Shown: positions 1 through 64,000 of the stretch, piece by piece | Layout of the letters: the number at the start of each line of letters is the position of its first letter | How positions within the stretch are numbered: position 1 is the stretch's first letter | Assembly: GCA_041644975.1 (NCBI GenBank) | Contig: JBAZQX010000004.1 | Coordinates: 9,189 to 73,188 of the forward strand | Reading direction: 5' to 3' | Origin: Candidatus Doudnabacteria bacterium | GTDB taxonomy: Bacteria > Patescibacteriota > JAQUNI01 | DNA length: 64,000 bases | The notes under the pieces: model-generated | The model's database searches: none | Told to the model about the DNA's origin: nothing | The model's input: the letters and a program-made list of their open reading frames with translations, nothing else | Translations under genes and position numbers: made by a program

Positions 1-526
1 ATCCTTTTTCTTTTAAATAATGCCTTAGAGAAATATCTTGAGTATTGCCCTGTTGGGGCGAAGCAATCTTTTTCCCCTCCAAAGCTTTAAGGCCTTCCTT
101 CTTATATAAAGAAGCTAATTCTGGTTGGACGACTAAAGAAGCGCCACCCGAGGTCGCACCGCTAATAATCTTTAAAGCTTCACCGTTTGATTTAATATAA
201 CCGTTGATGGCCGGGCTGGGACCAATGTAGCCGATATCAATCTGCCCGGCGAACAAGGCTTCAATTTCTGAAGGCCCAGCATTAAAAGTCTCTGTTTTAA
301 TAGTAATATTATCACCTAAAAATTTCTGGAATGTCTCCTGGGCCATGCCGACTAAAGCCTGCGAATGCGTAATATTGGGAAAATAACCCACTCTAATCGT
401 CTGTTTATTTATTACCTCCTGAGGATTGGCAGTTTGCTCTTTTTTATGTTGATATCTTACAATAAAAAAAACTGATAAACTAAAAATTAAGACAAAAACC
501 AAGATGAAAAAAAGAATCTTACGCAT
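1..526 (-). CDS. ABC transporter substrate-binding protein, NitT/TauT (SsuA-like) family; 5' part only, gene continues past the left window edge
   Basis: Minus-strand ORF from ATG (rc of 524-526) reading MRKILFFILVFVLIFSLSVFFIV...TIRVGYFPNITHSQALVGMAQETF...SGATSGGASLVVQPELASLYKKEGLKALEGKKIASPQQGNTQDISLRHYLKEKG. N-terminal TM/signal then a periplasmic-binding fold typical of sulfonate/nitrate binding proteins. Absent from the ORF track because it is open at the edge. Confidence 0.55.
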   Translation of the reverse strand, partial: MRKILFFILVFVLIFSLSVFFIVRYQHKKEQTANPQEVINKQTIRVGYFPNITHSQALVGMAQETFQKFLGDNITIKTETFNAGPSEIEALFAGQIDIGYIGPSPAINGYIKSNGEALKIISGATSGGASLVVQPELASLYKKEGLKALEGKKIASPQQGNTQDISLRHYLKEKG

Positions 527-560
527 AGTATTTAAAAAAATTAAAATTAATAATATAATT

Positions 561-1022
561 TTAAATTAAATCGTCTAACGTTAAATTTTCTAATTTATCA
601 GCAATATAATCTCTGATTTCCCGCAAAACTTTTATAATTTTTTTTTCTTGGCTTAAGGGTGTTTTAGAAAAAAAATAATGACTAACTGATTCGGTCGGTG
701 CCAAAGCGCCATCCATCAACCTAATAATTTCAGCTACGGTGATCCGGTTGGCTTTCCTGGCTAGTTGATATCCTCCACTTGTACCTCGCTTAGTTTTTAT
801 ATAGCGGCTGTTTTTCAGAATATATAATAACTGCTCCAAATATTTCTTGGATAAATCGTATTCTTTGCAGATATCTTCTATCTTGATAAAACCGTTTTTT
901 TCGCGACGGGCTATATAGATTAAGGCCAATAAGGAATATTCGCTTTTAGTGGTTAATCTCATATTTTTGTTTATATCTACTTTGTCTATAAACATAGTAT
1001 ACTTTGTTATTTTATTCGTCAA
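561..1022 (-). CDS. Rrf2-family transcriptional regulator (IscR/CymR-like); true start probably the internal Met at about 962 (MRLTTKSEY...)
   Basis: N-terminal winged-helix motif LTTKSEYSLLALIYIARREKNGFIKIEDICKEYDLSKKYLEQLLYILKNSRYIKTKRGTSGGYQLA is diagnostic of the Rrf2 family. Confidence 0.85.
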   Translation of the reverse strand: MTNKITKYTMFIDKVDINKNMRLTTKSEYSLLALIYIARREKNGFIKIEDICKEYDLSKKYLEQLLYILKNSRYIKTKRGTSGGYQLARKANRITVAEIIRLMDGALAPTESVSHYFFSKTPLSQEKKIIKVLREIRDYIADKLENLTLDDLI

Positions 1023-1051
1023 GGGGGGGGAAGCCTGTGGATAAATAAAAA

Positions 1052-1085
1052 AGACGGTTTGTCAAAAAACCGCCTTTTTTATTGC
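1052..1085. terminator. Bidirectional intrinsic terminator (hairpin gacggtttgtcaaaaaaccgcc flanked by A-run and T-run)
   Basis: GC-containing hairpin with a T-run on both strands, between the cysC fragment and the Rrf2 gene. Confidence 0.45.
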
Positions 1086-1101
1086 CTATTTTTACATTAA
1101 T

Positions 1102-1302
1102 TTATATTAACTTCTTTCTCTCTAAATAAGTTAAAATTTCGTTAACACTTTCATTAATGGACATTTTGTCAGTTTTTAAATGGATAGCTGGTTTTTGTGG
1201 CTCTTCATAATGATGAGCAACTCCAGTAAAATCTTTGATTTTGCCTTCTCCAGCCTTTCTATACAAAAGGCGAATGGGGTCAGGTCTTGAATTGTGAATC
1301 AC
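1102..1302 (-). pseudogene. cysC: Adenylylsulfate (APS) kinase C-terminal fragment (cysC remnant, about 60 of 200 aa)
   Basis: RPDPIRLLYRKAGEGKIKDFTGVAHHYEEPQKPAIHLKTD matches the APS-kinase C-terminus ([35 protein letters not shown]). A stop codon lies immediately upstream in frame and no P-loop-containing N-terminal part is found in any frame of 1303-1700. Confidence 0.6.
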
Positions 1303-1365
1303 ATTTCTCCACTCTTTAAACGCTTACTTAGAACTTAAAGCGTTTATGGAGTAAGCAGTAACTGG

Positions 1366-1466
1366 CTCCACATCGTGGACAATAGCCTGCCCTCAAGCGA
1401 GTATATTTACATTCCGGATTTAAGTCCACGGGCTTAATTTATCATATTTTACCCCACCCTGCCACG
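1366..1466. repeat. Dispersed repeat family A copy (…CATCGTGGACAA…GAGTATATTTACATTCCGGATTTAAGTCCACGGGCTTA…TTTTACCCCACCCTGCCAC)
   Basis: Near-identical blocks at 7224-7290, 9446-9590, 9758-9861, and partial copies at 2259-2290, 8289-8314, 9606-9632, 13328-13353. Confidence 0.8.
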
Positions 1467-1529
1467 TCGCTCGCCCTGTCGCTCAAGAGCGACGGGGCTC
1501 GCGAGCGACGTGGTCTACTACTCACGGAA

Positions 1530-1560
1530 ATAAAAAAGGTCAAGTCTCAAGACCTGACCC
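1530..1560 (-). terminator. Intrinsic terminator for the 1709-2014 gene (hairpin ggtcaggtcttgagacttgacc + TTTTTTATTT on minus strand)
   Basis: 10-bp stem with one mismatch followed by a T-run on the minus strand. The same hairpin recurs at 8334-8355. Confidence 0.6.
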
Positions 1561-1708
1561 CAAATTTCCCAATTTCCGTGTCGCAAAATTATTATATTAT
1601 TTATAAAAATTTGGGCAAACCCCATTAGAAACTTCACCACAGCATAATTTATCAAAACGCGTTTTTGGCGAAATCTGTAAAGGATGGTTTCTAACGGGGC
1701 AAATCCCG

Positions 1709-2014
1709 TTAAACATCTTCTGGAATCGGCGGCGGTTGATTGGCTGGACTAACAGTGGGATACCGCCAAGCGCTGATCAGCCGCAGCTTGGCGCCGTGCT
1801 TCTGATACATCAGCCAAATTTCCGTAGGATGTTTTTTGCTGCCAGCGCGCTGCATTAAAGCCACAGTTTTTGGCGCCACGCCTTCTTCAATGCGATTGGG
1901 ATTTCGCAAAACTTTTTTCAGCCGATTTTCCGACAAACCATAAAAACGCATTTTTTCTTGACAATGCAATGTCCAAATAAACTTTTCACTTAATTTTGAT
2001 TTAATAATATTCAC
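1709..2014 (-). CDS. Small conserved hypothetical protein (DUF4258-like W-T-x-H-x-x-x-R-M motif, possible toxin-like fold)
   Basis: KFIWTLHCQEKMRFYGLSENRLKKVL pattern. Followed by a minus-strand terminator. Confidence 0.4.
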   Translation of the reverse strand: MNIIKSKLSEKFIWTLHCQEKMRFYGLSENRLKKVLRNPNRIEEGVAPKTVALMQRAGSKKHPTEIWLMYQKHGAKLRLISAWRYPTVSPANQPPPIPEDV

Positions 2015-2296
2015 CTTAGCAATTTAGCACCAAAAAATTTTAACCGCAATAAAAAACAACAGAAAAATTCCTGCTGCTTTATTTTTATTAACTAAATTTT
2101 TATTTAATGCTTGTCTCAAAAGAATCTAAAAGCGCTAAGGCTTCTGGCGCAGAAAATTTTGCTTTAGTAACCTTATTTTTGTTCGGATCAATCCCCGCAA
2201 CCATTGACAGATTAAAAAAAGTTGTTGGCTCCATAGTCCGAAGCGTTAGCGAGGCGAGCAGGGGGAGTGTAATTGGGGCTTGGGCATAATGGTCTT

Positions 2297-4087
2297 TTAT
2301 CTCTTCCTTTTATCACGGACGCGGTCGATTTCGGTCAATATTTTTTTCCTTAGGCGGACGGATTGAGGAGTGATTTCCAAATATTCATCATTGTTCACAA
2401 TTTCTAATCCTCTCTCAATGGTTAATTGAAGGGGTGGAGTTAGAATAAGCGCTTCCTCGGCGCCTTTGGAGCGCACATTAGTCAAATGTTTGCCTTTAGT
2501 GGGATTAACCGCCATCTCATCGCCTTTGGCTGTGTTGCCGATAATCATGCCCGCGTAAACTTCAGTGCCCGCGTTAATATAAAGAGCGCCGCGCTCTTGC
2601 AAATTATACAAAGCATAAGCGACAGCGGTACCGCGGGCCATAGAAACCATTGAGCCGACTTTTTTCTTTTTAATATTACCAACAAATAGTTTAAAACCGA
2701 TTACCTGACTATAAAGAATGCCTTCGCCCTTTGTATCAATCATGAAGTCGCCGCGATAACCCAATAATCCTCGAGTGGGAATTTCAAAAATAATGCGGGT
2801 ATAATTTTTTTCTTGGATTAGACTAGTCATTATCCCCTTTCTTCGGGATAATTTCTCAATTACCGTGCCCATAGCAAAATTCGGCACGCTAAGAGTTAAC
2901 TCTTCAAACGGTTCAAGCTTCACCCTATTTTCTTCTTTTATAATGACCTGGGGCTCGCTAACCTGAAGCTCGTGGCCTTCGCGCCGCATATTTTCTAATA
3001 AAATCGCGACATGCAATTCACCGCGGCCATATACTTTAAAATAATCTCCGGGCGAAAAATCAATTTTGAGACCTACATTCACTTCCAGTTCTCTTTCTAA
3101 TCTTTCCCGAATTTGGCGGCTGGTTACTTTGGCGCCCTCTTTGCCCACAAAGGGTGAATTGTTAACTGAAAAATTTAGAGAGATTGTCGGTTCATCAATA
3201 TTAATCGCGGGAAGAGCTTCCTCGTCGGGATCATTACAGACCGTTTCGCCGATATCAATATCAGGAAGACCGGCGAGCATCACAATATCGCCGGCAGAGG
3301 CTTCCGCCACTTCTTTCCTTTCCAAGCCTTGAAAGGTAAAGACTTTAGCAATTTTGCCCGGACGCGCCGCGCTGCCTCCCTTTTTAACATAAACTTTATC
3401 GCCCGCGTGAATAGTGCCTTCATAGACGCGGCAAATCGCCAATCGTCCCATAAAATTATCATAAGCAAGATTAAAAGGCTGGACTTTCAACTTCTTCCCG
3501 CTTAATCCTTCCTTGGAAGCGATCGGGACCTCCTTTAAGATAAGGTCAAGAAGCGGGGTTAAATCTTTGGATTCATCGCTTAGGTTTTTTTTAGCAATGC
3601 CTTCTCTGGCAATCGCGTAGACTAAGGGGAATTCAATTTGTTCTTCATTGGCGCCAAGATCAATAAAAAGTTCAATTAATTTATCATGCACCCAGGCTGA
3701 CCGCGCCGCTTCTTTGTCTATTTTATTAATCACTACGATCGGCTTTAATCCGAGCTCTAAAGATTTTTTAAGAACGAATTTGGTTTGGGGCATAGGACCC
3801 TCCTGCGCGTCCACGACTAGAATGACGGAATCTATGGAACGCAAAACGCGCTCCACCTCGGAACCAAAATCGACATGGCCTGGAGTATCCACGATGTTAA
3901 TTTTAGTTCCCTTGTAAAAAATGGAGGTATTTTTGGAGTAAATTGTAATGCCGCGCTCTTTTTCAAGATCATTGGAGTCCATACTAAATCCTTCTTCCAC
4001 CACACCGGTTTGACGCATTAGGGCATCGGTAAGGCTGGTTTTACCATGATCAACATGGGCAATAATGGCGATATTTCTAATTTCCAT
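2297..4087 (-). CDS. typA: Translational GTPase TypA/BipA
   Basis: 596 aa. N-terminal GTPase IAIIAHVDHGKTSLTDALM, DTPGHVDF, NKIDK, and EF-G-like domains II-V typical of BipA. Confidence 0.9.
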   Translation of the reverse strand: MEIRNIAIIAHVDHGKTSLTDALMRQTGVVEEGFSMDSNDLEKERGITIYSKNTSIFYKGTKINIVDTPGHVDFGSEVERVLRSIDSVILVVDAQEGPMPQTKFVLKKSLELGLKPIVVINKIDKEAARSAWVHDKLIELFIDLGANEEQIEFPLVYAIAREGIAKKNLSDESKDLTPLLDLILKEVPIASKEGLSGKKLKVQPFNLAYDNFMGRLAICRVYEGTIHAGDKVYVKKGGSAARPGKIAKVFTFQGLERKEVAEASAGDIVMLAGLPDIDIGETVCNDPDEEALPAINIDEPTISLNFSVNNSPFVGKEGAKVTSRQIRERLERELEVNVGLKIDFSPGDYFKVYGRGELHVAILLENMRREGHELQVSEPQVIIKEENRVKLEPFEELTLSVPNFAMGTVIEKLSRRKGIMTSLIQEKNYTRIIFEIPTRGLLGYRGDFMIDTKGEGILYSQVIGFKLFVGNIKKKKVGSMVSMARGTAVAYALYNLQERGALYINAGTEVYAGMIIGNTAKGDEMAVNPTKGKHLTNVRSKGAEEALILTPPLQLTIERGLEIVNNDEYLEITPQSVRLRKKILTEIDRVRDKRKR

Positions 4088-4230
4088 AAAAAAATTTAAT
4101 AAAGTTTTTGATAAAAAAACCCCGCTTACAAAAGAAGGGGGGAATTTTTCCGTTCCATCCTCGCTTTCTTTACTTAGATTATACTATATTTTTGTAAAAT
4201 GACAATAGCGACAAAAAAAATTAACTTTAC

Positions 4231-4259
4231 TTGCCAAATTTACGCCTTCGTGCTATTAT
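4231..4259 (+). promoter_or_regulatory. Sigma-70-type promoter: TTGCCA - 17 nt - TGcTATTAT (extended -10)
   Basis: Near-consensus -35/-10 with 17-nt spacing about 100 nt upstream of the 4358 ORF, which has a strong SD (AAGGAGGTAAGG). Confidence 0.55.
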
Positions 4260-4357
4260 ACACAGCTCTTGAATCCCCTACCGCAAACGGCGGAGTGTAA
4301 AAATTCAATAGACAACTGCATACTAGGAACTGTAAATCTATAAAGGAGGTAAGGAAG

Positions 4358-4630
4358 ATGTCCAGAGGGCTATATTATATCCCAATGTTACTGTTACATA
4401 CGGAAGAAGAGCTGGGCGAGCTAAAAGAAACCTTAACAGAAGCGCACAAGAGTTTGTTTGGCGCCCAACAAACAGAGGTGTTATTCAAAGAGATAAAAGA
4501 ATACTGGGGATTGGTGGCAGAGAGAATTGAAAAAGTCGCGCTTTATAAAAGAGAAACTGCCTCTCCCCTGCACATTTTTGTAGACAGCTTACCCAATGGC
4601 ACAGAAGATCTGATCCAGAAAACAGTATAG
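4358..4630 (+). CDS. Hypothetical protein; possibly the 5' part of a stop-interrupted gene continuing in the same frame to 4951
   Basis: Strong SD and promoter. ORF 4757-4951 (GTG start) is in the same frame, separated only by in-frame TAG (4628) and TGA (4724). Confidence 0.5.
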   Translation: MSRGLYYIPMLLLHTEEELGELKETLTEAHKSLFGAQQTEVLFKEIKEYWGLVAERIEKVALYKRETASPLHIFVDSLPNGTEDLIQKTV

Positions 4631-4756
4631 AGCTTAATCGCTTCAGGGGAAATCCCTGCCTACCAGATTATTGCCAAACTGCAAGCAGCCGGCGCAAAAG
4701 TGCACGGCACAGAAAATCTTGAGTGACTCATTAAAGAGGTCAACTATTGGAAAGCT

Positions 4757-4951
4757 GTGGTCGGGCGCGAGCGACAAAGGAACCCCCAAGAGGAAAAAGA
4801 GCTCCTTGAAAATCGCGATAAGGCGATAATTGACCGAATCAACGAAGTAGTGCCCCAAGAAGAAATAGGTATTATTTTCATCGGCAGAATGCACAATGTG
4901 GTAAAACCGCTAACCCAACCGCCCTACAACTTTGAAATAATCTATCTATGA
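4757..4951 (+). CDS. Hypothetical protein / downstream segment of the stop-interrupted gene
   Basis: Same reading frame as 4358-4630, GTG start, no SD of its own. Confidence 0.3.
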   Translation: MVGRERQRNPQEEKELLENRDKAIIDRINEVVPQEEIGIIFIGRMHNVVKPLTQPPYNFEIIYL

Positions 4952-4966
4952 AAGAAGGTGAAAAGT

Positions 4967-5503
4967 ATGCCGCGAGGCAAAGCAAGATGCGGGAAGTGTG
5001 GGTTCTTGGTAATTGCTGAAGTGGAGCAAATTATTGAATGCCCAGGTTGCGGCAGAAAATTCTATATACCTAATGAACCGCGATACACAAATCCTTTAAA
5101 TTCTTTAAGAAGCCACTCCATTGCTCGGTTAAGTTTGGGTCTTGGTTTGGGGCCTCTCTGGAATATAGAAGATTCAAGGCGCTTTACAGACGCACCTGAA
5201 AAAAAATGGGAGATACACCCAGAAGCAAGGCGCAAGGATTTGCGGATAAAGCTGCTGCCTTTCCCAGCAAGAAACGACCCCGAACTGATGCTAGAACATG
5301 GCTGGTTGAGGGTTATTGTAGAATTCTATGGTCACGATGAGGTTGAGAAGATTGGAGTGGCTGTAAGAAAAAGTGAGCTCATCCTTCAGAGCCACCTGTC
5401 TCTTTGCCCTTACCGCAACACAATTGCCTTGCCCGAGGGCTTTGGAACAATATCCGAAGCCACCTTGAGAAACGGCATACTAGAGGTGAGATTAAAAGAA
5501 TAA
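4967..5503 (+). CDS. Hsp20/alpha-crystallin family small heat-shock protein with N-terminal CxxC…CxxC zinc ribbon
   Basis: C-terminus IALPEGFGTISEATLRNGILEVRLKE is the Hsp20 signature. N-terminus CGKCG…CPGCG. SD GAAGGTG 7 nt upstream of the ATG at 4967. Confidence 0.75.
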   Translation: MPRGKARCGKCGFLVIAEVEQIIECPGCGRKFYIPNEPRYTNPLNSLRSHSIARLSLGLGLGPLWNIEDSRRFTDAPEKKWEIHPEARRKDLRIKLLPFPARNDPELMLEHGWLRVIVEFYGHDEVEKIGVAVRKSELILQSHLSLCPYRNTIALPEGFGTISEATLRNGILEVRLKE

Positions 5504-5524
5504 TCTCCCTACTATTAACCGTTT

Positions 5525-5581
5525 AAGGATGTCATTCGCGAATGACATCCTTAAAGATATCCTTGTGATATCTTTTTTTAT
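5525..5581 (+). terminator. Tandem hairpins (28-bp perfect palindrome aaggatgtcattcgcgaatgacatcctt, then agatatc…gatatct + T-run) terminating hsp20
   Basis: Perfect stems followed by TTTTTTT. Confidence 0.65.
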
Positions 5582-5711
5582 TTAGTCAGAATAAGAATCT
5601 TCGTTGGTTCAATTCTCTGAATTGAACCATTAGTTTATGCAGAATTATCTGGTTCAGGTCAGGAGACCTGAATCAACAAAGCGCATAATAGTAGACTTAG
5701 GAAAAATGAGG

Positions 5712-5963
5712 TCAACTCTGATTTTTTATTAAATTAAGTTTATTTTCTCGCCGCCAGCCCTTAATCTCGGCTTCTCTTTGTCTTGCCTCTCTTAGTGTTT
5801 TATATTCCTCCGAATACTTTAAAACAACCGGCCTACGAATTTTAGTATAATGGGCGCCATATTTTGATTGATTATGTTCTTGCAATCTCTTTTTTAGATT
5901 ATTTGTACAACCAACATATAAAGAATTATCGACGCATTCAAGAATGTAAGTATAATATAACAT
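5712..5963 (-). CDS. GIY-YIG nuclease family protein (small, URI domain)
   Basis: YTYILECVDNSLYVGCTNNLKKRLQEHN…REAEIKGW is the classic GIY-YIG motif set. Confidence 0.85.
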   Translation of the reverse strand: MLYYTYILECVDNSLYVGCTNNLKKRLQEHNQSKYGAHYTKIRRPVVLKYSEEYKTLREARQREAEIKGWRRENKLNLIKNQS

Positions 5964-6254
5964 TTTTATCTACTCGCTTTGTAACTTCCTCACTTCGTCG
6001 TCCTTCGTCGCTTCACTCCTCGGAGTTCCTCAGTGTCTCACTTTGCTCGAGCTGGGCATAAGGTACAATCTTCGAACTTTTTTTATGCTCAATGAATGAA
6101 AAAATGAGTTTGTGGAGAGGAAAAAGGTTAGGGTTCGGAAAATTTATGCCTCAGTTGTTTCCTTGAACAACTTCAAATAATTGGCTTGATGGGGGGTGAA
6201 ATTATTGGATTAGAAACATTGTCTTGCTAGTCGAGAAATGAGAATTAGGGAAGC

Positions 6255-7016
6255 TTAATCAATAAATCTGAAGGTATCTAACATCTGATGTGAAATTTTA
6301 TTATTTTTTATGGGTTCGGAGTAATTAGTATTTTCTTTTGCCACAGGAAATTCAAAGCTATACATTTTATCACTATTGGCTAAAAAAATTATTTCTTCTG
6401 ATCCCTCAATAACAAATACTCCGTCAAGCGCTACGGCTTGGATCTCGTTGACTTTAATCTGTTTAATCGTATCATAGTAATAGGGATTAGGAGCTCTGCC
6501 TGCTTTATATTCATTTTCTGCTTCTTGGATTAACTTATTGACATATTCAATTGAATTAAGGTTTTTTGGATTTTCCTCAATAAATAATGTCACTTCATAC
6601 CAAGCGGTTTCCTCAGAATTTGAAGGTGCGTGCCATATTATGAAAGGCGTTCCCTTACCTACGAGTTCGGGATGTAATCCGTGTTCTAAGATTTCCCAAT
6701 TGGGAGGATATTGAATTTCAAATCCATACTCTTTATTTTTATATATATTCCACTCTGTTTTTGGATTAACTGAAATTACTCCAATTAGTTCTTTTTTTGG
6801 TAAACTATATGGTTCTTGTTGTTTTTCTGAAGGCTCAAATTCGTCGTATGATGAACTTATGGGATGAATTACAATGGGTTCTTGTGAATTGAAATTAATC
6901 CCCTTTCCTCTGAAAATTTGCAGACTACTATACGATATTATCAAAACAAAAAAAGCACCTAAAACGATAAGGATAATTTTAAGAGTGATATCTTTGGAGA
7001 AAATTGACTTATTCAT
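6255..7016 (-). CDS. Membrane-anchored hypothetical protein (N-terminal TM, extracytoplasmic domain)
   Basis: TM helix ILIVLGAFFVLIISYSSLQIF, then a domain with no recognisable motifs. Confidence 0.5.
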   Translation of the reverse strand: MNKSIFSKDITLKIILIVLGAFFVLIISYSSLQIFRGKGINFNSQEPIVIHPISSSYDEFEPSEKQQEPYSLPKKELIGVISVNPKTEWNIYKNKEYGFEIQYPPNWEILEHGLHPELVGKGTPFIIWHAPSNSEETAWYEVTLFIEENPKNLNSIEYVNKLIQEAENEYKAGRAPNPYYYDTIKQIKVNEIQAVALDGVFVIEGSEEIIFLANSDKMYSFEFPVAKENTNYSEPIKNNKISHQMLDTFRFID

Positions 7017-7276
7017 GTTTTGATAATTATATTACCAAAAAATACAGAAATTGTCAACTTTTTAGATTTGATTTTTGCCTTCGAACCAAACATTTAGGCT
7101 AATCTAAGGATTTTTCAGGAAAACCGTACGGTCTGGGTATCAGGAGGAGTAAAATCTTCGAACCACCAATTTTGGCTTGTTTGAGAGAAAAAACGAGCAT
7201 AAAAAAACACCCGTTTGTCTGGGCTGGGCATCGTGGACAACGTTAGAACTATTATCCAGCAACAAAATGAGTATAT

Positions 7277-7831
7277 TTACATACCTACCTTATGTAACTC
7301 GTAAGCCACAATTGTAGAAAAAGATATTATAGCGACCTGCTCAAGAAAGTTTCTATATAAATCAAGTTCATCAGTTAAGATAGCATAACCTTTGTCCTTA
7401 GCTGTTGCAATAATAGAAATATCCGTAAATCCGAATTGTATGACTTGCTCTCGCTCTTTTAAAAGGGTTCTAAAATGAATATAGTTTTCTTCCCATTTCT
7501 CTATCTCTTGAATAATTCTGGGGAAATATTCATTTAATTTTTTCCCCTTGAATAGTCTTATACGAGAGAGACTGTTTACTTCTGCAAGAATTTGAGGTGT
7601 TATAACTATTCTGCCAATAAATATTTTTAAGATTTTTTCTAATAAATCAAAGTGCTCCTCGGTATAATTTTTGCCATTATCTGTCATCAATGGGCAATAT
7701 TTTAAATAGCCCTTGTCATATATACCAATTAAAAAAAGAAGTAATATATTTGTATCAAGAATTAAACACGCCTCAGGGTGTCTGAAGCGATAATAACCAA
7801 TCTTATTTATATCTGATAAGTATTTAACCAC
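7277..7831 (-). CDS. PIN-domain protein (VapC-like nuclease fold)
   Basis: LILDTNILL (N-terminal Asp), …EVNSL…, FTDISIIATAKDKGYAILTDELDL (C-terminal T-x-D) fit the PIN acidic quartet. Confidence 0.6.
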   Translation of the reverse strand: MVKYLSDINKIGYYRFRHPEACLILDTNILLLFLIGIYDKGYLKYCPLMTDNGKNYTEEHFDLLEKILKIFIGRIVITPQILAEVNSLSRIRLFKGKKLNEYFPRIIQEIEKWEENYIHFRTLLKEREQVIQFGFTDISIIATAKDKGYAILTDELDLYRNFLEQVAIISFSTIVAYELHKVGM

Positions 7832-7843
7832 AGAGATTAATTT

Positions 7844-8149
7844 TTACTCCGACTCTTTTCTGCTTTTCTTGTCTTTCATAGAAACCACCTCACCTCCATC
7901 TGTAATTTCAAACTCCTTATACTCTCTCTTTTTATCAAATGGAAACTCTCCAATATTGTCGTAACTCAAAACAACCATCCATTTTTTTTTAATGCCACTC
8001 CCTACGGGCACAAATTCCTCAATTCTGACTTCAGATATCTTTTGAGTCGGTGGTGTTATATCTGCTAGATATTTATAAGCCGCAAGCACTATTTCTCTTG
8101 GTGTTTTAGACATAGTGTAATTATATTTAATTTTTGTAAGACTTCCCAC
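7844..8149 (-). CDS. Small hypothetical protein immediately upstream of the PIN gene (candidate partner/antitoxin-position gene)
   Basis: 13-bp spacing to the PIN ORF, same strand. No known motif. Confidence 0.4.
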   Translation of the reverse strand: MGSLTKIKYNYTMSKTPREIVLAAYKYLADITPPTQKISEVRIEEFVPVGSGIKKKWMVVLSYDNIGEFPFDKKREYKEFEITDGGEVVSMKDKKSRKESE

Positions 8150-8322
8150 CTCAAGGTTGTGGATAAAGTAACATAGCTTATTTAGTCAATAGAAGTCAAG
8201 GGAAATGGATTTTAGAATTCTTATTTGTCTTTTTGCTTTTTATTTTTTATATTTGTCAAATATATTAGTTTATTTCATTATATCACAGTTTTACCCCACC
8301 CCGCTACTCACTATATCTTGGA

Positions 8323-8356
8323 AATAAAAAAAAGGTCAAGTTTCAAGACCTGACCC
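8323..8356 (-). terminator. Intrinsic terminator (same ggtcaggtcttgaaacttgacc hairpin as at 1538-1559) after the 8396-8794 gene
   Basis: Hairpin + T-run on the minus strand. Confidence 0.6.
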
Positions 8357-8395
8357 CAAATTTCCCCTTGATTGTTTGAATCTTTATTTTCCCTC

Positions 8396-8794
8396 TCATA
8401 TGTCTATCTGTTTCATTTTCCATTCAATACAGGCGGGAACATAAGTATCTCTGGTATGCCCATAATCATTACCATTTTGACAAAAAATATAACTATCTAT
8501 ATCAAACCAATCAACCTTTTCTTTACACATTTTTTCTCGCTGTTCAAGGAAAAAGCCTGTCAAATCAGGATTAGTTTGCATACTTTGCTTCCAATTTTCA
8601 TATACTTCATCATACTTTCTATCACACTCTTCTTGAAATTTTATTCGGTAACCTAATAATTTTTCCTTCCGTGCTCTTTCTTCTCCCAATTTTTGTTGAT
8701 TAGGCAAGAAAAATAAATAGTAATAAAAAACTGAACCAGCGATTATTAAAATGACTATAATTGCTACGATTTTGATAATTTTGTTTAAATCCAT
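8396..8794 (-). CDS. Small membrane-anchored protein; paralog of 12012-12362
   Basis: N-terminal TM then FYYYLFFLPNQQKLGEERARKEKLL, parallel to FYHYVIYIPNKEDLIRIEEKVDKEL in the paralog. Cys-containing C-terminal domain. Confidence 0.55.
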   Translation of the reverse strand: MDLNKIIKIVAIIVILIIAGSVFYYYLFFLPNQQKLGEERARKEKLLGYRIKFQEECDRKYDEVYENWKQSMQTNPDLTGFFLEQREKMCKEKVDWFDIDSYIFCQNGNDYGHTRDTYVPACIEWKMKQIDI

Positions 8795-8860
8795 AGTATT
8801 TTCTTCGTTGATTCAATTCTCCCGAATTGAACCACTAGTTTCTGCAGAATTATCAGAGAC

Positions 8861-9340
8861 TTAAGCTAACGAACTCTTTTTAAACTCCCTTTCACTATCA
8901 GTAAGTATCGCCATTATTAAATCTTTTTGATTTTGCCAAATAGTTTGGCTAATAGAAACAACTTGTTCGTTAGTTAAATTTTTAGCAACTTGCTCTGCTA
9001 ACCTATTACCTATATTTTTAACCATATCTATTAAAGCCTGTTCTCTGTCTCTTTGTGCCTTAATTCTAAAATAAGCAATTACCACAGAAAGACCCAAAAT
9101 GAAAAATCCTAACACGCCAAATAAAATCTGTTTCCGGAAATTTTGCTCATTGAAGACACCAAATACAATAACTGATCCACCTACATAGGTTATCACTCCA
9201 ATAACGCCAAATTCTCTTAAAACCTTTACCAGATTTGATTGTATTAGGTTCATAAAATCACTTATTAATTTTTTAATTAAAGGCCATAACCTTTGCAATC
9301 GGCAAGCTCCATGAAGACTAGAATTTTTATTATTAGTCAT
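8861..9340 (-). CDS. Hypothetical membrane protein (2 TM); real start probably MNLIQSNL at about 9252
   Basis: Hydrophobic helices VIGVITYVGGSVIVFGVF and ILFGVLGFFILGLSVVIAYF. Confidence 0.45.
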   Translation of the reverse strand: MTNNKNSSLHGACRLQRLWPLIKKLISDFMNLIQSNLVKVLREFGVIGVITYVGGSVIVFGVFNEQNFRKQILFGVLGFFILGLSVVIAYFRIKAQRDREQALIDMVKNIGNRLAEQVAKNLTNEQVVSISQTIWQNQKDLIMAILTDSEREFKKSSLA

Positions 9341-9445
9341 AATTTAGCCAAGCTAGAGCTTTATCTAACGGCTAAGGGAGATAGGTGCCCTGCGCCTGTG
9401 GCTACGGAGCGCTTTACTCCCACCCCCTCCATCTCCCCCTCGGGC

Positions 9446-9632
9446 AGGGGGAGTGTAATTGGTGCTGGGCATCGTGAACGATGTTATAACCATATTTCAA
9501 CGACAAACCGAGTATATTTACATACCAAATTTAAGTCTACAAGCTTAAAATCATTATATCAAATTTTACCCTACCCTGCTACTCACTATTGTTTTGCTCT
9601 TTGTTATTTTACCCCACCCCGCTACTCACTAT
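9446..9632. repeat. Repeat family A copy (longest copy, plus an extra partial TTTTACCCCACCCCGCTACTCACTAT unit)
   Basis: cagggggagtgtaattggtgctgggcatcgtgaacg…gagtatatttacataccaaatttaagtctacaagctta…ttttaccctaccctgctactcactat. Confidence 0.8.
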
Positions 9633-9757
9633 ATTACTAAGGGGGGTAGGGAGTGCCAGATTGAAAATCTAACGAATAAAAGAATTCTTATAGTCGCTCC
9701 GCACAGAAGTGTTTTTATCTTGAAATATATTTTAGTCCGATTTTTAAAATCTCCTCT

Positions 9758-9861
9758 AATGTTAGAACTATATTACAACGACAAAATGAGTATATTTACA
9801 TACCAGATTTAAGTCCACAAGCTTAGTTTATCAGATTTTACCCTACCCCGCTACTCACTAT
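9758..9861. repeat. Repeat family A copy
   Basis: gttagaactatattacaacgacaaaatgagtatatttacataccagatttaagtccacaagcttagtttatcagattttaccctaccccgctactcactat. Confidence 0.8.
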
Positions 9862-9870
9862 TTCTTAAAA

Positions 9871-9901
9871 ACAAAAAGCTCCCATTTCTGGGAGTTTTTT
9901 T
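9871..9901. terminator. Bidirectional intrinsic terminator (ctccca-tttc-tgggag with flanking A-run and T-run)
   Basis: 6-bp GC-rich stem flanked by AAAAA and TTTTTTT. Confidence 0.5.
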
Positions 9902-10244
9902 GTTGGAATAGCAAGCTACTTAAAAGGAAAACAAGATTTCGTCGCTTGTTTCGCCCTTTGTTCGCTCCCTCAAACGAGGCTCTTGGTATGTCCGTAAACC
10001 AATGTTGCTTTTAACCGCACAAGGCGGACTTATTGCACAACACCGTTTTCAGCCAAAAGACCGAAAAATACCAACTCTCACTATTCCAATCAAATTATAT
10101 CAAATTTTTCTTATAGCTTCCAGTAACTCCTGCTGGCGTTTTTGAAGCGAGGCGTCAAAGATAATACGGTATTCAAAGTTCTTATTTGCTTGCTGGAACT
10201 CCTTAAAGCCGATTTCTTTTGCTTACCTCGCAACATAACTTTGA

Positions 10245-11705
10245 TTATTTGAACCAATTTACAATTTTTTTGAAGACCCTACCGATCTTTGCTGGAATGT
10301 CCGAAAAGGTCGATTTTATAAATGACAAAATTTTGTCATTTTTATTTATAGATACGCTACTTTCCTGACTACTGTTACTATTATCTTTATTTTCTTGTTC
10401 CGCACCCTGCTCATCCGTTGTCATTATCGTATTTTGCGAGCTTATGGCATTTTTTTCTTTCTCAACTACCACGGCTTTATCAGTGATTTCCAAACAACTA
10501 TTTCCAACTTCTTTAAAACCTTCATTACATTGCCATACATCTGCAGGGCTATCCGTTACTGGATGTGCGTTTGAGGGTATTTTAATACATTCAGTCTTAT
10601 TCAACGAAAGCGCATATCCCGCGCTACAAGTTTTTCTTTTTTCTGGGCTGTTTTGTTCTTGCGTTATCTTGGTTTGATTATTCGTTACTGGGGGGATCGC
10701 AAAGTCTAGAGGGGGAGAACTGTCTTCCTCTTCCTTTTTTAAAGTGTAATCAGAATCAATTTTTTCTAAACTTGTAATGTCGCAGGTTTCATCGTCATCT
10801 TGCAAAACAATCTTATCCCATCTATCAACATCAAAATCAATTCCTAAATTGACTACAATTCTATCATTTAAATATCTCTTAATAGAGGATGTATAGCATC
10901 CAGAATCATAAGTGATTAGGTAATATTGGTAATTATATTCACTTTTGATAATAGCCTGCCTCTCATCTGTGTTAAGTTCTTTTAAAATAAAATAAACATT
11001 ATTTTGTTTTTCAACACATTGATTATCATCATTTAAAGTATAATTACTATCACATTCACATTTTTTATTTAAAGAATTATAAGAAGAGTGAAGACCATAT
11101 TTAGTGAAGCAAGAGACGCATTCATTGCCACCGCCTATAGTTTTTTGCCTCAGAATATAGCCGTTTCGACACTCACAGACATCAGATAATGAATTGTATG
11201 TCGAATTATACCCAAGTTTATTGTGGCAATATTCGGTTGTATCTATGCATTTTGTTTTTCCAAAAAGGTCTTCACTAAAAATATACCCATAACGACACTT
11301 ACAAGTATCAGACAAAGAATCGTATGTCGAGCCGTATCCATATTTGTCTTTGCATTGCTGTTCTGTAGAAATACATTGTGTTCTTCCTACTGCATCTTTT
11401 CCCAAAGAATATCCATATCCGCACTCACAAGAATCATTTAAAGAGTTATATTTTGAGTTAAAGCCATATTTATCTTTACACATTTGGTCTGCCGATACAC
11501 AGCTAGCATTACCAAGAATATCTTTACCAAAAACATAACCACTCATACATTTACAGCTATCTGTTAAAGAATTATATGTCGCCCATATACCGTATTGAGA
11601 ACACTCACCGTAGCTTTGAGTGATTTTAATGTGAAATAAAAACAAACCTGACAAAATAAGCAAAACAGTTATGGCATAAAATTTATGATTGAATTTGAAA
11701 TCCAC
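10245..11705 (-). CDS. Secreted/surface Cys-rich tandem-repeat protein (about 7 copies of a roughly 44-aa C…YG.NS.YNSLSD.C.C..GY…G…C module) with Ser/Asn-rich C-terminal tail
   Basis: N-terminal TM/signal (FYAITVLLILSGLFLFHI). Repeats such as QCKDKYGYGSTYDSLSDTCKCRYGYIFSEDLFGKTKCIDTTEY. Confidence 0.6.
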   Translation of the reverse strand: MDFKFNHKFYAITVLLILSGLFLFHIKITQSYGECSQYGIWATYNSLTDSCKCMSGYVFGKDILGNASCVSADQMCKDKYGFNSKYNSLNDSCECGYGYSLGKDAVGRTQCISTEQQCKDKYGYGSTYDSLSDTCKCRYGYIFSEDLFGKTKCIDTTEYCHNKLGYNSTYNSLSDVCECRNGYILRQKTIGGGNECVSCFTKYGLHSSYNSLNKKCECDSNYTLNDDNQCVEKQNNVYFILKELNTDERQAIIKSEYNYQYYLITYDSGCYTSSIKRYLNDRIVVNLGIDFDVDRWDKIVLQDDDETCDITSLEKIDSDYTLKKEEEDSSPPLDFAIPPVTNNQTKITQEQNSPEKRKTCSAGYALSLNKTECIKIPSNAHPVTDSPADVWQCNEGFKEVGNSCLEITDKAVVVEKEKNAISSQNTIMTTDEQGAEQENKDNSNSSQESSVSINKNDKILSFIKSTFSDIPAKIGRVFKKIVNWFK

Positions 11706-11743
11706 AAATTATATTTTAGTATTAGAAATTATTTAATTTCTAG

Positions 11744-11995
11744 CTAATAACGCAACTTATAACTTTTATAGGGGCTTGTATATCCTTTTGCGCCTGTGTA
11801 TGGGTTGTAATTTCCTTTCGTTGACCAGTTATCTAATCTGCTTCTGTTGGGGCTAGTCCTATAATATGGCTGGACATATGTGCCAGTGCTTTTTTTGTAA
11901 TAACTCCTAACTCTGATTGTGCGTGCTTCGGCAGAAAAGACAAACAAGCCAAAAACGAAAGACAGAATAATTGATAAAACAATAAGTTTTTTCAT
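11744..11995 (-). CDS. Small secreted Tyr/Lys-rich protein with signal peptide
   Basis: MKKLIVLSIILSFVFGLFVFSAEA signal, then Y-rich 60 aa. Confidence 0.5.
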   Translation of the reverse strand: MKKLIVLSIILSFVFGLFVFSAEARTIRVRSYYKKSTGTYVQPYYRTSPNRSRLDNWSTKGNYNPYTGAKGYTSPYKSYKLRY

Positions 11996-12011
11996 AATTT
12001 TCCCTTTTTAA

Positions 12012-12362
12012 TTATTTTATAGGATATTTTTTAAAACATTCATCTTTGATTTGTTGATAGGCTTTCTTTAAATCATCTGCTCTATTTGAAGCCAATAAAC
12101 AACTACCATCTGTGCCGATTTCCCTATTATCTACTTTGCAATATTCATTCCATTGGTCGCGAGATGTAGTTTTAGCGTCTTCTAGACAAGCCTCAAGCAT
12201 TGATTTATTTAATTCTTTATCCACTTTTTCCTCAATTCGTATTAAGTCTTCTTTATTAGGAATATATATAACATAATGATAAAAAATAGCAAAACCTATC
12301 AATAATACGGCGGCTGCTAAAGTAGCTTTGAACCAATTAATCTTTTTTATTTTTTCTTTCAT
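12012..12362 (-). CDS. Small membrane-anchored protein; paralog of 8396-8794 (start taken at MKEKIKKINWF)
   Basis: Same TM + PN(K/Q) + coiled segment + Cys-containing C-terminal architecture. Confidence 0.5.
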   Translation of the reverse strand: MKEKIKKINWFKATLAAAVLLIGFAIFYHYVIYIPNKEDLIRIEEKVDKELNKSMLEACLEDAKTTSRDQWNEYCKVDNREIGTDGSCLLASNRADDLKKAYQQIKDECFKKYPIK

Positions 12363-12366
12363 AAAT

Positions 12367-13308
12367 TTAAGGCAAAGTTTCACACACAACGCCGTCTTTA
12401 TCTCGGTCTAGTTTGTGCACATCTCCCCTGCCTTGTGTTATGCAGTAATTATAACAGGCTTGAGCCTGTTTTTGTGTTGTGAAATCAGGGCAATTATAGG
12501 TATTACTACTGCAATTGCAAACTGTTTCCGTTGTAGTAGTGGTGGGTGCAGGCGTAGTTTGAATTGTGGGGCTAGTTTGGGCTTGGTTTGCTGAATTATC
12601 AGCTACGCAAGCATCATCAGCCCATAATCCTCGCTTATTCTTCTCTGCTTCTTTTTGAGCTTCTTTAAATTCTGATTGGTATTTATAGGGTGTGGAGTAA
12701 GTATATTCGTAAGCGTAGCCTTCGGCAATCATTAGTTTATTAAAGTTTGTCCCGTCTTCTAAAAAGACATATCTCAATAATCTACCATATTTGTCTCTTT
12801 CTCCTTGGGTTGGGTCGTTTTCTAAAATTACACTTTTGCCATTCAAAACTTCCTTGGCTTTATCGGAGGCTTCTTTACCAAAACATTCAACGGGTTTGCG
12901 AGGGTCAACGGTTTCGGGGGTGTTAATACCTATAAGCCTTAGGGTCTCTTTTGTCCCGTCCATATCAACTGTTACCGTATCCCCGTCAACAACTTTAATC
13001 ACCTTGTATAATTTCTGGGCTGATTGCCCCTCTGTTGCAGAATCTACACTTGGGGAGGTCTGTTGTGGTTCTGTCTGGCTGGCTTCATTTTGAGGCTCTT
13101 GGGTTGCGGATTCAACGGCTTGGGCTAGGGGCTGGTCTTGCTTTTCCTCCTGCGGCTCATTTATTGTCTGTTCTTGATTGGCGGTATCCTCAATCTTGGT
13201 TTCGCCAGTTTCTTTAGGATGTTGGCTAGTTTGAGTAGTCTCTGCACATCCTGCCAAAACAAAAAAACCTAGTAGGAGAATTGTCCATTTAACAAATTTG
13301 ATATTCAT
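12367..13308 (-). CDS. Thermonuclease (staphylococcal-nuclease/SNase fold) lipoprotein with C-terminal Excalibur Ca-binding domain
   Basis: Lipobox VLAGC. SNase motifs DGDTV, LRLIGINTPE, YGRLLRYV. C-terminal CPDFTTQKQAQACYNYC…LDRDKDGVVCE is the Excalibur signature. Thr/Gln-rich linkers. Confidence 0.8.
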   Translation of the reverse strand: MNIKFVKWTILLLGFFVLAGCAETTQTSQHPKETGETKIEDTANQEQTINEPQEEKQDQPLAQAVESATQEPQNEASQTEPQQTSPSVDSATEGQSAQKLYKVIKVVDGDTVTVDMDGTKETLRLIGINTPETVDPRKPVECFGKEASDKAKEVLNGKSVILENDPTQGERDKYGRLLRYVFLEDGTNFNKLMIAEGYAYEYTYSTPYKYQSEFKEAQKEAEKNKRGLWADDACVADNSANQAQTSPTIQTTPAPTTTTTETVCNCSSNTYNCPDFTTQKQAQACYNYCITQGRGDVHKLDRDKDGVVCETLP

Positions 13309-13373
13309 ATTCTTTTGGAATCTACATATTTTACCCCACCCCTCATTCACTTATATTTTTAGAAACAGGATTT

Positions 13374-15269
13374 TTATTTAACTTTTTCAGGAGTTTTAAA
13401 AATAAGCATTGTTGTTCCTATTTTTTTATAGAAATAATCTTTAATCCTATTGTATTTTTTGTTTTCGGGTAATTTATCATTAAAAACATTGTTTTGATAT
13501 TCAAAAATAGAAACGACGATATATGAATCAGTCGGAATCCATCCCCATTCAATATTGTAAGGCTCATATCCCTTCCCCAGATAATATTGCAATGGAACAT
13601 TAGTAAAAATATGAGCATAAATTTTATTTATATTATTATCCTTTACCCATTCTGCTAGTCTTTTTACATCCTGACCGCCCCAGTCATAATTTGAATCCGT
13701 TGCAATTTTATAACCATTATTAGTTCCTCCGGCAAAAGCGTTGTAATAACTCAAATAATATGGAAAAAAAACTATAGTTGATACTAAAATGACAATTGCC
13801 AAAAGAAAGAATAAAGATTTTGTTTTCAGGACGCGGAACAATTTTAAGTTCCAATGTAAATCAATCCCCCTCGCCGTTAATAGTATAACGGAAATAATTA
13901 CGGGCATAATATGTCTCAATCCAATTTGTAAGTTTGAAGATAGAGTAATTACCATATATAAATACGAGAATAACAAGAGCAAAAAAGATAATGGATTTTT
14001 CAAGAATGTTGATAATCTGGTTTTAATGTCTATTTTAGAAGATATAAATTTCCAAGTTGCTAAAGCTAGAGAAACGAAAATTAAGATAAGGGCACTAATG
14101 GACAATTTCGTTAAAAATAGAATCGGAAAATATAATGCTCCGGCTCCTTCTGAACCATAAACTCTACCCATAAAATATGTTTTTTGTAAGGCAGAGGACA
14201 TTCTTCCCCCAACCATTATTACGCCCAGTATATATTCTGCTATCCCTTTTGTTAGCGGATTGCTAATTACAAAACTTGATAATATTTCTACCCCTTGAGA
14301 TGGTAGTTCTTGCGGATATGTCTGCACTATTTGGGTTATCATTTCATCATTAGTCATATTGCGAACGTGAAGAGAATAAAAAATGGCAACAATAAAGAAT
14401 ACGGAAAGAATAAACGAAGAATAACGAATTAAAAATTTACCCACTTCTTTTCTGCTCTTTTGAACGAAAATTATAAAAATTAATCCCCCTAAAAACATTG
14501 CTGGAATAATAAGGACTGAAGAAAACTTTGCTAATAGCGCCAGCGAGGTGAACAACACCGAGAATAGAAACCAAGCTAAAATTTTACCTTTTTGTGCATA
14601 GTTTTTAAGATAAATTGCAAAACATACAATAGCTATTATTTGAAGTAGGGACGACATAAAGTCCATTATAACCAGAGAACCCATTGAAATAACAAATTGA
14701 GAAGAGACCATTAAAAAAATCCCTATCAATGAGGTTCTTTTGCTCCATATTTTTGTTAAGAAAATATAAAGCAGAAAAATAAAAAATCCATTAAACACAA
14801 TAACTGCTAATCTAGACCAAAAGGCAATATTGTCAGGATCATTATTTGGATTAAACAAAAAAAGTCTCCCCCAATCCCATTGGGCATTTCCAACCTCCAG
14901 CTTTTTCGGCATTATGTAGCTTTTAAAGGGGTAATCCCATCTTGTAAATTCTGAACCGAGATTAATTTTGTCTGAAATCTCCGGAAAAGTAGGTTTAATA
15001 AGCAACAGGGGTAAGCCGGCAATATCTTTAACAATAGGAGGATGTTCAGGATTTATGAAGTATCTACCCGTTTTTAGATAATAATATCCACTTGGAATAT
15101 GTGATAATTCATCGGATGTGATTGCGTCTCCTGTATATTTTAAATTTTTCCAATGAAATCCCTCAACGGAAAAAAGGGCAATTAAAATAAAGAAGGTTGT
15201 TAAAAGTATTGCTAATATGAAATTTGTTTTATTTTTAAGAAATGATTTTGGCTCTAATTTTTTAATCAT
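13374..15269 (-). CDS. GT-C membrane glycosyltransferase, family 39-like (PMT/ArnT-type); paralog of 43779-45530
   Basis: More than 10 TM helices. Conserved SHIPSGYYYLK…NPEHPPIVKDIAGLPLL and C-terminal SNYDWGGQDVKRLAEWV shared with the 43779 paralog. Confidence 0.6.
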   Translation of the reverse strand: MIKKLEPKSFLKNKTNFILAILLTTFFILIALFSVEGFHWKNLKYTGDAITSDELSHIPSGYYYLKTGRYFINPEHPPIVKDIAGLPLLLIKPTFPEISDKINLGSEFTRWDYPFKSYIMPKKLEVGNAQWDWGRLFLFNPNNDPDNIAFWSRLAVIVFNGFFIFLLYIFLTKIWSKRTSLIGIFLMVSSQFVISMGSLVIMDFMSSLLQIIAIVCFAIYLKNYAQKGKILAWFLFSVLFTSLALLAKFSSVLIIPAMFLGGLIFIIFVQKSRKEVGKFLIRYSSFILSVFFIVAIFYSLHVRNMTNDEMITQIVQTYPQELPSQGVEILSSFVISNPLTKGIAEYILGVIMVGGRMSSALQKTYFMGRVYGSEGAGALYFPILFLTKLSISALILIFVSLALATWKFISSKIDIKTRLSTFLKNPLSFLLLLFSYLYMVITLSSNLQIGLRHIMPVIISVILLTARGIDLHWNLKLFRVLKTKSLFFLLAIVILVSTIVFFPYYLSYYNAFAGGTNNGYKIATDSNYDWGGQDVKRLAEWVKDNNINKIYAHIFTNVPLQYYLGKGYEPYNIEWGWIPTDSYIVVSIFEYQNNVFNDKLPENKKYNRIKDYFYKKIGTTMLIFKTPEKVK

Positions 15270-15520
15270 AAAATTAATTTCAGTAGATAATTATTATTTT
15301 GTAAAATGCAATCTTTTCATATTTTTAAATTATTTTTCAAGCATCACTATTTAACCAGAAACACGAAGCTCCCCGCCAGCGATAGCCTTGCGGCTACCCA
15401 TATCCCTTTCGAGATATGACCGACTAAGGTGCTCTGAACGAGGAGCTTGATGCCTTAGTCGGTTTTATGCCATACCTCATAGCAAAACTATCAGGGTTAG
15501 GCAATTTAATTTTCAAAATA

Positions 15521-15745
15521 CTATGTTATGTGCTTTCTCTCTAACAACCTCTTAATATCATCTTTTCTATAACGCCTTATCTTTTTTTCACCAATCCTGA
15601 TTGCAACCAAAATACCTTTTTTGTCCCACTGGCGCAAGGTGTTAGGATGACATTTTAAAATATCACAAGTCTCTTTGAGGGTAAGAAGTTCTGGCATATC
15701 TTGTCTGTTTTTTACTACTTTTACCATTGATTTTTTACTTAACAT
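15521..15745 (-). CDS. Helix-turn-helix DNA-binding protein, excisionase/MerR-like (Xis-type)
   Basis: LLTLKETCDILKCHPNTLRQWDKKGILVAIRIGEKKIRRY is the HTH_17/Xis pattern. Confidence 0.65.
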   Translation of the reverse strand: MLSKKSMVKVVKNRQDMPELLTLKETCDILKCHPNTLRQWDKKGILVAIRIGEKKIRRYRKDDIKRLLERKHIT

Positions 15746-15815
15746 TTGATACCATTATCATACAGCAGAAAAAAATAATCTGCAAATATTAAAATGAAAA
15801 TTACTATAAATTACT

Positions 15816-17423
15816 ATGACACCAGAAGCAAAAATTTGGCTAATTTTAAAAAATCTAAATGATGCACTTACAATTGCCCCGAGCAAAAATTTGGCACTGT
15901 TGAACGCAAAAGACTTAGAGAAGTTGATGGCTAGAGAAGAGCACGAACAAATTTTGGAAAAGTTAGTTAAGGATTACAAAGTGGTGGATATTCAGAAAAA
16001 ACCAGATTATCAAAAAAGCTTTTTTTACAAATGCAAAATTACTGACAGCGACGAGTTTAATAAAATTTTAGAAGATGCTCATATCAAATATTTTGGTAGT
16101 TTAGGAATGCTGACAGGTGATAATTTTTTATCCGTAGTTGATGTAGCGACAGACATAATGAACGAGCTCCAAATGACCAAGGGGGATGAAACAGTGATAC
16201 CGCTTTTTCCATCCATTGTCAGATTTTCTAATCTTATGCCAGCAGACAGTATTAACTTAAGAGATAGATACTGTGATTTGAGATGGAAAGCAGTAATATA
16301 TTTAAGAGATAATGAATATATTAAAAATTTTAAGCTATTGAATCAAGCTTATGGAAACTTCCACAGATGGGATTTTGAAATCAAAATATCGCTGAATAGA
16401 ATTAAATTTTATAAATTTTACGAACAATTGATAACAACATATAATAGGCGGGTAAAATTTAGAAGTGAAGAGAAAAAAATAAAAAAGGAAAATGAAGCCC
16501 TAGACTATACAGACACAGCTTCAAGAAGGGCGTGGGAGAAAAAATGGGACACATTGCAAGTAATATGGACTATTTATGAAAGCAACAACAAACCAAATCA
16601 GCTACTTGTGCCTATTAAAAGACTAACTATTAAAGATAGAATCATTCTTGAAATTGAAGGTCTATTAAACGGCTTTGAAGATGATGGCTGTTTTGATTGG
16701 TGTAGAGGAACGGAGAATTATGAGATTAAAAACATAAACCACAACCTATTTGCAGAAACTTACAAAAAAACAGGGCTTATTTATGATAAATTCGCCAAGA
16801 TTTACCGAGAAAGGGTTAGCGATAAAAATATTGAAGATAAACAACCAACACAAAAAATTGAAATTGTTGGAGGTAAAATAGAAATTGAAGGATTGCAGGA
16901 TGGATTAAAAGCAATCGCCCAGACCAAAAAAGAAGATAAAAATCAATTTCCTTATAAATTACCAGCAGGAACGAAATGGGAAAATTTTACTATTAAGTTT
17001 GAGGATGATGAAAATGTTTTTATCCAAGTAAAACAATTTAAGTATAGTGCTGACTACAGAAAGATGGGAATGGTCGGACGAGGCAAAAATCCCAATCCAA
17101 GCGAAGCGTGGACATTTCTGAAAGTTTTATCTCAAGTTAATAATGAACTGACAATAAAAGACGCCGAAGCGAGAGATAAATATAAAAAACAAAAAGAATT
17201 ATTAGCAAAAGCACTTCAAAAATACTTCTTACTTGATTATGACCCCTTCTATCCTTATCACTCATCAACAGAAAAAAGCGGCAACTCTTATAAAATTAAA
17301 ATTACCCTAATACCGCCACCAGACAAAAAAGAAAAAGCTGATACTAATAAAGACGATAACGACGATTTAGGAATAAAAGAATACTTCAATAAACAAACTC
17401 CACAAATTTATGAAGACCAGTAG
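15816..17423 (+). CDS. Large hypothetical protein (535 aa ORFan) in the mobile element
   Basis: No recognisable catalytic motifs. Followed by a clear terminator. Confidence 0.5.
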   Translation: MTPEAKIWLILKNLNDALTIAPSKNLALLNAKDLEKLMAREEHEQILEKLVKDYKVVDIQKKPDYQKSFFYKCKITDSDEFNKILEDAHIKYFGSLGMLTGDNFLSVVDVATDIMNELQMTKGDETVIPLFPSIVRFSNLMPADSINLRDRYCDLRWKAVIYLRDNEYIKNFKLLNQAYGNFHRWDFEIKISLNRIKFYKFYEQLITTYNRRVKFRSEEKKIKKENEALDYTDTASRRAWEKKWDTLQVIWTIYESNNKPNQLLVPIKRLTIKDRIILEIEGLLNGFEDDGCFDWCRGTENYEIKNINHNLFAETYKKTGLIYDKFAKIYRERVSDKNIEDKQPTQKIEIVGGKIEIEGLQDGLKAIAQTKKEDKNQFPYKLPAGTKWENFTIKFEDDENVFIQVKQFKYSADYRKMGMVGRGKNPNPSEAWTFLKVLSQVNNELTIKDAEARDKYKKQKELLAKALQKYFLLDYDPFYPYHSSTEKSGNSYKIKITLIPPPDKKEKADTNKDDNDDLGIKEYFNKQTPQIYEDQ

Positions 17424-17460
17424 CGAAGTTAACCTTTAGCTTTTAATAAATCTCTTACAT

Positions 17461-17496
17461 AAAACTCCTCACAAAATGGGGAGTTTTTTGTTTTTC
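17461..17496 (+). terminator. Intrinsic terminator after the 535-aa ORF
   Basis: aactcc…ggagtt stem + TTTTTTGTTTTT. Confidence 0.6.
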
Positions 17497-17578
17497 TGCG
17501 ACAGAGCGTGAAATTCGCCATCTATAAGTAGAAGGTCGCAAAAAATAAAAAAATCACAATTACCCAAAATTAAATTAT

Positions 17579-17839
17579 ATGGTTAAAAAATCACAAAAAA
17601 GTCAGTCAGACGAGATGTTCGCCACTTACGATTTAGGATGTGCCGCCGCTTTGATAACGGCAGATTTTGAGTTGCTCACTTTGGATAAAGCTAATCCACG
17701 CAAAGTCCAGTTCATCTTTCGCCGAGAAGTCGGCATTGAAAAAGTCGTGGATGACTACTGGGCTGACAGATTAGAAGTTAAAGCACGGGCGTTCTTTGAT
17801 AATATCAAAATGTTAAAGAACCGCATTTACTCGGAATAA
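17579..17839 (+). CDS. Small hypothetical protein, possibly phage-associated (weak DUF5659-like pattern)
   Basis: FATYDLGCAAALITADFELLTLDKANPRKVQFIFRRE loosely resembles DUF5659-type small phage proteins as recalled, not verified. Confidence 0.35.
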   Translation: MVKKSQKSQSDEMFATYDLGCAAALITADFELLTLDKANPRKVQFIFRREVGIEKVVDDYWADRLEVKARAFFDNIKMLKNRIYSE

Positions 17840-17842
17840 ATT

Positions 17843-18040
17843 ATGATAACCGATGTGCAGATTGCAAAATTCCAGACACTTTACAAAAATCGCTTTGGCA
17901 AAACAATCAGCCGAGAGGAAGCGTTTGATATGGGAGTAAAACTCATCCGATTAGTTGAGTTGATTTACAAACCGATGAAAGAAAATGAATATCAGGAATT
18001 GCAGAAACGCCGCCAAAGCCAAAAAACTGACGACATTTAA
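17843..18040 (+). CDS. Small hypothetical protein
   Basis: 65 aa, 4 nt after the previous gene (operonic). Confidence 0.35.
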   Translation: MITDVQIAKFQTLYKNRFGKTISREEAFDMGVKLIRLVELIYKPMKENEYQELQKRRQSQKTDDI

Positions 18041-18060
18041 TAAAATTTAACATTAAAATT

Positions 18061-20295
18061 ATGCAAGAATTACAAACCATTACAATTAAAGAGTATCTGG
18101 CACGCAAAGGCGTTGCCTTTCGTGAGAGCGGCAAAGAGCTTATCACCCACTGCCTTTTTAACGGCTGTGATGAGAATAGCAAAACTAACGAAGCTCATCT
18201 TTATTTTGACGCAGAAACAGGGCAATTCAACTGCAAAAAGTGCGGCGAAAAAGGCAACCTCATAACCCTTGCTAAACATCTTGGCGATAGAATAAATGAT
18301 ATTGCCCTTAATCCAATAGCTCCCATTAAAAATTCACAAAAATCCACGAAATTTGACGCAGAGCTGGTTGAAACCTGTCATCAAGCACTTTCAGTCAATA
18401 TCCGCCAGTATTTGAACGCACGGGGCATCACAGACCCCATTATAGACACATACAAGCTTGGTTGGGGCAAATTCTACGGCAAATGGTGGATTACTATTCC
18501 TATTCAGGATATTGATGGAAATTTTGTTTTTCTCAAATTACGGCAAGACCCAGAAGATACAAATAATCCAGATAAATATAAATTTTATCCTGCTGGGAGT
18601 AGCGCAACTATCTATGGATGGAAAATGCTGAAAAATAACAAAGGCACCATTGTAATCTGCGAAGGTGAGTTTGACCAATTAGTGTTGTTACAAAATGCTA
18701 TTCCCGCTATCACTTCCACGGCTGGCGTTGGAACTTTCAAAAAAGAGTGGATTGAATACTTGAAAAAATTGGAAAAAATTTATATTTGCTTTGATAAAGA
18801 TGAAGCTGGTGAGAAAGGAGCAGAGCGGCTCATTAAACTTTTATCTGAACATTTATCTGATACTGCTATTTACAAAATTACGCTCCCAGAACGAATGGTT
18901 GACGGCAAAGATATAACCGATTATTTCCTAAGATACAACGGCAATGTGGATGAATTGATTTACAAATTAGCAAAAGAATATCCAGAGCGAATTGATACCT
19001 CGCAGTTCAAGCCGCTATCCTCGCAGGATTTGGTTGAAATACTTGGATTGACGATAAAGCAGGATGATGAAAATAAAATCGTAACCTTCCTTTGCGAGTT
19101 ATCGGCATATACGGAAAACGCTCAATTCAACATCAGCTTTAACGCACCATCATCTACGGGTAAAAGCTATATCCCCACCGAGATTGCTCGGTTATTCCCA
19201 GAAGAAGATGTAATGGAGCTTGCCTATTGCAGTCCTACGGCATTTTTTCACGATGTCGGCGAATGGAACAAAGATATGAAAGGATATGTCGTGGATTTGT
19301 CTCGCAAAATTTTGATTTTTCTTGACCAACCACATACTTTACTTCTTCAACATCTCCGTCCGTTGCTCTCGCACGATAAAAAGGAGATTTCGGTGAAAAT
19401 TACTGATAAGACGCAGAAGTTTGGATTGAAGACCAAAAATATCCTACTCAAAGGATACCCCGCAGTGATTTTCTGCACGGCAGGATTGTTGATTAACGAG
19501 CAGGAAGCAACACGATTTCTCCTGTTAAGCCCAGAGATTAACCAAGAGAAAATCAGGCAAGGGATTTTGGAGAGCATTAAAAAAGAAGCAGACGCCGAGA
19601 GCTATAAGGGCTGGCTGGATGAAAACCCCGAACGAAAGCTACTTAAAGAGCGGATACGGGCAATAAAACTGGAAGGTATCCGTGAAATAAAAATTGCAAG
19701 TTATCAAAAGGTTGTTGATAGATTTTTGAGCGAAAATAAGGTGCTCAAGCCCCGACACCAGCGAGACATTAAACGCCTTGTCTCAATTATAAAATCCTTT
19801 GCCTTAATCAATCTCTGGTGGCGGGAAAAAAACGGCACAACCATTACCGCCAATGAGGATGACATTGAACAGGCATTTAAGATTTGGGACGCTATCTGCA
19901 TAAGCCAAGAGCTTAGTCTGCCACCGTATATCTACAATCTCTACCAAGAAGTTATCTTGAAGGCGTGGAATGACAAAAATAGCAACAGAAGCGAGGCAAC
20001 GGGACTGCTCGGCTTATCACGGCAGGAACTACTGCAAAAGCACTTTGAGGTCTATGGGCGGATGTTGGACACAAACCAGCTACGCCAGCAGATTTTGCCA
20101 ATGCTGGAGATGGCGGGGCTTATCGTGCAAGAGGCAGACCAAAACGACAAACGAAAAATGTTGATTTCCCCTACCGCACTAACCACTAAATCTCCGAACC
20201 AAAACAATAGTGAGAACGGGGGTGGGGTGAGCACCAACGAGGAAAACAATAGTGAAACGCAGGGTGGGGTAACTCCAAACTTAGGAATTTTCTGA
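18061..20295 (+). CDS. DNA primase (CHC2 zinc finger + TOPRIM) fused to a C-terminal P-loop NTPase-like domain (phage/plasmid primase, P4-alpha-like architecture)
   Basis: CHC2 ribbon HCLFNGCDENSKTNEAHLYFDAETGQFNCKKCGEKG. TOPRIM GTIVICEGEFDQ … CFDKDEAGEKGAERL. Walker-A-like NAPSSTGKSY in the C-terminal half. Confidence 0.75.
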   Translation: MQELQTITIKEYLARKGVAFRESGKELITHCLFNGCDENSKTNEAHLYFDAETGQFNCKKCGEKGNLITLAKHLGDRINDIALNPIAPIKNSQKSTKFDAELVETCHQALSVNIRQYLNARGITDPIIDTYKLGWGKFYGKWWITIPIQDIDGNFVFLKLRQDPEDTNNPDKYKFYPAGSSATIYGWKMLKNNKGTIVICEGEFDQLVLLQNAIPAITSTAGVGTFKKEWIEYLKKLEKIYICFDKDEAGEKGAERLIKLLSEHLSDTAIYKITLPERMVDGKDITDYFLRYNGNVDELIYKLAKEYPERIDTSQFKPLSSQDLVEILGLTIKQDDENKIVTFLCELSAYTENAQFNISFNAPSSTGKSYIPTEIARLFPEEDVMELAYCSPTAFFHDVGEWNKDMKGYVVDLSRKILIFLDQPHTLLLQHLRPLLSHDKKEISVKITDKTQKFGLKTKNILLKGYPAVIFCTAGLLINEQEATRFLLLSPEINQEKIRQGILESIKKEADAESYKGWLDENPERKLLKERIRAIKLEGIREIKIASYQKVVDRFLSENKVLKPRHQRDIKRLVSIIKSFALINLWWREKNGTTITANEDDIEQAFKIWDAICISQELSLPPYIYNLYQEVILKAWNDKNSNRSEATGLLGLSRQELLQKHFEVYGRMLDTNQLRQQILPMLEMAGLIVQEADQNDKRKMLISPTALTTKSPNQNNSENGGGVSTNEENNSETQGGVTPNLGIF

Positions 20296-20336
20296 CACTA
20301 TAAAAAAGGGCGAAAAACATATAACACTTCTAACAT

Positions 20337-20801
20337 ATGACAAAAGTATCACAAAAACAATTAGAGGCAAACCAAAAAAACGCCAAGCTCGGCGGAGTAA
20401 AGACCGATGAGGGCAAGGCGGTAAGTAAGCTAAATGCTTTAAAACACGGACTATTAAGTAAAGAGGTATTACTTAATGAAGAAGACGAAAAATCCCTTAT
20501 TGAACTCGGAAAAAGATTGCGGACAGAGTTAAAACCAGATACGGAACTTGAGCTATTGTTAGTTGATAGGATTGTAGCGAATTTTTGGAGATTGCGAAGA
20601 GCAATGATAATAGAACAACACGATGTTATCTCTGACACTGGAGGGTTAATGTATGATTGTGATAAATTTTTCCGCTATGAGACACTGCTTGAAAGAGGAA
20701 TTTATAAAGCCCTTCACGAATTGCAACGGATACAATCTGCTCGTGCTGGAGAGAAACCGCCCGCCCCATTGGCAGTGGATATTGATGTTTCTACTGATTA
20801 A
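20337..20801 (+). CDS. Hypothetical protein (mobile-element cargo)
   Basis: 154 aa, no known motif. Confidence 0.4.
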   Translation: MTKVSQKQLEANQKNAKLGGVKTDEGKAVSKLNALKHGLLSKEVLLNEEDEKSLIELGKRLRTELKPDTELELLLVDRIVANFWRLRRAMIIEQHDVISDTGGLMYDCDKFFRYETLLERGIYKALHELQRIQSARAGEKPPAPLAVDIDVSTD

Positions 20802-20950
20802 TAAAATGGGTTTGTTTCGCAAAAATGGTGGCTTTTGGTGGCTTTTTTTGTAAGGTTAATTGGAACAACAATTTATTCTTTATTCAAGCGGAAAAATTGA
20901 TTTTAATTTCAAAAAATAAACCTATCAATCTCTAATGATTTCGGCGGATT

Positions 20951-21553
20951 TTGAGAAAAAATATTATGGCAAAGCAAGAAGCAGAATGGAGTAAAAGATT
21001 AAGTATTTTCTGGCTAAAGAAGCACGGCTATCTTGATGGCGGCTGGCAGTATGGGAGTATTAAGTGGACTTATGGGATGAGCGGCAATGAAAGCAGTATC
21101 GGCTTCAATGTTATGATTAACGGGGATGAGGGCGACAATATCAGATTACAATACACATACACGAGCCGAGGAACTGATGAAAAAGAAAGTATGGATTACA
21201 GGGTTGAACTTACTACAACTCCTTGTAACTATGGCGGCAAACGATACTGGTTTATCTGCCCACTAACCAAGGATGGAAAGTATTGTGGACGGCGGGTAGG
21301 GGTGCTTTTCAGTATTGGCAAGTGGTTCGGTTGCCGACACTGTGGAAATATTGCATACCAATCACAGTTTGAGGGCGGTAATATTCGCACAGGTTCAGTT
21401 TTTGAACCAGATGTTGAAAAAGCATACAACGAAGTGAAATTGCAATACTACAACGGCAAACCAACAAGAAAATATAAACGCTACCTACGATTAAGACAAA
21501 AGATGGATAATTCGTGGGCAAAAGCGGCTTTAAAATTTGGCATTAAGTTTTAA
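20951..21553 (+). CDS. Hypothetical protein with C4 zinc-ribbon (CNYGGKRYWFICP…CGRRVGVLFSIGKWFGCRHCGN)
   Basis: Two CxxC pairs. Otherwise unrecognised. Confidence 0.4.
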   Translation: MRKNIMAKQEAEWSKRLSIFWLKKHGYLDGGWQYGSIKWTYGMSGNESSIGFNVMINGDEGDNIRLQYTYTSRGTDEKESMDYRVELTTTPCNYGGKRYWFICPLTKDGKYCGRRVGVLFSIGKWFGCRHCGNIAYQSQFEGGNIRTGSVFEPDVEKAYNEVKLQYYNGKPTRKYKRYLRLRQKMDNSWAKAALKFGIKF

Positions 21554-21582
21554 GTATGGTATTATAGATGTGTTGACCCGCC

Positions 21583-21682
21583 GCAAAAGCAATTCACAAG
21601 GATTTTTATTTGTAATGCTGTCCCTAAAGGGGCGGTCTGCCAGCATTACTACTCCTTGTGAGCAAGTGGTTGGGTCAACCAG
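21583..21682. promoter_or_regulatory. Inverted-repeat structure upstream of the recombinase gene: gttgaccc…gggtcaac flanking gtaatgctg-22nt-cagcattac
   Basis: Perfect 9-bp inverted repeat inside an outer 8-bp inverted repeat. Candidate recombination/operator site. Confidence 0.4.
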
Positions 21683-21704
21683 ACCGTCCTTTTAAGTAAT
21701 AAAT

Positions 21705-23402
21705 ATGACAAAAATTACACAAATTACACAAAAAAACATAAAAAATAAATATTTTCTTTATGCCCGCAAGTCATCAGAAAGCGAAGATAGACAGGTGCAG
21801 TCCATTGATGACCAAGTAAATCGGCTTAAACAACTTGCCAAAGATTTAAGTTTGGATATTAAAAAAATCTATACCGAATCAAAAACAGCCAAGAAGCCAA
21901 ACAACCGCCCCCTATTTGATGAAATGATACAGAGAATTGAAAATGGCGAAGCGGATGGAATTTTATGCTGGCACTTAAACAGATTGACACGCAACCCAAT
22001 TGATAGCGGTAAATTAAGTTGGCTTTTGCAACAAGGAGTAATCAAATCCATTCAAACCATAGAACGACAATATCTACCCGATGACAATGTTCTACTATTT
22101 AATGTTGAGACTGGTCAGGCTAATCAGTATCTTTTGGATTTAAGCCGTGATACTAAACGGGGACTTCTCAAAAAACTGAATACGGGCTGGCAAAATGGCA
22201 TCGCCCCATTGGGTTATCTGAATGACAAAGAAAACAAAACTATTATCAAAGACCCAGAGCGTTTTAATCTCGTCCGCAAAATGTGGGATTTAATGCTCAC
22301 GGGCAATTATACGCCGCCAAAGATTTTAGATATTGCTAATAAGGAGTGGGGTTTTAGAACACGAAAATTCAAAAGGATTGGCGGCTGTCCTCTGTCCAGA
22401 AGCGGGATTTATAAAATTTTTACAAGTTTGTTCTATGCGGGGGTTATTGAAAATAAAGGGGTGCAATATGAGGGGAAACACGAGCCGATAATTACCCTTG
22501 AAGAATACGACCGAGTGCAAATGTTGCTTGGGAGAAAAGGCAAGCCAAGACCCAAAAAGCACAAATTTGCCTTTACTGGATTTATTCGGTGCGGGGAGTG
22601 CGGCTGTCTTTATACTGCTGAAACAAAACAAAAACTAATCAAAAGCACTGGCGAAATCAAAAAATATACTTATTATCATTGCACCAGAAAAAAAAGAGAT
22701 ATTAACTGCACCCAAAGGAAATTTATTAGAGAAAACAAATTAGAACTCCAAATTGAAAAAGAATTAGAAAAATACACTATTCTCCCAGAATTTTTACATT
22801 GGGCTTTAGAGGGTCTGAATAAAAAAAATGACACCGAAATTGAAGACCGAACAAAAATTTATGAAATGCAACATAAAACTTTAACTGAAACTCAAAAAGG
22901 ATTGGACGAGCTTACTAAAATGAGATACCGCCAGTTAATTGATGATGAAACTTTTGTCAAAGAGCGTAATGAATTACAAACCAAAATCACCCAGCTTAAA
23001 GAAAAATTAAGAGAAACCGAAAGCCGAGCCGAGCGATGGCTGGAGCTAACAGAGAAGACTTTTAATTTTGCAACATATGCTAGAAAAGCATTTTTGATAG
23101 GAGGGTTAGAACTAAAGAAAGAAATACTGATGACATTAGGGAAAAATGCGATAATAAAGGACAAAAAGCTCTATATTGAGCCGAATGAATGGCTACAACC
23201 AATCAAAAATGGCTATCCTGCCTTAGAAAAAGAATATCTAAGGTTAGAACCAGCCAAAATGCGCTTAAATAAAACAAAAACAGAGGCTTTAACCTCTGTT
23301 CGTGCACGGTGGCTGGGGAGGCAGGATTCGAACCTGCGAATGGCGGCTTCAAAGGCCGCTGCCTTACCACTTGGCTACTCCCCAAAATGGAATCAGGAAT
23401 AA
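21705..23402 (+). CDS. Large serine recombinase (resolvase/invertase catalytic domain + recombinase domain + zinc ribbon + coiled coil)
   Basis: YARKSS…DDQ catalytic region, GILCWHLNRLTR, CGECGCLYTAE…YYHCTRKK zinc ribbon. The last roughly 30 codons are antisense translation of tRNA-Gln. Confidence 0.85.
   Translation: MTKITQITQKNIKNKYFLYARKSSESEDRQVQSIDDQVNRLKQLAKDLSLDIKKIYTESKTAKKPNNRPLFDEMIQRIENGEADGILCWHLNRLTRNPIDSGKLSWLLQQGVIKSIQTIERQYLPDDNVLLFNVETGQANQYLLDLSRDTKRGLLKKLNTGWQNGIAPLGYLNDKENKTIIKDPERFNLVRKMWDLMLTGNYTPPKILDIANKEWGFRTRKFKRIGGCPLSRSGIYKIFTSLFYAGVIENKGVQYEGKHEPIITLEEYDRVQMLLGRKGKPRPKKHKFAFTGFIRCGECGCLYTAETKQKLIKSTGEIKKYTYYHCTRKKRDINCTQRKFIRENKLELQIEKELEKYTILPEFLHWALEGLNKKNDTEIEDRTKIYEMQHKTLTETQKGLDELTKMRYRQLIDDETFVKERNELQTKITQLKEKLRETESRAERWLELTEKTFNFATYARKAFLIGGLELKKEILMTLGKNAIIKDKKLYIEPNEWLQPIKNGYPALEKEYLRLEPAKMRLNKTKTEALTSVRARWLGRQDSNLRMAASKAAALPLGYSPKWNQE
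23310..23384 (-). tRNA. tRNA-Gln (anticodon UUG), CCA encoded
   Basis: rc = TGGGGAGTAGCCAAGTGGTAAGGCAGCGGCCTTTGAAGCCGCCATTCGCAGGTTCGAATCCTGCCTCCCCAGCCA. 7-bp acceptor with U1-A72, anticodon stem CGGCC/GGCCG, loop CUUUGAA, T-arm GCAGG-TTCGAAT-CCTGC. Confidence 0.85.
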
Positions 23403-23471
23403 GGAATTATGAATTAGGAAGATAAAATGAAATTCATTATTCATGATTCACAATTCCTGATTCATAATTCC

Positions 23472-25109
23472 CTATTTCACAATCTCCCCTCCCAAAACCT
23501 CCAACGCTTCTCTAGTTAAATTATTATTCTGCCGCAATTCCACCTTTTCGCATTGAATCTGCCATTTGCCACCTAAGATTTGGTCTAAAACCCCTTCCAC
23601 TATTTTTTTATTGCGGGCTTGAGAAACCATATCTTTATGGAAATCCCGCGGGAAACCCAAAACCAAGGAGCCATCGCGAAAAGCGACTGGCTGGCAGAGT
23701 TTCAAGAAAGCGCATAGAGAATAATTTAAAGGTTCCACCGCCTTTAATACCTCGCTCCATTTACCTACTGCCTGTTCTAAATTCATTGTCGGCTTTTGAT
23801 ATTCGGGCAACCCCGTTAGATGTCTACTATCTAACGGGGCAAAGGAAGGCATTGATGGCTCTTCTTCTTTTTCTCCCAGTTTCGGGCTTTGCGTTTTCTC
23901 CTCGGTCTGCCCGCCTAAATTTGCCCGCCTAAATTTGCTTTCAAATTTTGGCGGGTTTGCTGACAAACTTGGGTGGGTCTGCCGCGCTTCCGCTACTTTG
24001 CCCATTGCTTCACTATATTCTATAATGGCTAACTCCAAAGACAATTGAGGAATTAAAGCCGCGTCCAAACTATTCTTCGCAGCCATAAAAAGCCTTACTA
24101 AATAGGCTAAACTTTTCAGAGAGAAATTTTGGGCGCGAGCGACTAATTCTTCTTTTTGGGCAGCAGAAAAAGAAAGCCCGGCGTGATCCAATAAAGCGGG
24201 CTGAACCTTAGCCAACATCATTCTGCGGAGATAATCAACGAGCTCGTCTGTAAAATTAAATAGGTCTTGACCATTGGCGACGATCTCGTTCACTTTGCGA
24301 ATAGCTTGCGCGCTGTCGCAAGAAGCCAGCATATTCACGAAATCGGATATTAAAGACCAATCGACCGTGCCTGAAAAATCAGCCACTTTACTCAACTTGA
24401 GCTCTTTTTTGGGCCAAGAAAGAATCTGACCTAAAATACCTTCGGCATCCCGCTCCCCGCCGTCCGCTTTGATGGCGATCAATCTCAAAATCTCGGGGTT
24501 TAAAGCGCGCTTCTCCTCCCTTAAAATCCGCGCTAAGCGGTGTTCAATTTCAGCGACTGTTAATTTTTTAAAGTCAAATCTCTGACAGCGTGAAAGAATC
24601 GTCTCTGGCACTTCGTGCACCTCTGTCGTCGCTAAAATGAAAAGAGTACGCGGAGGCGGCTCTTCCAAGGTTTTTAAAAGAGCGTTAAAGGCTTCCCGTG
24701 TCAACATATGCGCTTCATCAATAATAAAAACTTTAAAACTGTCTCTTTGGGGCGCGAAACGCACATTCTCACGGAGAGCGCGAATCTCATTGATGCCGCG
24801 GTTGGAGGCGGCGTCAATCTCAATTAAATCCAATGACCTGCCAACCGTAATCTCCTGACAACTCACACAACGGTTGCAGGGTTCCACTTTCCCGAGCCTG
24901 CGCTCGCGCACGCTTTTTTTGTTCTGGCAATTAATCGCTTTAGCGAGAATGCGCGCCACGGTGGTCTTGCCAATGCCGCGGGGACCCGCGAAAATATAAG
25001 CATGGGCAATTTTGCCCAAGCTTAATTCATTCTTTAAAGTTTGGATAATGGCAGTCTGTCCCTCCACTTCAGAAAATTTTTGCGGTCTGTATTTACGATA
25101 TAAAGTCAT
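23472..25109 (-). CDS. dnaX: DNA polymerase III subunit gamma/tau
   Basis: YRPQKFSEVEGQ…AYIFAGPRGIGKTT (Walker A), zinc module C..C..C, SRCQRF. Confidence 0.9.
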   Translation of the reverse strand: MTLYRKYRPQKFSEVEGQTAIIQTLKNELSLGKIAHAYIFAGPRGIGKTTVARILAKAINCQNKKSVRERRLGKVEPCNRCVSCQEITVGRSLDLIEIDAASNRGINEIRALRENVRFAPQRDSFKVFIIDEAHMLTREAFNALLKTLEEPPPRTLFILATTEVHEVPETILSRCQRFDFKKLTVAEIEHRLARILREEKRALNPEILRLIAIKADGGERDAEGILGQILSWPKKELKLSKVADFSGTVDWSLISDFVNMLASCDSAQAIRKVNEIVANGQDLFNFTDELVDYLRRMMLAKVQPALLDHAGLSFSAAQKEELVARAQNFSLKSLAYLVRLFMAAKNSLDAALIPQLSLELAIIEYSEAMGKVAEARQTHPSLSANPPKFESKFRRANLGGQTEEKTQSPKLGEKEEEPSMPSFAPLDSRHLTGLPEYQKPTMNLEQAVGKWSEVLKAVEPLNYSLCAFLKLCQPVAFRDGSLVLGFPRDFHKDMVSQARNKKIVEGVLDQILGGKWQIQCEKVELRQNNNLTREALEVLGGEIVK

Positions 25110-25199
25110 AAATTGGGAATGGGGAATTATGAATTATGAATCAAGAATAAGATTGTAAAAAAAATTCTTTTTCTGTTCACTCATCACTTATGAATTGCG

Positions 25200-25440
25200 C
25201 TAGTTATTCTCTTAAAATAACGCCTTGGGAATTAACCATTCAAAATTATTCTAATTAACCTAATTGTTCTAATTATTCTAAATAAATCCCAATACCCAAT
25301 GACCAATGCCTAAAATTAATTTTGGTTATTCATGATTTGGTCATTGGTCATTTCTTAGGTTAATTAGATCAATTAGAACAATTAGAATAATTCTTAGAAG
25401 TGAAAGGCACGGTGAATACCATAGCCTCAAATTCCCCTAA
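25200..25440. repeat. AT-rich word-repeat palindromic intergenic spacer (taattagaa / ccaatgacc words)
   Basis: Long imperfect inverted repeat of aattattctaattaacctaattgttctaattattctaaata…ccaatgaccaatg. Similar word-repeats at 29095-29257 and 35430-35481. Confidence 0.7.
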
Positions 25441-25467
25441 AATCAAGATGTTTAATTAGCATAATCC

Positions 25468-25947
25468 CTATTTACTTATATTTTTACTTGCTTCTTTTTT
25501 ATTAAACACAAAAAATTTATAGCCCACAAAATTCCAGATTAAAGAAACCGCGGTAGCCACAACCTTGACCGCGTTCGCCCATAATCCGACCGAGAGCCCG
25601 AAATGCGCGCTTACCATGGTAGTGCCCAAATAAACAATCGAACTGTTAATCCCCATTCCTATAATCGTCACAAAAATAAACTGGGCATATTGGAAAACCG
25701 CCCGCTCCTCCCCTTTATATTTGAAAGCCCACAGGCGATTCCAGAAGAAACTGTTCGTGGAAGCAATCGCGAAAGAGATCGCATTAAAAACGAAAACTGG
25801 CCAACCGCGGTAAATACTAAAAATCCACATCTCTAAATTTAAAATCCCGAAGTCAATCCCCGTGTTTATAAAACCGACAACCACAAAACGCAAGAATTGA
25901 CCAATGATGGGATACTTTTGCAAAAGATTTTTGTTTTCTGGACCCAT
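25468..25947 (-). CDS. GtrA-family membrane protein (polysaccharide biosynthesis/flippase-associated)
   Basis: FLRFVVVGFINTGIDFGILNL…, four TM helices, KFFVFN C-terminus typical of GtrA. Confidence 0.75.
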   Translation of the reverse strand: MGPENKNLLQKYPIIGQFLRFVVVGFINTGIDFGILNLEMWIFSIYRGWPVFVFNAISFAIASTNSFFWNRLWAFKYKGEERAVFQYAQFIFVTIIGMGINSSIVYLGTTMVSAHFGLSVGLWANAVKVVATAVSLIWNFVGYKFFVFNKKEASKNISK

Positions 25948-26143
25948 AATTTTATTTTATCTGATTAAAATTAAACAATTTTATTCTAACAAAAAAAAGA
26001 GAATCTAGCAATTAAGTAAATTCTCGAATTAGCATCCTTCACCGCAATCATACTTAACCACCCTGATGTCAACGCCTTGCTCGCTATTTTTTTTACAACA
26101 GTAAAAAAAACAACGATCAAACTTGGATACGTGATTGTTATTA

Positions 26144-26842
26144 CTATTCCTCATCATCTACCAAACCTTCCAAACCTTCCAGCTCGCTGTCCAAGTCGTC
26201 CACAACCTGATCGGGAACAACTTCTTTCTCCACCTCGGCAGAAGGCACAGCAGTCTCATCTCCCTTTTTCTCTACCATATCTTTCAAACTCGTTTTCTTG
26301 ATAATATTCTCCACCGCGCCCCATTCGGATTCGCCCTGGACGGGAATAACCAATGTTACCTCATCACCCGCTTCACCTTTAAAATAAGTGACGCTCGCTA
26401 ATAAAACTTTGTAGGCTTTATTCTCAACGATTACCTGATACTCCCCTTTATCATCCTGGGAAAGCACGCCTAACACCTTTTTACGTTCCACGGGCCCGAT
26501 TTGTTTATAAATAAAAGAACCGTCCTCGGTAATGGTAAGTTTAAGGGTATCACCCTGAATAATCTTGGATTTAGAGGCGTAATTGGCAGGCACGGGGTAT
26601 TCTGTGTCGTCCGGCGCGACCATACTCTGACCATTAAAAATACCCTGAATAATCCGCGTTTTCCCCGCAGAAGAGGCTAATTCTTGTGCCTTTTCTAAAA
26701 TTTGTTTTTTACTAATTTTCGGCTTGGAGCTTTCCACATCCCCCCCTAAAAATTCAGTCAGAACCTTTTTAGCCTGGGAGAGATTGGACTCCGCTTGCTC
26801 TAATATTTCACGAATTAAAGCGATTTTTTCTAAATCTGCCAT
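26144..26842 (-). CDS. Hypothetical protein with acidic C-terminal tail
   Basis: 232 aa, DDLDSELEGLEGLVDDEE tail. No known motif. Confidence 0.45.
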   Translation of the reverse strand: MADLEKIALIREILEQAESNLSQAKKVLTEFLGGDVESSKPKISKKQILEKAQELASSAGKTRIIQGIFNGQSMVAPDDTEYPVPANYASKSKIIQGDTLKLTITEDGSFIYKQIGPVERKKVLGVLSQDDKGEYQVIVENKAYKVLLASVTYFKGEAGDEVTLVIPVQGESEWGAVENIIKKTSLKDMVEKKGDETAVPSAEVEKEVVPDQVVDDLDSELEGLEGLVDDEE

Positions 26843-26949
26843 TTTTTTGCAATTTCTCTTTTATTTTATTTTTGGAGAAATTACTTGTTAATTTTTAGTT
26901 TTTGTTTTTGCGACTTTTTGATAAAAATAATATAGCAAAAAAAGGGGGA

Positions 26950-27078
26950 AAGGTCAATGATTTGTATTTGACCCCGTTAGAAACATGCCCCGCGGCTAGG
27001 CTAGCGGTTGGGTAGAAATGATAACTCGTGCGGTTGGGTTTCATGCCTCGCACGAGTTTCTAACGGGGTTGACCTTCC
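26950..27078. repeat. Nested-hairpin element (CCCCGTTAGAAAC…GTTTCTAACGGGG with inner ctcgtgcg…cgcacgag hairpin)
   Basis: Member of the family also at 1621-1699, 36194-36340, 61867-61994, and short 29-bp versions at 23811-23839 and 40079-40108. Confidence 0.75.
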
Positions 27079-27109
27079 AGAAATAAAGTTTTATAATTGA
27101 TTTAACGGC

Positions 27110-27290
27110 ACGAAACTTGCCTGTACTTTTTGAAGTTACGATGAATAATGCCATCCTTCGTTCTAATGAACTACGGAGGGCAAGCCTTCCTTTGCTCTAG
27201 TGAATTATGGCGGATAAACCCGCCTTCTCCGCCTTAGGTGGATTCGGCGGGCAAGTCCACCTTCGCTCTGGTGAGCTATGGCGGATACAA
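27110..27290 (+). repeat. Four degenerate tandem repeats of about 36 bp (…ccttcg(c/t)tcta(a/g)tga(a/g)(c/t)tatggcgga…) immediately upstream of corA
   Basis: gcaagccttcctttgctctagtgaattatggcggat / gcaagtccaccttcgctctggtgagctatggcggat etc. Confidence 0.6.
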
Positions 27291-27293
27291 AAA

Positions 27294-28238
27294 ATGAAAA
27301 CTAAAAAAATCAAAATCATTAAATCTTATAATCTGACTTGGTATGATCTGGAAACGCCGGGAGAAAAAGAATATAAATTTTTACGGGAGCGTTTTCAATT
27401 TCACCCCCTAGATATTCAAGACTGCGTTTCGCCGGTGCAACGTCCTAAGATTGAAGAATATAATCACTATATTTTTTTAGTTGTCCGTATCCCTTTCTAC
27501 CAAAAGGAGGAAAGAGTCATCCGCGCTTTGGAGATAGATATTTTTGTGGGACAAAATTATCTCGTTACCGTGCATCAGGGTAAAAGCACCACCTTGAAAG
27601 ATTTTGTCCGCGAATGCCAAAATTATCGCGCGATTCGGGAAAAATATTTTCAATTTGGACCCGGCTTCTTATTATATGAAATCTTAAATCGGATGTTTGA
27701 CCGCTGTTATTCTCTTCTGGATGCCGTAGGCTCTGAAATTGACCGCGTAGAAAATCAAATGTTCAAAGGCCAAGAAAGGGAAATCGTGGAAATTATCGCC
27801 GGCATCAAGAGAAATGTGATTAATTTCCGCAAGATTATGAAAGCGCACGGACCACTGATGAAAAAATTGATCAACAGCGAAAAATTCTTTCTGAATTTAA
27901 ACGGCGCGCGCTTTAACAACAAGGAAATTCTTTTTGACAATCTTTTTGACAAGATTCAAGACATCTGGGACATCCTTGACGGCCACACGGAAACGATCGC
28001 CGCTTTAGAGACGACGAATGAAAATCTGATTTCTCATCGTTTAAACGAAATTATGAAGACCTTGACCGTTGTTTCGTCTATATTGCTGCCCGCCGCTTTA
28101 ATCACCCAAATTTTTGGAATGTCCTATGAATCAGCCCCGTTGCTTACGACCGGCGGCGGCTTATTCGTTGTCTTTTTATTAATCCTCTTCACACCTATTT
28201 CGCTGATTGTCATCTTTAAAAAGAAAAAATGGTTGTAA
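27294..28238 (+). CDS. corA: CorA-family Mg2+/Co2+ transporter
   Basis: 314 aa from ATG 27294. C-terminal two TM helices with FGMSYE (GMN-like) motif. Confidence 0.75.
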   Translation: MKTKKIKIIKSYNLTWYDLETPGEKEYKFLRERFQFHPLDIQDCVSPVQRPKIEEYNHYIFLVVRIPFYQKEERVIRALEIDIFVGQNYLVTVHQGKSTTLKDFVRECQNYRAIREKYFQFGPGFLLYEILNRMFDRCYSLLDAVGSEIDRVENQMFKGQEREIVEIIAGIKRNVINFRKIMKAHGPLMKKLINSEKFFLNLNGARFNNKEILFDNLFDKIQDIWDILDGHTETIAALETTNENLISHRLNEIMKTLTVVSSILLPAALITQIFGMSYESAPLLTTGGGLFVVFLLILFTPISLIVIFKKKKWL

Positions 28239-28342
28239 AATCTATTGACTTACGTTATATTACAAAGGCAGCTTTTTAAAAAATAGCTGTCTTTATTTGT
28301 TATGTGCCGTTGACAACAAATACCGGAAAGGAGGGATAACTG

Positions 28343-29035
28343 ATGCACCTTGTAAAAACTACAGCAGCACTCCATATGGGTTCCGAGCTAATCGGTAGAG
28401 TACATAAAACCCAAGGAAGATTCGTATTCAGGATTGTGCGCGCGATCCACAAATGGCCAATTTTGAAATGGATCACGGCGGACATATTGACGGCGATGCG
28501 TTTGGTAATTGCCCTTATGAATGTTTTGCTCTTTATTTTAGGAATAAGATGGGGCTTAACCCATTTTCTCCCCCTTCTGTTAAGCCTCACTATCATTGCC
28601 TACGCGTCTGACTTTTTTGACGGACAATGGGCTCGCGTGGAAGCAGAGGAAGGGACAAAGAAAAAAGATACAGATTTTGGCTCTTGGTTTGACAATACGG
28701 CGGACAAGGCCGTATGCATACCAAGTATGTTTTTCATAATGTACTTACAAAGGGCCTATCTGGCGCCCATTACAATGCTGATTATAGATATCGCTCTAGG
28801 AATCTTCCGCTGGATGATTGCTCGGAGATACAAAATGCAACTTCGAGCCAACCATTACGGAAAGTTCAAAACCTGGCTGCAGGGTTTTAGTATCAGTTTT
28901 GTCTTGGCAGACTACCTTATTCCGGGTATTGGGCAGGTGGGATATTATATCCTGCTCTATGGAGCTATCCCTGTAGGCATATTAAGCTTCCTGAAACATT
29001 ATCAAAATGTATATCCTCAAATTAAGGGAGTGTAA
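28343..29035 (+). CDS. CDP-alcohol phosphatidyltransferase family protein (PgsA-like); true start possibly downstream
   Basis: Signature DFFDGQWAR…FGSWFDNTADK (D-G-x2-A-R…G-x3-D-x3-D). Confidence 0.7.
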   Translation: MHLVKTTAALHMGSELIGRVHKTQGRFVFRIVRAIHKWPILKWITADILTAMRLVIALMNVLLFILGIRWGLTHFLPLLLSLTIIAYASDFFDGQWARVEAEEGTKKKDTDFGSWFDNTADKAVCIPSMFFIMYLQRAYLAPITMLIIDIALGIFRWMIARRYKMQLRANHYGKFKTWLQGFSISFVLADYLIPGIGQVGYYILLYGAIPVGILSFLKHYQNVYPQIKGV

Positions 29036-29257
29036 AACGGGCTTTGAAACAAAGGCCCTTTTTTTTATCAATTTAATGAGGTAAAATAGGAGAAGAGTTA
29101 AAAATTATTCTAATTATTCTAATTATTCTAAATAATGACCAAATCTTGAATTACCCAATAATCTAACTTGATGATTGATTTTGTTTATTGGGATTTAGGC
29201 ATTGGGGCTTATTTAGGTCAATTAGGTTAATTAGAGCAATTAGAAATTTACAAATTT

Positions 29258-30697
29258 ATGCTTCAACTCTACAACACTCTAACCAAGAAAAAAGAAACAT
29301 TTATACCTCTGCATCGTGGCAAAGCAACGATGTATACCTGCGGTCCAACGGTTTATAATTACGCCCACATTGGCAATTTTCGCGCCTATTTAACCGCGGA
29401 TATTTTGCGCCGTTTTTTAGAATATTCAGGCTATGAAGTAAAAAACGTAAAAAATATTACCGATGTGGGACACTTAACGTCTGATTCCGACACTGGCGAG
29501 GATAAAATTGAAGCAACCGCAAAAAAGAAAAAATTGGATCCTTATGAGATCTCCTATTTTTACATGGAAAAATTTTTAGAGGATGAGGCACGGCTTAATA
29601 TCCTCCCGGCGCACAAATATCCCCGCGCCACCGCGCATATTCAGGAAATGATTAAAGCAATCGCCAGTTTAATCAAAAAGGGTTATGCCTATGAAAAAAA
29701 TGGCAATGTATTTTTTGATGTTACGCGCTTTAAAGATTATGGCAAATTATCCGGCAACACTTTGGAAAAATTAAAACAAGGAGCGCGGATTGAGCCCCAT
29801 CCGGATAAGAAAAATCCTTTTGACTTTGCCCTCTGGAAAAAAGCGGAAAAGGACCATATTATGCGCTGGGAATCACCTTGGAGCGTTGGCTACCCGGGCT
29901 GGCATATTGAATGTTCGGTAATGAGCATGGAATACCTTGGCGAAACATTAGATATTCACACTGGCGGAGAGGATAATATCTTCCCCCACCACGAAGATGA
30001 AATCGCCCAATCAGAAAGTTTAACAGGCAAACCCTTTGTCCATTATTGGGCGCATACAAGCTGGCTCCTTGTGGACAACGAAAAAATGAGCAAATCGCGC
30101 GGTAACTTTTACACTTTGCGCGATCTTGTTAAACTTGGCTACTCGCCGATGGCTTTCCGGCTTTTGGTCTTGCAATCGCACTACAAAAGCCATCTCAATT
30201 TCACCCATGGGGCGATTGACGCGGCGCAAGAAGGCTTACAAAAAATATACGATTTTACAGAAACTATGCTCTTATCCGGCGAACACGAAAAAGGCGGCGC
30301 TTCGCCCCAAGCAATCCGAAAGTTGATAAAGGAATACGAAAAAAAATTCATAGAAGCGCTGAACGACGATTTAAATACGCCCCAAGCCGTAGCCGTATTA
30401 TTTGATTTTATACGAAAAATTAATAATCTCGCTCCTCTGCGCAAGCGCGAAGCAAAGCCGATTTATAAATTTATATTACATTTGGATCGGGTTTTGGGGT
30501 TGGGAATAGACAAAGTGGGTCAAAAAAAGCAGGAAATTCCAGAAAAAATAAAAAAGATGGCAGAGGAAAGAGAAAAGGCGCGCGAGGCAAAAGATTTCGC
30601 GCAAGCGGATAACTTGCGAAAGGAGATAAAAAAGGCCGGATTTCTGATCCGCGATACAAAGAAAGGCGCGATTTTGACTAAAAAAAGAGGGCACTGA
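29258..30697 (+). CDS. cysS: Cysteine--tRNA ligase
   Basis: HIGN (class I HIGH variant), zinc-binding Cys residues, KMSKSRGN. Confidence 0.9.
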   Translation: MLQLYNTLTKKKETFIPLHRGKATMYTCGPTVYNYAHIGNFRAYLTADILRRFLEYSGYEVKNVKNITDVGHLTSDSDTGEDKIEATAKKKKLDPYEISYFYMEKFLEDEARLNILPAHKYPRATAHIQEMIKAIASLIKKGYAYEKNGNVFFDVTRFKDYGKLSGNTLEKLKQGARIEPHPDKKNPFDFALWKKAEKDHIMRWESPWSVGYPGWHIECSVMSMEYLGETLDIHTGGEDNIFPHHEDEIAQSESLTGKPFVHYWAHTSWLLVDNEKMSKSRGNFYTLRDLVKLGYSPMAFRLLVLQSHYKSHLNFTHGAIDAAQEGLQKIYDFTETMLLSGEHEKGGASPQAIRKLIKEYEKKFIEALNDDLNTPQAVAVLFDFIRKINNLAPLRKREAKPIYKFILHLDRVLGLGIDKVGQKKQEIPEKIKKMAEEREKAREAKDFAQADNLRKEIKKAGFLIRDTKKGAILTKKRGH

Positions 30698-30711
30698 TGG
30701 AATAGTGCCCA
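30679..30711 (-). terminator. Minus-strand intrinsic terminator (gggcact…agtgccc + T-run) overlapping the cysS 3' end
   Basis: 7-bp stem and CTTTTTTT on the minus strand, downstream of the small ORF 30731-30910. Confidence 0.5.
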
Positions 30712-30730
30712 AATTAAGGAACAAACTTCA

Positions 30731-30910
30731 CTAGGCGAATAGGTTTTGCCTATATGCATTTTTTATGATATCCGCAAGGTAAGCTGGAAGTATAAACAGC
30801 ACTACTAAAACAATCACCAAAACAACCAAGAGAATACCAAGATACACTAACAGTGGTCCCAGCAATAACCAAAACCAGTATTCTGCAAAAAAATTCAAAA
30901 ATTTTTTCAT
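30731..30910 (-). CDS. Small (59 aa) membrane protein, not in the supplied ORF track
   Basis: MKKFLNFFAEYWFWLLLGPLLVYLGILLVVLVIVLVVLFILPAYLADIIKNAYRQNLFA. Strong SD GGTGGTGAGGAGAGG directly upstream and its own terminator. Confidence 0.5.
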   Translation of the reverse strand: MKKFLNFFAEYWFWLLLGPLLVYLGILLVVLVIVLVVLFILPAYLADIIKNAYRQNLFA

Positions 30911-30951
30911 CCTCTCCTCACCACCTTTTATCTTGATTCAGAATCTTAAAA

Positions 30952-32034
30952 TTAGGACAGGGGTGGGTAGAAAAAGAATAACTGGACGTGGGGATTGCCT
31001 ACAATCGTATACTCGTGCCCTGCCAGACAAGCAGGCATCATTAGGGTCACGCCCGGTTTTAAATAAAGATCGGAACCGAACCCTTTCAAATATCCGCTCC
31101 CAGAAGTCACGGCTATTCCGTAGAAGCCTTCTTTACATATCTCAACCTCTGAATTAACCGTAAGGCGAGAAGCGCCAAAGAATTGCCCCGTATTCTCTGG
31201 CAGGATGTCGCATTCGTTATTTCCGCCTTCCGTCCAGATGGTGCGGGGCTTCATAAACACTTCACTTTCAAACTTTTTCTTGTTGAAATAGCTAAAGTCA
31301 AGAGAATCTAGGGCTGTTTCCCAGTCCAATCCTAATAGCCCGTCGGCAGCACGAGGCAGACCAAGCATCTTCCACTCGGCAAAGATACTCCAGTCCGTCG
31401 GTTCCTGCGGCTCAAGGACGCAACAACCTATCAGCGAATGCGGCACTCCCGCTGGAATATAGAAGATATCCCCCCCAATTTCTGGTTCATAGATGAACAT
31501 GCAGCTACGCATCCCGTTCCCATTTTGATCCCGATACCATTCAGTAATGTCACGGCGAGTGATCTGACGGTCCCAGCCTACCCATACCTTGGCATCTCTC
31601 CTCGTTGCTATAATAATCCAGGCTTCCGTCTTCCCAAAAGGAGAGTTTAAATACTTTTGCGCAAATTTGCGATCCGGATGCCAGTGGACGGGGATATAGC
31701 TTGCTGTGTCAAAAATCTTTACTAAAATCCCCAGTGCCTGCCCCCATTTTACTAAATGATTGGGTCCTAACATTTCGGCTGGGAATTGCGCAATCAGTTC
31801 AGTTAAAAGGACAGTGCCGCCCCCAGGAAGCGCAACCCGCCCAATCCCCTCGTGGGGCTCATTCGTTCTTCCTGGCGTCATTGCCTTGTTCGTAGATAAA
31901 AACCAGCCCTCCGGGCGGCGATCATCCCGGGGACTAGGTTCGCCAAAGAATTGCGCCCTTAGTTTTCCACCCTGGTAACAATGCGGAAAAACACTGGGGA
32001 CCAGAACCAACGGACGTTCTAATAGACTTCCCAT
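30952..32034 (-). CDS. manA: Mannose-6-phosphate isomerase, class I (cupin, Bacillus ManA/YvyI-like)
   Basis: VHWHPDRKFAQKYLNSPFGKTEAWIIIAT matches the type I PMI zinc-site motif (QVHPDD…GKTECWYI). Confidence 0.7.
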   Translation of the reverse strand: MGSLLERPLVLVPSVFPHCYQGGKLRAQFFGEPSPRDDRRPEGWFLSTNKAMTPGRTNEPHEGIGRVALPGGGTVLLTELIAQFPAEMLGPNHLVKWGQALGILVKIFDTASYIPVHWHPDRKFAQKYLNSPFGKTEAWIIIATRRDAKVWVGWDRQITRRDITEWYRDQNGNGMRSCMFIYEPEIGGDIFYIPAGVPHSLIGCCVLEPQEPTDWSIFAEWKMLGLPRAADGLLGLDWETALDSLDFSYFNKKKFESEVFMKPRTIWTEGGNNECDILPENTGQFFGASRLTVNSEVEICKEGFYGIAVTSGSGYLKGFGSDLYLKPGVTLMMPACLAGHEYTIVGNPHVQLFFFYPPLS

Positions 32035-32123
32035 CTTGGACCTCCTTGAAAGAGAGTTATTGGTTTATAGCGTTGTGAAAAAGAGCCCTCTAGAATCTAA
32101 AATTCTAACACTGTTTTGTAAAA

Positions 32124-33173
32124 ATGTCTAATTTTCATTGGCAAAAACTCACCAAACCCTTTATTTGTCTGGCGCCCTTGGCCGGGATCTCTGACTCCCC
32201 TTTTCGTCAAATCTGCAAGGAATTTGGCGCGGATGTGGTTTTTACTGAAATGATTTCCGCTGAAGGACTTAGCCGTGAGCAAAATAAAACTCTAGAGCTC
32301 ACCGCTTTTTCTCCCAAAGAACGACCTATTATCTTGCAACTCTTTGGTAAAAATCCAGAGAGTTTTGGACGCGCCGCGCAAGTGATTCAGAATTTATCGC
32401 CTGGGAAAAAACCAGATGGCGTTGACCTGAATCTAGGTTGTCCAGCGCGTAAAGTAAAAACTCACGGTTCGGGAATTTCCTTAATGCGCGATCCTGGTCT
32501 CGTTAATAAAATTATTGCCGCAATCACCGCGCATACCGATCTGCCGCTCTCCATTAAAATCCGCGCGGGAATTGGGAAAGAAGGGATTAAAGCGGCGAGT
32601 TTCGCTTCAAAAATCAACTGGCAAAAACTAGCCGCCGTTACTGTCCATGGCCGTTATTTAGAACAAGGATTTTCCGGACCCATTGATTATACGGAGATTA
32701 AAAAAATCAAAAGGATTGTGGGTGATAAAACCGTGATTGGAAATGGGGGGATTAAGGACTTAAGAAGCGCCCAAATAATGTTAAAAAAAACGGGAGTTGA
32801 TGGCGTAATGATTGGCAAAGGAGCTTTGGGGAGACCGTGGGTTTTTGAAAAAATTAAAAAAGCCTTAAAAAGAAAGACCCCTCCTAGCCTCCCCTTGCCA
32901 AGGGGAGGAAGAAATACTCTCCCCCTTGGTAAAGAGGGTAGAAAAGAGAGGGTCTTCGCCCCTTCATTACCAAACACAATAAAAACCGCCCTCAAGCACG
33001 CAAGATTGATGATTAAACTCAAAGGCGAAGAGAAGGGAATACGGGAAATGCGGAAACACCTTTTATGGTATTTCCACGATTTTGAGGGCGCCAAAGGAAC
33101 AAGGAAAAAACTTACTAAAATTGAAACATTTAGAGACTTGGAGGACACTCTCCTTTATCTTCCCAGTAATTAG
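32124..33173 (+). CDS. dus: tRNA-dihydrouridine synthase (DusB-like) carrying an in-frame insertion of about 35 aa derived from a palindromic repeat
   Basis: CLAPLAGISDSPFR…, LNLGCPARKV, FMN-binding TIM barrel. Inserted PPSLPLPRGGRNTLPLGKEGRKERVFAPSLP is encoded by repeat 32873-32958. Confidence 0.85.
   Translation: MSNFHWQKLTKPFICLAPLAGISDSPFRQICKEFGADVVFTEMISAEGLSREQNKTLELTAFSPKERPIILQLFGKNPESFGRAAQVIQNLSPGKKPDGVDLNLGCPARKVKTHGSGISLMRDPGLVNKIIAAITAHTDLPLSIKIRAGIGKEGIKAASFASKINWQKLAAVTVHGRYLEQGFSGPIDYTEIKKIKRIVGDKTVIGNGGIKDLRSAQIMLKKTGVDGVMIGKGALGRPWVFEKIKKALKRKTPPSLPLPRGGRNTLPLGKEGRKERVFAPSLPNTIKTALKHARLMIKLKGEEKGIREMRKHLLWYFHDFEGAKGTRKKLTKIETFRDLEDTLLYLPSN
32873..32958. repeat. RPE-like palindromic element (gacccctcc…caaggggagga…cccccttg…gagggtcttc) inside the dus coding region
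   Basis: About 80% identical to 48068-48153. Arms are mutually complementary. Confidence 0.8.
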
Positions 33174-33331
33174 CCGCAACAATCATAGCGCAAAAAATTA
33201 CGGCTAAAAGAATGATGAGCAACCTTATTATAAGCATGATCCTACCCTCTTTCTTTGATAAATGCGCCCTTTGAATCCCTTCCTTTTCTATGTTATACTA
33301 AAATGAATTAGCAGGCAAAATCTAGAAGCCT

Positions 33332-34690
33332 ATGGCCAGAACACAAAATCAAAAAGAAATAGAAAAAATGCCGCCTCAAAATATTGAAGCCGAAAAATCG
33401 GTTTTAGGGGCGGTGATGCTTGATCAAGACGCAATCATAAAAATCGCGGACACGATTAATGCCCAAGATTTTTATGTGGAAAAAAACAAGCAAATTTTTG
33501 AAGTAATGCTTGAGCTCTATGAAAAACGAGAACCAATTGACATCTTAAGCCTATCTAACTGTCTAGAAAACAAAGGCACATTAAAAGAGCTGGGGGGCTC
33601 AACGTATTTAACAAGCCTCGTGAATAGCGTGCCTAGCGCCGCGAATATTTTGCATTATGCAAAGATTGTTCGGGAAAAAGCGACCTTGCGCAGACTCATC
33701 CAAACTGGTCAAAAGATTGTGGAGTTAGGATATCTGGAAGAAGAGGATTTAGAAAAATTATTAGATAAAGCAGAGCAAGGGTTGTTTGCCGTTTCCCAGA
33801 AATATTTAAAACACAATTTCATTCCCATTCAGAGTATTTTAACCGAGGCCTTTGACCGCATTGATGAACTCCACAAACAGAAGGGCAAGCTCCGCGGCTT
33901 GCCGACAGGCTTTACAGATTTAGATAATCTTTTGGCGGGTTTGCAAAATTCTGACCTCATTGTCCTCGCCGCCAGACCTTCAATGGGGAAAACCTCTTTA
34001 GCCCTGGATATTGCCCGCCAAGTAGCCACACAAACGAAAGTGCCGGTTGGCATCTTTAGTTTGGAAATGAGTAAAGAACAGCTTGTGGACCGTCTCCTCT
34101 GCGCTGAAGCAGGCGTGGACCTTTGGAAGATGCGCACCGGTAAAATTAAAGAGGATGAATTCCCATATATTGGCGAGGCAATGGGCATTTTGGCGGAAAC
34201 GCCAATCTTTTTAGACGATTCCGCAACCAGTAATATTATGGAAATCCGCACCAAAGCCCGCCGTCTGCAGATGGAGCATAAAGTGGGACTCTTAATCATT
34301 GATTATTTGCAGTTGATGGAGGGCCGCACAACCGACAATCGGGTGCAGGAAGTTTCGGAAATCTCCCGCAACCTAAAGGCAATCGCCCGAGAACTCAATA
34401 TCCCCGTTCTCGCTTTGTCCCAGCTCTCGCGCGCCGTGGAATCGCGCTCACCAGCCATTCCTCAACTTTCTGATTTACGCGAATCGGGCAGCATTGAACA
34501 AGATGCCGATGTGGTAATATTTATCTATCGGGAAGTAATGTATAGGCGGGAAACCGAACGCGCCAATATTGCCGACATCTTTATTAAAAAACACCGTAAT
34601 GGTCCCACTGGCCAACTGGAACTTTATTTTAACGAAAATCAAGCCTCATTTAAAAATCTAGACAGACAACACAGCGAACTAACTACCTAA
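33332..34690 (+). CDS. dnaB: Replicative DNA helicase DnaB
   Basis: N-terminal PQNIEAEKSVLGAV, Walker A ARPSMGKTS, IIDYLQLM, RecA-like C-terminus. Confidence 0.9.
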   Translation: MARTQNQKEIEKMPPQNIEAEKSVLGAVMLDQDAIIKIADTINAQDFYVEKNKQIFEVMLELYEKREPIDILSLSNCLENKGTLKELGGSTYLTSLVNSVPSAANILHYAKIVREKATLRRLIQTGQKIVELGYLEEEDLEKLLDKAEQGLFAVSQKYLKHNFIPIQSILTEAFDRIDELHKQKGKLRGLPTGFTDLDNLLAGLQNSDLIVLAARPSMGKTSLALDIARQVATQTKVPVGIFSLEMSKEQLVDRLLCAEAGVDLWKMRTGKIKEDEFPYIGEAMGILAETPIFLDDSATSNIMEIRTKARRLQMEHKVGLLIIDYLQLMEGRTTDNRVQEVSEISRNLKAIARELNIPVLALSQLSRAVESRSPAIPQLSDLRESGSIEQDADVVIFIYREVMYRRETERANIADIFIKKHRNGPTGQLELYFNENQASFKNLDRQHSELTT

Positions 34691-34947
34691 CTGTCATTTC
34701 GCGAGCGACCTGCCTCGGGCGGACTTCGTCACGTCGAAGGCTCTAACTTAGTCCAGCCGAAGGCGGACTCCTCGCATATTATAGACCTTTTACAAAATAA
34801 CCTTTTCTACTGCAATTGCCAGATTTCGGCTGCAAATGTTTCAGGGCTCGTTGCCGTATTTTAACCAAATACGGCTTCCTCGCCCTTCAACATTTTCGCT
34901 CGAAATCTGTCAATTTCGTAACGAAAAATTATTTCACAAAAGGTCTT

Positions 34948-35229
34948 ATGTTTGACTCTCTCAAGAATCTCAACCAATTAAGACAACAAGCCAAAAAAAT
35001 CAAAGAAGAATTAGGTAAAGAAGTTTTGATCGGCACCGCGGAAGATGGCAAAATTCAAATCACGATGGACGGCAACCAAGAGGTGAAGGCTGTGCGCATA
35101 GAACCGGATTTGCTTATTTCCGAAAACAAGGAAAAAATTGAAAAAGGCATCAAAGAAGCGATTACCCAATGTATTACCCAGATGCAAATGGCAATGGCGC
35201 GGAAAATGCAAAACGGCGGTTTATTTTAA
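34948..35229 (+). CDS. ybaB: Nucleoid-associated protein YbaB/EbfC
   Basis: 93 aa from ATG 34948. LMKQAQKMQ-like QLRQQAKKIKEEL…GKIQITMDGNQEVKAVRI pattern. Confidence 0.8.
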   Translation: MFDSLKNLNQLRQQAKKIKEELGKEVLIGTAEDGKIQITMDGNQEVKAVRIEPDLLISENKEKIEKGIKEAITQCITQMQMAMARKMQNGGLF

Positions 35230-35262
35230 TTACCATTTTGAAATTATTCTCATTCTTCTTGA

Positions 35263-35481
35263 TTTGGAGGTCAAGCCTGCCGGCAGGCAGGCGAAGGCTT
35301 GACACTGGAGGTCGTGTGTCTGAAGATCTGGCATAGCCATGAAAAGCGCGACACGAGTAGCTGTCAGACTCTCGCCCGCCTGCCATCGCCTGTTGGTGAA
35401 GCCAATGGCGGGCAGGTCTGACCTCCAAGGCACGATACGGTTAATTAGACTAATTAGACATTAGGTTAATTAGAAATTTCT
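35263..35481. repeat. GC-rich mosaic repeat E (copy 1) ending in ggttaattagactaattagacattaggttaattagaaatttct, directly upstream of the recR ATG
   Basis: Shares cctgccggcaggcaggcgaaggc, gcgcgacacgagta, gtcagactct and the 35-bp taattag block with 61141-61288. Confidence 0.75.
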
Positions 35482-36087
35482 ATGTCTCTTCTTCCCCAAT
35501 CCATAAAAGATTTAATAGATGAATTTGCCAAGCTACCCGGCATCGGTCCTAAGACCGCGGCTAGGCTTACTTTTTATTTATTGAAACAGCCGGATCAAGA
35601 ACTGGAGCGTTTTGGCGAAACCTTGCAAAATCTAAAGCAAAAAATCAATCTTTGCCCCACTTGCTTTACATTGGTTCAAAATAACTTCTGTCCTTTTTGC
35701 GATAATGTTAACCGCGATTCTAATCTAATCTGCGTAGTGGAAGAACCATTGGACATTATTGCCCTAGAAAAAACTAAAGAATACCGCGGGCTTTACCATG
35801 TCCTCCACGGTATCATTTCACCGATGGACGGAATTGGACCCGAACACTTAAAAATCCCCGAGCTAATCTCCCGTATTAAAAAAAATAAACCCGAAGAGAT
35901 TATCATCGCGACCAACCCCTCTCTTGAGGGAGAGGCAACGGCGATGTATCTTCAACGAGTTTTAAAAGATTTTAAGATCAAACTTACCCGCCTTGGCCGG
36001 GGATTGCCCACAGGCGGCGAATTGGAATACGCGGATGAAATTACCTTGATTAACGCTCTGCAAGGGCGGAGAGAAATAAAGCTATAA
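35482..36087 (+). CDS. recR: Recombination protein RecR
   Basis: HhH LPGIGPKTAARL, C4 zinc finger CPTCFTLVQNNFCPFC, TOPRIM/Walker-B region. Confidence 0.9.
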   Translation: MSLLPQSIKDLIDEFAKLPGIGPKTAARLTFYLLKQPDQELERFGETLQNLKQKINLCPTCFTLVQNNFCPFCDNVNRDSNLICVVEEPLDIIALEKTKEYRGLYHVLHGIISPMDGIGPEHLKIPELISRIKKNKPEEIIIATNPSLEGEATAMYLQRVLKDFKIKLTRLGRGLPTGGELEYADEITLINALQGRREIKL

Positions 36088-36144
36088 TACAAAATGTAGA
36101 GACGCAAATCATCGCGCCTCTACAACATATTGATTCTATTTTTT

Positions 36145-36190
36145 GTAGAGACAGGTTTCAAATTGGTCTCTACAATTTTTTTATTTTTTA
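36145..36190 (+). terminator. Intrinsic terminator after recR (gtagagac…gtctctac + T-run); a second similar hairpin just upstream
   Basis: 8-bp perfect stem followed by TTTTTTTTATTTTTT. Confidence 0.6.
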
Positions 36191-36193
36191 TTT

Positions 36194-36340
36194 ACCCCAT
36201 TAGAGAAAGTTCATCCTGTTACAAATAAATTTGTAACGGGACACGCTGACAAAGTCGGTGGCGGGGAAGATATAGACGCTGACGGTGGTTTAATGCTACC
36301 GTCAGCGGAAACCGTTAGAGAACGAAGTTCTCTAACGGGG
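36194..36340. repeat. Nested-hairpin element (CCCCATTAGAGAA…TTCTCTAACGGGG) with inner cctgttacaaataaatttgtaacggg and gctgacggtggtttaatgctaccgtcagc hairpins
   Basis: Closest relative is 61867-61994, which shares the outer arms and the gttacaaat…atttgtaac inner hairpin. Confidence 0.75.
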
Positions 36341-36655
36341 TTTACACACAATCTCTTGCACTTGTAAAACTGTATACTGCGGACGAAAGCCTTGTCTTTT
36401 GGTATATCGCTTTTTCGCTTTGAATTTCAAAATATGCACTTTTTTACCTTTCTTGAGCGGCTCCAAAACCTTGACGGAAACCGAAATGCCAGAGACGCGC
36501 GGCTGGCCAACCTTAATCCCTTTATCATCCGCGTATACTAAAACATCATCCAAATTAATTGTTTCTTCTTTTTTGACATCCATTTTATCCACTTCTAAAA
36601 CATCACCCCGCGAAACCATATATTGTTTTCCCTGAACACGAATAATAGCAAACAT
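36332..36655 (-). CDS. rplU: 50S ribosomal protein L21
   Basis: MFAIIRVQGKQYMVSRGDVLEVDKM…ILKFKAKKRYTKRQGFRPQYT. Confidence 0.9.
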   Translation of the reverse strand: MFAIIRVQGKQYMVSRGDVLEVDKMDVKKEETINLDDVLVYADDKGIKVGQPRVSGISVSVKVLEPLKKGKKVHILKFKAKKRYTKRQGFRPQYTVLQVQEIVCKPR

Positions 36656-36747
36656 AAAATAAGATAAATAATGATATGGTTTAGATTATAGCAAAAAAAT
36701 AAAAATTGGTCAAATAAAAATAAAATATGCTGATCTAGAAAAGGCGC

Positions 36748-37872
36748 CTATAAAGAAGCATCGCGCCCCTCCTTACGGCGATACCGTAAAACCAAGGTTA
36801 AAGCCAGACTAACCATAACAACGACCATAATGATAAGCGCCAAAAGTTTTTCTTTAGCTTGCAAAAACAAACCCGAAACCCCAAAGGCAAAAGATAAAAA
36901 GCACAAAAAGAGCACGGCTTGACGATGGGTAAAGCCAATGCCCAAAAGACGGAAATGCAGATGTTTCGCGTCGCCCTTAAATGGCGAACGGTGCTCAAAA
37001 AAGACGCGGCGGCAAATCACCCACAATGCGTCTAAAATTGGAATCCCCATAATAAGGAGCGTGGTTGCGATTTTTCCTCCCGCTAAAATAGCAAGTACCG
37101 CAAGCATAAAACCAGCGAACGTACTCCCGCCTTCGCCTAAAAAAATCTTCGCTGGATGGAAATTCAGAACTAAAAACCCCAAGAATACGCCGGCGCAAAT
37201 TATGGATAACAGAGCCGTTTCTGGCTGGTGCACGGCTTGGCTTAAACTTAAAAAGAACAAAATAACTGCTCCAATCGTCGTAACCCCCGAAGCCAAACCA
37301 TCCAAACCATCCAGATATTTCGTAGTGTAGATCATACCCAAAATCCAGAAAAAAGCAAACAAATCCGCGAACAAAGTAAGATAATAAGGAATACCCGCTA
37401 AAGTGAAAATCTCGATTTTCACCTGATCAAAATAAAAAAGCCCGCCCAAAGGATTAGTCGCGTATTTGATACCAATGCCGGAAGCTACGATGGCGGCAGC
37501 GGCAAGGAGCGGCCAGATAAACTGCTTCCACGGTTTTAAATTGTATTTGTCGTCTAAAATCCCTCCAATCATTAAAAATAAGCCGCCTACTAAGATGCCA
37601 ATCATATTTTTCAACCTAATCGTGCCTGTGGCTAAACTATGCGTAAAAAAAAGGTAAAAGAGAACTACCAAAACAAAAGCCGCGTAAACCGCCAGCCCGC
37701 CTAAAAGCGGAATCGGCGCCTTTTGAATCTTGCGTGGTAAAATTGGGTAATCCAAAATCCTAAAACGCAAAGCCAACTTGCGCACTAAAAAAGTCAAAAT
37801 CAAACAAAGCAAAGCCCCGATGAAAAAGGGAAGAATGAAACTGGCTAAATTATAGTGCCAAATGGTGGACAT
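36748..37872 (-). CDS. MraY/WecA-family polyprenyl-phosphate N-acetylhexosamine-1-phosphate transferase (GT4)
   Basis: 10-11 TM. LDDKYNLKPW, DGLDGLASG, GDAKHLHFRL (WecA-like HLHHRL). Confidence 0.65.
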   Translation of the reverse strand: MSTIWHYNLASFILPFFIGALLCLILTFLVRKLALRFRILDYPILPRKIQKAPIPLLGGLAVYAAFVLVVLFYLFFTHSLATGTIRLKNMIGILVGGLFLMIGGILDDKYNLKPWKQFIWPLLAAAAIVASGIGIKYATNPLGGLFYFDQVKIEIFTLAGIPYYLTLFADLFAFFWILGMIYTTKYLDGLDGLASGVTTIGAVILFFLSLSQAVHQPETALLSIICAGVFLGFLVLNFHPAKIFLGEGGSTFAGFMLAVLAILAGGKIATTLLIMGIPILDALWVICRRVFFEHRSPFKGDAKHLHFRLLGIGFTHRQAVLFLCFLSFAFGVSGLFLQAKEKLLALIIMVVVMVSLALTLVLRYRRKEGRDASL

Positions 37873-37978
37873 TATAATAACTCAAAATGTAAAACTCAAA
37901 CCTCAAAACTGTAACTTGAAAATAAAAAAGCTTCGAGGTTTTAGGTTTTGACTTTTGACATTTGAGTTTTGAAATATT
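37870..37978. repeat. AT-rich word-repeat palindromic spacer (caaaac / ttgagtttt words)
   Basis: ctcaaaatgtaaaactcaaacctcaaaac … gttttgacttttgacatttgagttttgaaat are inverted. Similar at 57290-57388. Confidence 0.65.
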
Positions 37979-39568
37979 TTATACTTTCTTAAACAGCGCG
38001 CTAGAATGGGCTTTTGCATCTTTGATATTTTCGGCTTTATGTAACCGCGGTTTGGGCGTTACTAAAAAGCCCATATATTTTTTCAAGGCAAGCCGCGTCT
38101 GGGCATCAATCGCGGGCACGCTCCCAAAAAAGATGGTCACAATCGGCAAAAGGAGCCACTGCAAAACCATATAAAAATATTTATAACGCCGATGCTGCTT
38201 GGGCCGTGGCGGCACTAAAAACGTGGAAATAATCGCGGAAACGAAAATCCCAATCATAGAAAGAGTCATTAAAAGCCGCGTCAAATAGGGAAGATTGCGC
38301 GCTAAAACTGTTTCCCGAAAATCATCGCCCCCCAGAAATATAGGCATCCAACCGACGACCACTAAAATAATTGCCGTTACCGCCCAAGAATATTTCCCCT
38401 CTAACTCCCTGTAAATAATGCGCGTCTTTTTAAAAAAAGGAATGCCGCGCGTTTTTATGGAACGAAAAATCACATAAGGCAAATTTTCCACACCCCAACC
38501 CCAACGCCTCCGCTGTTTATATTGATTTACAATACTTTCCCAAAAGGATTTGCCCAAAACCGTATCCATAGAGACCGGCATATAAAGAGGAATCACGCGA
38601 TAGTTCCCGCGATAATAGAAAAAGCATTGATAGAAAATGCGCGAGTCTTCCGAGACGATATTTGTTTGCCAAAAACCGATTTCCACCGCGGTTTGGAAGC
38701 TCATCGCGTGGGAAGAAAAAGTTCCCATCCGCTCTGGCCGCTCCTGCTCCATCATATGCCAAAAGGTAGTGGAAGCGCTAGCCACGCGCGCGAGAGCCGG
38801 CGCATCCCAAAGGTTATTATTAAAGAAAGGAACGGGTTGGTAGGAAGCACGCGTCCGATTTGATGTCGCAAGATAATGATAGGCAAGACAGGAAAAATAT
38901 TTGGGGTGGACACAGGTATCGGCGTCAAAAACGGAAACGATTACATTATCATAGGGGATACCCTCTCTATCAAGCCATTTTTGGACCTCGCGACCCGCCC
39001 AAGTCTCATTAGAACCCTTGCCGGCAAGTTCGCCGATAATATCGCCAGGGTGCACCGTGACCATAAGTTTGTAAAACTCGCTGCCAAATTTTTCTTCCAA
39101 GTCCTGCGCATTTTTTAAACCGTTTTCACGATCCCTCTCTTCCACGCCGAGCACGACAATCATCTTCTTCGGGGGATAATCGGAATCCACTAGGGCTTTA
39201 AAAGTGGTTTCTAAAACCTCCAATTCTTCTTTGTAAGTAGGCAGGATAATCAAATGATAAAGCTCGCTCCATTTTTTATCACCCTGAAAACTCTGGCATT
39301 TTGAGAACCAATCCGTTTTCAAATAGCGCTTCATGCGAAAATAAGAAGCAATCTGATGGACGCAAAGATAAGAAACGCGCAAGAGCCAGTGCAAATCAAA
39401 GGCAATAATAAAAATCGCCACCCAGATAGGCTTCACAAATGAGAATATAATACAAGAAAGAAGCGTGCCCCAAGCCAAAGCCGCAGGAAGAATTTCTAAA
39501 CTGCGATAAAGGATCCGATCGCGGGGATTATCTAAACTTGTGTAGTGAGCGATACCTTTAGGGTCCAT
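37979..39568 (-). CDS. Processive family-2 glycosyltransferase (cellulose/chitin-synthase-like, QxxRW type) with flanking TM helices
   Basis: MIVVLGVEE…, VSVFDADTC (DxD), QYKQRRRWGWG (QxxRW), N- and C-terminal TM bundles. Confidence 0.7.
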   Translation of the reverse strand: MDPKGIAHYTSLDNPRDRILYRSLEILPAALAWGTLLSCIIFSFVKPIWVAIFIIAFDLHWLLRVSYLCVHQIASYFRMKRYLKTDWFSKCQSFQGDKKWSELYHLIILPTYKEELEVLETTFKALVDSDYPPKKMIVVLGVEERDRENGLKNAQDLEEKFGSEFYKLMVTVHPGDIIGELAGKGSNETWAGREVQKWLDREGIPYDNVIVSVFDADTCVHPKYFSCLAYHYLATSNRTRASYQPVPFFNNNLWDAPALARVASASTTFWHMMEQERPERMGTFSSHAMSFQTAVEIGFWQTNIVSEDSRIFYQCFFYYRGNYRVIPLYMPVSMDTVLGKSFWESIVNQYKQRRRWGWGVENLPYVIFRSIKTRGIPFFKKTRIIYRELEGKYSWAVTAIILVVVGWMPIFLGGDDFRETVLARNLPYLTRLLMTLSMIGIFVSAIISTFLVPPRPKQHRRYKYFYMVLQWLLLPIVTIFFGSVPAIDAQTRLALKKYMGFLVTPKPRLHKAENIKDAKAHSSALFKKV

Positions 39569-39626
39569 AAAGAAAATGTAAAATTGAAAATGAAAAATGT
39601 AAAATAATATTTGAGATTCTACATTT

Positions 39627-40040
39627 TTATTGGTTGATATAAATCAAGCTTACTGCCCCGATTAAAACAAAAATTTGCACCGTGAACGCGGTTAAAAGTA
39701 AAATATAATTTACAAGACGATCTTTCAAATAAAACCAAAAGCCGAGGACAAAATTCATTAAAATAATGAAGAGCCCAATTAAAGGGAGGGTAAAAATACG
39801 GCGATAGGAACCAATTAAGTCAATACCAAAATAGATATTATAATGAAGAGGAATGGGATATTCCGAGGGTTTGATAAAATAAGCCAAAAAAATCCAACTT
39901 AAAATGTTAAAAAATAAGCTCCCGAAAAAAAATCCTAAATTAGTTTTATTGCGCCAAAATTGGGCGCGAAAAAAGCTCTGGACATAAGCCAGGAAACGGC
40001 TAAAAATATTTAGTTTTTCTTGATTTTGGACCTCTTGCAT
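39627..40040 (-). CDS. Hypothetical integral membrane protein (4 TM)
   Basis: Hydrophobicity only. Confidence 0.45.
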   Translation of the reverse strand: MQEVQNQEKLNIFSRFLAYVQSFFRAQFWRNKTNLGFFFGSLFFNILSWIFLAYFIKPSEYPIPLHYNIYFGIDLIGSYRRIFTLPLIGLFIILMNFVLGFWFYLKDRLVNYILLLTAFTVQIFVLIGAVSLIYINQ

Positions 40041-40234
40041 CTTGCTATAACTATATCTAAAAAAGCCTTAAAAGTAAACCCCGTTAGATGTTTACTATCT
40101 AACAGGGTAAACAAAATATTGACAAATAAAAATAGCTGTGCTTTAATGTAGTTTCTCCCCCAAATTGATCTTTTATCAAACAAGTTTCCTGATTTTGGGA
40201 GAAGATTGGGAAAAATCATACGGAGGAATGAGAG

Positions 40235-41161
40235 ATGGCTGAACAGAAATATGTTATTGGAAGATTGGTGGCTGAAGTGAATGATAATGGCGCAATAAAT
40301 GGTGAATTAACCGATCTTACAGTTTATGAAGGAAGACGACCAGCAAAAGCCGAAGACTTTGGCGCAGATCCCGAGCAAATTGCTTTACTGAATTCCAGAA
40401 TTCCTCGTGCGAAAATCAACACTTTAGTGCGTCCCGGTGTTGGTGCGGGGATAATCTTATTTAGTCTCTATACCTTAAGACTAACACAGGAAAAATGGAT
40501 GGAAAAATTTATGATGAATGTTAAATCTCTGAAACAGAAAGCAATTATTGGTCCTCGCCGTAATATTAGAGCAGGAGGCACTTGGCTGGTGCAAGATACC
40601 TGTGCTGGGATCTTGGAAGAAAAAGATTTTATCGCAGGAGCGATAAAGGAAATGGTGGAAATTGGATTTTATGATGTTGATGGTTGGCTAAAATATATAT
40701 TGCCAGTAGAATATTCACAGTATCAAGATATGCTAGATCAAGAACAGAAAAGTGTTTGGCAACTTTTCGGCGGTCCTGATTTTAAACCAATTAAGGAGGA
40801 AATGGTAAATATATTAAAAGCGCGAGATAGCCTTAATGGTTTTTCTGTGATACTGTCCGGGGAAGAGAATTCTGGAAGCGCTGAAATTACACTACTAACT
40901 TCAATAAGTCTGCCAATAATAGAAAAAGGTTGGCTAATAACAGATCTGGAAACCGGTAGCGATGATGAAAGAGGAGAATTTTTACTAAACAGGAAGGTGT
41001 TGGTTATAGCAGAAAGACAAATGAAAACCCCTATCCAGATTGGATTTGGAGATGAGGGGATGGATCTTGATTATCCAGCTATAGCCATGGAGGGTGAGAA
41101 TCTTTTACTGAATACAAATGCTAAGGTGCGCTCAATGATGGCGTATCTAGGTTGGATCTAA
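40235..41161 (+). CDS. Hypothetical protein (308 aa ORFan)
   Basis: No recognised motif. Confidence 0.45.
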   Translation: MAEQKYVIGRLVAEVNDNGAINGELTDLTVYEGRRPAKAEDFGADPEQIALLNSRIPRAKINTLVRPGVGAGIILFSLYTLRLTQEKWMEKFMMNVKSLKQKAIIGPRRNIRAGGTWLVQDTCAGILEEKDFIAGAIKEMVEIGFYDVDGWLKYILPVEYSQYQDMLDQEQKSVWQLFGGPDFKPIKEEMVNILKARDSLNGFSVILSGEENSGSAEITLLTSISLPIIEKGWLITDLETGSDDERGEFLLNRKVLVIAERQMKTPIQIGFGDEGMDLDYPAIAMEGENLLLNTNAKVRSMMAYLGWI

Positions 41162-41221
41162 GAATCTGTAGAAGACTTTGGTTCAAGTCGGGAGACTTGA
41201 ACCAATAAAAGGAGTAAGAAA

Positions 41222-41752
41222 ATGAGAATGACAAAAGTGAAGAAAACGCAAGATTTCGGCTTAATCGGCTTAATCAGAGTAGAAAATGTAGGAGACAAAT
41301 GGGAAATTTTCGATAGAAACAAAGGTGAGTATATCGGGAAAGACTACGATCAGGTTTATAAACCAATAGTACATAATCAACGATATGCAATGGCTTTTAT
41401 AAAAGATGGGGATACGAGTATAATATTTGACGGCACACCTTTAAATGCAGGTTACGTTAAAATTAAAGGATTACAATTCAGCCCGGATGGTAGGCGTATC
41501 GGTTACATAGGAATGTTGAAAACGGGAGAATTTGTAGCAATGAGCCATGCAGATCCTCATTATGGATCTTCCAAAGGATATTTTCAGTCTGATCCTTCTA
41601 AATCAATTACGAACTTAAAGATGCGGAATGACGATATATCCTTCGATATAAGAAAAAAGGGTGGTAAAAAACGGGGTTATAGTATTGCTTTAGCGAAACT
41701 AAAAGAAGAACCTGACGACACAGACTGGGATGCAGTATTCCATAAAAAATAA
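41222..41752 (+). CDS. Hypothetical protein (176 aa ORFan)
   Basis: SD AAGGAG upstream, followed by a terminator. Confidence 0.45.
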   Translation: MRMTKVKKTQDFGLIGLIRVENVGDKWEIFDRNKGEYIGKDYDQVYKPIVHNQRYAMAFIKDGDTSIIFDGTPLNAGYVKIKGLQFSPDGRRIGYIGMLKTGEFVAMSHADPHYGSSKGYFQSDPSKSITNLKMRNDDISFDIRKKGGKKRGYSIALAKLKEEPDDTDWDAVFHKK

Positions 41753-41761
41753 TTTCAATGA

Positions 41762-41791
41762 CTGAAAAATCTAGACTGATTTAAAAATCAG
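41762..41791 (+). terminator. Intrinsic terminator (agactgattt-aaa-aatcagtct + TTTTTTT)
   Basis: 10-bp perfect stem + T-run. Confidence 0.7.
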
Positions 41792-41975
41792 TCTTTTTTT
41801 ATATTTTCGATTTCATAACCCACCCCTACCCTCCCTTATCAGGGAGGGAGTAAAACAATTGCTGAAAAATAATACGTAGTTTATAATAAAGATGAAGATA
41901 AAAATTATCAATGAGATTGCTTCGTCGTCCCTCGGCAAGCTCGGGACTTCTCGCAATGACAGTATAAAATAAACA

Positions 41976-43595
41976 ATGCACACAAAAAGTAAAATCACCA
42001 TAGTTTTATTTTTATTGATTTTGATTCTCGCTGGCATCTTCCGTTTTTGGCAAATCCGGGATCTCCCTGGCGGACTCTACTCGGATGAAGGCGCGAACGG
42101 GTTGGATGTTTTGGATATCTTATCCGGCAAGAACCGCGATGTCTTTTATGAGCGCAACTACGGTCGGGAGGGATTATTCTTCTACCTGCTCGCTCTCTCG
42201 GTTAAAATTTTTGGCATTGGTGTCTGGCAAATGAAAATCGTCTCGGGGATTTTAGGGATCCTCACGATTATTGGCCTTTATCTCTTGACCAAAACACTTT
42301 TTAACCGCACGATCGCGCTTTTAGCCTCTCTATTTGCCGCGGTGTCTATTCCTTATACTTTTTTGAGCCGCGTGGCTTTCCGCGCCAATATGCTGCCTTT
42401 TGTCTCGGTTTTTCTTTTTTATTTCTGTGTTAAGACCCTTAAAGATAAAAAGGATGAATACTTTTATTCTTTTTTAGCCGGCATCTTCTTAGCCTTAGGA
42501 TTTTATACCTATATCTCCTTCCGCATTGTCCCCTTCTGCATCATCGCTCTCATCATCCTATTTGAAATTATTTCCCGCCGCACTGGCAACCCAAAAGGAT
42601 TCATTGTCCCCCACCGTAAACAAATTTTCACCGCTCTTATCGCTTTTCTGATTGCCATCGCGCCTCTTGCCTTCTATTTCTACCAACACCCATCTTCTTT
42701 CTTCGGCCGCGCCAATGATGTTTCTATTTTGAATCCCAATCTAGCGCATGGCCCTTTTTATTATCTCCTCCGCAATATTGGCATTACCGCAATTATGTTT
42801 AATGTTTATGGCGATGCCAATTGGCGCCATAACCTTTCGGAAGCGCCATTTTTTGACCCCGTGACTGGCGTTCTTTTTTTAGTCGGCTTGATCATCGCAG
42901 CGACTATATTTTTAAAAACAGGCTTAAAAGTTTTAAAACATAAAGACATCGCTTTGCGCGAAACCTTTGCCGGCTATCTTCTTATTTTTGGCTGGTTTTT
43001 CAGCCTCCTTGTTCCGATGATGGCGACAGAAGAAGCAATCCCGCATTTCTTGCGCAGCATTGGTATTATCCCTGTCGTGTTTATTTTTCCCGCTTTGGGT
43101 CTGCGCGCCCTTTTCTTACGCATCCGCTACCGACCAGTGATGCTCGGCTTTCTGCTCCTTCTTTCAGTTGTCTTTGTGGTCAACTATAATCTCTGGCTAT
43201 ATTTTCAAGTAGCTAAAAATGCTTACGGATATTATACCTCCTATTATGGCGATTTAACTTTGGCAAGTCGCTACATCAACGAAATTAATGCGAGTAATGC
43301 TAAATTCCCTACCATTAACAGCGCCAACACTTTCCTTGTGCTTGATGACAAAGCTGACCGCACAGTCCGCTTCTTGACTGCGCCCGCGAATCCTTATATT
43401 TTAATACCAATAAACGCAGAGATAAAAACGACCTATCCCGAGAGCGCAAGAATTATCTTTCCCTCTTTAAGTTTCAATCGCTTGGCTTCCTTCCAGAACA
43501 TTTTCCCGGAAGCGAGATTAATTTATGAAGAATACAATCGGTTTGGGGAAAAAGCATTTGAAGTATACACAATAATTTTTAATTCTAAATTTTAA
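41976..43595 (+). CDS. GT-C membrane glycosyltransferase, family 39/83-like (ArnT/PMT-type)
   Basis: LYSDEGANGLDVLDILSG (DE motif in first extracytoplasmic loop), more than 10 TM. Confidence 0.65.
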   Translation: MHTKSKITIVLFLLILILAGIFRFWQIRDLPGGLYSDEGANGLDVLDILSGKNRDVFYERNYGREGLFFYLLALSVKIFGIGVWQMKIVSGILGILTIIGLYLLTKTLFNRTIALLASLFAAVSIPYTFLSRVAFRANMLPFVSVFLFYFCVKTLKDKKDEYFYSFLAGIFLALGFYTYISFRIVPFCIIALIILFEIISRRTGNPKGFIVPHRKQIFTALIAFLIAIAPLAFYFYQHPSSFFGRANDVSILNPNLAHGPFYYLLRNIGITAIMFNVYGDANWRHNLSEAPFFDPVTGVLFLVGLIIAATIFLKTGLKVLKHKDIALRETFAGYLLIFGWFFSLLVPMMATEEAIPHFLRSIGIIPVVFIFPALGLRALFLRIRYRPVMLGFLLLLSVVFVVNYNLWLYFQVAKNAYGYYTSYYGDLTLASRYINEINASNAKFPTINSANTFLVLDDKADRTVRFLTAPANPYILIPINAEIKTTYPESARIIFPSLSFNRLASFQNIFPEARLIYEEYNRFGEKAFEVYTIIFNSKF

Positions 43596-43778
43596 ATTTT
43601 TCCGCCCAAGGCGGATCAGCTCTTCGAGTCTGAAGACTCATCAGAGTCTGAACGACCTAGGGCTGAAAATCAATTTGAAAATCCAAATTTTAAATTTTTT
43701 AATTTTAAAACTTTTTTTGTTTTAGAATTTAAAATTAAAGCATTTAAAATTGAATTAAAATTAAGAATTAAAAATTTT
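43596..43778. repeat. AT-rich word-repeat spacer (aattttaaa words) containing a GC-rich palindromic insert ggatcagctcttcgagtctgaagactcatcagagtctgaacgacc
   Basis: The insert (43613-43657) recurs inverted at 61197-61240. Matching aattttaaa spacer at 45531-45662 flanks the other side of the GT39 gene. Confidence 0.7.
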
Positions 43779-45530
43779 ATGTCTAAACTGACTAAAATTC
43801 TCCCCCCTCTCTTAATTATCATAATGGTCTTGATCTCTTTCTTCTCCGTCCGCCAGGATTCCGCGATTATGGACGAGGTCGCCCATATCCCTGCTGGCTA
43901 TTCCTACCTTAAATATCAAGATTACCGCTTAAACCCCGAGCATCCCCCTTTAGCGAAAATGCTGGCTGCTCTTCCTCTCCTTTTCTTGCACCTCCAATTC
44001 CCCTTAAATCATCCCTCTTGGACAACCGATGTGAATGGTCAATGGGAAGCGGGATATCAATTTTTATACCACCTTGGCAATGACGCGGATAAAATACTCC
44101 TCTGGTCGCGCCTGCCGATCATCGCTCTTTTAATTTTGCTGGGGATCTATGTTTGGAAATGGGCGAAAGAACTTCTGGGAGCAAAATGGGCGCTTGCGGT
44201 TCTGTTTTTATATACTTTCTCTCCCACGATCATTGCCCATAGCCACTATGTGACCACTGATTTGGCCGCGACATGCTTTATCTTTATCGCCTTTTATTAT
44301 TTTGTTCATTATTTAAAAAAACCGAGCCTTAAGAATACTCTCTTGGCTGGTCTTGCTCTGGGTTTAGCCGAGGTCGCTAAATTTTCGGCGGTTCTTCTTT
44401 TCCCGTGTTTTGTTCTTCTTGCCCTTGTCTCTCTCCTTTTGAACAGGCCTCCTCAAACCTCGTGGCTCAAGCAAACAAAAAACCATATCGGCAAATTTAT
44501 TCTGATTTGTTTGATTGCGCTCGGAGTAATCCTCATTGTCTATCAACCCGCGGTCTGGGCTTTCAATTTAGAAAAACAACAAGAGTTAATCCGCGGTTCT
44601 ATCGGGCCGGAAAAAATTGAAAATATTGTGCTCGCTATAAGTAAAATCCCAGGCGCCCAAGGCCTTGCTCAATACATCTTGGGTATTGTGATGGTCTTTG
44701 CCCGCGTGGGAGGCGGCAACACCAATTACTTCTTAGGTCAGGTTTCTAATCAAGGGTGGTGGTATTATTTCCCAACCTGTTTTTTTCTAAAAGAAACAAT
44801 TTCGGTCTTAATCTTAACGGGATTAGCTTTGCTTTTTGTGATTCGTAAATTTGCCACCAATCTCGTAAAAGATCGTTCGCGCAAATGGCTTCCTTGGCTT
44901 AGGGAATACGCGCTTTGTCATCTGGCGGAAATCTCAATGGTAGTTTTTATCATTGTTTATGGGGTGGTCAGTATGAAGGGCAAACTGAACTTAGGTGTCC
45001 GCCACATTATGGTCCTTTTCCCCTTTATCTACATTTTAATCATTAAAGAATTTAAACGGCGTACAGCAGAAACCGCCTACAAAAAACTTTTCACAGGAAT
45101 ATTAATTGTTCTCCTTGTTTGGGTTGGCGTGGAAGTCACGATAAATTATCCTTCGTACCTTGCTTATTATAGCGAACTCACTGGCGGCTCAAAGAATGGT
45201 TACAAATTTATCACGGATTCCAATCTGGACTGGGGGCAGGATTTAAGACGTATGGCGGAATGGGTGAACGCTAACCCTGATATCCAAAAGATTAAAGTGG
45301 ATTATTTTGGCGGCGGAGTACCCTCTTATTATCTTGGCGATAAATATCAAGAATGGCATTCGCAGAATGGACCAACAACGGGTTGGATTGCTGTCAGCAC
45401 CAACTATTTTTCTGAAAGTATTTATCGCAAAGATTCCACCCTTGCCACCTCTTATTACTATCTGGAATTAAGAAAGCCCGAAAAAATCTTCGGGCATTCC
45501 ATATTTGTGTATTATATACCAGAAAAGTAA
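43779..45530 (+). CDS. GT-C membrane glycosyltransferase, family 39-like (PMT_2-type)
   Basis: MDEVAHIPAGYSYLK…NPEHPPLAKMLAALPLL, C-terminal SNLDWGQDLRRMAEWV. Paralog of 13374-15269. Confidence 0.65.
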   Translation: MSKLTKILPPLLIIIMVLISFFSVRQDSAIMDEVAHIPAGYSYLKYQDYRLNPEHPPLAKMLAALPLLFLHLQFPLNHPSWTTDVNGQWEAGYQFLYHLGNDADKILLWSRLPIIALLILLGIYVWKWAKELLGAKWALAVLFLYTFSPTIIAHSHYVTTDLAATCFIFIAFYYFVHYLKKPSLKNTLLAGLALGLAEVAKFSAVLLFPCFVLLALVSLLLNRPPQTSWLKQTKNHIGKFILICLIALGVILIVYQPAVWAFNLEKQQELIRGSIGPEKIENIVLAISKIPGAQGLAQYILGIVMVFARVGGGNTNYFLGQVSNQGWWYYFPTCFFLKETISVLILTGLALLFVIRKFATNLVKDRSRKWLPWLREYALCHLAEISMVVFIIVYGVVSMKGKLNLGVRHIMVLFPFIYILIIKEFKRRTAETAYKKLFTGILIVLLVWVGVEVTINYPSYLAYYSELTGGSKNGYKFITDSNLDWGQDLRRMAEWVNANPDIQKIKVDYFGGGVPSYYLGDKYQEWHSQNGPTTGWIAVSTNYFSESIYRKDSTLATSYYYLELRKPEKIFGHSIFVYYIPEK

Positions 45531-45662
45531 ATTTTAAATTCTTAATTTTTAATTTTAAATCAATTTTAAATGCTTGAATTTTAAATTTTAAAACAAAGAA
45601 TAAAAAGTTTTAAAATTAAGGATTTGAAATTTGGATTTGATTTAAAATTTAGAATTTAAAAT

Positions 45663-46715
45663 TTATTTATAATACACCAATCCCTGCACTCTCAAATCAA
45701 TATAGTATTTAATTTCTTTATTATTTTTCCCAATATCCTCTTTAAAAACTAAGGTTAAAGCTTCAAGTTGGTTTTGCAGGCTCTGTTTAGTATCAAAAAA
45801 TATTTGATAACCTTTGTCCGTTTTGATATATAAGTCGCGGGAATCAGAGATCGGCACAATGAATTCTTGGACTTTCAAATCCGTCTTTAAAGATAACAAA
45901 TCCTGCACTTGAAAAAGAAAACGCAAGAAAGAGGGATCTAAAATCTGCTCACGCGGCTCTACTTTTTTAAAAGACTGGTCATAAAGAACGGGTAATCCCT
46001 TTTCCCATACCGTTTCCTCGGGAATTTCCTCGCCAATTCTTCCCTCTGCATCTAAAAAGTAATAAAGAATAGTGGGATTTTCGGGATAGGAGGTTTGAGT
46101 CAAGATGGCTTGCGACTCCTTATCTTTAACTTCCCCGATTTCCTCCCTACTCGTAGAATCACTGGCAAAAGCTTCAGGGGGTAAAAATAAATCCTGCGGC
46201 GCGCCATTTGCCCAAATCGCTTTCGGCTCCCTCTCGGTAATGGTAATCTTTAAAACATCCGGAAATTCTTTTTTAATGTCTATTTTCTCAATCTGGGCAA
46301 AATGGTCATAGATTACGCTACTTAAATGCTTTTTACCGGCAATGATCAGATTTTCTTTGGGAAAAATAAAAGCGCGTCCCTTTAAATTCTCTCGCGCCAA
46401 CTTTTCCACATCTTCACCCTTGACATTAACATTGCCCACCACTACGATCTCCTTGATTTGCCAGAACGGAAAAAAGAATAAAAAATAAACGAGCGAACCT
46501 AACGCAAGCAAAAAAAGAAAAAAGGCAATTTTCCGCTGCAAATGTCCCGAAGACTCGCGGGCGCGAAAACGAGGAGTCGCGAGATAAATCCTGGGGCTCG
46601 CCAGGGTCCGCTTTTTCCTAAAAAACCCGCGCTTCCACTCCACTCTCCTTTTGCGGGATTTTTGTTTATACGGATTTAAGTATAATTTTTTGCGGCTGGG
46701 TTTGTGAGAAAACAC
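45663..46715 (-). CDS. ftsQ: Cell-division protein FtsQ/DivIB-like (TM + POTRA)
   Basis: Basic N-terminus, single TM, POTRA-like QIKEIVVVGNVNVKGEDVEKLA. Confidence 0.55.
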   Translation of the reverse strand: MFSHKPSRKKLYLNPYKQKSRKRRVEWKRGFFRKKRTLASPRIYLATPRFRARESSGHLQRKIAFFLFLLALGSLVYFLFFFPFWQIKEIVVVGNVNVKGEDVEKLARENLKGRAFIFPKENLIIAGKKHLSSVIYDHFAQIEKIDIKKEFPDVLKITITEREPKAIWANGAPQDLFLPPEAFASDSTSREEIGEVKDKESQAILTQTSYPENPTILYYFLDAEGRIGEEIPEETVWEKGLPVLYDQSFKKVEPREQILDPSFLRFLFQVQDLLSLKTDLKVQEFIVPISDSRDLYIKTDKGYQIFFDTKQSLQNQLEALTLVFKEDIGKNNKEIKYYIDLRVQGLVYYK

Positions 46716-46829
46716 TTGACAAAATGCTAAGGTTTATTATATAATATTAATTCGCTCTTTGATGGTACATTCTACATTTAGTTGCGCTTTGAACAGTTAT
46801 AAAAAATCCTAATTATAAGGAGAGACGCT

Positions 46830-47120
46830 ATGTCTTTTAATAACGATATATATGATAGTTTTGGGGATATAATAATACCCCAAGAGAAGAAAAAAGTCGT
46901 AGCAGAAAAATTAGAAGGGATTACACAAGAAATAGAAGAACTCTCTGCTAATTTGGTGCAACTCAACTCTGTGGAATTGTTAAAAGAGATCCTTTCCCTC
47001 CTTAAGCAAGGAAAGCGAGGAGAAGCAGAGGAAACCATTGGAAAAGCATGGACAACTCTGGAACGTGAGTATTATAGTCTCGCGGAAGGATCCTCTCTTA
47101 TCCCTACTGAAAAGAAATAA
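46830..47120 (+). CDS. Hypothetical small protein
   Basis: 96 aa, no motif. Confidence 0.35.
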   Translation: MSFNNDIYDSFGDIIIPQEKKKVVAEKLEGITQEIEELSANLVQLNSVELLKEILSLLKQGKRGEAEETIGKAWTTLEREYYSLAEGSSLIPTEKK

Positions 47121-47477
47121 AAACTATGTAAAATAGCCTCTTTAATAGAAGGGGCTGAGGACGATTTTATAACCCAAGGATTAGATACTAACGTGTCTTT
47201 TTCTTTGGGTGGGGATAGCCATATAAGAACCATTAAACAGGACATGTGGCTCCCTCCAGATAAAAGAGTCTATCCAGTGCTTTTGATGGGATTGATGAAA
47301 GCTACATCCATGCCGCAACCCTAAAAGTTGCGGATTTTTTTATAAAAATTGAAATATGATTTTTTACGATGCAATTTCCCAAACACTTGCTCTGTGATTA
47401 ATTTTCTGCTTTAATATAAACAGGTTTGTTCCTGAACGCACCCTTAATGCACCTTGAATATCTTCAGGAGGTAGAAA

Positions 47478-47753
47478 ATGGCGGAAGGTTTAAATTTAAA
47501 ACTAAGCCCTGTTCAAAGCTTAACAGTAAGATTAATTGCTGGAAAAGAAAATATGACAGGAGAAGAAATAATAACTGTCGCTCTAAACCTATATGAAACC
47601 GTACAGGGTGAGCTAGACTCATCACCTGACCGAGTAGCCTTAGCATTAGTGAAAAACAATGGAGAAGTTTATAAGGAAATAATCCTCCCTAACCATATTC
47701 CAATACTACCCGCTCATACCAATATAATTTCAATACAAAAAACATCATCTTAA
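47478..47753 (+). CDS. Small hypothetical protein, tandem paralog 1
   Basis: SD AGGAGGT. LALVKNNGEVYKEIILPNH parallels LALVSPRFRIRKEIVLPRH of the next gene. Confidence 0.5.
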   Translation: MAEGLNLKLSPVQSLTVRLIAGKENMTGEEIITVALNLYETVQGELDSSPDRVALALVKNNGEVYKEIILPNHIPILPAHTNIISIQKTSS

Positions 47754-47766
47754 AGGAGGTTTAGTA

Positions 47767-48042
47767 ATGTCAGAGTTGAGTATCACATTTAGTAAGAACT
47801 GGAGCGCCGAGATAAAAAGAATGGCTGAAAAAAGGGGAATAGAACCAAAAAACTTGATTTTAGACGCGCTGACTGTACTATCAGTCTTAGAAGAAGAACT
47901 AGCTTCTGGAGAGGGAAAACAAGGTTTAGCTTTAGTAAGCCCCCGTTTCCGAATCAGAAAAGAAATAGTGCTTCCCCGTCATTCCTCTAAACTATTAACA
48001 CAGAATTCGCTTACAATAGGGCCCACGCTCGCCGTAGACTAA
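47767..48042 (+). CDS. Small hypothetical protein, tandem paralog 2
   Basis: SD AAAGGAGG. Paralogous to 47478-47753. Confidence 0.5.
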   Translation: MSELSITFSKNWSAEIKRMAEKRGIEPKNLILDALTVLSVLEEELASGEGKQGLALVSPRFRIRKEIVLPRHSSKLLTQNSLTIGPTLAVD

Positions 48043-48067
48043 AAATCTACGGTTTTTTTTTATTCTA

Positions 48068-48153
48068 CTAGACCCCTCCCCAGCCTCCCGTAGGTCAAGG
48101 GGAGGAAAATTTTCACTCCCCCTTGCCAAGGGGGAGAAAAGAGGGGGTCTTTC
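48068..48153. repeat. RPE-like palindromic element, intergenic copy
   Basis: tagacccctccccagcctcccgtaggtcaaggggaggaaaattttcactcccccttgccaagggggagaaaagagggggtctttc. Confidence 0.8.
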
Positions 48154-49439
48154 TACCTCTTGATCTCTTTGAACCCACAATATTTTTGCAAAACCTTGGG
48201 CACTTCAATAGAACAGTCTTCGCGCTGATAATTTTCCATAATCGCAATTAAAGCCCTGCCAATCGCAATAGCAGTGGAATTGATGGTATGGACAAATTTT
48301 TTATTCCCTTTCTCGTCTTTGTATTTGATATTCAGGCGGCGCGCTTGGAAATCCGTGTCGTGGCTCGCCGAAACTACCTCGCGGTAACAACCCTCTGACG
48401 GCAGCCAAGCTTCCAAGTCAATTTTTTTAGCATTAGGCGCGCCCAGATCGCCGGTTGCGATATTCACTGCTTGATAATGAATTCCCAAGCCCTGCCAAAT
48501 TTCTTCTACGGTTTTGACAATCATTTTATAAACTTGCCACGAATCTTCTTGCGTAGCGAACGCGAACATTTCCAGTTTATCAAATTGATGCCCCCGCAAA
48601 ATTCCTTTTAAATCCTTGCCATAAGCGCCAGCCTCCCGCCGAAAGCAAGACGAAAAACCCGTATAAAGTTTTGGTTTCCCGGGGGCTAGCCCCAAAATCT
48701 CGTCCATATGATACGCTGCAAGCACAACCTCGGCGGTGCCAATCAAATATAATTTTTCTTTTTCATCACCCGTGAGCTCATAAATTTCATTTTTATCCGC
48801 GGGGAAGAAGCCTGTGCCATACATCGCAGCCTCGCGCACGAGCATAGGCGGCAGGATCGGAGTAAAACCTTTTTTAATTAAAATATCCAAAACATATTGT
48901 ATAAGAGCAAATTCCAGGCTCACAAGCTCGTTTTTTAGATACCAAAAACGGGCGCCTGAAACCTGCGCGCCTTTTTCAATATCTATTAAATCCAAAGCCT
49001 CCCCCAATTCATAATGAGATTTGGGTTTAAAATCAAACTTTGATGGCTCTCCCCATTTATGATCCACCGCGTTGCCGGAAGCATCCGGCGCCACTGGCAC
49101 AGAATGATCTGAAAGATTAGGAAATTGATCTAATAAAATTTTGATTTCTGCTTCTTTCTCCTTTAATTTTTCCTTTAACCCTTTTTCAAACTCACTCTTT
49201 TTCTGTATTCTCTGAATCATTTTCTGACGCTCCTTTTCATCTTCAATTTTCACTATTTTACGGGAAAATTCATTCTTAGCTTGTTCGTGTTTATTTTTTA
49301 TACCAATCAGATTCCTCCGTATTTTGTCCAATTCTAAAAATTCATCCACTTTTTCTGATGGCATTGCCTTTAAATGGCGATTTTTAAATTCCGTCCGCCA
49401 GAGATCTGGCTGTTCGCGCAATAATTTTATATCAATCAT
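48153..49439 (-). CDS. serS: Serine--tRNA ligase
   Basis: N-terminal coiled coil, class II motifs (FRRE, GxGxGxxR), 428 aa. Confidence 0.9.
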   Translation of the reverse strand: MIDIKLLREQPDLWRTEFKNRHLKAMPSEKVDEFLELDKIRRNLIGIKNKHEQAKNEFSRKIVKIEDEKERQKMIQRIQKKSEFEKGLKEKLKEKEAEIKILLDQFPNLSDHSVPVAPDASGNAVDHKWGEPSKFDFKPKSHYELGEALDLIDIEKGAQVSGARFWYLKNELVSLEFALIQYVLDILIKKGFTPILPPMLVREAAMYGTGFFPADKNEIYELTGDEKEKLYLIGTAEVVLAAYHMDEILGLAPGKPKLYTGFSSCFRREAGAYGKDLKGILRGHQFDKLEMFAFATQEDSWQVYKMIVKTVEEIWQGLGIHYQAVNIATGDLGAPNAKKIDLEAWLPSEGCYREVVSASHDTDFQARRLNIKYKDEKGNKKFVHTINSTAIAIGRALIAIMENYQREDCSIEVPKVLQKYCGFKEIKR

Positions 49440-49463
49440 AGTTTTATCTTTATAACGTGAATA

Positions 49464-51581
49464 TTAAAGTCCTAAATTTTGAGATATATCTTGCATCGCC
49501 CGAAGGCCGATTTGAATGAATTCTTCCAGCACAAGACCAAAAGATTCGCAGGAAGCAATCACTTCGCGTCTAGCGCCTTGGGCGAAAGATTTTTCTTTAA
49601 ATCTCTTTAAGACAGATTGCGCCGATAAATCGGATAATTTTTTCGATGGCAAAACCAAGGTGGCAGCCACAATCAAACCAGTCAAAGGATCCACGGCATA
49701 AATCGCTTTTTCCATTAAGGTTTTGCGAGGTGCGCCGCATTGATCATTATGCGCCTTGATGCCAGCTAAAATTACGGGATGCACTCCTTCTTGCTCTAAA
49801 ATCCCCGCGGTGGTCGGACCGTGTTTTTCCGGCGTTTCACGATAGTCAAACATCTCCATATCTAGGTCGTGCAGAAGACCAGTAAGCCCCCAGACTTCCT
49901 CATTCTTTTGAAAATGCTTGGCGAGAGCGCGCATTATCGCTTCCGTTGCCAACATATGTTTGCGCGAATTTTCATTCTTTACATATTGGCAAACCAAATC
50001 CCAAGCTTTGGCGCGCGTAATCCCTGACTTAACTGCCTCCTCGTTTTGAGTGGGCGCTTTTGTCGCTGGACAGACCTTCTGCGTATTTAATGGTCTCATT
50101 AGAGGAAAGAACACTGCCTCACGGATGCTCGGAGCGTTGGTTAAAAACATTACCAGACGATCCACCCCCATCCCCCAGCCCGCGATCGGCGGCATTCCGT
50201 ATTCCATCGCCCGCACATAATCTTCATCCATCATATGCGCCTCCGCGTCCCCCGCTTCCCGCATTTCAACCTGTTCCTCAAAACGCCTACGCTGCTCCAA
50301 AGGATCAACTAACTCGGAATAAGCATTGACTAATTCCTGCCCTAAAACCACTAGCTGAAAACGATCCACAATCTTTGGATTCTGATCGTTTCTGCGCGCC
50401 AAGGGCGATAATTCAATGGGATGACCGGTTAGAAAAAGAGGACCCTTAATTTTCGGCCGCGAAACCTTTTTATATAATTGATCCACTAAACCCCCAAAGC
50501 CTAATTTGCCAAGGTCTTCAATTTCAATTTTTTTCTTCTGTATTTCCTTTCTAAGCTTCTCCGCGGTATCAGCCTTGTTAATATCAATGCCGCAATCTTC
50601 CAAAATCAAGCTTCTAAAATTTTTTTTCTGCCAAGGAGGAGTAAAATCTATTTTCTCGCCTTGGTAATCAATTTGCAAGGTTCCGAAAACGCGGTTTAAG
50701 AGATAAACCAACATCTCTTCAGTTTGCGCCATCAAAAATTCATAATTTTTGTAAGCCCAATAAAATTCCAGCATCGTAAAATCTTGAAGATGGGCGGTGT
50801 CCATTCCTTCATTGCGAAAAACCCGCGCCATCTCAAAAACCTTTTCCAAACCGCCCACAATTAAGCGCTTCAAATATGTTTCCGGCGCAATCCTTAAATA
50901 CAAGGGAATCTGCAGGGCTTCGTGCTCTGTAATGAAAGGCCGCGCGAGCGCGCCCGAAGCCTTGGTTTGAAGCACTGGCGTCTCCACCTCCAAAAAACCC
51001 CTCTCTGTTAGAAAATCACGCAGGGCATCGCAGATCTCCGCGCGCTTCCGAAAACGCTCACGCACTTCTGGATGAACAAGCAGATCCAAATAACGTTCCC
51101 GAAATCTGATCTCTTGATTAGAGAGGCCTTTCCATTTTTCCGGCAGAGGACGGATGGATTTAGCGAGAATTTTATAATCGGAAACAAGGAGGGTTCTTTC
51201 CCCTTTTTGGGTGACAAAAACGGTTCCTTGGAGTTCAATAAAGTCGCCAATGTCAAAATTTTTAAAGAATTTGTATTTCTCCGGACCTAAAATGTCTTGT
51301 TTAAGATAGGCTTGGATTCTGCCGCTTTCATCATCAATATGGATAAAGGTAGAGCCGCCGTGTCCGCGAATGCCGCGTATACGCCCCGCGACCACGATCT
51401 CGCCTTTTTCCTTTTCTATGGCTTCAAAATCATCCAGTATCCTCCCTATTGTATGCGTCCGACGCGAAGAATCAGGGTAAGGATTGATTTCGACCTTTAA
51501 AATTTTATTCAATTTTTCTTTGCGATTTTGGATTAAATCTTGAAGCATATATTTTATTATACCTTGAATTACAAAATTCAT
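49464..51581 (-). CDS. lysS: Lysine--tRNA ligase (class II) fused to a C-terminal YqeK-like HD phosphohydrolase domain
   Basis: LysRS core: anticodon-binding OB, FRNEGMDTAHLQDFTMLEFY, GMPPIAGWGMGVDRL. C-terminal 200 aa: HMLATEAIMRALAKHF…GLTGLLHDLD (H…HD motif). Confidence 0.8.
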   Translation of the reverse strand: MNFVIQGIIKYMLQDLIQNRKEKLNKILKVEINPYPDSSRRTHTIGRILDDFEAIEKEKGEIVVAGRIRGIRGHGGSTFIHIDDESGRIQAYLKQDILGPEKYKFFKNFDIGDFIELQGTVFVTQKGERTLLVSDYKILAKSIRPLPEKWKGLSNQEIRFRERYLDLLVHPEVRERFRKRAEICDALRDFLTERGFLEVETPVLQTKASGALARPFITEHEALQIPLYLRIAPETYLKRLIVGGLEKVFEMARVFRNEGMDTAHLQDFTMLEFYWAYKNYEFLMAQTEEMLVYLLNRVFGTLQIDYQGEKIDFTPPWQKKNFRSLILEDCGIDINKADTAEKLRKEIQKKKIEIEDLGKLGFGGLVDQLYKKVSRPKIKGPLFLTGHPIELSPLARRNDQNPKIVDRFQLVVLGQELVNAYSELVDPLEQRRRFEEQVEMREAGDAEAHMMDEDYVRAMEYGMPPIAGWGMGVDRLVMFLTNAPSIREAVFFPLMRPLNTQKVCPATKAPTQNEEAVKSGITRAKAWDLVCQYVKNENSRKHMLATEAIMRALAKHFQKNEEVWGLTGLLHDLDMEMFDYRETPEKHGPTTAGILEQEGVHPVILAGIKAHNDQCGAPRKTLMEKAIYAVDPLTGLIVAATLVLPSKKLSDLSAQSVLKRFKEKSFAQGARREVIASCESFGLVLEEFIQIGLRAMQDISQNLGL

Positions 51582-51819
51582 TTTGGTCTATTAGCGAGGG
51601 AGGCATTTGATGCCGACCGAAGCCCGCCCGCCTCGCCTGAAGCGAAGCTTGTGAGCGGGCAGGCAATCTCCTAAATCTGTATAAATACAGCTCGATGAGA
51701 TTGCGGAGCCTGTCCCGAGCGGAAGCGAAGGATCTGACTTAAAGGGCCCTCCTCGCAATGACGACGCATTTCGCAATTCAAGGTCTTTAATATATTATAT
51801 CAAAAATCATAAATTTCAC

Positions 51820-51855
51820 CAAACAAAAACAGAGACGCAAAATTTCACGTCTCTA
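51820..51855 (-). terminator. Intrinsic terminator after greA (agagacg…cgtctct + T-run on minus strand)
   Basis: 7-bp stem, GTTTTTGTTT on the minus strand. Confidence 0.5.
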
Positions 51856-51880
51856 CGCATAAAATATTCATCATCCCTCC

Positions 51881-52339
51881 CTAAGATATTTCCAAAATTT
51901 TGTATTCTATCTTGCCACCCGGCGTCTCCACCTCTACTGTATCTCCCTTTTTCTTACCAAGGAGCGCCTGACCAATCGGGCTTTCATTAGAAATCTTCCC
52001 CAACGGAGGGTCAGCCTCATTGGAGCCGACAATGGTAAATTCTTTCTCGCTGGTATTATTTTTCACCTTCACGCTGTTTCCCACTTCCACAATATTATGC
52101 TGACCACTTTTATCAATAATAACCGCATTTTTGATCATATTTTCAATCTCTATGATCTTTCCTTCGTTAAAAGCCTGTTCATCCTTTGCGTCTTGATATT
52201 CCGCGTTTTCGGAAAGATCGCCCAATTCCTTGGCTACTTTAATCCGATTGGCAATTTCTCTTCTTTTGACTGTCTTGATAAACTCTAATTTTTCTTTTAA
52301 TTTTTTGAGCCCTTCGGCAGTAATATATTTCTTGGTCAT
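51881..52339 (-). CDS. greA: Transcription elongation factor GreA
   Basis: MTKKYITAEGLKKLKEKLE…ENAEYQDAKDEQ… coiled-coil + FKBP-like C-terminus. Confidence 0.85.
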   Translation of the reverse strand: MTKKYITAEGLKKLKEKLEFIKTVKRREIANRIKVAKELGDLSENAEYQDAKDEQAFNEGKIIEIENMIKNAVIIDKSGQHNIVEVGNSVKVKNNTSEKEFTIVGSNEADPPLGKISNESPIGQALLGKKKGDTVEVETPGGKIEYKILEIS

Positions 52340-52728
52340 ATTTTGTAAGTTTTTTAAAATGCGCTTACGCACTATATAAGCACATTTCTAGAGTTCTCTA
52401 TTTAATTTAATTATCCCCATCATAATAATCCAAGAAAAAGGCGATGTCAAGGGGATAAAAAATTTTAAAATTTAAAAATCAAAAATTAAAATAACAAATC
52501 AAAATGTTAAAATTATTTTGGGAATTCAGAGTTCTCGCCCGCTTATACCTAAGCATAGCGATGGCGAGCGGGCATCCTTTTCACCTTTTTCCAGTGACCA
52601 CCCGGGAGGCGTGGCAAAACCCTATAAAAAACCTCGGTTTTAAAACCATAAATGGTGAATTCTCAAAAAACGTAATTCATTTCAAAATTTTACATTGTCT
52701 CGCTTCGCGAGATCTCGCAAAGCGATGA

Positions 52729-53553
52729 TCATTTTGCATTTTGATTTTTACATTTTACATTATTTACCAGTTCTACCAGATTCATAAGAAGCATCATCAC
52801 AGTCATTGGTCCGACGCCGCCCGGCACAGGCGCCAGAAAAGAAGCTTTTTTCTTCACGCTCGCCGCTTCCACATCCCCTTGAATTTTTCCCGCCCTCCAG
52901 CTCGTACCGGCATCAATCACGACGGCTCCTCTCTTGATCATCGTCCCGCGAATTAAATTGGGTTTACCCACACCCGAAATGATAATATCAGCTTTTTTAA
53001 CTTGAGCGGCTAGAGCTTTTGTATTTTGATCGTAAACCTTTACGCTTGCGCCTAATTTTTGCATTAAACGCGCCGCCGGCTCACCCACTAATTTTCCCGC
53101 TCCCACTACCGCCACCTCGCAACCTTCCACCGCGACCTTATATTCGGCGAGGAGCGCGGCAATTCCTAAAGCCACAGGCGAGACTATGGCACGATTTTTA
53201 AAACCCTCTACGTCCATCTTCTTAGGTATACATTTCAGAACTTGATCTCTATCAATACCCTTAGGCAGGGGCAACTGCACCACTATGCCGTGAGGTTCTT
53301 TTTGTTTAATCGCCAAACGCAATATTTGGCAAATCTTTGGAGCGGGGGAAGAAGCAGGCAGGGTGACTAAGGAAAAGCTGACCCCCAAAGAATGGCAAAT
53401 TTCCTTTTTCCTGCGCACAAAAATTTGGGAGGCTCGATCATGCCCGACCATCAAAACTAAGAGGCGAGGTTTTACAGATAGACCTTTTATCTCCTTCTGA
53501 AGATAACGAAAAAATTTTTGGGCTAGTTTTTTACCATCTAAAATCTGGAACAT
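52729..53553 (-). CDS. folD: Bifunctional methylene-THF dehydrogenase/cyclohydrolase FolD
   Basis: ILDGKKLA…, VQLPLP, GAGKLVGEP, GVGKPNLI. Confidence 0.9.
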   Translation of the reverse strand: MFQILDGKKLAQKFFRYLQKEIKGLSVKPRLLVLMVGHDRASQIFVRRKKEICHSLGVSFSLVTLPASSPAPKICQILRLAIKQKEPHGIVVQLPLPKGIDRDQVLKCIPKKMDVEGFKNRAIVSPVALGIAALLAEYKVAVEGCEVAVVGAGKLVGEPAARLMQKLGASVKVYDQNTKALAAQVKKADIIISGVGKPNLIRGTMIKRGAVVIDAGTSWRAGKIQGDVEAASVKKKASFLAPVPGGVGPMTVMMLLMNLVELVNNVKCKNQNAK

Positions 53554-53629
53554 AATGTTGGGAATCAGGAATAAGGAATTATGAATTAGGAATTATGAAG
53601 CAGGAATTAAATATTTGTCTCTAATTGCT

Positions 53630-53679
53630 CTACTCACTCCTTTTCAAAAATTTCGTAATTTGTAGGACTCCTTATTCCT
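53630..53679 (-). promoter_or_regulatory. Conserved about 50-bp block (rc AGGAATAAGGAGTCCTACAAATTACGAAATTTTTGAAAAGGAGTGAGTAG) upstream of folD; near-identical copy upstream of mreB (58472-58521)
   Basis: Two copies in the same position/orientation relative to two minus-strand operon starts. Contains TTGAAA -35-like hexamer. Confidence 0.5.
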
Positions 53680-53705
53680 TATTCCTGCTTCCTGATTCAT
53701 TCTTC

Positions 53706-55631
53706 CTACTGCCTATTAAAATACCACTCTAACACATTTTTTGCGATAGGTACAGCTGCTGTTTCACCGCCGCCACCGCCCTCGACCAGAATAGTCAGCA
53801 CAATCTTAGGACGGTCATAAGGCGCAAAACCAGTAAACCAAGCATGGGTAGGCTGTCCACTGCCCGCAAATTGCGCGGTGCCTGTTTTTCCCGCTACCGC
53901 CACAGGAAGGCTATTAAGCAAACGGGCAGAACCATCGGTGACAGTTTGGCGCATACCTTGCCGCACCACCTCTAAACTTTTGCTACTAATAAAATCTTTT
54001 CGGATAATCTCAGATGGGATTTCTGTTTCTTTTTTTTCTATCTCATCAATCATCTTGCAGCCCATCTTTGGCTTGTAAAGAATCCCGCCATTCGCAATGG
54101 TAGCAATATAATTAGTAAGCTGCAATGGGCTAACTAAAATATCCCCTTGACCAATACTCACATGATAAGTGTCGCCGATGTACCATTGTTCCCCTTTGAC
54201 TTTTTCTTTCCATGCCGCATCAGGCACGAGACCCGCCGTTTCTCCCGGTAAATCCACGCCAAGAGGGACATTGAAACCGAACTTGCTGGTCCAGGCTTTT
54301 ATTCTATCTATTCCTAAACCCTCAATTCCAATGTCTTCATTCCCTCCGCCTACCGTATAAAAAAACACATTACAAGACTCGGCGATCGCGCGCCTGACAT
54401 CCACCGCGCCGTGGGCTTTCCAGTCCGGGAAATTCCAAACTGTCCCTCCCCAACCTTGGTAAGTGAGACTCCCCGGGCAATTCACCACTTGAGACGGGGT
54501 AATAATTTTCTCTTCTAAAGCGGCGGCGGCGATGAGGGGTTTAATAATGGAACCCGGGGGATATTCGCCGGAAATCGCTCGATTAAACAAAGGCTGATTA
54601 GGATCACGATTCAACTCGTTCAATTTCTCCTCGGAAATCCCTTGGGTAAAAAGGTTATTATCATAAAAAGGGAAACTGACCAGCGCTAAAATGCGTCCAT
54701 TCTCCGGATCCATAGCCACAACGGCTGCTCTTTCTGTTTTTGTTTGGGAAAGCATTGCCTTAACTTCCTCGGCAATCTTTTTTTCTAATTCTAGGTCCAA
54801 AGAGAGCTGTAAACTGCGACCCGCCTCGGGACTTTCTCGCCCTATGATCTTGGCAATTTGCCCGCGCGAATTTACCTCCGCAATCTTGCGACCATTTTTA
54901 CCTTTTAAGACTTGTTCGTAGGAATATTCTACACCTTGTTTGCCAATATAATCGGTTAAAAAGTAACCCTGTTCTTTATTTGCGGCGTATTCTTCCGGCG
55001 AAATCCTGCCGGTATAACCTATAATGTGGGCAATGAGTTCCCCGCCTAGATATTCCCGCACGGGAGAACTAAGAAGACTAATCCCTGGCAGAGAAGATAA
55101 TTTTGCGTCCAGAATTAACGCCTGTTCGCGTCCTAAATTACGCACCAAGATTTCCGGTTCATAAGAATGAGGATCCGCCTCCCTAAACGCGATTTCAATC
55201 TCTGTCGCGTCTTTCCCTAAAATCTGGGCTAAATTTTCAATAAAACTTTTTCTCTCAGGAGGAGGAGGCAAATCCGCAGGAATGAACACAACCTCGAAAT
55301 TGGGAATGTTGCGCACCAATAAGTTTCCCTTCTGATCATAAATAACGCCCCGAGGAGCCATCAGGCTTAAAGTGCGAATCCGATTGCTTTCCGCTTCCCT
55401 GGTGTAAGACTCTCCAGCTAAAATCTGCAGGGAAAAAATACGCCAACCCAAGATCAAAAAACAAATAATCACTACTAATCTTAAAAGACTCAAGCGCCCT
55501 AAGCGGAAGCGCAACTCCGCCGGCCTTAAATCATCCTCTTGCGCAAAACCTTCCTGCCCCTCCCAATCCTTCTCCGCTAAAAACTTTTCGGAAATCTTAA
55601 ATTCGGATTTTGAAAAATTAAAAAAATTCAT
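53706..55631 (-). CDS. mrdA: Penicillin-binding protein 2 (peptidoglycan D,D-transpeptidase, elongasome)
   Basis: SIIKP (SxxK), ESCN (SxN), AGKTGTA (KTG). Immediately downstream of mreBCD. Confidence 0.85.
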   Translation of the reverse strand: MNFFNFSKSEFKISEKFLAEKDWEGQEGFAQEDDLRPAELRFRLGRLSLLRLVVIICFLILGWRIFSLQILAGESYTREAESNRIRTLSLMAPRGVIYDQKGNLLVRNIPNFEVVFIPADLPPPPERKSFIENLAQILGKDATEIEIAFREADPHSYEPEILVRNLGREQALILDAKLSSLPGISLLSSPVREYLGGELIAHIIGYTGRISPEEYAANKEQGYFLTDYIGKQGVEYSYEQVLKGKNGRKIAEVNSRGQIAKIIGRESPEAGRSLQLSLDLELEKKIAEEVKAMLSQTKTERAAVVAMDPENGRILALVSFPFYDNNLFTQGISEEKLNELNRDPNQPLFNRAISGEYPPGSIIKPLIAAAALEEKIITPSQVVNCPGSLTYQGWGGTVWNFPDWKAHGAVDVRRAIAESCNVFFYTVGGGNEDIGIEGLGIDRIKAWTSKFGFNVPLGVDLPGETAGLVPDAAWKEKVKGEQWYIGDTYHVSIGQGDILVSPLQLTNYIATIANGGILYKPKMGCKMIDEIEKKETEIPSEIIRKDFISSKSLEVVRQGMRQTVTDGSARLLNSLPVAVAGKTGTAQFAGSGQPTHAWFTGFAPYDRPKIVLTILVEGGGGGETAAVPIAKNVLEWYFNRQ

Positions 55632-55695
55632 TAAAGTATAAGCCCGCTCGGCAAACGCTCTTAGCTTCCAGAGCGTGTGCGGCCCGCCCCCCTTT

Positions 55696-56220
55696 TTATT
55701 TAATTTGTTCTTCTGTCTTTAATAATACAGAATAACAATATCTTAATATCCTGTAGCCCAATACTGTCACCACTAAATTATAAAATATTGTGGGCAAAAC
55801 TAGATATTTTAAATCATAAAATAAATCTACCTGAAGATCGCTTAAACGCATCCAGCTAAAAAGTTTTACCAAAATAATTAGGGCTAAATTGTAAATTATA
55901 CTTCCTAAAATAGTCACGAGAATAATTGCGCTCACATCCCTCTCTCTGAATAACTTAAGAGATAATATTCTAATCAAGAAGATAACTAAAAGAAAACTTA
56001 GAGTTACCACCCCGAAAGGAAGACTAGAACTAAGGTCTAAAAAAAGCAAAAATGGGAAATACCATTTCAAGGTTGTCTTGACTCCGAGGGTGAGAAAACA
56101 AATTAAGAAACCAATCAAAATAAAGTTTGGCCTTGCTAACCCAATACTTAAATGAGGTCCCCAAACCAACTCTAGAAAAAATAAAAATAATAAAATCAGC
56201 AAGAAAAAAAATTTATTCAT
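55696..56220 (-). CDS. mreD: Rod shape-determining protein MreD-like (polytopic small membrane protein)
   Basis: Position after mreC, 5 TM, 174 aa. Confidence 0.55.
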   Translation of the reverse strand: MNKFFFLLILLFLFFLELVWGPHLSIGLARPNFILIGFLICFLTLGVKTTLKWYFPFLLFLDLSSSLPFGVVTLSFLLVIFLIRILSLKLFRERDVSAIILVTILGSIIYNLALIILVKLFSWMRLSDLQVDLFYDLKYLVLPTIFYNLVVTVLGYRILRYCYSVLLKTEEQIK

Positions 56221-56452
56221 AATAGTTAAGCTTGAGGCAAGATTCTCTATTCACTTTGAATTATAAAATACATTTTTTTGAGGACTTCGGGCATCCCCGC
56301 CCGAAGTTTCAGCCAAGAGCAAGATGCCCGTGGCCCTCAAAATCTATAAATCACTCCATTTCGTAATTAAAGGCTATTTAAAAAGCACTAATCACGTCTA
56401 TCCCCTTAAAACCTTTAAATCTGAAGGATTGATGGTTCGGCTTCGCTCACCA

Positions 56453-57325
56453 TCAATCCTGGAGCGTAGTCGAAGGATTGATATCCGTCACTACCAGCAC
56501 CTTTTCTAATTTTGAAAAGTTCACATAAGACCGCACTTGGGCTTTTTGAAAGAGTTCACCGCTATTACTTTCCACCTTCACAATTTCACCAATCACTAAC
56601 CCTTTGGGCAATTCGCCAGAAAGCCCGGAGGTAATGACTGTATCCCCTACCTGCACAATCTCGTTTTGGGGGATCATCTCCATTGTTAACCCCAAACCAT
56701 GCTGACCATAAATATTACCGCTTGCTCGCGAATCAATAATTAAAGCGTTCACCACACTATTTTGATCAGTAATTAATAAAACAGTCGCTGTTTTGGAAAA
56801 AACTTCAATTACCTTGCCGACCAAAAATCCTTCCCCAAAAATCACGGGCGCGCCGACCCTGACATTATCTTGCGCGCCGCGATTGATTTTTAGACTCTGA
56901 ATGAGATTATCCGGATTCCGCCCAACGACATCAGCGTCAATTCCCCTCACTCCTCCCTTCTCTTTAAATTTTAATTGATCACGTAAAAACGCGTTTTCCT
57001 TCTCTATTTCTTTCAACCTCACATTTTCCGCAATTAAACGATAGTTCTCTCCACTTAAATCTTGGTTTTCCCGCGCGAGATCTCGGATCGCCGTCAAGAG
57101 ATGAAAAAAATTATCAATCTTATTTACTGTTTTAAAAGCAGCTCTTTCCACGGGCGCGGTAACAACAAAAATCGCATTTTCTACAGGACGCAAAACTTTC
57201 ACATAATGCAAAAAAATGAGCAGTGTAATCACGCCCATTGCTAATAAAATTATACCCGACTTAGAACGAAAAAAACGAGGCATAAAATATAAACTCAAAA
57301 CGTAAAATTCAAAATTTAAAACCAC
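56453..57325 (-). CDS. mreC: Rod shape-determining protein MreC
   Basis: N-terminal TM, coiled coil, beta-rich C-terminal domain with G-rich motifs. Gene order mreB-mreC-mreD. Confidence 0.75.
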   Translation of the reverse strand: MVLNFEFYVLSLYFMPRFFRSKSGIILLAMGVITLLIFLHYVKVLRPVENAIFVVTAPVERAAFKTVNKIDNFFHLLTAIRDLARENQDLSGENYRLIAENVRLKEIEKENAFLRDQLKFKEKGGVRGIDADVVGRNPDNLIQSLKINRGAQDNVRVGAPVIFGEGFLVGKVIEVFSKTATVLLITDQNSVVNALIIDSRASGNIYGQHGLGLTMEMIPQNEIVQVGDTVITSGLSGELPKGLVIGEIVKVESNSGELFQKAQVRSYVNFSKLEKVLVVTDINPSTTLQD

Positions 57326-57388
57326 AACTTAAAACTAAAAACTTTTGAGATTTCATTAATTTTGAGATTTGAGTTTTAAGCTTTGAAT

Positions 57389-58429
57389 TTATTTATACTG
57401 TGTGTCCACCAACACCTCGCGCAAAAGGTCTAAATTTTCTAAAACCATGCCCGTGCCTCTAACAACACAAGTCAATGGATCATTGGCGATCTGCACGGGC
57501 ATCTGCGTCTCCCGCGCGACGAGACGGTCAAGACCACGCAGGAGCGCGCCTCCGCCCGCCAAAATAATACCCCGATCCATAATATCCGCGACGAGTTCAG
57601 GAGGGGTTTCCTCAATCGTTCCTTTAATATTAGAAACTAGATTTCTAATGGAACGTGATAAGGCTTCGCGCACCTGACTATCATTGATAATCACCTCCTT
57701 CGGCAGACCCGTGACGATGTCCCGCCCGCGCAACTTTGCTTCCAAAGGTTTCTTTAAAGGCCAGGCCGAGCCAATGGCGATTTTAATTTCTTCGGCTTTC
57801 CTTTCCCCGATTAACAAATTAAAGTGGTCACGGGAATATTGAATAACATCCTCGTTTAATTCATCTCCCGCAATCCGCAACGATCGCGCCACCACGCCCC
57901 CGCCCAGAGAAATTACCGCCATCTCGGTTGTGCCGCCGCCAATATCCACAATCATACTTCCCGAAGCGTCTTGCACGGGAAGGCGGGAACCAATGGCTGC
58001 GGCCATCGGTTCTTCAATTAAGAAAGCTTGCCTTGCGCCAGCCGTACGCGTGGCATCCTCCACCGCTCGCCGCTCCACCTCGGTGCAACCCGAAGGAATG
58101 CCAATCACTACCCTAGGTCGCGGAATGAGAGTGAACATTCCTTGGTGCACCTTCTGAATAAAATATTTTAACATTTGCTCGGTCACTTCAAAATCAGAAA
58201 TCACCCCGTCCACAAGCGGACGGGTAGCCACAATATGCATCGGTGTTCTTCCCACCATCTTTTTCGCTTCATTGCCAATTGCCAAAACCTGACCCGTCTT
58301 TGTATTCATAGCCACAACCGAAGGCTCATTAATGACGATGCCTTTCCCTCGCACATACACTAAAGTATTCGCTGTCCCTAAATCAATACCGATGTCGCGG
58401 GAAAAAGCGCCTAAAAGACGATTAAACAT
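57389..58429 (-). CDS. mreB: Rod shape-determining actin homolog MreB
   Basis: DIGIDLGTANTLVY…, DIGGGTTE, actin-fold phosphate loops. Confidence 0.9.
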   Translation of the reverse strand: MFNRLLGAFSRDIGIDLGTANTLVYVRGKGIVINEPSVVAMNTKTGQVLAIGNEAKKMVGRTPMHIVATRPLVDGVISDFEVTEQMLKYFIQKVHQGMFTLIPRPRVVIGIPSGCTEVERRAVEDATRTAGARQAFLIEEPMAAAIGSRLPVQDASGSMIVDIGGGTTEMAVISLGGGVVARSLRIAGDELNEDVIQYSRDHFNLLIGERKAEEIKIAIGSAWPLKKPLEAKLRGRDIVTGLPKEVIINDSQVREALSRSIRNLVSNIKGTIEETPPELVADIMDRGIILAGGGALLRGLDRLVARETQMPVQIANDPLTCVVRGTGMVLENLDLLREVLVDTQYK

Positions 58430-58471
58430 ATTTTAGAATTAGGAATCGGGAATTAAGTGTTTATCTCCAAT

Positions 58472-58521
58472 TTCTACTCACTCCTTTTTAAGAATTTCGT
58501 AATTTGTAGGACTCCTTATTC
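58472..58521 (-). promoter_or_regulatory. Second copy of the conserved upstream block (upstream of mreB)
   Basis: ctactcactcctttttaagaatttcgtaatttgtaggactccttattcct, 2 mismatches vs the folD copy. Confidence 0.5.
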
Positions 58522-58554
58522 CTGATTCATTATTCATTATTCCTCCCTCCCGAC

Positions 58555-60000
58555 CTAGTACGCTTGAGCGAAGAGCCAGCGATGTTTTGCGTCTTTGCCG
58601 CAGTAAATACATTTACCTGTCTCTTCCTTTGCGTCAAGTTCTAAGCATCGCGCAGTCGCGCGAGTTTCTTCTTTAATCTTATCCTCGCATTCGCTCTTCT
58701 CACACCAAAAGGCGCGCAGAAAACCCCGCTCCTTCTTCATAATATCTTGAAACTCTAAATAAGAATCAATAAGATGAGTGTGCTCTTCCGTGAATTTCTG
58801 GTGTCGCTCGAAAATCTCTTTTTGCATTATCTCCAGGATCTTGTGAACACGGGATGACAACTCTGCAAGGTTTACTTTCTCTTTGACAAAATTATCGCGC
58901 CTGACTAAGGTCGCCGCTCCCGCTTTTATTTCCTGCTCGCCAATTTCTACGCGCAGGGGCACCCCTTTCAATTCCCACTTGTTGAATTTAAAACCCGCAG
59001 TTTCTCCTTCTCTTAAATCCACTTCCACATGGAAATTTTGGAGCGACTCTTTCACCTTTTCCGCAAAACCCAATACCTTGTCCTGACTTTCTGTTTTGAA
59101 TATTGGAATAATAATAACCTGTATGGGCGCGATTTGCGGAGGGAGAACCAAACCATTATCATCGCCGCCCGCCATCACAAGACCGCCGATGCTGCGCGTG
59201 GAGAGACCCCAGCTGTTCTGCCAAGGATAAAGATTGCGCCGATCTTTGTTTTGCACGGTCCAATGGAAAGCGCGCGAGAAGTTTTGACCCAAATCATGCG
59301 AAGTGCCGCCTTGAAGAGCCCTGCCGTCCGGCATCAAAATTTCAAAGCTAAAAGTTTTTGCCGCGCCGGCAAATTTTTCACTCTCGCTCTTCACGCCCGC
59401 AATACCATAAAGAGATAAAAGCTCATTGTAGACTTTTTTGTAGGTTTGAAGCGCCCACATTACTGTTTCCAGACTCTCTTCGTAAGTCGCGTGCGCGCAG
59501 TGCCCTTCCTGCCACAAAAATTCCGAAGTCCTTAAAAACAAATAGGTTCTTTTCTCCCAGCGCACTACATTATTCCACTGGTTAATCATAATCGGCAAGT
59601 CGCGCCAAGACCTCACCCATTTCTTGTACATTTCATACATCACGGTTTCCGAGGTGGGACGGATCACAAGCTTCTCCTTTAGTTTCTCGCCGCCTGCCTC
59701 CGTGACGATGGCCGTCTGCGGGGCAAATCCCGCCACATGTTCTTTTTCTCTATTTAAGAAACTTTCTGGAATAAAAAGGGGGAAATAAGCATTTTGGACG
59801 CCATGAGCTTTAATCAAAGTGTCAAGAAAGGCTTGAATTTTCTCCCACAAAGCGTAACCATAAGGCCTAATAACCATACAGCCCTTCACGGGCGCGTAAT
59901 CCGCGAGCTCCGCTTTCAAAATAACGTCTTGATACCACTTTCTTAAATCCTTGCTCTTTTTGGTAATTTGTTTCGCTTGTTCGGTTTTATTTTTAATCAT
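58555..60000 (-). CDS. proS: Proline--tRNA ligase, archaeal/eukaryotic-type (no editing insertion, C-terminal zinc-binding domain)
   Basis: Class II motifs, 481 aa, C-terminal …CIYCGK…. Confidence 0.85.
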   Translation of the reverse strand: MIKNKTEQAKQITKKSKDLRKWYQDVILKAELADYAPVKGCMVIRPYGYALWEKIQAFLDTLIKAHGVQNAYFPLFIPESFLNREKEHVAGFAPQTAIVTEAGGEKLKEKLVIRPTSETVMYEMYKKWVRSWRDLPIMINQWNNVVRWEKRTYLFLRTSEFLWQEGHCAHATYEESLETVMWALQTYKKVYNELLSLYGIAGVKSESEKFAGAAKTFSFEILMPDGRALQGGTSHDLGQNFSRAFHWTVQNKDRRNLYPWQNSWGLSTRSIGGLVMAGGDDNGLVLPPQIAPIQVIIIPIFKTESQDKVLGFAEKVKESLQNFHVEVDLREGETAGFKFNKWELKGVPLRVEIGEQEIKAGAATLVRRDNFVKEKVNLAELSSRVHKILEIMQKEIFERHQKFTEEHTHLIDSYLEFQDIMKKERGFLRAFWCEKSECEDKIKEETRATARCLELDAKEETGKCIYCGKDAKHRWLFAQAY

Positions 60001-60015
60001 ATGGATGCAAAAAAA

Positions 60016-61113
60016 TTAGAAGAACATTTTAATTTTATCCACAATGCCGAATTTTAAAACATCACGCGACGTAATCATTAACATCAATCCCATTAAAAGC
60101 ACAAAACCCACTGTATTAGCCCATCTTTCAAACTTCCGATTCAAAGGGTGGCGGATAATGCTTTCCACGCCTAAAAAGAGCAGACGCCCGCCATCCAAAG
60201 CGGGAAAAGGAAGGATATTGATAATCGCAAGATTAATAGAAAGAAGAGCGGTAAACTGCATTAAATAGACAAACCCTAAAGCAGTCGCGCGCCCCGTCAT
60301 CACCGCCACGCCCACGGGGCCAGACAGATCCGCGGAAACTTTTCCCGTCATAATAATGTTCGAAACGAGATCATACAAAGTCTGCGCAATGAATTTCACA
60401 GCATAGGCAGTATCTATAATTCCCGCTTTCACCGCCTGTAGCAGGGGATAAGAAATAATCGCGGTTTTTACAAGCCCCACGCCCATAGGACCGTCGCCCT
60501 CGGGAAAATTAACGCGCGGCGTCCCTTTGAGGGTGATTAATTCCTTACCCCTTTCAATAAAAAAGGTGGTTTCGCGACCGCGCGATGCGTTGATTATTTG
60601 CTGCATATCCTCTATTTCTTTAATCTCCTTGCCATTGATCTCGCGCACGGTATCGCCTACCTCCAAACCTGCGGCTTCGGCGGGCGAACCTTTATTCACC
60701 TCTAGAATCTGCACTTTAGGATCCTTAACATTGCCTTTAACCTCGCCCTCCACCGTCTGTGGCGCGCCAATCTTGTAGCCCGCGGAAATTAAGACAGCAG
60801 CTAAAACAAGATTCATCACGACCCCTGCCACCAAGGTGAGAGCGCGCTTGCCATAAGACTTAGAGGCAAAACTGCGCGGATCTTGTTCTTCTCCTCCGTC
60901 TTCACCCTGAATCTTGACAAAGCCGCCTAGAGGAATAAGATTCACCGAATAAACCGTCTCCCCGCGCCGCACGGCAAAAAGACGCGGGGGAAAGCCGAAA
61001 CCGAATTCTTCTACCCCCATCCCAAATTTCTTCGCCATCACAAAATGGCCCAACTCGTGGACAAAAATCAGCAAACCCAAAATTAAAATAAAAACAAAAA
61101 GAGTAAAAAACAT
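60016..61113 (-). CDS. rseP: RIP metalloprotease RseP (site-2 protease, PDZ domain)
   Basis: HELGHFVMAKK (HExxH), PDZ, LDGG motif (NILPFPALDGGR). Confidence 0.85.
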   Translation of the reverse strand: MFFTLFVFILILGLLIFVHELGHFVMAKKFGMGVEEFGFGFPPRLFAVRRGETVYSVNLIPLGGFVKIQGEDGGEEQDPRSFASKSYGKRALTLVAGVVMNLVLAAVLISAGYKIGAPQTVEGEVKGNVKDPKVQILEVNKGSPAEAAGLEVGDTVREINGKEIKEIEDMQQIINASRGRETTFFIERGKELITLKGTPRVNFPEGDGPMGVGLVKTAIISYPLLQAVKAGIIDTAYAVKFIAQTLYDLVSNIIMTGKVSADLSGPVGVAVMTGRATALGFVYLMQFTALLSINLAIINILPFPALDGGRLLFLGVESIIRHPLNRKFERWANTVGFVLLMGLMLMITSRDVLKFGIVDKIKMFF

Positions 61114-61140
61114 AGAAATTTCTAATTGACCTAAGAGGTC

Positions 61141-61288
61141 GCGCCTGCCTGCCGGCAGGCAGGCGAAAGCGCAACACGAGTAATTGCCCGCATTAGGTCG
61201 TTCAGACTCTAATGAGTCTTCAGACTCGAAGAGCGGATCTCCAAAGCGCGAAACGGTTAATTAGACTAATTAGACATTAGATTAATGA
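61141..61288. repeat. GC-rich mosaic repeat E (copy 2)
   Basis: gcctgccggcaggcaggcgaaagcgcaacacgagta…ggtcgttcagactctaatgagtcttcagactcgaagagcggatc…cggttaattagactaattagacattagattaat. Confidence 0.75.
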
Positions 61289-61839
61289 GGCATTATTTCC
61301 TTCTCTTTCTTCTCGCTCATCGTTTCCAATTTCAGGGTATATTCCTTGGTCTTCTGATCCAATTCCTCCAAACCCCGAAACTTCTCATCCTCGGACATAG
61401 TCCCTTGTTTGGTCGCTTCTTGGACCTCTTCCCTGACTTTGTCGCGCCAATGCCGCAAAGTAATCCGACTCTGCTCCAGTTTTCCCCTCAAAACCTTGAC
61501 GAGCTGCTTCCTCCTCTCCTCCGTAAGATCAGGGAGTTTAATCCGAATGACATCCCCTTCTGTGCTGGGATTTAAACCGAGGGGGGAGCTAGCGATAGCC
61601 TTTTCCACCTCCTTGATCACATTTTGATCCCAAGGTCTCACCACTAACATATTCGGTTCCGGCGCGGAAATGCTGCCCAGTTCCCGAATCTGCATCCGCG
61701 AGCCGTAAACCTCGGCGACTAAATTTTCCACCAAAGAAGGATTTGCCCTGCCCGTCCGTATCCCCGCCAACTCTTCACTAAAATGCTTTAATACCGCTTC
61801 AAACTCGGAGACGTATTTTTTAAAGATTAACTCAAACAT
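61282..61839 (-). CDS. frr: Ribosome recycling factor
   Basis: 185 aa, …AGIRTGRANPSLVENL…IRIKLPDLTEERRK…. Confidence 0.9.
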   Translation of the reverse strand: MFELIFKKYVSEFEAVLKHFSEELAGIRTGRANPSLVENLVAEVYGSRMQIRELGSISAPEPNMLVVRPWDQNVIKEVEKAIASSPLGLNPSTEGDVIRIKLPDLTEERRKQLVKVLRGKLEQSRITLRHWRDKVREEVQEATKQGTMSEDEKFRGLEELDQKTKEYTLKLETMSEKKEKEIMPH

Positions 61840-61866
61840 ATAGTGAACCCCATTAGAGAATTTCTT

Positions 61867-61994
61867 TATCTAACCCCGTTTAAAAATTTATTTTTAACGG
61901 GGTCAGCGTCTATATTTTTCCCACCATCCCGTTACAAATTTATTTGTAACAGGATGAACTTTCTCTAACGGGGGTAAAAAAATTATTTTTTAAC
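61867..61994. repeat. Nested-hairpin element (CCCCATTAGAGAA…TCTCTAACGGGGG) with inner ccccgtttaaaaatttatttttaacgggg and cccgttacaaatttatttgtaacagg hairpins
   Basis: Related to 36194-36340. Confidence 0.75.
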
Positions 61995-63029
61995 TGCTCT
62001 CAAACCTAAATAAATAGTGTTGGAATTCACAGGATGATACCTGATGATGTGGATCGCTTCAGCCGCATACATTTTGCGCACCTGCCAAGACTCGCCCTCG
62101 TTCACCGACTTAAAAACCGTATTCCCAGCGATAAAAAACAGCTCTTCTTGATTCTGGGGATTCACCGCGACCGCCACAATCGGCAAAGAGGCGGAGGGTG
62201 TTAAAGTCTTCATCGGCGTCCAAGTCCTGCCTTCATCTTGGCTTAGAAGCAAACCATAGCTCGTCGCCAGATAAAAAGTATTATTCCGCTTATCCCTTTC
62301 TAATTGGTAAATCCCCGACCCGCCCCTAAAGGGCTTTAAACCCTCTAGGGCAATCTCCGTCCAGGAAACGCCGCCGTCCTCGCTTTTAAAAATACCCTCG
62401 GTAGATGTCACATACCACATCATTCTAGAATCCTGCTCGTCTATCTGCAGCCTTCCTGTCTTCGCCGTAAGTTCTGCTAATTTAGTCCATGTTTTACCTT
62501 GATCCTCTGATTTCAAAATCCCGCCCCAACCCGTGGTGGTAATGATATTATTATGATTATACCAATCAATTACAACATTATAAAGAGGCTGTCCCGCTAT
62601 CGCATCGGCAAAAACCATCTCCCAATTTTCTCCGCCGTCACGCGTCGCGTAGAGCCGGCCTGCCCCGCCCGAAAACACGCTCACATACATAATCTTAGGG
62701 TCGTCAGAATCAATAGCCATATCCCAAACGTCCCCAATGGTGATTTTCGTTGTCGCCCAGGTGTCCCCGTTATTATGAGAAACATACATTCCCTTGCCTT
62801 CCGACCCGAGATAAATTGTCTGCGGGTCCGTGGGGTCAAAAATAATCTTTAAGATATTTAAAGTGGCAATGCTCTGTTTCTCATCAATCTTCACTTTGAA
62901 GGCCCAGGTCTCACCCCCGTCATCCGATCGCCAAATCCCCGCCTGCTTTGACTGAAAACAACCTGGCAGGCTCAAACCTAAAAAGAGGAGGGATATAGGG
63001 AGCAAAAGAAGGAACGATTTTCGGGTCAT
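61983..63029 (-). CDS. BNR/Asp-box repeat beta-propeller protein (Ycf48-like), probable lipoprotein/secreted
   Basis: Seven S-x-D-x-G-x-(T/S)-W boxes (SDDGGETW, HNNGDTW, RDGGENW, SEDQGKTW, SEDGGVSW, SQDEGRTW, VNEGESW). N-terminal signal with LPGC. Confidence 0.7.
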   Translation of the reverse strand: MTRKSFLLLLPISLLFLGLSLPGCFQSKQAGIWRSDDGGETWAFKVKIDEKQSIATLNILKIIFDPTDPQTIYLGSEGKGMYVSHNNGDTWATTKITIGDVWDMAIDSDDPKIMYVSVFSGGAGRLYATRDGGENWEMVFADAIAGQPLYNVVIDWYNHNNIITTTGWGGILKSEDQGKTWTKLAELTAKTGRLQIDEQDSRMMWYVTSTEGIFKSEDGGVSWTEIALEGLKPFRGGSGIYQLERDKRNNTFYLATSYGLLLSQDEGRTWTPMKTLTPSASLPIVAVAVNPQNQEELFFIAGNTVFKSVNEGESWQVRKMYAAEAIHIIRYHPVNSNTIYLGLRAVKK

Positions 63030-63034
63030 AAAAA

Positions 63035-63979
63035 TTAGATATTAATTAACAATGTTTCTAAAGCCAAACGTTTACTAATATTAAATTTTAAATTTTTCAA
63101 AATGGTTTGCGTCGTTTGCGCAAGAGACAAAACCTCTCGGCTGGCGTAAGCTTGGCTTGCCTTGGCAATCTCCGGAGTAAAATCAGGATTGCTCACTAAA
63201 TCCATGCAGTTATTCTTGGCTAAGATTAAATCGTGGTAAAAAGCAAGCCACTCTCTTAGCATCTGTTCTAAAACTTTGCCGTCACGAGAGACTTTTTCCG
63301 CAAAGATAAAACGCCGAGCTAAGGAATCACTTTTTAATTGGATCAGATTGCGGACATAATTTATTTTCTTTTCCACTTCCTCGGGGTTTTGAAAATAAGT
63401 CCAAGCCAATCCCGGACGCCCTTCCGAAAGATAAGCCAAGACGCGGGCTTGCTCCGGAGAGGCTCCCGCGCTTTTTAAAAAGCTTTCTATCTCCACCCGC
63501 GCGACGCGGTAAAACTTAAAAATCTGGCACCGCGAAACAATCGTGGGCAATAAAATTTTTATAGAGGGAGCGATTAAAATTAAAATCGTCTGTCCCGCTG
63601 GTTCTTCCAAAAGCTTTAAAAAAGAATTCGCCGCTGGTCGGTTCATCTTTTCCGCGTAGGGCAGAAAGGCGATTTTATAAGGAGCAGAATAAGGAGTAAG
63701 GGCAAGATGATGTTTCAATTCCCTCATCTGGTCAATCGTCACCAATTTTTCTCCCTCCACGATTTTCACATCTGGATGAACAGTTATCTTTTCCTTGTCT
63801 TCCAAATCCAAAATTTCCGCAATAAACCGCTTTGCGATTGCTTTTTTCCCTAAATGAGGATCGCCCGCAAAAAGATAGGCATGGGCAAAATTTTTCCGCA
63901 CCAAAATATGGCTCAAAATTTCAAGCTGAATTTTATGTCCCGCAATGCCGGAAAAAACATTCTTTGGAGGGTTCGCCAT
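63035..63979 (-). CDS. holB: DNA polymerase III subunit delta-prime
   Basis: HAYLFAGDPHLGK, LKLLEEP, SRCQIFKF. Confidence 0.8.
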   Translation of the reverse strand: MANPPKNVFSGIAGHKIQLEILSHILVRKNFAHAYLFAGDPHLGKKAIAKRFIAEILDLEDKEKITVHPDVKIVEGEKLVTIDQMRELKHHLALTPYSAPYKIAFLPYAEKMNRPAANSFLKLLEEPAGQTILILIAPSIKILLPTIVSRCQIFKFYRVARVEIESFLKSAGASPEQARVLAYLSEGRPGLAWTYFQNPEEVEKKINYVRNLIQLKSDSLARRFIFAEKVSRDGKVLEQMLREWLAFYHDLILAKNNCMDLVSNPDFTPEIAKASQAYASREVLSLAQTTQTILKNLKFNISKRLALETLLINI

Positions 63980-64000
63980 ATTTTCTTTATCTGGCGCCTT

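Follow-up and report, generated by a model that had tools for sequence, protein, structure and literature searches.

Probable MITE-type transposons of very small size in a Candidatus Doudnabacteria genome and in unrelated bacterial and phage sequences

The window analysed here is a 64,000-nt stretch of a Candidatus Doudnabacteria genome (GCA_041644975.1, contig JBAZQX010000004.1, positions 9,189 to 73,188, forward strand); an origin from cyanobacteria (HIP1) was considered and rejected. Six elements with CCCCRTTAGA…TCTAACGGGG ends lie inside it, in or between genes that include dnaX, corA, rplU and frr:

E1, 1620-1699, 80 nt: ends CCCCATTAGAAAC and GTTTCTAACGGGG; flanks CAAA (1616-1619) and CAAA (1700-1703).
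E2, 23811-23839, 29 nt: 11-bp arms and loop GTCTACT; in frame within dnaX (ORF 23472-25109, minus strand).
E3, 26972-27068, 97 nt: flanks TTGA/TTGA; between the divergent genes for a 232-aa ORF and corA.
E4, 36195-36340, 146-nt composite: outer ends CCCCATTAGAGAA and TTCTCTAACGGGG; flanks TTTA/TTTA.
E5, 40079-40107, 29 nt: loop GTTTACT and one arm mismatch; flanks TAAA/TAAA; between divergent genes.
E6, 61848-61973, 126-nt composite: flanks decayed (TGAA/GTAA); between a BNR-repeat gene and frr.

An initial annotation of this DNA had proposed a CCCCRTTAGA…TCTAACRGGG element family. We confirmed that the family is real, with all six elements present and their arms far above chance. There are 11 exact CCCCRTTAGA arms in the window versus 0.17 expected from base composition, and a relaxed search for paired arms gave 12 pairs versus 0.14 in shuffled sequence. 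Several details had to be revised. The four long copies exist, but the last spans 61848-61973 and not 61867-61994. The copy placed at 26950-27078 contains an element at 26972-27068; the remainder consists of the arms (GGAAAGGTCAA…TTGACCTTCC, at ~26950-26960 and 27069-27078) of a host hairpin that predates the insertion, and E3 sits at its stem-loop junction. The short copies, described as perfect palindromes, have 11-bp arms around a 7-nt loop, and the one at 23811-23839 is not intergenic. Nor are all long copies purely intergenic and next to gene ends: the right arm of E4 provides rplU with its final codons and stop codon, and E3, like the short E5, lies between divergent genes instead.

The motif search suggested in the annotation yielded many further copies beyond the window. 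Three are immediately beyond its borders in this genome, giving nine in ~84 kb. Elsewhere, we found at least 120 metagenome loci and 29 viral loci, ranging from 26 to 65% GC, with hosts among Patescibacteria, Omnitrophota and Mu-like phages; part of the 29 viral matches are probably unrelated terminator hairpins that share the arm by chance. BLAST searches of PLSDB plasmids and GenBank phages with two subfamily consensus sequences returned no match, and a literature search covering the motif, as well as MITEs of the candidate phyla radiation, returned nothing relevant. Identical 29-mers and 40-mers, loops included, occur at differently flanked sites in unrelated contigs. The 29-mer with the GTTTACT loop, for example, recurs with differing flanks in contigs of 39-54% GC, and the E5 29-mer is found with a one-position difference in three viral loci (L095, L097 and L106) and two metagenome loci (L220 and L224).

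Flanking target-site duplications, another check that had been suggested, were found and measure 4 bp. They are perfect at four of the six window copies. We assessed the flanks of 145 non-redundant copies from IMG/VR and metagenomes, among the matches listed. Identical 4-bp flanks were present at 56 of these, compared to a permutation mean of 7.7 (maximum 16) and 0-2 in shifted controls, and a further 19 copies match at three of the four positions. Flank repeats of 3, 5 or 6 bp showed no enrichment in the same 145 copies. A perfect duplication is absent in ~60% of copies, and YNNR stands on both sides in 105 of the 145. The target consensus is G-YNNR-C, with YNNR as the duplicated 4-mer and TTTA and TAAA as its commonest forms.

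Both ends of the element form a 13-bp terminal inverted repeat that is perfect in most copies. Perfect stems are most often 13 bp long (66 of 145 copies), with a sharp drop at position 14. End positions 1-10 are fixed (CCCCGTTAGA). Positions 11-13 differ among copies, yet match across the two ends within any copy, long copies included. Stem cells altered on both sides number 28 versus 9.3 in shuffles, and none of 500 shuffles reached 28; the compensatory changes between copies that the annotation had asked about are therefore present, at positions 11-13. The elements are 26-170 nt long, have no coding capacity and are multicopy within the genome. Their interior ranges from nothing (26 nt in total) through a 3-7-nt loop (29 nt in total) to unrelated sequence exceeding 100 nt, and the interiors of long elements have no relatives outside this genome. 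The minimal unit comprises two 13-nt ends plus 0-3 nt, or up to 7 nt where the paired stem is shorter. Ten 29-mers with AAT arms share identical arms, yet no two of them have the same 3-nt loop. As single strands, all six window copies fold far better than shuffled sequence (z of -2.7 to -8.8).

The insertion in dnaX is the sole clean presence/absence case. The gene is longer by exactly 33 nt, or 11 codons (FAPLDSRHLTG), than in the relative L110 and in seven other homologues. The site is empty in L110, whose dnaX is ~95% identical at the DNA level (genomes ~92-95%). Since 33 equals 29 + 4, the empty site fits the length of an element plus its duplication. The flanks, TTTG and TTG(C) around an ancestral TTR, do not fit 29 + 4 base for base, and thus an extra 1-nt shift has to be assumed. 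E2 matches E5 at 27 of 29 positions and the intact form of the E5 29-mer at 28 of 29; it resembles other 29-mers of the same genome and no long copy. E2 is a recent insertion. The one other polymorphic site, at M50 peptidase/proS, lacks a clean empty state.

Most copies are intergenic, and those in genes follow a rule of length. Copies within long open frames make up 19 of the 78 whose length is 2 mod 3, versus 0 of 50 with other lengths. For all 19, length + 4 is divisible by 3, and the in-frame rule follows from this arithmetic. The coding copies are read in either of two stop-free frames (PVR…SNG or PL[ED]…LTG) and add 10-18 residues each. They occur in the unrelated genes for DnaX, ArsA-like, HI0933-like, MurG, MiaB-like and LptD (Omnitrophota) proteins. 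Comparison with homologues shows a clean insertion of 18 aa in MurG and of 11 aa in the MiaB-like protein, and the ArsA-like (ATPase) and HI0933-like proteins carry the peptide in the same genome as DnaX.

Comparison with related genomes revealed that interiors change fast between close relatives. At the E3 site, L110 has the same element at 41 nt instead of 97, i.e., 56 nt shorter; the main gap (46 nt) falls between two GCGRGGCATG direct repeats of the window copy, and the L110 version resembles a 40-nt subfamily in at least seven unrelated metagenome contigs. In the relative JAQUNI, the E4 site has the same TAAA flanks around a different 55-nt element, and E6 is the same element with other internal modules and intact TTTA/TTTA flanks. 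All three related genomes have the E5 site filled, each with different content; its occupant is long in L001, and the window has a short one. The entire E1 region is missing from JAQUNI. Two independent assemblies of this genome carry identical copies, among them E1 (L231).

E6 is a homologue of E4 in reverse orientation, and both contain arm-like inner hairpins. The interior of E4 comprises one such hairpin at 36216-36241 (CCTGTTACAAAT…ATTTGTAACGGG), a short-form hairpin at 36310-36340 and one unrelated hairpin. Nested within E6 are a 29-nt copy at 61874-61902 and a variant (TCCCGTTACAAAT…) starting at 61927. Nested or tandem copies also occur at L185, L209, L201 and L145. We infer that the long "nested" forms are composites, with members of the family inserted within one another.

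Next, we searched for a mobilising enzyme. Neither the window nor ~84 kb of this genome yielded a transposase or autonomous element with these ends, and none was found in ~77 kb of a close relative or in ~1.17 Mb of fetched loci. Where arms with matching flanks were separated by 150-4000 nt, they belonged to two separate small copies or had housekeeping genes, such as that for MurG, between them. TatD and radical-SAM genes lie within a 2-kb arm pair in L215, and solo arms, considered as traces of a partner, were degenerate or nested copies. Nor did a partner emerge when 1155 ORFs of these loci were clustered all against all and the recurrent unknowns searched with Pfam; the recurrent ORFs encode housekeeping proteins, recombinases (XerC-like and serine) and, in pilus clusters, ExeA-like ATPases. 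The only recombinase that Pfam detects in the window is a large serine recombinase beside tRNA-Gln, and it is rejected since such an enzyme makes no duplications. The copy-bearing phage contigs are Mu-like, with MuA and MuB. Mu has TG…CA ends and produces 5-bp duplications, and Mu transposition was rejected as the mobiliser. From the 5'-CC… ends and the duplication size, our best guess is that the mobiliser would be an enzyme of the IS1380/piggyBac-like, IS5-like or IS701-like DDE type.

We consider it probable, at roughly 75%, that these elements are a family of very small, non-coding and non-autonomous DNA transposons of the MITE type. A MITE had been one of the two readings offered at the outset, and it is backed by the inverted repeats, the 4-bp duplications and the empty dnaX site, together with the many copies in unrelated genomes, the lack of coding capacity and the nested and tandem arrangements. 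Insertion duplicates 4 bp of target, with a preference for G-YNNR-C, and a putative transposase acting in trans would recognise the ten conserved end bases and make 4-bp staggered cuts. New copies may enter or adjoin resident copies, giving long nested forms, and internal deletions might then remodel these composites, so that close relatives would come to differ in content at one site. The strict arm-to-arm match at the non-conserved positions 11-13 suggests that the cycle may include a folded hairpin of single-stranded DNA, or a step in which one arm is copied from the other. At 26-29 bp, a duplex lacks the length to bend into a classical paired-end transposase complex, which would imply an unusual mechanism or a different origin for the short forms. 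A bolder proposal is that the bare 26-29-nt hairpin replicates via a single-stranded intermediate, spreads between phyla (Patescibacteria and Omnitrophota) with phages and routinely writes 10-18-residue peptides into essential proteins, perhaps as the smallest transposable DNA that makes duplications. We advance it tentatively, with the odds against it.

The short copies of 26-33 nt could instead be immobile remnants, formed in situ from a larger transposon whose ends they share, by internal deletion or by abortive gap repair after excision. Such a leftover would retain both inverted ends and the duplication. The shortened E3 with its main gap between direct repeats, the long and short states of the E5 site and the differential loss of E4/E6 modules are all consistent with such decay, and a classical DDE synapse would presumably hardly move a 29-bp duplex. 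Against this, ~1.17 Mb of fetched loci hold no parent element larger than 170 nt, E2 is a recent insertion and matches 29-mers of its own genome rather than long copies, and identical short units recur with their loops at differently flanked sites in unrelated contigs. The constant arms and ten different loops of the AAT-arm 29-mers point to constraint on the short unit itself, and we regard a remnant origin as unlikely. Movement as single-stranded DNA by an HUH (Y1) enzyme, as for REP/REPIN-RAYT or IS200/IS605-derived palindromes, would account for small palindromes in the REP-like size range, for covariation at positions 11-13 and for the sharp 13-bp stem boundary. HUH single-strand transposition makes no target duplication and needs a fixed flanking tetranucleotide, whereas the family has a 4-bp duplication of variable sequence and no such tetranucleotide. 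No Y1/RAYT gene was present in any fetched DNA, including ~10% of this genome, and this route appears improbable.

Strong predicted folds, the compensatory changes, the location of E1, E4 and E6 next to gene ends or starts and the terminator-like T-runs after some viral matches might suggest a functional hairpin under host selection, in RNA or DNA, such as a terminator, an RNA stability element or a protein-binding palindrome. The structured RNA that had been the other initial reading is not supported as the primary explanation. Rfam searches gave nothing at gathering score and chance-level matches only at E up to 1, and copies lie within coding sequence and divergent promoter regions, in either orientation to their neighbours. 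G:T mismatches at stem position 5 are about as frequent as A:C ones (roughly 15 and roughly 19 copies, counted by eye; 3 G:U pairs and 3 unpaired cells in the 29-nt set), unlike in an oriented RNA helix. A DNA hairpin or matched inverted repeats would explain the compensatory changes just as well. Intrinsic terminators were rejected, since no T-tract follows the window copies and copies also occupy coding and promoter regions; the terminator scan at E4 detected solely a separate recR terminator. With target duplications, an empty site and interiors unrelated between genomes also against it, host-selected function is very unlikely. Finally, assembly errors can create palindromic chimeras, and some viral matches are probably unrelated, but the excess of exact arms, the identical copies in two independent assemblies, the orthologous copies in two related genomes and the maintained reading frames effectively refute chance similarity or artefact.

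If the short copies truly move, they would lower the known size limit of transposable DNA and would imply a transposase for which a 13-bp end suffices, with no spacing required between ends. Such an enzyme, if real, would be of mechanistic interest and possibly a minimal-cargo tool. The ~1-Mb genomes of the candidate phyla radiation are usually considered repeat-poor, and here we find roughly one selfish insertion per 10 kb. Some insertions lie in replication and cell-wall genes and are a source of protein length variation. Copies can also cause annotation errors through extended ORFs, borrowed stop codons and borrowed start regions. Their occurrence in phages and hosts of very different GC could make them a gene-flow tracer for uncultivated groundwater and sediment microbes.

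Among known systems, integron attC sites are likewise imperfect palindromes, and the arms GTTAGAT/ATCTAAC fit GTTRRRY/RYYYAAC. This identity was rejected: the motif order is reversed, GTTAGAA in many copies breaks the consensus, and the copies are dispersed singletons with duplications, with no cassette array and no integron integrase in the window. IS1380 and piggyBac have 5'-CC(C) ends and duplicate 4-5 bp and TTAA, respectively, and the piggyBac end CCCTAGAAAG has TAGAAA in common with CCCCGTTAGAAAT. The family differs in its loose YNNR target, and no such transposase was found near any copy; the resemblance is a lead only. The family resembles REP/REPIN-RAYT systems, which are dispersed, high-copy palindromes of 20-40 nt that form doublets or composites and are probably mobilised as hairpins. 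REPs have a conserved tetranucleotide, lack a duplication and are extragenic, whereas here variable YNNR 4-mers are duplicated and copies enter genes. The SDR4-6 repeats of Nostoc and other cyanobacteria (Elhai et al. 2008) are reportedly mobile-looking, 21-27 nt long, often nested and of hairpin potential. The Doudnabacteria family differs from them in sequence and host group, and we know of no SDRs with defined 13-bp inverted ends and a 4-bp duplication.

Rickettsia palindromic elements (RPEs) are about 100-150 bp long and confined to Rickettsia (PMC10969869). The family resembles RPEs as palindromic selfish DNA that sits in frame in unrelated housekeeping genes of a small genome and adds a peptide. 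It is set apart by the description of RPEs, being 26-170 nt long in other hosts and mostly intergenic. To our knowledge, no regular target duplication has been reported for RPEs. The Correia/NEMIS, ERIC/IRU and RUP elements mostly duplicate TA. These bacterial MITEs have been reviewed (PMC10969869). Like MITEs, the family is non-coding and multicopy, has terminal inverted repeats, a duplication and hairpin potential, would depend on a transposase in trans and is mainly intergenic with occasional in-frame gene insertions. In contrast to MITEs of roughly 50-400 bp, its unit is 26-29 bp, nearly just two 13-bp ends. It has no known parent insertion sequence, duplicates 4 bp at YNNR and extends across phyla and phages instead of one genus, with interiors that are unrelated between lineages.

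We found 14 arms, the conserved inverted ends of the family, that match CCCCRTTAGA with at most one mismatch in the window, and 11 of these are exact, against 0.17 predicted from base composition. A relaxed search of the window for paired arms returned 12 pairs (0.14 in shuffles), and single-strand folding of all six elements, E1-E6, was far better than that of shuffled sequence. Arm counts, pairing and folding therefore bear out in substance the initial annotation, which had described a family of hairpins here. Arm pairing set the limits of each element.

Elements of the family in the window, delimited by arm pairing
E1, 1620-1699, 80 nt
E2, 23811-23839, 29 nt
E3, 26972-27068, 97 nt
E4, 36195-36340, 146 nt
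E5, 40079-40107, 29 nt
E6, 61848-61973, 126 nt

Some details of the initial annotation changed. E6 is real but had been placed about 20 nt off, and the single element drawn at 26950-27078 is present (E3) but its span took in a host hairpin. The short copies had been called perfect palindromes and actually consist of 11-bp arms around a 7-nt loop. The neighbours of the elements are housekeeping genes. E1 lies about 600 nt downstream of bipA and adjoins a 101-aa ORF of unknown function (1709-2014), the copy at 23811 (E2) lies inside a gene, dnaX, and E3 and E5 are each located between divergent genes. E4 separates recR from rplU and provides the final codons of rplU along with its TAG stop. E6 lies 8 nt ahead of the frr start codon, with a BNR-repeat gene on its other side.

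Identical 4-bp flanks surround E1 (CAAA/CAAA), E3 (TTGA/TTGA), E4 (TTTA/TTTA) and E5 (TAAA/TAAA). Those of E6 have decayed in the window and read TTTA/TTTA at the orthologous copy on JAQUNI010000001.1 (GCA_028717685.1; fetched as L110, L233, L235 and L236), a contig of a close relative with ~92-95% DNA identity, hereafter JAQUNI. The dnaX gene of JAQUNI has an empty site, CCTTCC-TTA-CCCGAA, where the window reads CCTTCC-TTTG-[29 nt]-TTG-CCCGAA, a difference of exactly 33 nt, or 29 + 4. These flanks depart from a textbook duplicate and require the assumption of a one-base shift. Of the nine DnaX homologues compared, the window protein is the only one with the 11 residues FAPLDSRHLTG. The window DnaX is 100% identical to a protein encoded on a 101-kb contig of a Candidatus Doudnabacteria MAG, and the window, with one HIP1 site, is not cyanobacterial. 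Besides E2, dnaX has a further 24-residue segment (~23880-23960) that is absent from the closest relative and includes a 14-nt tandem duplication (CAAATTTAGGCGGG twice). Two further comparators were L231 and L232, from an independent assembly of this genome in ENA (99.97-100% identical), and CAYWOB010000007.1 (L001), which is ~78% identical. Just beyond the window, the same genome has one 29-mer with CAAG/CAAG flanks inside an HI0933-like oxidoreductase gene, one inside the ArsA-like gene of a gas-vesicle cluster and one with the E5 loop, for a total of 9 family copies in ~84 kb.

The pattern CCCCRTTAGA-N5-35-TCTAAYGGGG was run over IMG/VR and metagenome contigs. It matched 29 stretches in IMG/VR and at least 120 in metagenome contigs, and the GC content of the contigs with matches runs from 26 to 65%. 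Unrelated terminators probably account for some viral matches, with the family signature present in most copies; several of the viral contigs with copies are Mu-like phages. Flank and arm statistics were drawn from 145 non-redundant copies among the matches listed. Identical 4-bp flanks occurred in 56 of these 145 (mean 7.7 and maximum 16 in permutations; 0-2 in shifted controls), and 19 further copies agree at three of four positions, while repeats of 3, 5 or 6 bp were not enriched at the same flanks. Among the matches listed, the duplicated 4-mer is YNNR (TTTA 13, TAAA 12, TTCA 6, and others), G is favoured before it and C after it, and YNNR stands on both sides in 105/145 copies, including copies whose two sides differ.

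Perfect arm pairing extends over exactly 13 bp in 66 of the 145 listed copies and seldom reaches 14. Arm positions 11-13 vary from copy to copy (AAT, AAC, GAT, GAC, GGC, TGT, and others), and the two arms of any one copy match there, in long copies too. In thirty distinct 29-mers, cells changed on both sides numbered 28, compared to 9.3 in shuffles (0/500 shuffles as high). The CpG at arm position 5 (CCCCG / CGGGG) shows recurrent C-to-T or G-to-A changes in one arm only, for instance in E1, E4, E6 and the JAQUNI HI0933 copy, and such changes alter the encoded peptide between the two genomes, for example T-to-M. The pattern is a hint that this cytosine mutates readily and may be methylated. 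Identical variants recur at differently flanked sites: the E5-type 29-mer (loop GTTTACT) in unrelated contigs, and the 40-mer CCCCGTTAGAAATTCCAGCGGGGCATTATTTCTAACGGGG, which resembles the JAQUNI version of E3, in at least 7 unrelated contigs. A 26-nt copy with CAGG/CAGG flanks lies in a linker of LptD on a 64%-GC Omnitrophota contig, and the host range is therefore wider than Patescibacteria.

Copy length is 2 mod 3 in 84 of the 145 listed copies, so that length plus 4 is a multiple of three. We scored a copy as embedded when it lay inside an open frame reaching at least 60 codons on each side, using only copies with enough flanking sequence. By this measure 19/78 listed copies with a length of 2 mod 3 were embedded, compared to 0/50 of other lengths and ~40-55% of random sites. 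Genes are therefore depleted of the family overall, and frame-preserving copies alone survive there. One reading frame of the arms has a TAG; the other two read PVR…SNG or PL(E/D)…LTG. Clean insertions relative to homologues were found in MurG (18 aa, locus L203) and in a MiaB-like enzyme (11 aa, locus L150). The ArsA-like protein of this genome contains …CPVRNDISNGV… and the HI0933-like protein …APLEASSLTGQ…. The ArsA-like gene (L232 3615-5654, ~6-8 kb past the window end) also contains, in frame, another palindromic insert, 36 nt long and distinct from the first (CCCGCCCGCCTTGCTTCGCAAGGCGAAGCGGGCGGG; 12 aa, PARLASQGEAGG). A 97%-identical variant lacks it, which suggests that this genome has further active families of small palindromic inserts. 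The surrounding gas-vesicle cluster (L232 700-8400, just past window position 64000 on the same contig) encodes GvpA/K, three GvpL/F, GvpG, GvpO and the ArsA-like ATPase, and seems unusual for a Patescibacteria genome.

E4 and E6 are homologous and lie in opposite orientation. Their inner hairpins have arm-like ends of their own in the relaxed paired-arm search and are diverged family members; one, CCCGTTACAAAT…ATTTGTAACGGG, has a compensated change in both arms, and for another, CCCCGTTTAAAAAT…ATTTTTAACGGGG, the JAQUNI orthologue still starts CCCCGTTAGAAAC. Among the comparison loci, L201 and L145 have tandem copies with one shared duplicated 4-mer, and L185 and L209 have nested copies. In JAQUNI, E3 is the same element at 41 instead of 97 nt (56 nt shorter, with a main gap of 46 nt between direct repeats), E6 has its modules swapped, and the E4 site is occupied by a 55-nt element of unrelated sequence between the same TAAA flanks. 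The E5 site has three different contents in three genomes. This shows that fixed sites are quickly remodelled between relatives. New copies probably insert repeatedly into or beside resident ones, with deletions following. The E5-type 29-mer has GTTTAC in its loop, a sequence that fits the preferred target, G-YNNR-C. A 39-nt repeat that includes a hairpin (AAAAAAGGTCAAGTYTCAAGACCTGACCCCAAATTTCCC; 1532-1570 and 8328-8366, 97% identical) resembles the host hairpin that received E3. Directly adjoining E5 is a ~1.7 kb segment (40235-41752) with ORFs of 308 and 176 aa without Pfam match, absent from both related genomes.

The window has several further features. The LOOT RNA family (RF03000) is matched over its full length at 15381-15503 (minus strand; 88.9 bits, gathering score 46.4), upstream of a 631-aa ORF on the same strand (13374-15269). 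GC is lower (34-37%) from ~4100 to 23400; tRNA-Gln (23310-23384, minus strand) marks where this segment ends, and a large serine recombinase (21705-23402) accompanies it. JAQUNI has different genes after the same tRNA-Gln. The segment probably represents an integrated mobile element or a prophage, and has repeat families of its own: a 67-nt repeat at 1370, 7240, 9481 and 9759, and TTTTACCCCACCCCGCTACTCACTAT at 1445, 8287, 9562, 9605, 9834 and 13327. Tandem heptamers (GGAATTA/TGAATTA-like) occur in several intergenic regions (23373-23485, 25100-25147, 53552-53706 and 58473-58550), the last two within a 78-nt repeat whose two copies are 86% identical. The lysyl-tRNA synthetase (49464-51581, minus strand) has a C-terminal extension of ~200 residues, and annotations of its orthologues in related genomes include an HD domain (faint Pfam match).

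The data show inverted ends and a 4-bp duplication at a loosely defined palindromic target, together with an empty site, nested copies and a filter on reading frame. The main rival reading takes the short copies as what a larger element left behind in situ. We consider this unlikely, as ~1.17 Mb of loci showed no larger parent, E2 inserted recently and short variants of identical sequence occupy different sites. An HUH/REP-type mechanism is less probable still, since it conflicts with the variable duplicated flanks. Least credible is a primary RNA function: Rfam matches are lacking, copies occur in genes and at promoter locations, flanks are duplicated, and G:T and A:C mismatches at position 5 are about equal (by eye in the listed metagenome copies; 3 and 3 in the 29-mers).

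We instead favour transposition in trans, in which an enzyme would make 4-bp staggered cuts. The window has no transposase domain, and ~1.17 Mb of loci yielded neither arm pairs enclosing an ORF nor a recurrent transposase-like cluster. IS1380 and piggyBac typically have 5'-CC ends with 4-5-bp duplications, and IS5 and IS701 also produce 4-bp duplications; all four are leads to the enzyme type. The piggyBac end CCCTAGAAAG resembles the family's CCCCGTTAGAAAT, and serves as a lead only. The unit can be as small as 26-29 bp, a duplex too short to bend, and arm positions 11-13 are held complementary though not conserved. These properties argue for an unusual step, and suggest either a hairpin folded from a single strand or templating of one arm by the other.

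Finally, we compared the family with known systems. It has every MITE property tested except a cognate autonomous element, which neither the window nor ~1.17 Mb of loci yielded. Tests for REP, attC, terminator or Rfam membership were negative. Our literature searches found neither the family motif in a relevant context nor a report of MITEs in candidate-phyla-radiation bacteria, and plasmids of cultured bacteria and GenBank phages had no match to either of the two subfamily consensus sequences tested. Among mobile DNA, the closest precedent for so small a size is the 'small dispersed repeats' of cyanobacteria. Rickettsia palindromic elements, like this family, enter genes in frame (PMC10969869), but the two are unlike in size, host and duplication.

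Follow-up and report, generated by a model that had tools for sequence, protein, structure and literature searches.

Islands seeded at tRNA genes are best known from Prochlorococcus, where they have been described as tycheposons (Hackl et al., bioRxiv 10.1101/2020.12.28.424599). Tycheposon islands are most variable beside the tRNA, nearly all of their recombinases are tyrosine recombinases, and they have partial tRNA copies and att sites of typically ~40 nt (bioRxiv 10.1101/2020.12.28.424599). Mobile restriction-modification (R-M) units linked to integrases have also been reported (Furuta et al. 2010, PMC2853133). The locus described in this study lies in a stretch of 64,000 nt (the window) from a candidate-phyla-radiation (CPR) bacterium. 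Large-serine-recombinase elements available for comparison with it are the phiC31/Bxb1-type integrases, Tn5397/TndX and SCCmec Ccr.

A first-pass annotation, made from the letters of the window, had taken 5585-15290 for one single surface and host-interaction island adjacent to an integrative element. The segment is instead a composite of three parts, namely the cargo and left arm of a resident 13.8-kb element, an older stump of the same element family, and host-side DNA. Moreover, 9469-15290 is not adjacent to the element but lies inside it, as left-end homology and a copy of the tRNA core indicate. Our reading, to which we give a probability of roughly 0.78, is that the segment forms the distal portion of an island seeded at tRNA-Gln, which grew as large-serine-recombinase elements of one family inserted one after another.

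The accessory and compositionally foreign character of the block was borne out, with a G+C content of 0.338 for 5964-15358 against 0.422 for 23310-64000 (0.34 vs 0.42 to two digits). GC3 is likewise lower: core genes lie at 0.43-0.53, the accessory genes at 0.22-0.27 and the nuclease gene at 0.36. The block is missing from both available relatives, L082 and L168, the latter having the PIN pair and the GIY-YIG gene only; neither conserved synteny nor uniform composition, which together would speak against an accessory block, was found. Signal, anchor or transmembrane segments occur in 8 of the 11 ORFs, a gene content with which the label of a surface island agrees, while a role in host interaction is something we infer purely from predicted localisation. 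The several terminators noted before are present, with modest enrichment (16 found vs 9.8 +/- 3.3 expected).

The resident element at tRNA-Gln

Comparison with 80 related loci from metagenomes, integrated at six other tRNA species, set the left end at 9469 and delimits a resident element of 13.8 kb, 9469-23309, inserted at tRNA-Gln. Its layout begins with the attL core, a recombination arm, promoter-like/leader repeats, a structured RNA candidate and the cargo slot, and continues with the LOOT RNA, xis, a replication-type module (Toprim primase-like), the recombinase and attR, which is the last 9 nt of tRNA-Gln. Outside the cargo slot, its features are:

9460-9490, plus strand: attL, core TGGTGCTGG at 9460-9468 followed by arm GCATCGTGAACGATGTTATAAC (from homology starts, junction table and pattern search)
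9469-10102, minus strand: left arm, with D2 leader, family-A copies and structured RNA candidate (72-89% nucleotide identity to elements at other tRNAs)
15359-15503, minus strand: cargo/backbone junction (15359, inside a truncated hairpin) and LOOT RNA (15381-15503)
15521-23402, plus strand: backbone, with a xis-like HTH_17 gene (minus strand), a 535-aa variable ORF, DUF5659, a 65-aa ORF, a Toprim primase-like protein, 154-aa and 200-aa ORFs and a large serine recombinase (Pfam and PHROG)
23310-23384, minus strand: tRNA-Gln(UUG), with the attR core in its last 9 nt

At the left end, homology sets in at 9468-9474 in at least nine independent elements, and at least 14 primase-bearing loci have left flanks that share 72-89% nucleotide identity with window 9468-10237. 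The targets detected among loci sharing the left arm are His, Glu, Ser and Asn tRNAs (L090, L093, L099, L104, L105, L117 and L119). The left arm is assigned to the element because unrelated host flanks at different tRNAs would not share such sequence. By its letters, TGGTGCTGG is a displaced 9-nt copy of the tRNA-Gln 3' end. Outside the arm, six loci carry 5-7 nt repeating the 3' end of tRNA-Asn, (TG)GCTCC, and tRNA-Asn is the detected target in three of the six; at two tRNA-His loci the sequence outside the arm agrees with the target only loosely.

At the right end, the attR core TGGCTGGGG occupies 23310-23318, the 3' end of tRNA-Gln, and homology to the empty-site relatives stops at 23309 and 23312. 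The attL and attR cores, TGGTGCTGG and TGGCTGGGG, match imperfectly, with one indel and one mismatch, and the position of the crossover point between them is one that we infer. Both arms, left and right, are conserved across loci in the junction table. An attP-type junction was seen in a related element, locus L095, and not for the copy in the window; in L095 the recombinase 3' end is followed by the core TGGCTCC and the left arm, without a tRNA between them; beyond the left arm lie the structured RNA and then type I R-M genes.

These junctions bear on the possibility that left-arm units are independent short non-autonomous elements mobilised by the recombinase, in which case the copies at 9469 and 7228 would have inserted alone, with ordinary chromosomal genes caught between these copies and the backbone. 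In intact relatives the order runs from arm through structured RNA, res, mod and LOOT to the backbone without a break, the arm of L095 is joined directly to the recombinase end, and a res stump beside the arm shows that element interior was formerly attached in the window. Extra arms do exist, at window 7228, as a degenerate copy at 1358-1465, twice in L119 and once after the L173 glycosyltransferase gene, but decayed elements would likewise leave solo arms by a tRNA-derived core. Independent arm units are therefore an unlikely explanation.

The gene order of the backbone is kept across the 80 metagenome loci. The recombinase (21705-23402) has resolvase catalytic, recombinase and zinc ribbon domains (PF00239, E = 1.6e-16; PF07508; PF13408), each above its cut-off. 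Its ORF runs antisense through the tRNA, so that its last ~30 codons would differ between the integrated and the excised state. The xis-like protein contains HTH_17 and MerR-type domains and is a candidate small directionality factor. Searches with Pfam and PHROG recognised no virion or conjugation genes in the element. LOOT (Rfam RF03000) is full-length, with 88.9 bits where the gathering score is 46.4, and it has a fixed position, flanked by xis on one side and by the first cargo-slot gene on the other. It is entered in Rfam as an sRNA, and the main text of its source, Weinberg et al. 2017 (PMC5737381), makes no mention of it.

Nucleotide homology of the backbone to many elements breaks off sharply at 15357-15359. 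Together with the finding that homologues of the accessory genes occur inside the backbone in 0 of the 80 loci, the sole match being the Tyr-rich peptide in the flank of L119, this would suit an element comprising only the ~8-kb block 15359-23309, from LOOT/xis to the recombinase, with 5585-15290 as an independent surface-gene island beside it. Position 15359, however, is the edge of a variable cargo slot and falls within the hairpin after LOOT, which is truncated here and complete in relatives (cross-locus comparison). Homology returns at 10237-9468, where res stump, structured RNA and left arm follow in the same order as at other tRNAs, and the copy of the tRNA core stands at 9460-9468 rather than at 15359. 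We consider so short an element quite improbable.

In the left arm of the 13.8-kb element, D2 and family A are duplicated, relatives having a single copy. The recombination arm is present in the copy at 9469-9596, and the second D2/family-A copy (9758-9913) is without it. With its left arm rearranged in this way, the element may therefore have lost the ability to excise cleanly; alternatively, the two copies may enclose a further remnant. The left arm also contains a conserved small structured RNA candidate, from ~10095 to 9870 on the minus strand, with its own promoter and terminator; its alignment (A2, RNAalifold) has 44 pairs with compensatory changes in 8, and an Rfam search gave no match. 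Repeat family A, of which at least five copies had been claimed, could be reproduced, with the core TTACCCYACCCYGC occurring seven times in the window, five of them within the segment, against 0.01 expected by chance. To judge from its motifs, it is a promoter-like module of the element family.

Envelope genes in the cargo slot

The cargo slot, which extends from the left arm to the backbone, contains R-M genes in all relatives examined (L086, L088, L090, L092-L094, L099, L100, L104, L105, L112 and L117), and these lie beside LOOT where LOOT is present. The standard cargo is a type I, type IIG-like or type III system. Of an intact type III system, the window retains only 40 C-terminal res codons and no mod gene. 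The res stump is 92.5% identical to residues 802-841 of the Res protein of L112, a locus with complete Res and Mod genes. As this comparison shows, the R-M system's place was taken by five low-GC genes for predicted envelope or secreted proteins (10245-15269). The slot contains:

10103-10222, minus strand: res stump (type III restriction), last 40 codons (frame analysis)
10245-11705, minus strand: 486-aa membrane-anchored Cys-repeat protein, cargo
11744-11995, minus strand: 83-aa Tyr-rich secreted peptide, cargo
12012-12362, minus strand: 116-aa anchored 4-Cys protein, cargo
12367-13308, minus strand: SNase (thermonuclease) and Excalibur lipoprotein, cargo
13329-13370, minus strand: family-A copy between the glycosyltransferase and nuclease genes
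13374-15269, minus strand: 631-aa GT-C (GT39/PMT-like) glycosyltransferase, cargo

The 486-aa protein has the Cys-rich repeats ascribed to it (26 Cys; five ~42-aa repeats of 4 Cys each). It had been counted among the ORFans, which was wrong, as 651 cluster representatives match it at E <= 1e-3. The Tyr-rich secreted peptide likewise stood up, having a signal-like N-terminus and 13% Tyr; a homologue with 62% identity is present in the tandem-element flank of L119. The 116-aa protein shows full-length similarity, with Cys positions kept, to a gene by xis inside the L119 element. It had been paired with a small protein of the stump as two membrane-anchored paralogues; both are anchored, but paralogy is weak, the likeness being confined to the anchor region with 13/39 identities. 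The thermonuclease-Excalibur lipoprotein was recovered in all its parts, with SNase at E = 3e-27 (95.5 bits vs a cut-off of 21), Excalibur at E = 4.5e-5 (both Pfam) and a lipobox, LAGC, at residues 18-21.

The glycosyltransferase is 30% identical to the protein encoded at window 43596-45527, itself above the PMT and PMT_2 cut-offs, in agreement with its description as a second GT39 paralogue. Its own match to PMT_2 (E = 4e-4, 21.2 bits) is under the cut-off of 26.1, and PF02366 and PF13231 are found on homologues 43-71% identical to it. It is predicted to be polytopic, its hydrophobic windows merging to ~ten stretches, with TSDELSH after the first of them as a putative acidic motif. Its GC3 is 0.27, against 0.46 for the paralogue in the window. 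In other CPR genomes, orthologues are located among housekeeping genes with a GC content below that of their flanks; the low GC is therefore partly the gene's own property. In L173 and L174, a glycosyltransferase gene with 92.6% DNA identity stands alone between tRNA-Glu and a left arm, as in a decayed element, suggesting from its placement at this second tRNA that the cargo is mobile.

The cargo products appear to be destined for the cell envelope. Likely roles are DNA scavenging for the nuclease and glycosylation of envelope components for the GT-C enzyme, and the Cys-repeat protein is likely to sit at the cell surface.

The older stump and the host-side DNA

Outward from the tRNA, the order is tRNA-Gln, the intact element, the core copy at 9460-9468, a stump, and a second core copy at 7219-7227. 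The arm pattern occurs in the window at 7228 and 9469 only (0.02 expected). The comparisons identify 7228-9468 as what an earlier element of this family left behind, a stump that retains a left arm and a tRNA-Gln core of its own, and 5585-7227 as host-side DNA. The features are:

5712-5963, minus strand: GIY-YIG nuclease-domain protein, 83 aa, host-side
6255-7016, minus strand: 253-aa anchored protein, within a 1.2-kb stretch (6039-7222) missing in L168
7219-7306, plus strand: old left end, core TGGGCTGGG at 7219-7227, arm GCATCGTGGACAACGTTAGAAC at 7228-7249, D2 leader copy
7277-7831, minus strand: PIN-fold protein, 184 aa, putative Mg-dependent RNase (structure model and Foldseek)
7844-8113, minus strand: PIN partner, 89 aa as called, 101 aa from a GTG start
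8289-8357, minus strand: family-A module, GCGGGGTGGGGTAAAA then extended -10 TGATATAAT, with a terminator hairpin before it
8396-9340, minus strand: two small membrane proteins, on the tRNA side of the old stump

The same old-left-end junction is present in L168 (about 2560-2583), where the stump sits directly at tRNA-Gln without the resident element. No backbone gene fragment was found in the stump, and it is the left arm, the core copy and the position, these three, that point to its origin as an element. The final codons of the PIN gene extend into the D2 copy of the old left end. The smaller of the two membrane proteins (132 aa) is anchored by its N-terminus and has 4 Cys, and the larger (159 aa) has two transmembrane segments; at the equivalent position L168 has two different genes.

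The call of a PIN protein was confirmed by structure. Sequence searches against Pfam, NCBIfam and PDB gave no match, and among the 32 best Foldseek PDB matches to the AlphaFold (AF2) model (pLDDT 85.9), 30 are VapC or other PIN proteins (TMt 0.53-0.72). Residues D26, E84, D137 and D154 are invariant across 18 homologues. Three homologues bear the JGI name FCF1. The upstream partner is also genuine, its pairing with the PIN gene being conserved in two other contigs; in L166 the gene preceding the PIN homologue is 61% identical to it, and in L168 the figure is 92%. Its single-sequence model (pLDDT 71) has one helix and a four-stranded sheet, with weak NTF2-like matches, and matched no antitoxin-type fold (RHH, AbrB, Phd or HTH).

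On the host side, the GIY-YIG nuclease was verified (Pfam domain, E = 7e-19), and its gene is found at the same relative position in L168 (2676-2977; 87% aa and 85% nt identity). The 253-aa protein is a transmembrane ORFan as described, with an N-terminal hydrophobic segment at residues 4-36 and no match in Pfam, NCBIfam or PHROG. Homology to L168 skips from window 7223 to 6038. In L082, DnaX and tRNA-Gln are followed by 730 bp and then TypA (82% identical). The site is thus unoccupied in L168 (only the old stump after tRNA-Gln) and in L082, a comparison comprising a contig of 4 kb for L168 and one of 14 kb for the more distant L082. That the region is ancestral and was deleted from these relatives is very improbable: CPR genomes are known for gene loss and there are two comparator contigs only, but the foreign composition, the att-type junctions carrying tRNA core copies, the presence of the element family at other tRNAs in many metagenomes and the glycosyltransferase gene at a different tRNA in a close relative all speak against it.

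Proposed history and comparison with known systems

Under successive insertion, the recombinase would join attP to the tRNA 3' end, leaving the tRNA complete, and the original last nucleotides of the tRNA would end up at the far junction. The next element would enter between the tRNA and the older element, which would be pushed off from the tRNA and then decay. Cargo would be swapped by recombination at the common family-A promoter-like repeats; two strain breakpoints fall on family-A copies, homology to L168 beginning at 8299 (copy 8289-8357) and homology to L173 and L174 stopping at 13325 (copy 13329-13370). As an addiction-type module, the PIN pair may favour persistence of the old stump.

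The PIN pair resembles VapBC in its fold, its four conserved acidic residues and a small adjacent or overlapping upstream gene paired across contexts. Unlike VapBC, the PIN protein has 184 aa, against 120-147 aa for the PIN/VapC chains matched in PDB, the partner is without a classical antitoxin fold, and some homologues are named FCF1-like by JGI. With regard to mobile R-M units (PMC2853133), the relatives are alike in their R-M cargo, whereas the window copy holds envelope genes instead.

With phiC31/Bxb1-, TndX- and Ccr-type systems, the element has in common a resolvase/recombinase/zinc-ribbon enzyme and a short crossover core, as well as an attP with an imperfect inverted-repeat arrangement and a separate directionality-factor candidate. 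Unlike those systems, the window family targets the extreme 3' end of tRNAs, with at least seven tRNA species used among the relatives.

The pattern of a tRNA-seeded additive island is recognisable here in a full-length tRNA, stacked elements and partial tRNA-end copies. A site-specific integrase, an excisionase, primase/helicase modules with cargo, and integration at tRNAs are shared with tycheposons (bioRxiv 10.1101/2020.12.28.424599). As in tycheposon islands, newer elements would displace older ones distally, and remnants and partial tRNA copies would build the island. The window family differs from tycheposons in its large serine recombinase, its 7-9 nt core and its CPR host, and in carrying a pair of conserved non-coding RNAs and usually an R-M system.

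Accessory status and gene content of the block

The block at 5585-15290 is a real accessory region that the first-pass annotation wrongly mapped. The main features of the locus are as follows (window coordinates).

1358-1465: third, degenerate element left end
5585-15290, minus strand: the block, eleven ORFs without exception on this strand
7228-9468: stump, the remnant of an older element of the same family
9469-23309: resident integrative element, as delimited below
~9870-10095, minus strand: structured RNA candidate
10245-15269: five cargo genes
15381-15503, minus strand: LOOT motif (Rfam RF03000)
23310-23384: target tRNA-Gln

The window is included in ENA metagenome contig ERZ27249422:k141_195079, and a MAG labelled Candidatus Doudnabacteria at NCBI encodes a protein identical to the window glycosyltransferase and a near-identical PIN protein. 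The closest named TypA is from Candidatus Torokbacteria (83% identity), and all close TypA matches are from Patescibacteria/CPR. TypA-anchored synteny with species-representative genomes was uninformative, as the nearest had only 62-71% TypA identity and no neighbouring genes in common. In metagenome contig L082 (TypA 82% identical), DnaB-CysS-CorA-GtrA-DnaX-tRNA-Gln is collinear with the window and the gap from tRNA-Gln to TypA is only 730 bp. Contig L168, with ~92% DNA identity to the window, begins inside tRNA-Gln, continues with two unrelated small genes, and then matches window 8299-7223 (PIN pair) and 6038-5724 (GIY-YIG); it therefore lacks window 8300-23309 and a 1.2-kb stretch carrying a 253-aa gene. 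The block is also AT-richer, as first described, with a G+C of 0.338 versus 0.422 in the core and a GC3 of 0.22-0.27 in accessory genes versus 0.43-0.53 in core genes. Because conserved synteny and uniform composition were not found, the block is accessory, as had been proposed. Low G+C travels with the glycosyltransferase and PIN-pair genes, whose orthologues in other CPR genomes (L169, L170, L171 and L166) lie 5-12 percentage points below their flanks, even among housekeeping genes. The more distant glycosyltransferase orthologues (82% and 71% identical) likewise sit among housekeeping genes with a GC below their surroundings.

Anchors, signal sequences or transmembrane segments were recognized by hydropathy in eight of the eleven ORFs, with a lipobox in the nuclease, in line with the secreted/membrane character first assigned. 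Profile searches supported the GIY-YIG domain as well as the SNase and Excalibur domains. The 631-aa protein, annotated as a second GT39 paralog, matches PMT_2 weakly; its paralogue at 43596-45527 (30% identical) scores above both the PMT and the PMT_2 cut-off. None of the sequence libraries searched supports the PIN call; the support is at the fold level, with an AlphaFold model built from 18 homologues (pLDDT 86) for which VapC and other PIN proteins make up 30 of the 32 best PDB matches. Four acidic residues are invariant among the 18 homologues. The upstream partner proposed for it is an 89-aa protein whose gene also accompanies the PIN gene on two further contigs, and its modelled fold, of moderate quality (single-sequence, pLDDT 71), is unlike that of a usual antitoxin. 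The pair falls short of the full VapBC definition; it may stabilise the stump. The 486-aa Cys-rich protein does contain five 4-Cys repeats and is no ORFan, its family numbering 651 cluster representatives or more. The two small membrane-anchored proteins, taken to be paralogous, share similarity in the anchor region only. PDB sequence searches with the PIN and Cys-rich proteins gave no useful match, searches of viral contigs with the primase, glycosyltransferase and Cys-rich protein found zero relatives, and PADLOC made no defence-system assignment apart from the SNase domain.

Extent of the resident element and traces of older ones

The resident element is a large-serine-recombinase integrative element at tRNA-Gln. 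Its primase-like (Toprim) protein has 80 relatives in metagenome contigs (55-89% identity), which have in common the gene order xis, variable ORF, DUF5659, 65-aa ORF, primase, two ORFs and serine recombinase. Backbone DNA homology of these loci to the window starts at 15357-15359, and 15359 was the first boundary taken for the element. This boundary was rejected in view of a shared left flank and a sharp left end at 9469, and 15359 is the junction of backbone and cargo. The apparently non-coding 9468-10237 is 72-89% identical to flanks a few kb left of the backbone in at least 14 of the related loci. The tRNA targets, where found among the 80 relatives, are His, Glu, Ser, Asn and Gly, compared with Gln in the window; a left flank common to loci at different tRNAs therefore belongs to the element. 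The left-end homology begins sharply at 9468-9474 in at least nine loci, with a conserved recombination arm (GCAYYGTGAAC...GTTAGAAC). Just outside this arm, six loci repeat the tRNA-Asn 3' end (TG)GCTCC, tRNA-Asn being the detected target in three of the six. The window core, a short copy of the tRNA 3' end, reads TGGTGCTGG versus TGGCTGGGG at the end of tRNA-Gln, and the match of core to target is loose in both tRNA-His loci. Moreover, at 4950-5300 of the related locus L095, the recombinase 3' end (GTTCGTGCACAC), the core TGGCTCC and the left arm (GCACTGTGAAC) are directly joined with no tRNA between them, and the structured RNA and then type I R-M genes follow. This is an attP-type junction, such as circularisation or tandem arrangement would produce, and the contig looks like one of these forms of a related element.

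From the shared left flank, the sharp left end, the core copies and the L095 junction, the resident element therefore spans 9469-23309 (13.8 kb). The block had been placed adjacent to the integrative element; given the left flank, left end and core copies, its right part lies within it. A BLAST search for a direct repeat of a tRNA fragment found none, a misleading negative because the core is only 9 nt long and imperfect. A 29-nt repeat (CGRGCAGGGGGAGTGTAATTGGKGCTKGG; copies 90% identical) is present at 2255-2283, immediately after the TypA stop codon, and at 9441-9469, on the outer side of attL.

The arm pattern has two matches only in the window, at 9469 and 7228, versus 0.02 expected. TGGGCTGGG stands before the arm at 7228, and after it comes a copy of the leader repeat D2, into which the last codons of the PIN gene extend; the same junction is present in L168. 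With a second arm and its own core, 7228-9468 occupies the position of an element, with its tRNA side at 9468 and its left end at 7228. This stump has kept no backbone genes, and tblastn (E <= 5) found no backbone gene remnants in 5500-15358 except a family-A tandem resembling the primase 3' end.

The third left end has the core TGGCTCC (ACTGGCTCC / ACATCGTGGAC, then D2 and family A) and adjoins a 66-aa APS-kinase fragment (1102-1302). Within 1358-1570, a GC-rich palindrome of ~50 nt (1461-1520; CGACGTGG type) interrupts this left end; in L082, palindromes of this type are also arrayed in tandem after tRNA-Gln. The terminator hairpin after the palindrome (1532-1570) is 97% identical to the hairpin at 8328-8366. 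In the left flank of another related locus, L119 (900-6900), two left-arm copies are each preceded by GCTCC (the tRNA-Asn end), indicating stacked elements there too; between them lie a PrsW-protease protein with Cys-rich repeats, a NucS/MrcB-type nuclease and a Tyr-rich peptide homologue.

Cargo exchange, promoter-like repeats and conserved RNAs

The slot between the left arm and the backbone, beside LOOT where LOOT is present, contains restriction-modification genes in every relative examined.

Contents of the cargo slot in related loci and in the window
One type III Res + Mod pair, copies 70-89% identical: L092, L093, L094, L104, L105, L112
Other type III pairs: L086, L090, L099, L117
Fused R-M enzymes: L088, L100
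Type I R-M genes: L095
Window (predicted): lipoprotein nuclease; polytopic GT-C glycosyltransferase; Cys-repeat anchored protein; Tyr-rich secreted peptide; small anchored 4-Cys protein

Of res, the window retains just the 40 final codons (10222-10103; 92.5% identical to the L112 protein), with a stop codon before them, and on the backbone side the swap has cut the hairpin that follows LOOT in relatives. Within the element, mod and most of res have thus given way to the five genes at 10245-15269. The label of surface/host-interaction island is fair as far as envelope cargo is predicted from gene content, while host interaction is a guess. A relative of the small anchored 4-Cys protein adjoins xis inside the L119 element. 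The cargo is itself mobile: in contigs L173 and L174, a glycosyltransferase gene (92.6% DNA identity) stands alone between tRNA-Glu and a unit of family A, D2 and arm, and the homology to the window stops just beyond the family-A copy at 13329-13370; L173 comes from the same sequencing run as L168. The position of the 535-aa ORF (15816-17423; GC3 0.28, no family match), between xis and DUF5659, is a second, smaller variable slot, in which relatives carry other genes or homologues only 28-71% identical.

At least five copies of repeat family A had been reported in the block, and this count holds: the core occurs seven times in the window, versus 0.01 expected, with five copies in the block. The motif is AATAGTGAG...GCRGGGTRGGGTAAAA, usually with an extended -10 box (TGATATAAT) 2 nt further. 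It is found at left arms, upstream of the PIN partner gene and between the glycosyltransferase and nuclease genes, and as two tandem copies at the primase gene 3' end in the window element and 11 of its relatives. The same GGGGTAAAA-TTTGnTATAAT arrangement recurs in the promoter of the conserved small RNA, whose sequence starts GGAGTAGTGAG. Family A is thus probably a promoter module of the element family. Two strain breakpoints, at 8299 and 13325, coincide with family-A copies; recombination between copies would fit as a route of cargo exchange, the cases being two and therefore few. A hairpin-containing repeat (GAATTGAACCAYTAGTTTMTGCAGAATTATC) occurs at 5619-5649 and 8824-8854, and the adjacent 5630-5681 recurs at L173 269-320, between tRNA-Glu and the glycosyltransferase gene; this repeat may represent a further portable module (upstream or leader).

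LOOT is a fixed component of the element family, with the gathering score reached in 13 of the 19 related loci tested (L086, L088, L090, L092, L093, L094, L097, L104, L112, L117, L119, L135 and L143). Its strand is always that of xis and its place always between xis and the first cargo-slot gene, with a hairpin and the mod start codon coming next; from this position and strand, it looks like a cargo-operon leader or an xis 3' UTR. The main text of the LOOT source paper (Weinberg et al. 2017, PMC5737381) makes no statement on the motif. The 22 nt after LOOT resemble the tRNA-Gln end and were considered as a guide RNA. This was rejected, as they are the 5' half of the conserved hairpin, preserved at loci with Asn, His and Ser targets with no variation with the target.

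The structured RNA candidate (~150-190 nt), beside the left arm, has homologues in L086, L090, L093, L095, L099, L104 and L117 and its own predicted promoter (GGGGTAAAA plus extended -10) and intrinsic terminator. An alignment of eight sequences gives 44 predicted pairs, with compensatory changes in eight, and an inserted hairpin that varies. The RNA is without an Rfam match, and the window copy carries an extra 66-nt insertion (9914-9979). At the other end of the element, the recombinase ORF ends antisense within the target tRNA (window 23310-23402; also L090, L093, L099, L104, L105, L117, L119, L128 and L139), so that its last ~30 codons are tRNA-encoded when integrated and would change on excision. 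A wider reading, speculative and in our judgement rather unlikely as a whole, is that LOOT and the new RNA work in the life cycle of a widespread, apparently undescribed CPR element family, with the GGGTAAAA plus extended -10 module as both family promoter and hotspot for swapping R-M or envelope genes between elements and stumps. The RNAs might then time restriction-gene expression after entry, control excision or prime replication.

Significance and relation to known systems

CPR bacteria have tiny genomes and live attached to hosts, and their mobile DNA is poorly charted. This single locus displays the gain of envelope genes by a CPR genome, through a tRNA-targeting serine-recombinase element with a cargo slot, a defence-to-surface cargo swap and what is left of a previous insertion. 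As cargo of the element, half of what was taken for a chromosomal island can move along with it. The locus gives the orphan Rfam motif LOOT a constant genomic setting and brings to light a further conserved RNA candidate. The element family exposed by this region is more noteworthy than the island itself, and a literature search found no description of this CPR element family.

The architecture and growth of the island match those of large-serine-recombinase elements. They also match the tycheposon model of tRNA-seeded islands (Hackl et al., bioRxiv 10.1101/2020.12.28.424599), which predicts for additive islands the tRNA-proximal variation seen here, where the tRNA-proximal stump genes of the window and L168 are different. 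The island biology is thus ordinary, following a model already described for marine cyanobacteria. The window element differs in its CPR host, in a very short core placed right at the 3' terminus of the tRNA and in a recombinase ORF that continues through this tRNA, and its family differs in two conserved RNAs (LOOT and the new candidate) and in a standard R-M cargo, swapped out in the window.

Follow-up and report, generated by a model that had tools for sequence, protein, structure and literature searches.

An uncultured, ultra-small bacterium, Candidatus Doudnabacteria, carries a gene for a cysteine-rich modular protein that is probably exported and disulfide-bonded, and which is best read as being secreted and then held at the envelope through its C-terminus. 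In the window, the whole stretch of 64,000 nucleotides that was analysed, the gene is a 486-aa ORF with a GTG start on the minus strand (10245..11705), exactly where the first-pass annotation had placed it. Its product matches NCBI MFA4880440.1, 'hypothetical protein WC650_02350 [Candidatus Doudnabacteria bacterium]', without a difference, and housekeeping proteins encoded in the window are likewise identical to those of a Candidatus Doudnabacteria MAG at NCBI. No model in Pfam, NCBIfam or PHROG covers the protein, and searches of NCBIfam, PHROGs and, with the whole protein as a single sequence, the PDB yielded no meaningful match. A search of the literature on cysteine-rich, EGF or surface proteins of Patescibacteria, CPR or Parcubacteria found nothing on the family. 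The family is real but unnamed, and every source labels its members hypothetical, which supports the first-pass view of an undescribed protein.

Much of bacterial diversity belongs to the Patescibacteria (CPR), most of which are uncultured and presumably live attached to other cells; a function is known for few of their surface proteins. Our analysis defines a compact, unnamed exported family, with nearly all of its named records in Patescibacteria, that combines EGF-type disulfide hairpins, a beta domain without detectable relatives and interchangeable envelope anchors. It offers a concrete target for structural studies and, in those few CPR systems that can be cultivated, for work on localisation or binding. 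If the protein is merely a structural component of the envelope, the result is a useful annotation and no surprise.

The repeats consist of five consecutive modules with exactly four cysteines each, all encoded on the minus strand. Module 1 (residues 32-75, 11481..11612; C35, C51, C53 and C69) has its own conserved signature, YGECSxYG..A.YD....CKCMSGYVFGKD, and was counted as a repeat unit from residue 35 (35-75). It is followed by module 2 (residues 76-117, 11355..11480; C76, C93, C95, C111), by module 3 (residues 118-159, 11229..11354; C118, C135, C137, C153), which has a counterpart in only ~37% of homologues, and by module 4 (residues 160-198, 11112..11228; C160, C177, C179, C196). Module 5 (residues 199-232, 11010..11111; C199, C216, C218, C230) is short and nearly invariant across the family, and its spacing CxCxxNYx7C is close to the EGF signature. 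Pairwise amino-acid identity among the five modules is 38-53%, and their alignments to one another score 53-140, compared with -9 +/- 10 (maximum 29) for shuffled units. The first-pass annotation had described seven tandem modules of 44 aa; the repeats themselves are real, but the claimed sixth and seventh are two-Cys hairpins ~125 residues further on, and the period is 41-42 aa in modules 1-3, then 39 and 34. Its core motif matches the consensus of 120 family units, CxxxYGxxSxYxxLxxxCECxSGY...G...C, in which all four cysteines are invariant. Across 376 family units the cysteines are spaced C-x13-16-C-x-C-x10-16-C. Nucleotide identity between modules is just 56-70%, and Tandem Repeats Finder reported nothing on the DNA; the duplication behind the array is therefore old, not recent.

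The second half of each module, CxCxxGY...C, is EGF-like by profile, through marginal matches that concern the half-module only. An EGF-like domain has six cysteines in three disulfides (1-3, 2-4, 5-6), the PROSITE EGF_2 signature reads C-x-C-x2-[GP]-[FYW]-x(4,8)-C, and EGF domains are overwhelmingly eukaryotic, with EGF-type disulfide hairpins rare in bacteria. In the query, Pfam cEGF (PF12662) scores 20.1 bits (E=5.8e-4), which is below the gathering cut-off of 26.6, with the best sub-threshold match at 176-197 in module 4; among homologues the same model was found in 25 of 94 and 13 of 64 members of two sets, at best with 2.2e-8. A profile of the repeat unit (A3) gave 14 matches at E<=10 against PDB sequences, all of them, except P7 in 6ncl, proteins known to carry EGF domains. 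The best was EGF2 of factor Xa (E=9.8e-4, marginal); others were thrombomodulin, Pfs28, MIC6, protein Z and fibrillin EGFs, and nearly all of the best stretches lie within profile positions 15-41. When this 42-residue profile was used to search for homologous proteins, it recovered 2 short fragments from 22 candidates, the word index being ill-suited to such a profile.

What the modules share with EGF and cEGF is the CxCxxG[YF]...C beta hairpin, closed in the query by a predicted disulfide, and the tandem array, predicted here to form a disulfide-stiffened extracellular stalk. CxCxxGY is nearly invariant, and the final loop has 11-12 residues in modules 1-4 and 7 in module 5, where N replaces G. 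However, the modules have four cysteines (two predicted disulfides) and not six, the short helix and hairpin of their N-terminal half, C-x3-YG-x2-S-x-Y-x2-L, have no equivalent in EGF, and in most of them the hairpin loop comprises 10-16 residues. The query also lies below the Pfam threshold, has no fold match at E<=1e-3, and comes from a bacterium. The early statement that the repeats resemble neither EGF nor known adhesin repeats is not supported for the EGF-like half, and the match of a repeat profile to a described family that had been named as refuting it was found in part: EGF matches exist, but they are marginal, cover half a module and come with four cysteines. Other cysteine-rich repeats gave less. 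TNFR-type, furin-like and TIL repeats are likewise small modules with little hydrophobic core, and weak matches were seen in Pfam (TIL in 28 of 94 members, RANK_CRD_2 in 3 of 94) and, for the query model, in Foldseek (TNFR1, R-spondin Fu1-Fu2); these span only the CxC...GY segment, differ in number and spacing of cysteines and are not significant for the query. A reading as trypsin inhibitor was rejected, as the TIL matches are partial (the CxC..GY segment only) and the cysteine count differs.

Ahead of the modules lies a hydrophobic N-terminal segment, in all likelihood a Sec signal peptide that is cleaved off (residues 1-31, 11613..11705, minus strand), as judged by homologue alignment and AF2. 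It would comprise a basic n-region MDFKFNHKF, an h-region YAITVLLILSGLFLF and a c-region HIKITQS, with predicted cleavage at TQS|YGEC. In the alignment the query has the features expected of a Sec/SPase I substrate, with K4 and K8, a hydrophobic stretch at 10-24 and T29-Q30-S31 before Y32; in the AF2 model residues 7-25 are helical and pLDDT is low at 29-32. The case for cleavage rests on the homologues, nearly all of which have AxA (VKA, TFA, ASA, TQA and others) immediately before an invariant YGEC, while the c-region of the query itself is TQS and not AxA. The predicted semi-tryptic peptide at the mature N-terminus is YGECSQYGIWATYNSLTDSCK. An N-terminal transmembrane anchor, as had been proposed, is disfavoured both by this cleavage signature and by the C-terminal position of the envelope-binding modules.

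The earlier layout of modules followed by tail had missed altogether a domain that separates the array from the polar tail. This family-specific all-beta domain of ~88 aa (residues 233-320, 10746..11009, minus strand; pLDDT above 90) is the best-conserved part of the family and has no detectable sequence or fold relatives. Its motif is KQNNVYF...NLGxDFDxDxxDKIVLQDD..C, with an Asp-rich loop at 287-297. The domain occurs in only 108 clusters (50% identity) among 1.84 billion representatives, always after the repeats. AF2 gives pLDDT above 90 over residues 40-330 and 360-408. Foldseek returned no match for the beta domain at E<=1e-3; matches to the small beta barrels of CspA, Mpa OB and EF-P had E>0.4 and TM-scores of 0.3-0.5. 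The domain is poor in cysteine and has a single pair, C270 and C308, which is present as a pair in 53 members, absent as a pair in 11 and never found singly.

We infer two disulfides per module, C1-C2 and C3-C4. The earlier description of an exported, cysteine-rich modular protein is supported, and the query has 26 cysteines in total, with an even count in each unit. Disulfide formation is suggested by these even counts, by the invariance of the module cysteines, by the co-occurrence of C270 and C308 and by the MdbA-like thiol-disulfide oxidoreductase, often adjoining VKOR, that has been reported in CPR bacteria (10.1101/335083).

The C-terminal part of the protein, all on the minus strand, is less uniform. 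A Pro/polar linker (residues 321-355, 10641..10745) is predicted to be disordered, with pLDDT below 50 for 334-353, and varies across homologues. It leads to a mini-domain of two Cys-closed beta hairpins (residues 356-408, 10482..10640; pLDDT 91-96), C360-C373 CSAGYALSLNKTEC and C393-C404 CNEGFKEVGNSC, which is found in a subfamily only. Next come an S/N/Q/E-rich low-complexity spacer (residues 409-457, 10335..10481; pLDDT below 50 for 414-458) and C-terminal amphipathic helices (residues 458-486, 10248..10334; AF2 helices 458-467 and 470-485) that end in AKIGRVFKKIVNWFK. The Ser/Asn/Gln-rich tail noted at first pass thus corresponds to the stretch at ~409-457, but the protein ends in the amphipathic helix. 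The last 14 aa have the highest hydrophobic moment of the query protein (0.84), and 62.5% of homologue tails exceed their internal mean by >2 SD. A tail rich in W/F/Y and K/R was present in 78 of 120 homologues compared with 5 of 476 neighbouring ORFs of related loci; these five matches are weak and none is convincing, giving no sign of a general sorting signal.

We propose, by analogy, that the C-terminal helix is an in-plane membrane anchor. Low-molecular-weight penicillin-binding proteins, such as PBP5/DacA and PBP6 of E. coli, have C-terminal amphipathic-helix membrane anchors. The query has the PBP5-type arrangement of an amphipathic helix at the extreme C-terminus of a predicted exported protein, and shares with PBP5/DacA and PBP6 a signal peptide (its cleavage inferred here) and a short helix that is both aromatic and basic; unlike them, its tail is more cationic, its membrane binding is only proposed and there is no sequence homology. 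Some members of the family end instead in SLH, SH3b or PG_binding_1 domains; in those sequences that were read, these domains sit C-terminally, behind the beta domain. Across two sets of relatives, SH3_3 was found in 9 of 94 and 7 of 64, SLH in 1 of 94 and 9 of 64, and PG_binding_1 once. This is the logic of non-covalently wall-anchored Gram-positive proteins, with a signal peptide, a functional region, a Pro-rich or low-complexity spacer and a C-terminal envelope module, and some family members carry exactly these wall-binding domains. The query differs in that Pfam recognises no wall-binding domain in it, its sequence lacks an LPXTG motif, its C-terminal helix is amphipathic and not hydrophobic, and its ectodomain is unrelated to known adhesin repeats.

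The explanation that we favour, with a probability of about 0.55, is a Sec-exported, disulfide-cross-linked envelope protein that is tethered C-terminally. The signal peptide would be cut at TQS|YGEC and the mature chain would fold outside the membrane into five modules, each a short helix and two beta hairpins, the second of EGF type, CxCxxGY...C, with disulfides C1-C2 and C3-C4 in every module. The modules would lead to the compact beta domain, closed by C270-C308, whose Asp-rich loop is possibly a Ca2+ or ligand site. The disordered linker, the two-hairpin mini-domain and the low-complexity spacer would then join this ectodomain to the W/F/K-rich amphipathic helix, which may lie in the outer leaflet of the cytoplasmic membrane like the PBP5/DacA anchor and which an SLH, SH3b or PG_binding_1 wall-binding domain would replace in other members. 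Held in this way at its C-terminus, the protein could present a rigid cysteine-rich stalk and the beta domain outward and bind a conserved partner. Such binding is conjectural, and an adhesin role is a guess. Some observations count against this explanation: the amphipathic tail could serve something besides self-anchoring, C-terminal tethering makes the best-conserved domain membrane-proximal relative to the stalk, which is unusual for a ligand-binding head, and no fold match links the beta domain to any activity.

The search found 242 homologues at E<=1e-3, the strongest ranging from E=0 down to ~1e-88. Nearly all of the named genome records with the family are Patescibacteria, and they include a UGA=Gly member in which conserved family Gly positions are encoded by in-frame TGA. 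Within GTDB species-representative genomes we counted 32 loci, a number limited by the search patterns, with a patchy distribution. For members from Patescibacteria lineages that bear different names, identity to the query is 34-57%, and the ectodomain is highly conserved across distant lineages. Strong ectodomain conservation is usually atypical for a fast-evolving, host-specific adhesin, and together with the patchy distribution it is more in keeping with an accessory gene that spreads horizontally than with an adhesin adapted to its lineage. No relatives were found in IMG/VR viral contigs or, by tblastn, in GenBank phages, nor was there a PHROG match, which leaves a phage structural protein unsupported.

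Different arrangements of the same parts have to be weighed against C-terminal tethering. It is extremely improbable that the repeat is a chance or compositional artefact, or that the ORF is not a gene: the null result of Tandem Repeats Finder on DNA would fit, but this reading is refuted by the number of homologues, by module scores far above shuffled units, by a confident AF2 model and by the in-frame TGA that encodes conserved Gly. We consider it unlikely that the protein is a type II membrane protein, with an uncleaved signal anchor, a membrane-proximal Cys stalk and a distal ligand-binding head formed by the beta domain and C-terminal parts, a fibre plus knob. Such a topology would account for the TQS in place of a textbook AxA and would put the most conserved domain distally, as in many fibres, but in almost all homologues the invariant YGEC directly follows an A-x-A, and SLH, SH3b and PG_binding_1 are C-terminal in the members read. 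Foldseek against viral models (BFVD) does return adenovirus fibre proteins at E ~4e-5, the shared features being extended repeated beta hairpins followed by a compact beta domain. However, these matches have ~10% sequence identity, a TM-score of ~0.1 and an rmsd >20 A, reflecting repeated hairpins and no shared fold, so that the resemblance is textural only; the adenovirus shaft is moreover a trimeric beta spiral without disulfides, unlike the query. A bolder and rather doubtful reading is that of a Patescibacteria-specific surface fibre in which EGF-like stalk and otherwise unknown Asp-rich beta domain would recognise a conserved ligand of partner cells, a glycan or one that depends on Ca2+, as part of the attachment apparatus of these episymbionts. 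The gene would have spread horizontally on integrative elements with NPYTG and Excalibur proteins, and the W/F/K helix would be a lineage-typical membrane tether. If true, it would add to the small number of known uses of EGF-type modules in bacteria and bring a new fold with a new binding function.

Two further readings start from the tail and from the genomic setting. Patescibacteria are widely regarded as episymbionts, and this lifestyle, along with a cationic, aromatic and strongly amphipathic tail and a gene located in a low-GC accessory region beside others for secreted proteins, a nuclease among them, could point to a released effector whose W/F/K helix inserts into host or competitor membranes for attachment or in an antimicrobial-like manner, the cysteine-rich part giving protease resistance. 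We rate this slightly below the type II topology, since other members swap the tail for SLH, SH3b or PG_binding_1, which are known to bind the producer's own wall, and since Pfam and NCBIfam detected no toxin or enzyme domain in the query. Lower again, and rather improbable, stands the idea that an integrative element carries the gene for itself, for instance to mask receptors (superinfection exclusion) or to modify the surface. The gene does sit in a 31-37% GC block (~6-18 kb) within a 40-46% GC chromosome, adjoined by a primase (18061-20295) and by the gene of a large serine recombinase (21705-23402; phrog_95 at 3.6e-72), which overlaps tRNA-Gln at its 3′ end. Locus L017 has a homologue of this recombinase (45% identity) ~3.5 kb away from its family gene, DUF5659 and small helical proteins are met repeatedly, in 5 loci, and the family is patchy yet keeps 34-57% identity to the query across lineages. 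Against this, most homologous loci have no recombinase within 6 kb, the window holds no att-type direct repeat of tRNA-Gln elsewhere, and viral and phage collections gave no relative; the idea also concerns the spread of the gene and is no substitute for a molecular mechanism.

A block of five genes for exported or membrane proteins runs in one direction on the minus strand and ends with the family gene, a setting that favours an envelope protein. The block begins with a 631-aa polytopic protein (13374..15269) that is weakly GT-C/PMT_2-like (PMT_2 3.7e-4, below threshold), followed by an exported staphylococcal-type nuclease with a C-terminal Excalibur Ca-binding domain (12367..13350; SNase 3.3e-27, Excalibur 4.5e-5) and, as judged from its sequence, a small membrane-anchored 4-Cys protein (12012..12389). 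Directly upstream of the family gene is an 83-aa secreted Tyr/Lys-rich protein with the motif GNYNPYTG (11744..11995; phrog_29674 at 1e-16). No terminator-like hairpin was seen on the minus strand between 15269 and 10245, and the first one downstream of the family gene is at 9879..9894 on that strand in the sequence scan; in the 900-nt gap downstream, Rfam at a permissive threshold gave chance-level matches only. The 83-aa GNYNPYTG protein is again a direct neighbour at 10 other loci, which amount to 9 distinct places since L004 equals L005, and Excalibur or SNase genes adjoin the family gene in 7-8 loci. The nuclease of the present block shows a lipobox-like LAGC in its sequence.

The best supported reading of the ORF at 10245..11705 (minus strand) is an exported, disulfide-stiffened protein that is tethered to the envelope at its C-terminus, exposing an EGF-like stalk together with a new beta domain. 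The ORF has a GTG start and encodes 486 aa with 26 cysteines, 20 of which lie within five consecutive modules (residues 35-75, 76-117, 118-159, 160-198, and 199-232) spaced as C-x15/16-C-x-C-x11-16-C. These modules share 38-53% pairwise protein identity, and their alignment scores of 53-140 are far from those of shuffled units (-9 +/- 10, maximum 29), so the repeat is no chance feature. Nucleotide identity between modules is only 56-70% and Tandem Repeats Finder reported nothing for the array on the DNA; the module duplication is therefore ancient. The consensus of 120 family units, CxxxYGxxSxYxxLxxxCECxSGY...G...C with all four cysteines invariant, agrees with the repeat motif of the first-pass annotation, which was correct. 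Seven modules had been counted there; we find five, the supposed sixth and seventh being two-Cys hairpins (C360-C373 and C393-C404) about 125 residues beyond the end of the array. Family members carry 2-6 modules, and only about 37% of them have an equivalent of the query's module 3.

Against Pfam cEGF (PF12662) the query scores 20.1 bits, below the 26.6 cut-off (E=5.8e-4). Among its homologues, cEGF is matched in 25/94 and 13/64 members (best 2.2e-8) and TIL in 28/94, with RANK_CRD_2 and other EGF models appearing now and then. A 42-position module profile run against all PDB sequences gave 14 matches at E<=10, 13 of them in known EGF-domain proteins, with P7 of 6ncl as the exception. The best match is EGF2 of factor Xa (E=9.8e-4), and others include thrombomodulin, Pfs28/Pvs25, MIC6, protein Z, MAp19, and fibrillin; nearly all of the best PDB stretches span profile positions 15-41, the CxCxxGY...C hairpin. 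A Foldseek search of the PDB with the full query model yielded nothing at E<=1e-3, and its top weak matches were the EGF-repeat proteins LRP2, NELL, and uromodulin as well as TNFR1 and R-spondin. From these comparisons we take the second hairpin in every module to be EGF-type (cEGF-like) and divergent. The whole module fails as an EGF domain because it has four cysteines, an N-terminal half of its own, and a long loop. The earlier statement that the repeat does not resemble EGF overlooked the EGF-like half-module. The refuting outcome named there, a repeat-profile hit to a described domain family, is seen for the hairpin half at marginal E-values; no library model covers the entire module. We regard the protein as a modular Cys-rich surface protein, partly made from EGF-type hairpins.

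The key domain, which the first-pass annotation missed, lies past the repeats. Following the probable signal peptide (residues 1-31, placed by homologue alignment at YGEC) and the five modules (32-232) is a Cys-poor beta domain (233-320; KQNNVYF...NLGTDFDxDxxDKIVLQDD). This is the best-conserved part of the family, with a mean top-residue frequency of 0.79 versus 0.62-0.73 for the modules. An AlphaFold2 model built on an 86-sequence alignment further delimits a Pro/polar linker that is predicted to be disordered (321-355), a two-hairpin mini-domain (356-408), an S/N/Q/E-rich spacer (409-457), and predicted C-terminal helices (458-486). This model has pLDDT values above 90 at residues 40-330 and 360-408. 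It predicts a short helix and then two beta hairpins for every module, and an all-beta structure for residues 236-316; residues 226-330 modelled separately gave a pTM of 0.77 and a mean pLDDT of 88. When the beta domain alone was searched with phmmer against 1.84 billion representatives, no more than 108 clusters matched. Nearly every full-length match has the domain beginning some 130-260 residues into the chain, past the repeats, the exceptions being fragment-like sequences; the beta domain is family-specific. It had no Pfam match when one member was checked, and no fold match was better than E=0.4. Likenesses to small beta barrels (CspA, the Mpa OB domain, EF-P, SilF) are faint, with TM-scores of 0.3-0.5, and do not indicate kinship. 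Adenovirus fibres in the BFVD viral library reached E about 4e-5 with TM-scores of about 0.1, which we read as repeated-hairpin texture only. The invariant N286, G288, D290, and D297 and adjacent Asp residues fall in one loop of the modelled domain, which could, in our own inference only, be a Ca2+ or carbohydrate site.

An N-terminal TM anchor had been proposed for this protein, probably by mis-assignment of a signal peptide: in homologues, A-x-A (VKA, TFA, ASA, TQA, VYA, and others) closes the hydrophobic stretch and directly precedes an invariant YGEC, by sequence an SPase I pattern. T-Q-S occupies this position in the query, and we infer cleavage between S31 and Y32.

Tethering would instead occur at the other end. 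The region C-terminal to the beta domain is variable, and in the sequences read the accessory domains sit at the C-terminal end past the beta domain: SH3_3 in 9/94 and 7/64 members, SLH in 1/94 and 9/64, and PG_binding_1 in a single case. Some members have additional EGF-like hairpins there, or, in place of the amphipathic tail, one of two unnamed domains without a Pfam match. One of these, in P0020, P0145, P0006, and P0031, is a duplicated unit of ~55 aa (...GEAWYVYPxDxKxYYLGRPxDAFxIMRxLGLGIT...), and the other, in P0024, P0026, P0038, and P0049, ends in ...SIYEINSFDRESYITGAxLE; both may be additional envelope-binding modules. Because relatives carry known wall-binding domains at this position, the C-terminus of the query is most likely its envelope-proximal end. 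A W/F/Y- and K/R-rich tail of 12-18 residues is present in 78/120 members (...WYKKVFGFFSNLFK and ...KKLKFW, for example; ...KIGRVFKKIVNWFK in the query). The last 14 residues of the query have a helical hydrophobic moment of 0.84, the maximum for the protein, and in 62.5% of homologues the tail moment exceeds the internal mean by >2 SD. PBP5 and PBP6 have amphipathic C-terminal anchors, and by analogy with these, not homology, the C-terminal helix (AlphaFold2 predicts helices at 458-467 and 470-485) could anchor the protein in the plane of the membrane. Among 476 neighbouring ORFs, 5 have a tail of this kind and none is convincing; we therefore claim no general sorting signal.

The family is real and undescribed, as first suspected. 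Searching 5.8 billion proteins at E<=1e-3 gave 242 relatives (E=0 to about 1e-88 for the strongest), named, where at all, "hypothetical" or after an accessory domain ("SH3 domain-containing", "S-layer homology domain-containing"). The query is NCBI MFA4880440.1, there called hypothetical protein WC650_02350, and MreB, DnaB, TypA, and CysS of the window are identical to the housekeeping proteins of the same MAG. This identifies the organism as Candidatus Doudnabacteria, in the NCBI phylum Candidatus Doudnaibacteriota, a lineage conventionally assigned to Patescibacteria/CPR. Among GTDB species representatives the family occurs at 32 loci with the names Paceibacterota/Parcubacteria, Doudna-, Levy-, Staskawicz-, Nomura-, Moranii-, Falkow-, Peribacteria, and Kazan; a few bear Gammaproteobacteria, Saccharibacteria, or Tepidimicrobium, taken from record titles alone. 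Distant lineages show high conservation of the ectodomain while its distribution is patchy, which suggests a conserved ligand and horizontal spread, not a rapidly adapting host-specific adhesin; the "adhesin" role is a hypothesis.

Some distant members have Trp where the family keeps Gly (P0200, P0207, P0210, P0211, and P0213 among those sampled). The P0210 gene (L040 294-1763, in a locus of 20.5% GC) contains 34 in-frame TGA codons but just one GGN codon, and with TGA read as Gly (translation table 25) the YGY, SGY, and NMGTD motifs return. The family therefore reaches bacteria that read UGA as glycine, a code known from Gracilibacteria and Absconditabacteria, and its conserved glycines are evidently under selection. 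The C-terminal regions of these five proteins look SLH-like by eye (Pfam SLH in 9/64 diverse members). Across 64 diverse members, C270 and C308 are both present in 53, both absent in 11 (including the same five), and never found singly, a pattern that on comparative grounds argues strongly for a disulfide between C270 and C308. An MdbA-like thiol-disulfide oxidoreductase with a conserved CxxC is reported to be enriched in CPR, often beside VKOR (Meheust et al., 10.1101/335083); the window has no gene of this kind. Disulfide formation in this lineage is plausible.

The Cys-repeat gene is the last of five closely spaced co-directional minus-strand genes, after a PMT_2-like polytopic protein (13374-15269, a sub-threshold match), an exported SNase and Excalibur nuclease with a lipobox-like LAGC and a C-terminal Excalibur Ca-binding domain (12367-13350, two genes upstream of the Cys-repeat gene), a small membrane protein with four Cys (12012-12389), and an 83-aa secreted GNYNPYTG protein (11744-11995; phrog_29674, 1e-16). 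No terminator-like site was found on the minus strand along this block before a hairpin at 9894-9879. A LOOT RNA (Rfam RF03000; 15381-15503, minus strand; 88.9 bits versus a gathering score of 46.4, full model covered) lies 112 nt upstream of the first gene on the same strand and might act as a 5′ regulatory element or be a small RNA in its own right. Further PMT_2-like (GT-C) glycosyltransferase candidates lie at 41976-43595 (+) and 43779-45530 (+), and putative O-glycosylation of the S/T-rich spacers is conceivable.

Pfam-level gene neighbourhood is not conserved across 34 related loci. The most frequent neighbour is the NPYTG protein, which is small (~80 aa), secreted, and Tyr/Lys/Pro-rich (STGTYVxPYYRTSPNxxxxDNxSTKGNYNPYTGKKG). 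It adjoins the family gene in 10 other loci, or 9 distinct places since L004 = L005, usually just upstream and co-directional (L004 7035-7289, L011 5717-5977, L016 1390-1626, L025, L031, and L014). In L015 (4630-5463) and L039 (4844-5695) its segment is fused to CxxG[FY]x6-8C hairpin repeats resembling WQCNEGFKEVGNSC of the query. In 7-8 loci the family gene has a gene for an Excalibur or SNase protein nearby, and small stand-alone Excalibur genes flank it in L004 (7734-7979), L015 (7158-7433), L025, L027, and L031, which may hint at a Ca2+-related extracellular module.

The gene block lies in a low-GC stretch (31-37% at about 6-18 kb versus 40-46% for the chromosome), and the genes elsewhere in the window are those of an ordinary chromosome (DnaX, CysS, Dus, DnaB, RecR, aminoacyl-tRNA synthetases, GreA, FolD, PBP2, MreBC, RseP). 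Over ~6000-23400 this stretch adjoins mobile-element genes, which encode DUF5659 and HTH_17 proteins, a Toprim primase (18061-20295), and a large serine recombinase (21705-23402; phrog_95, 3.6e-72) whose 3′ end overlaps a tRNA-Gln (23310-23384, minus strand). In L017 a homologous recombinase lies close to the family gene. The Cys-repeat gene may be carried by an integrated element, but the window yielded no att repeat, and no relatives turned up in IMG/VR viral contigs or GenBank phages. Downstream of the ORF, 9341-10244 comprises 900 nt without a called gene, containing the 9894-9879 hairpin, three copies of about TAGTGAGTAGCGGGGTAGGGTAAAAT, and a ~65-nt segment present twice (ttaagcttgtRgacttaaatYtggtatgtaaatatactc...); Rfam gave nothing above chance here. 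A dispersed ~32-nt element, GGAATCAGGAATAAGGAATTATGAATTAGGAA, is found at several intergenic places in the window (23389-23420 and 53561-53592 (+), with parts at 53675 (-), 58513 (-), and 25123 (+)).
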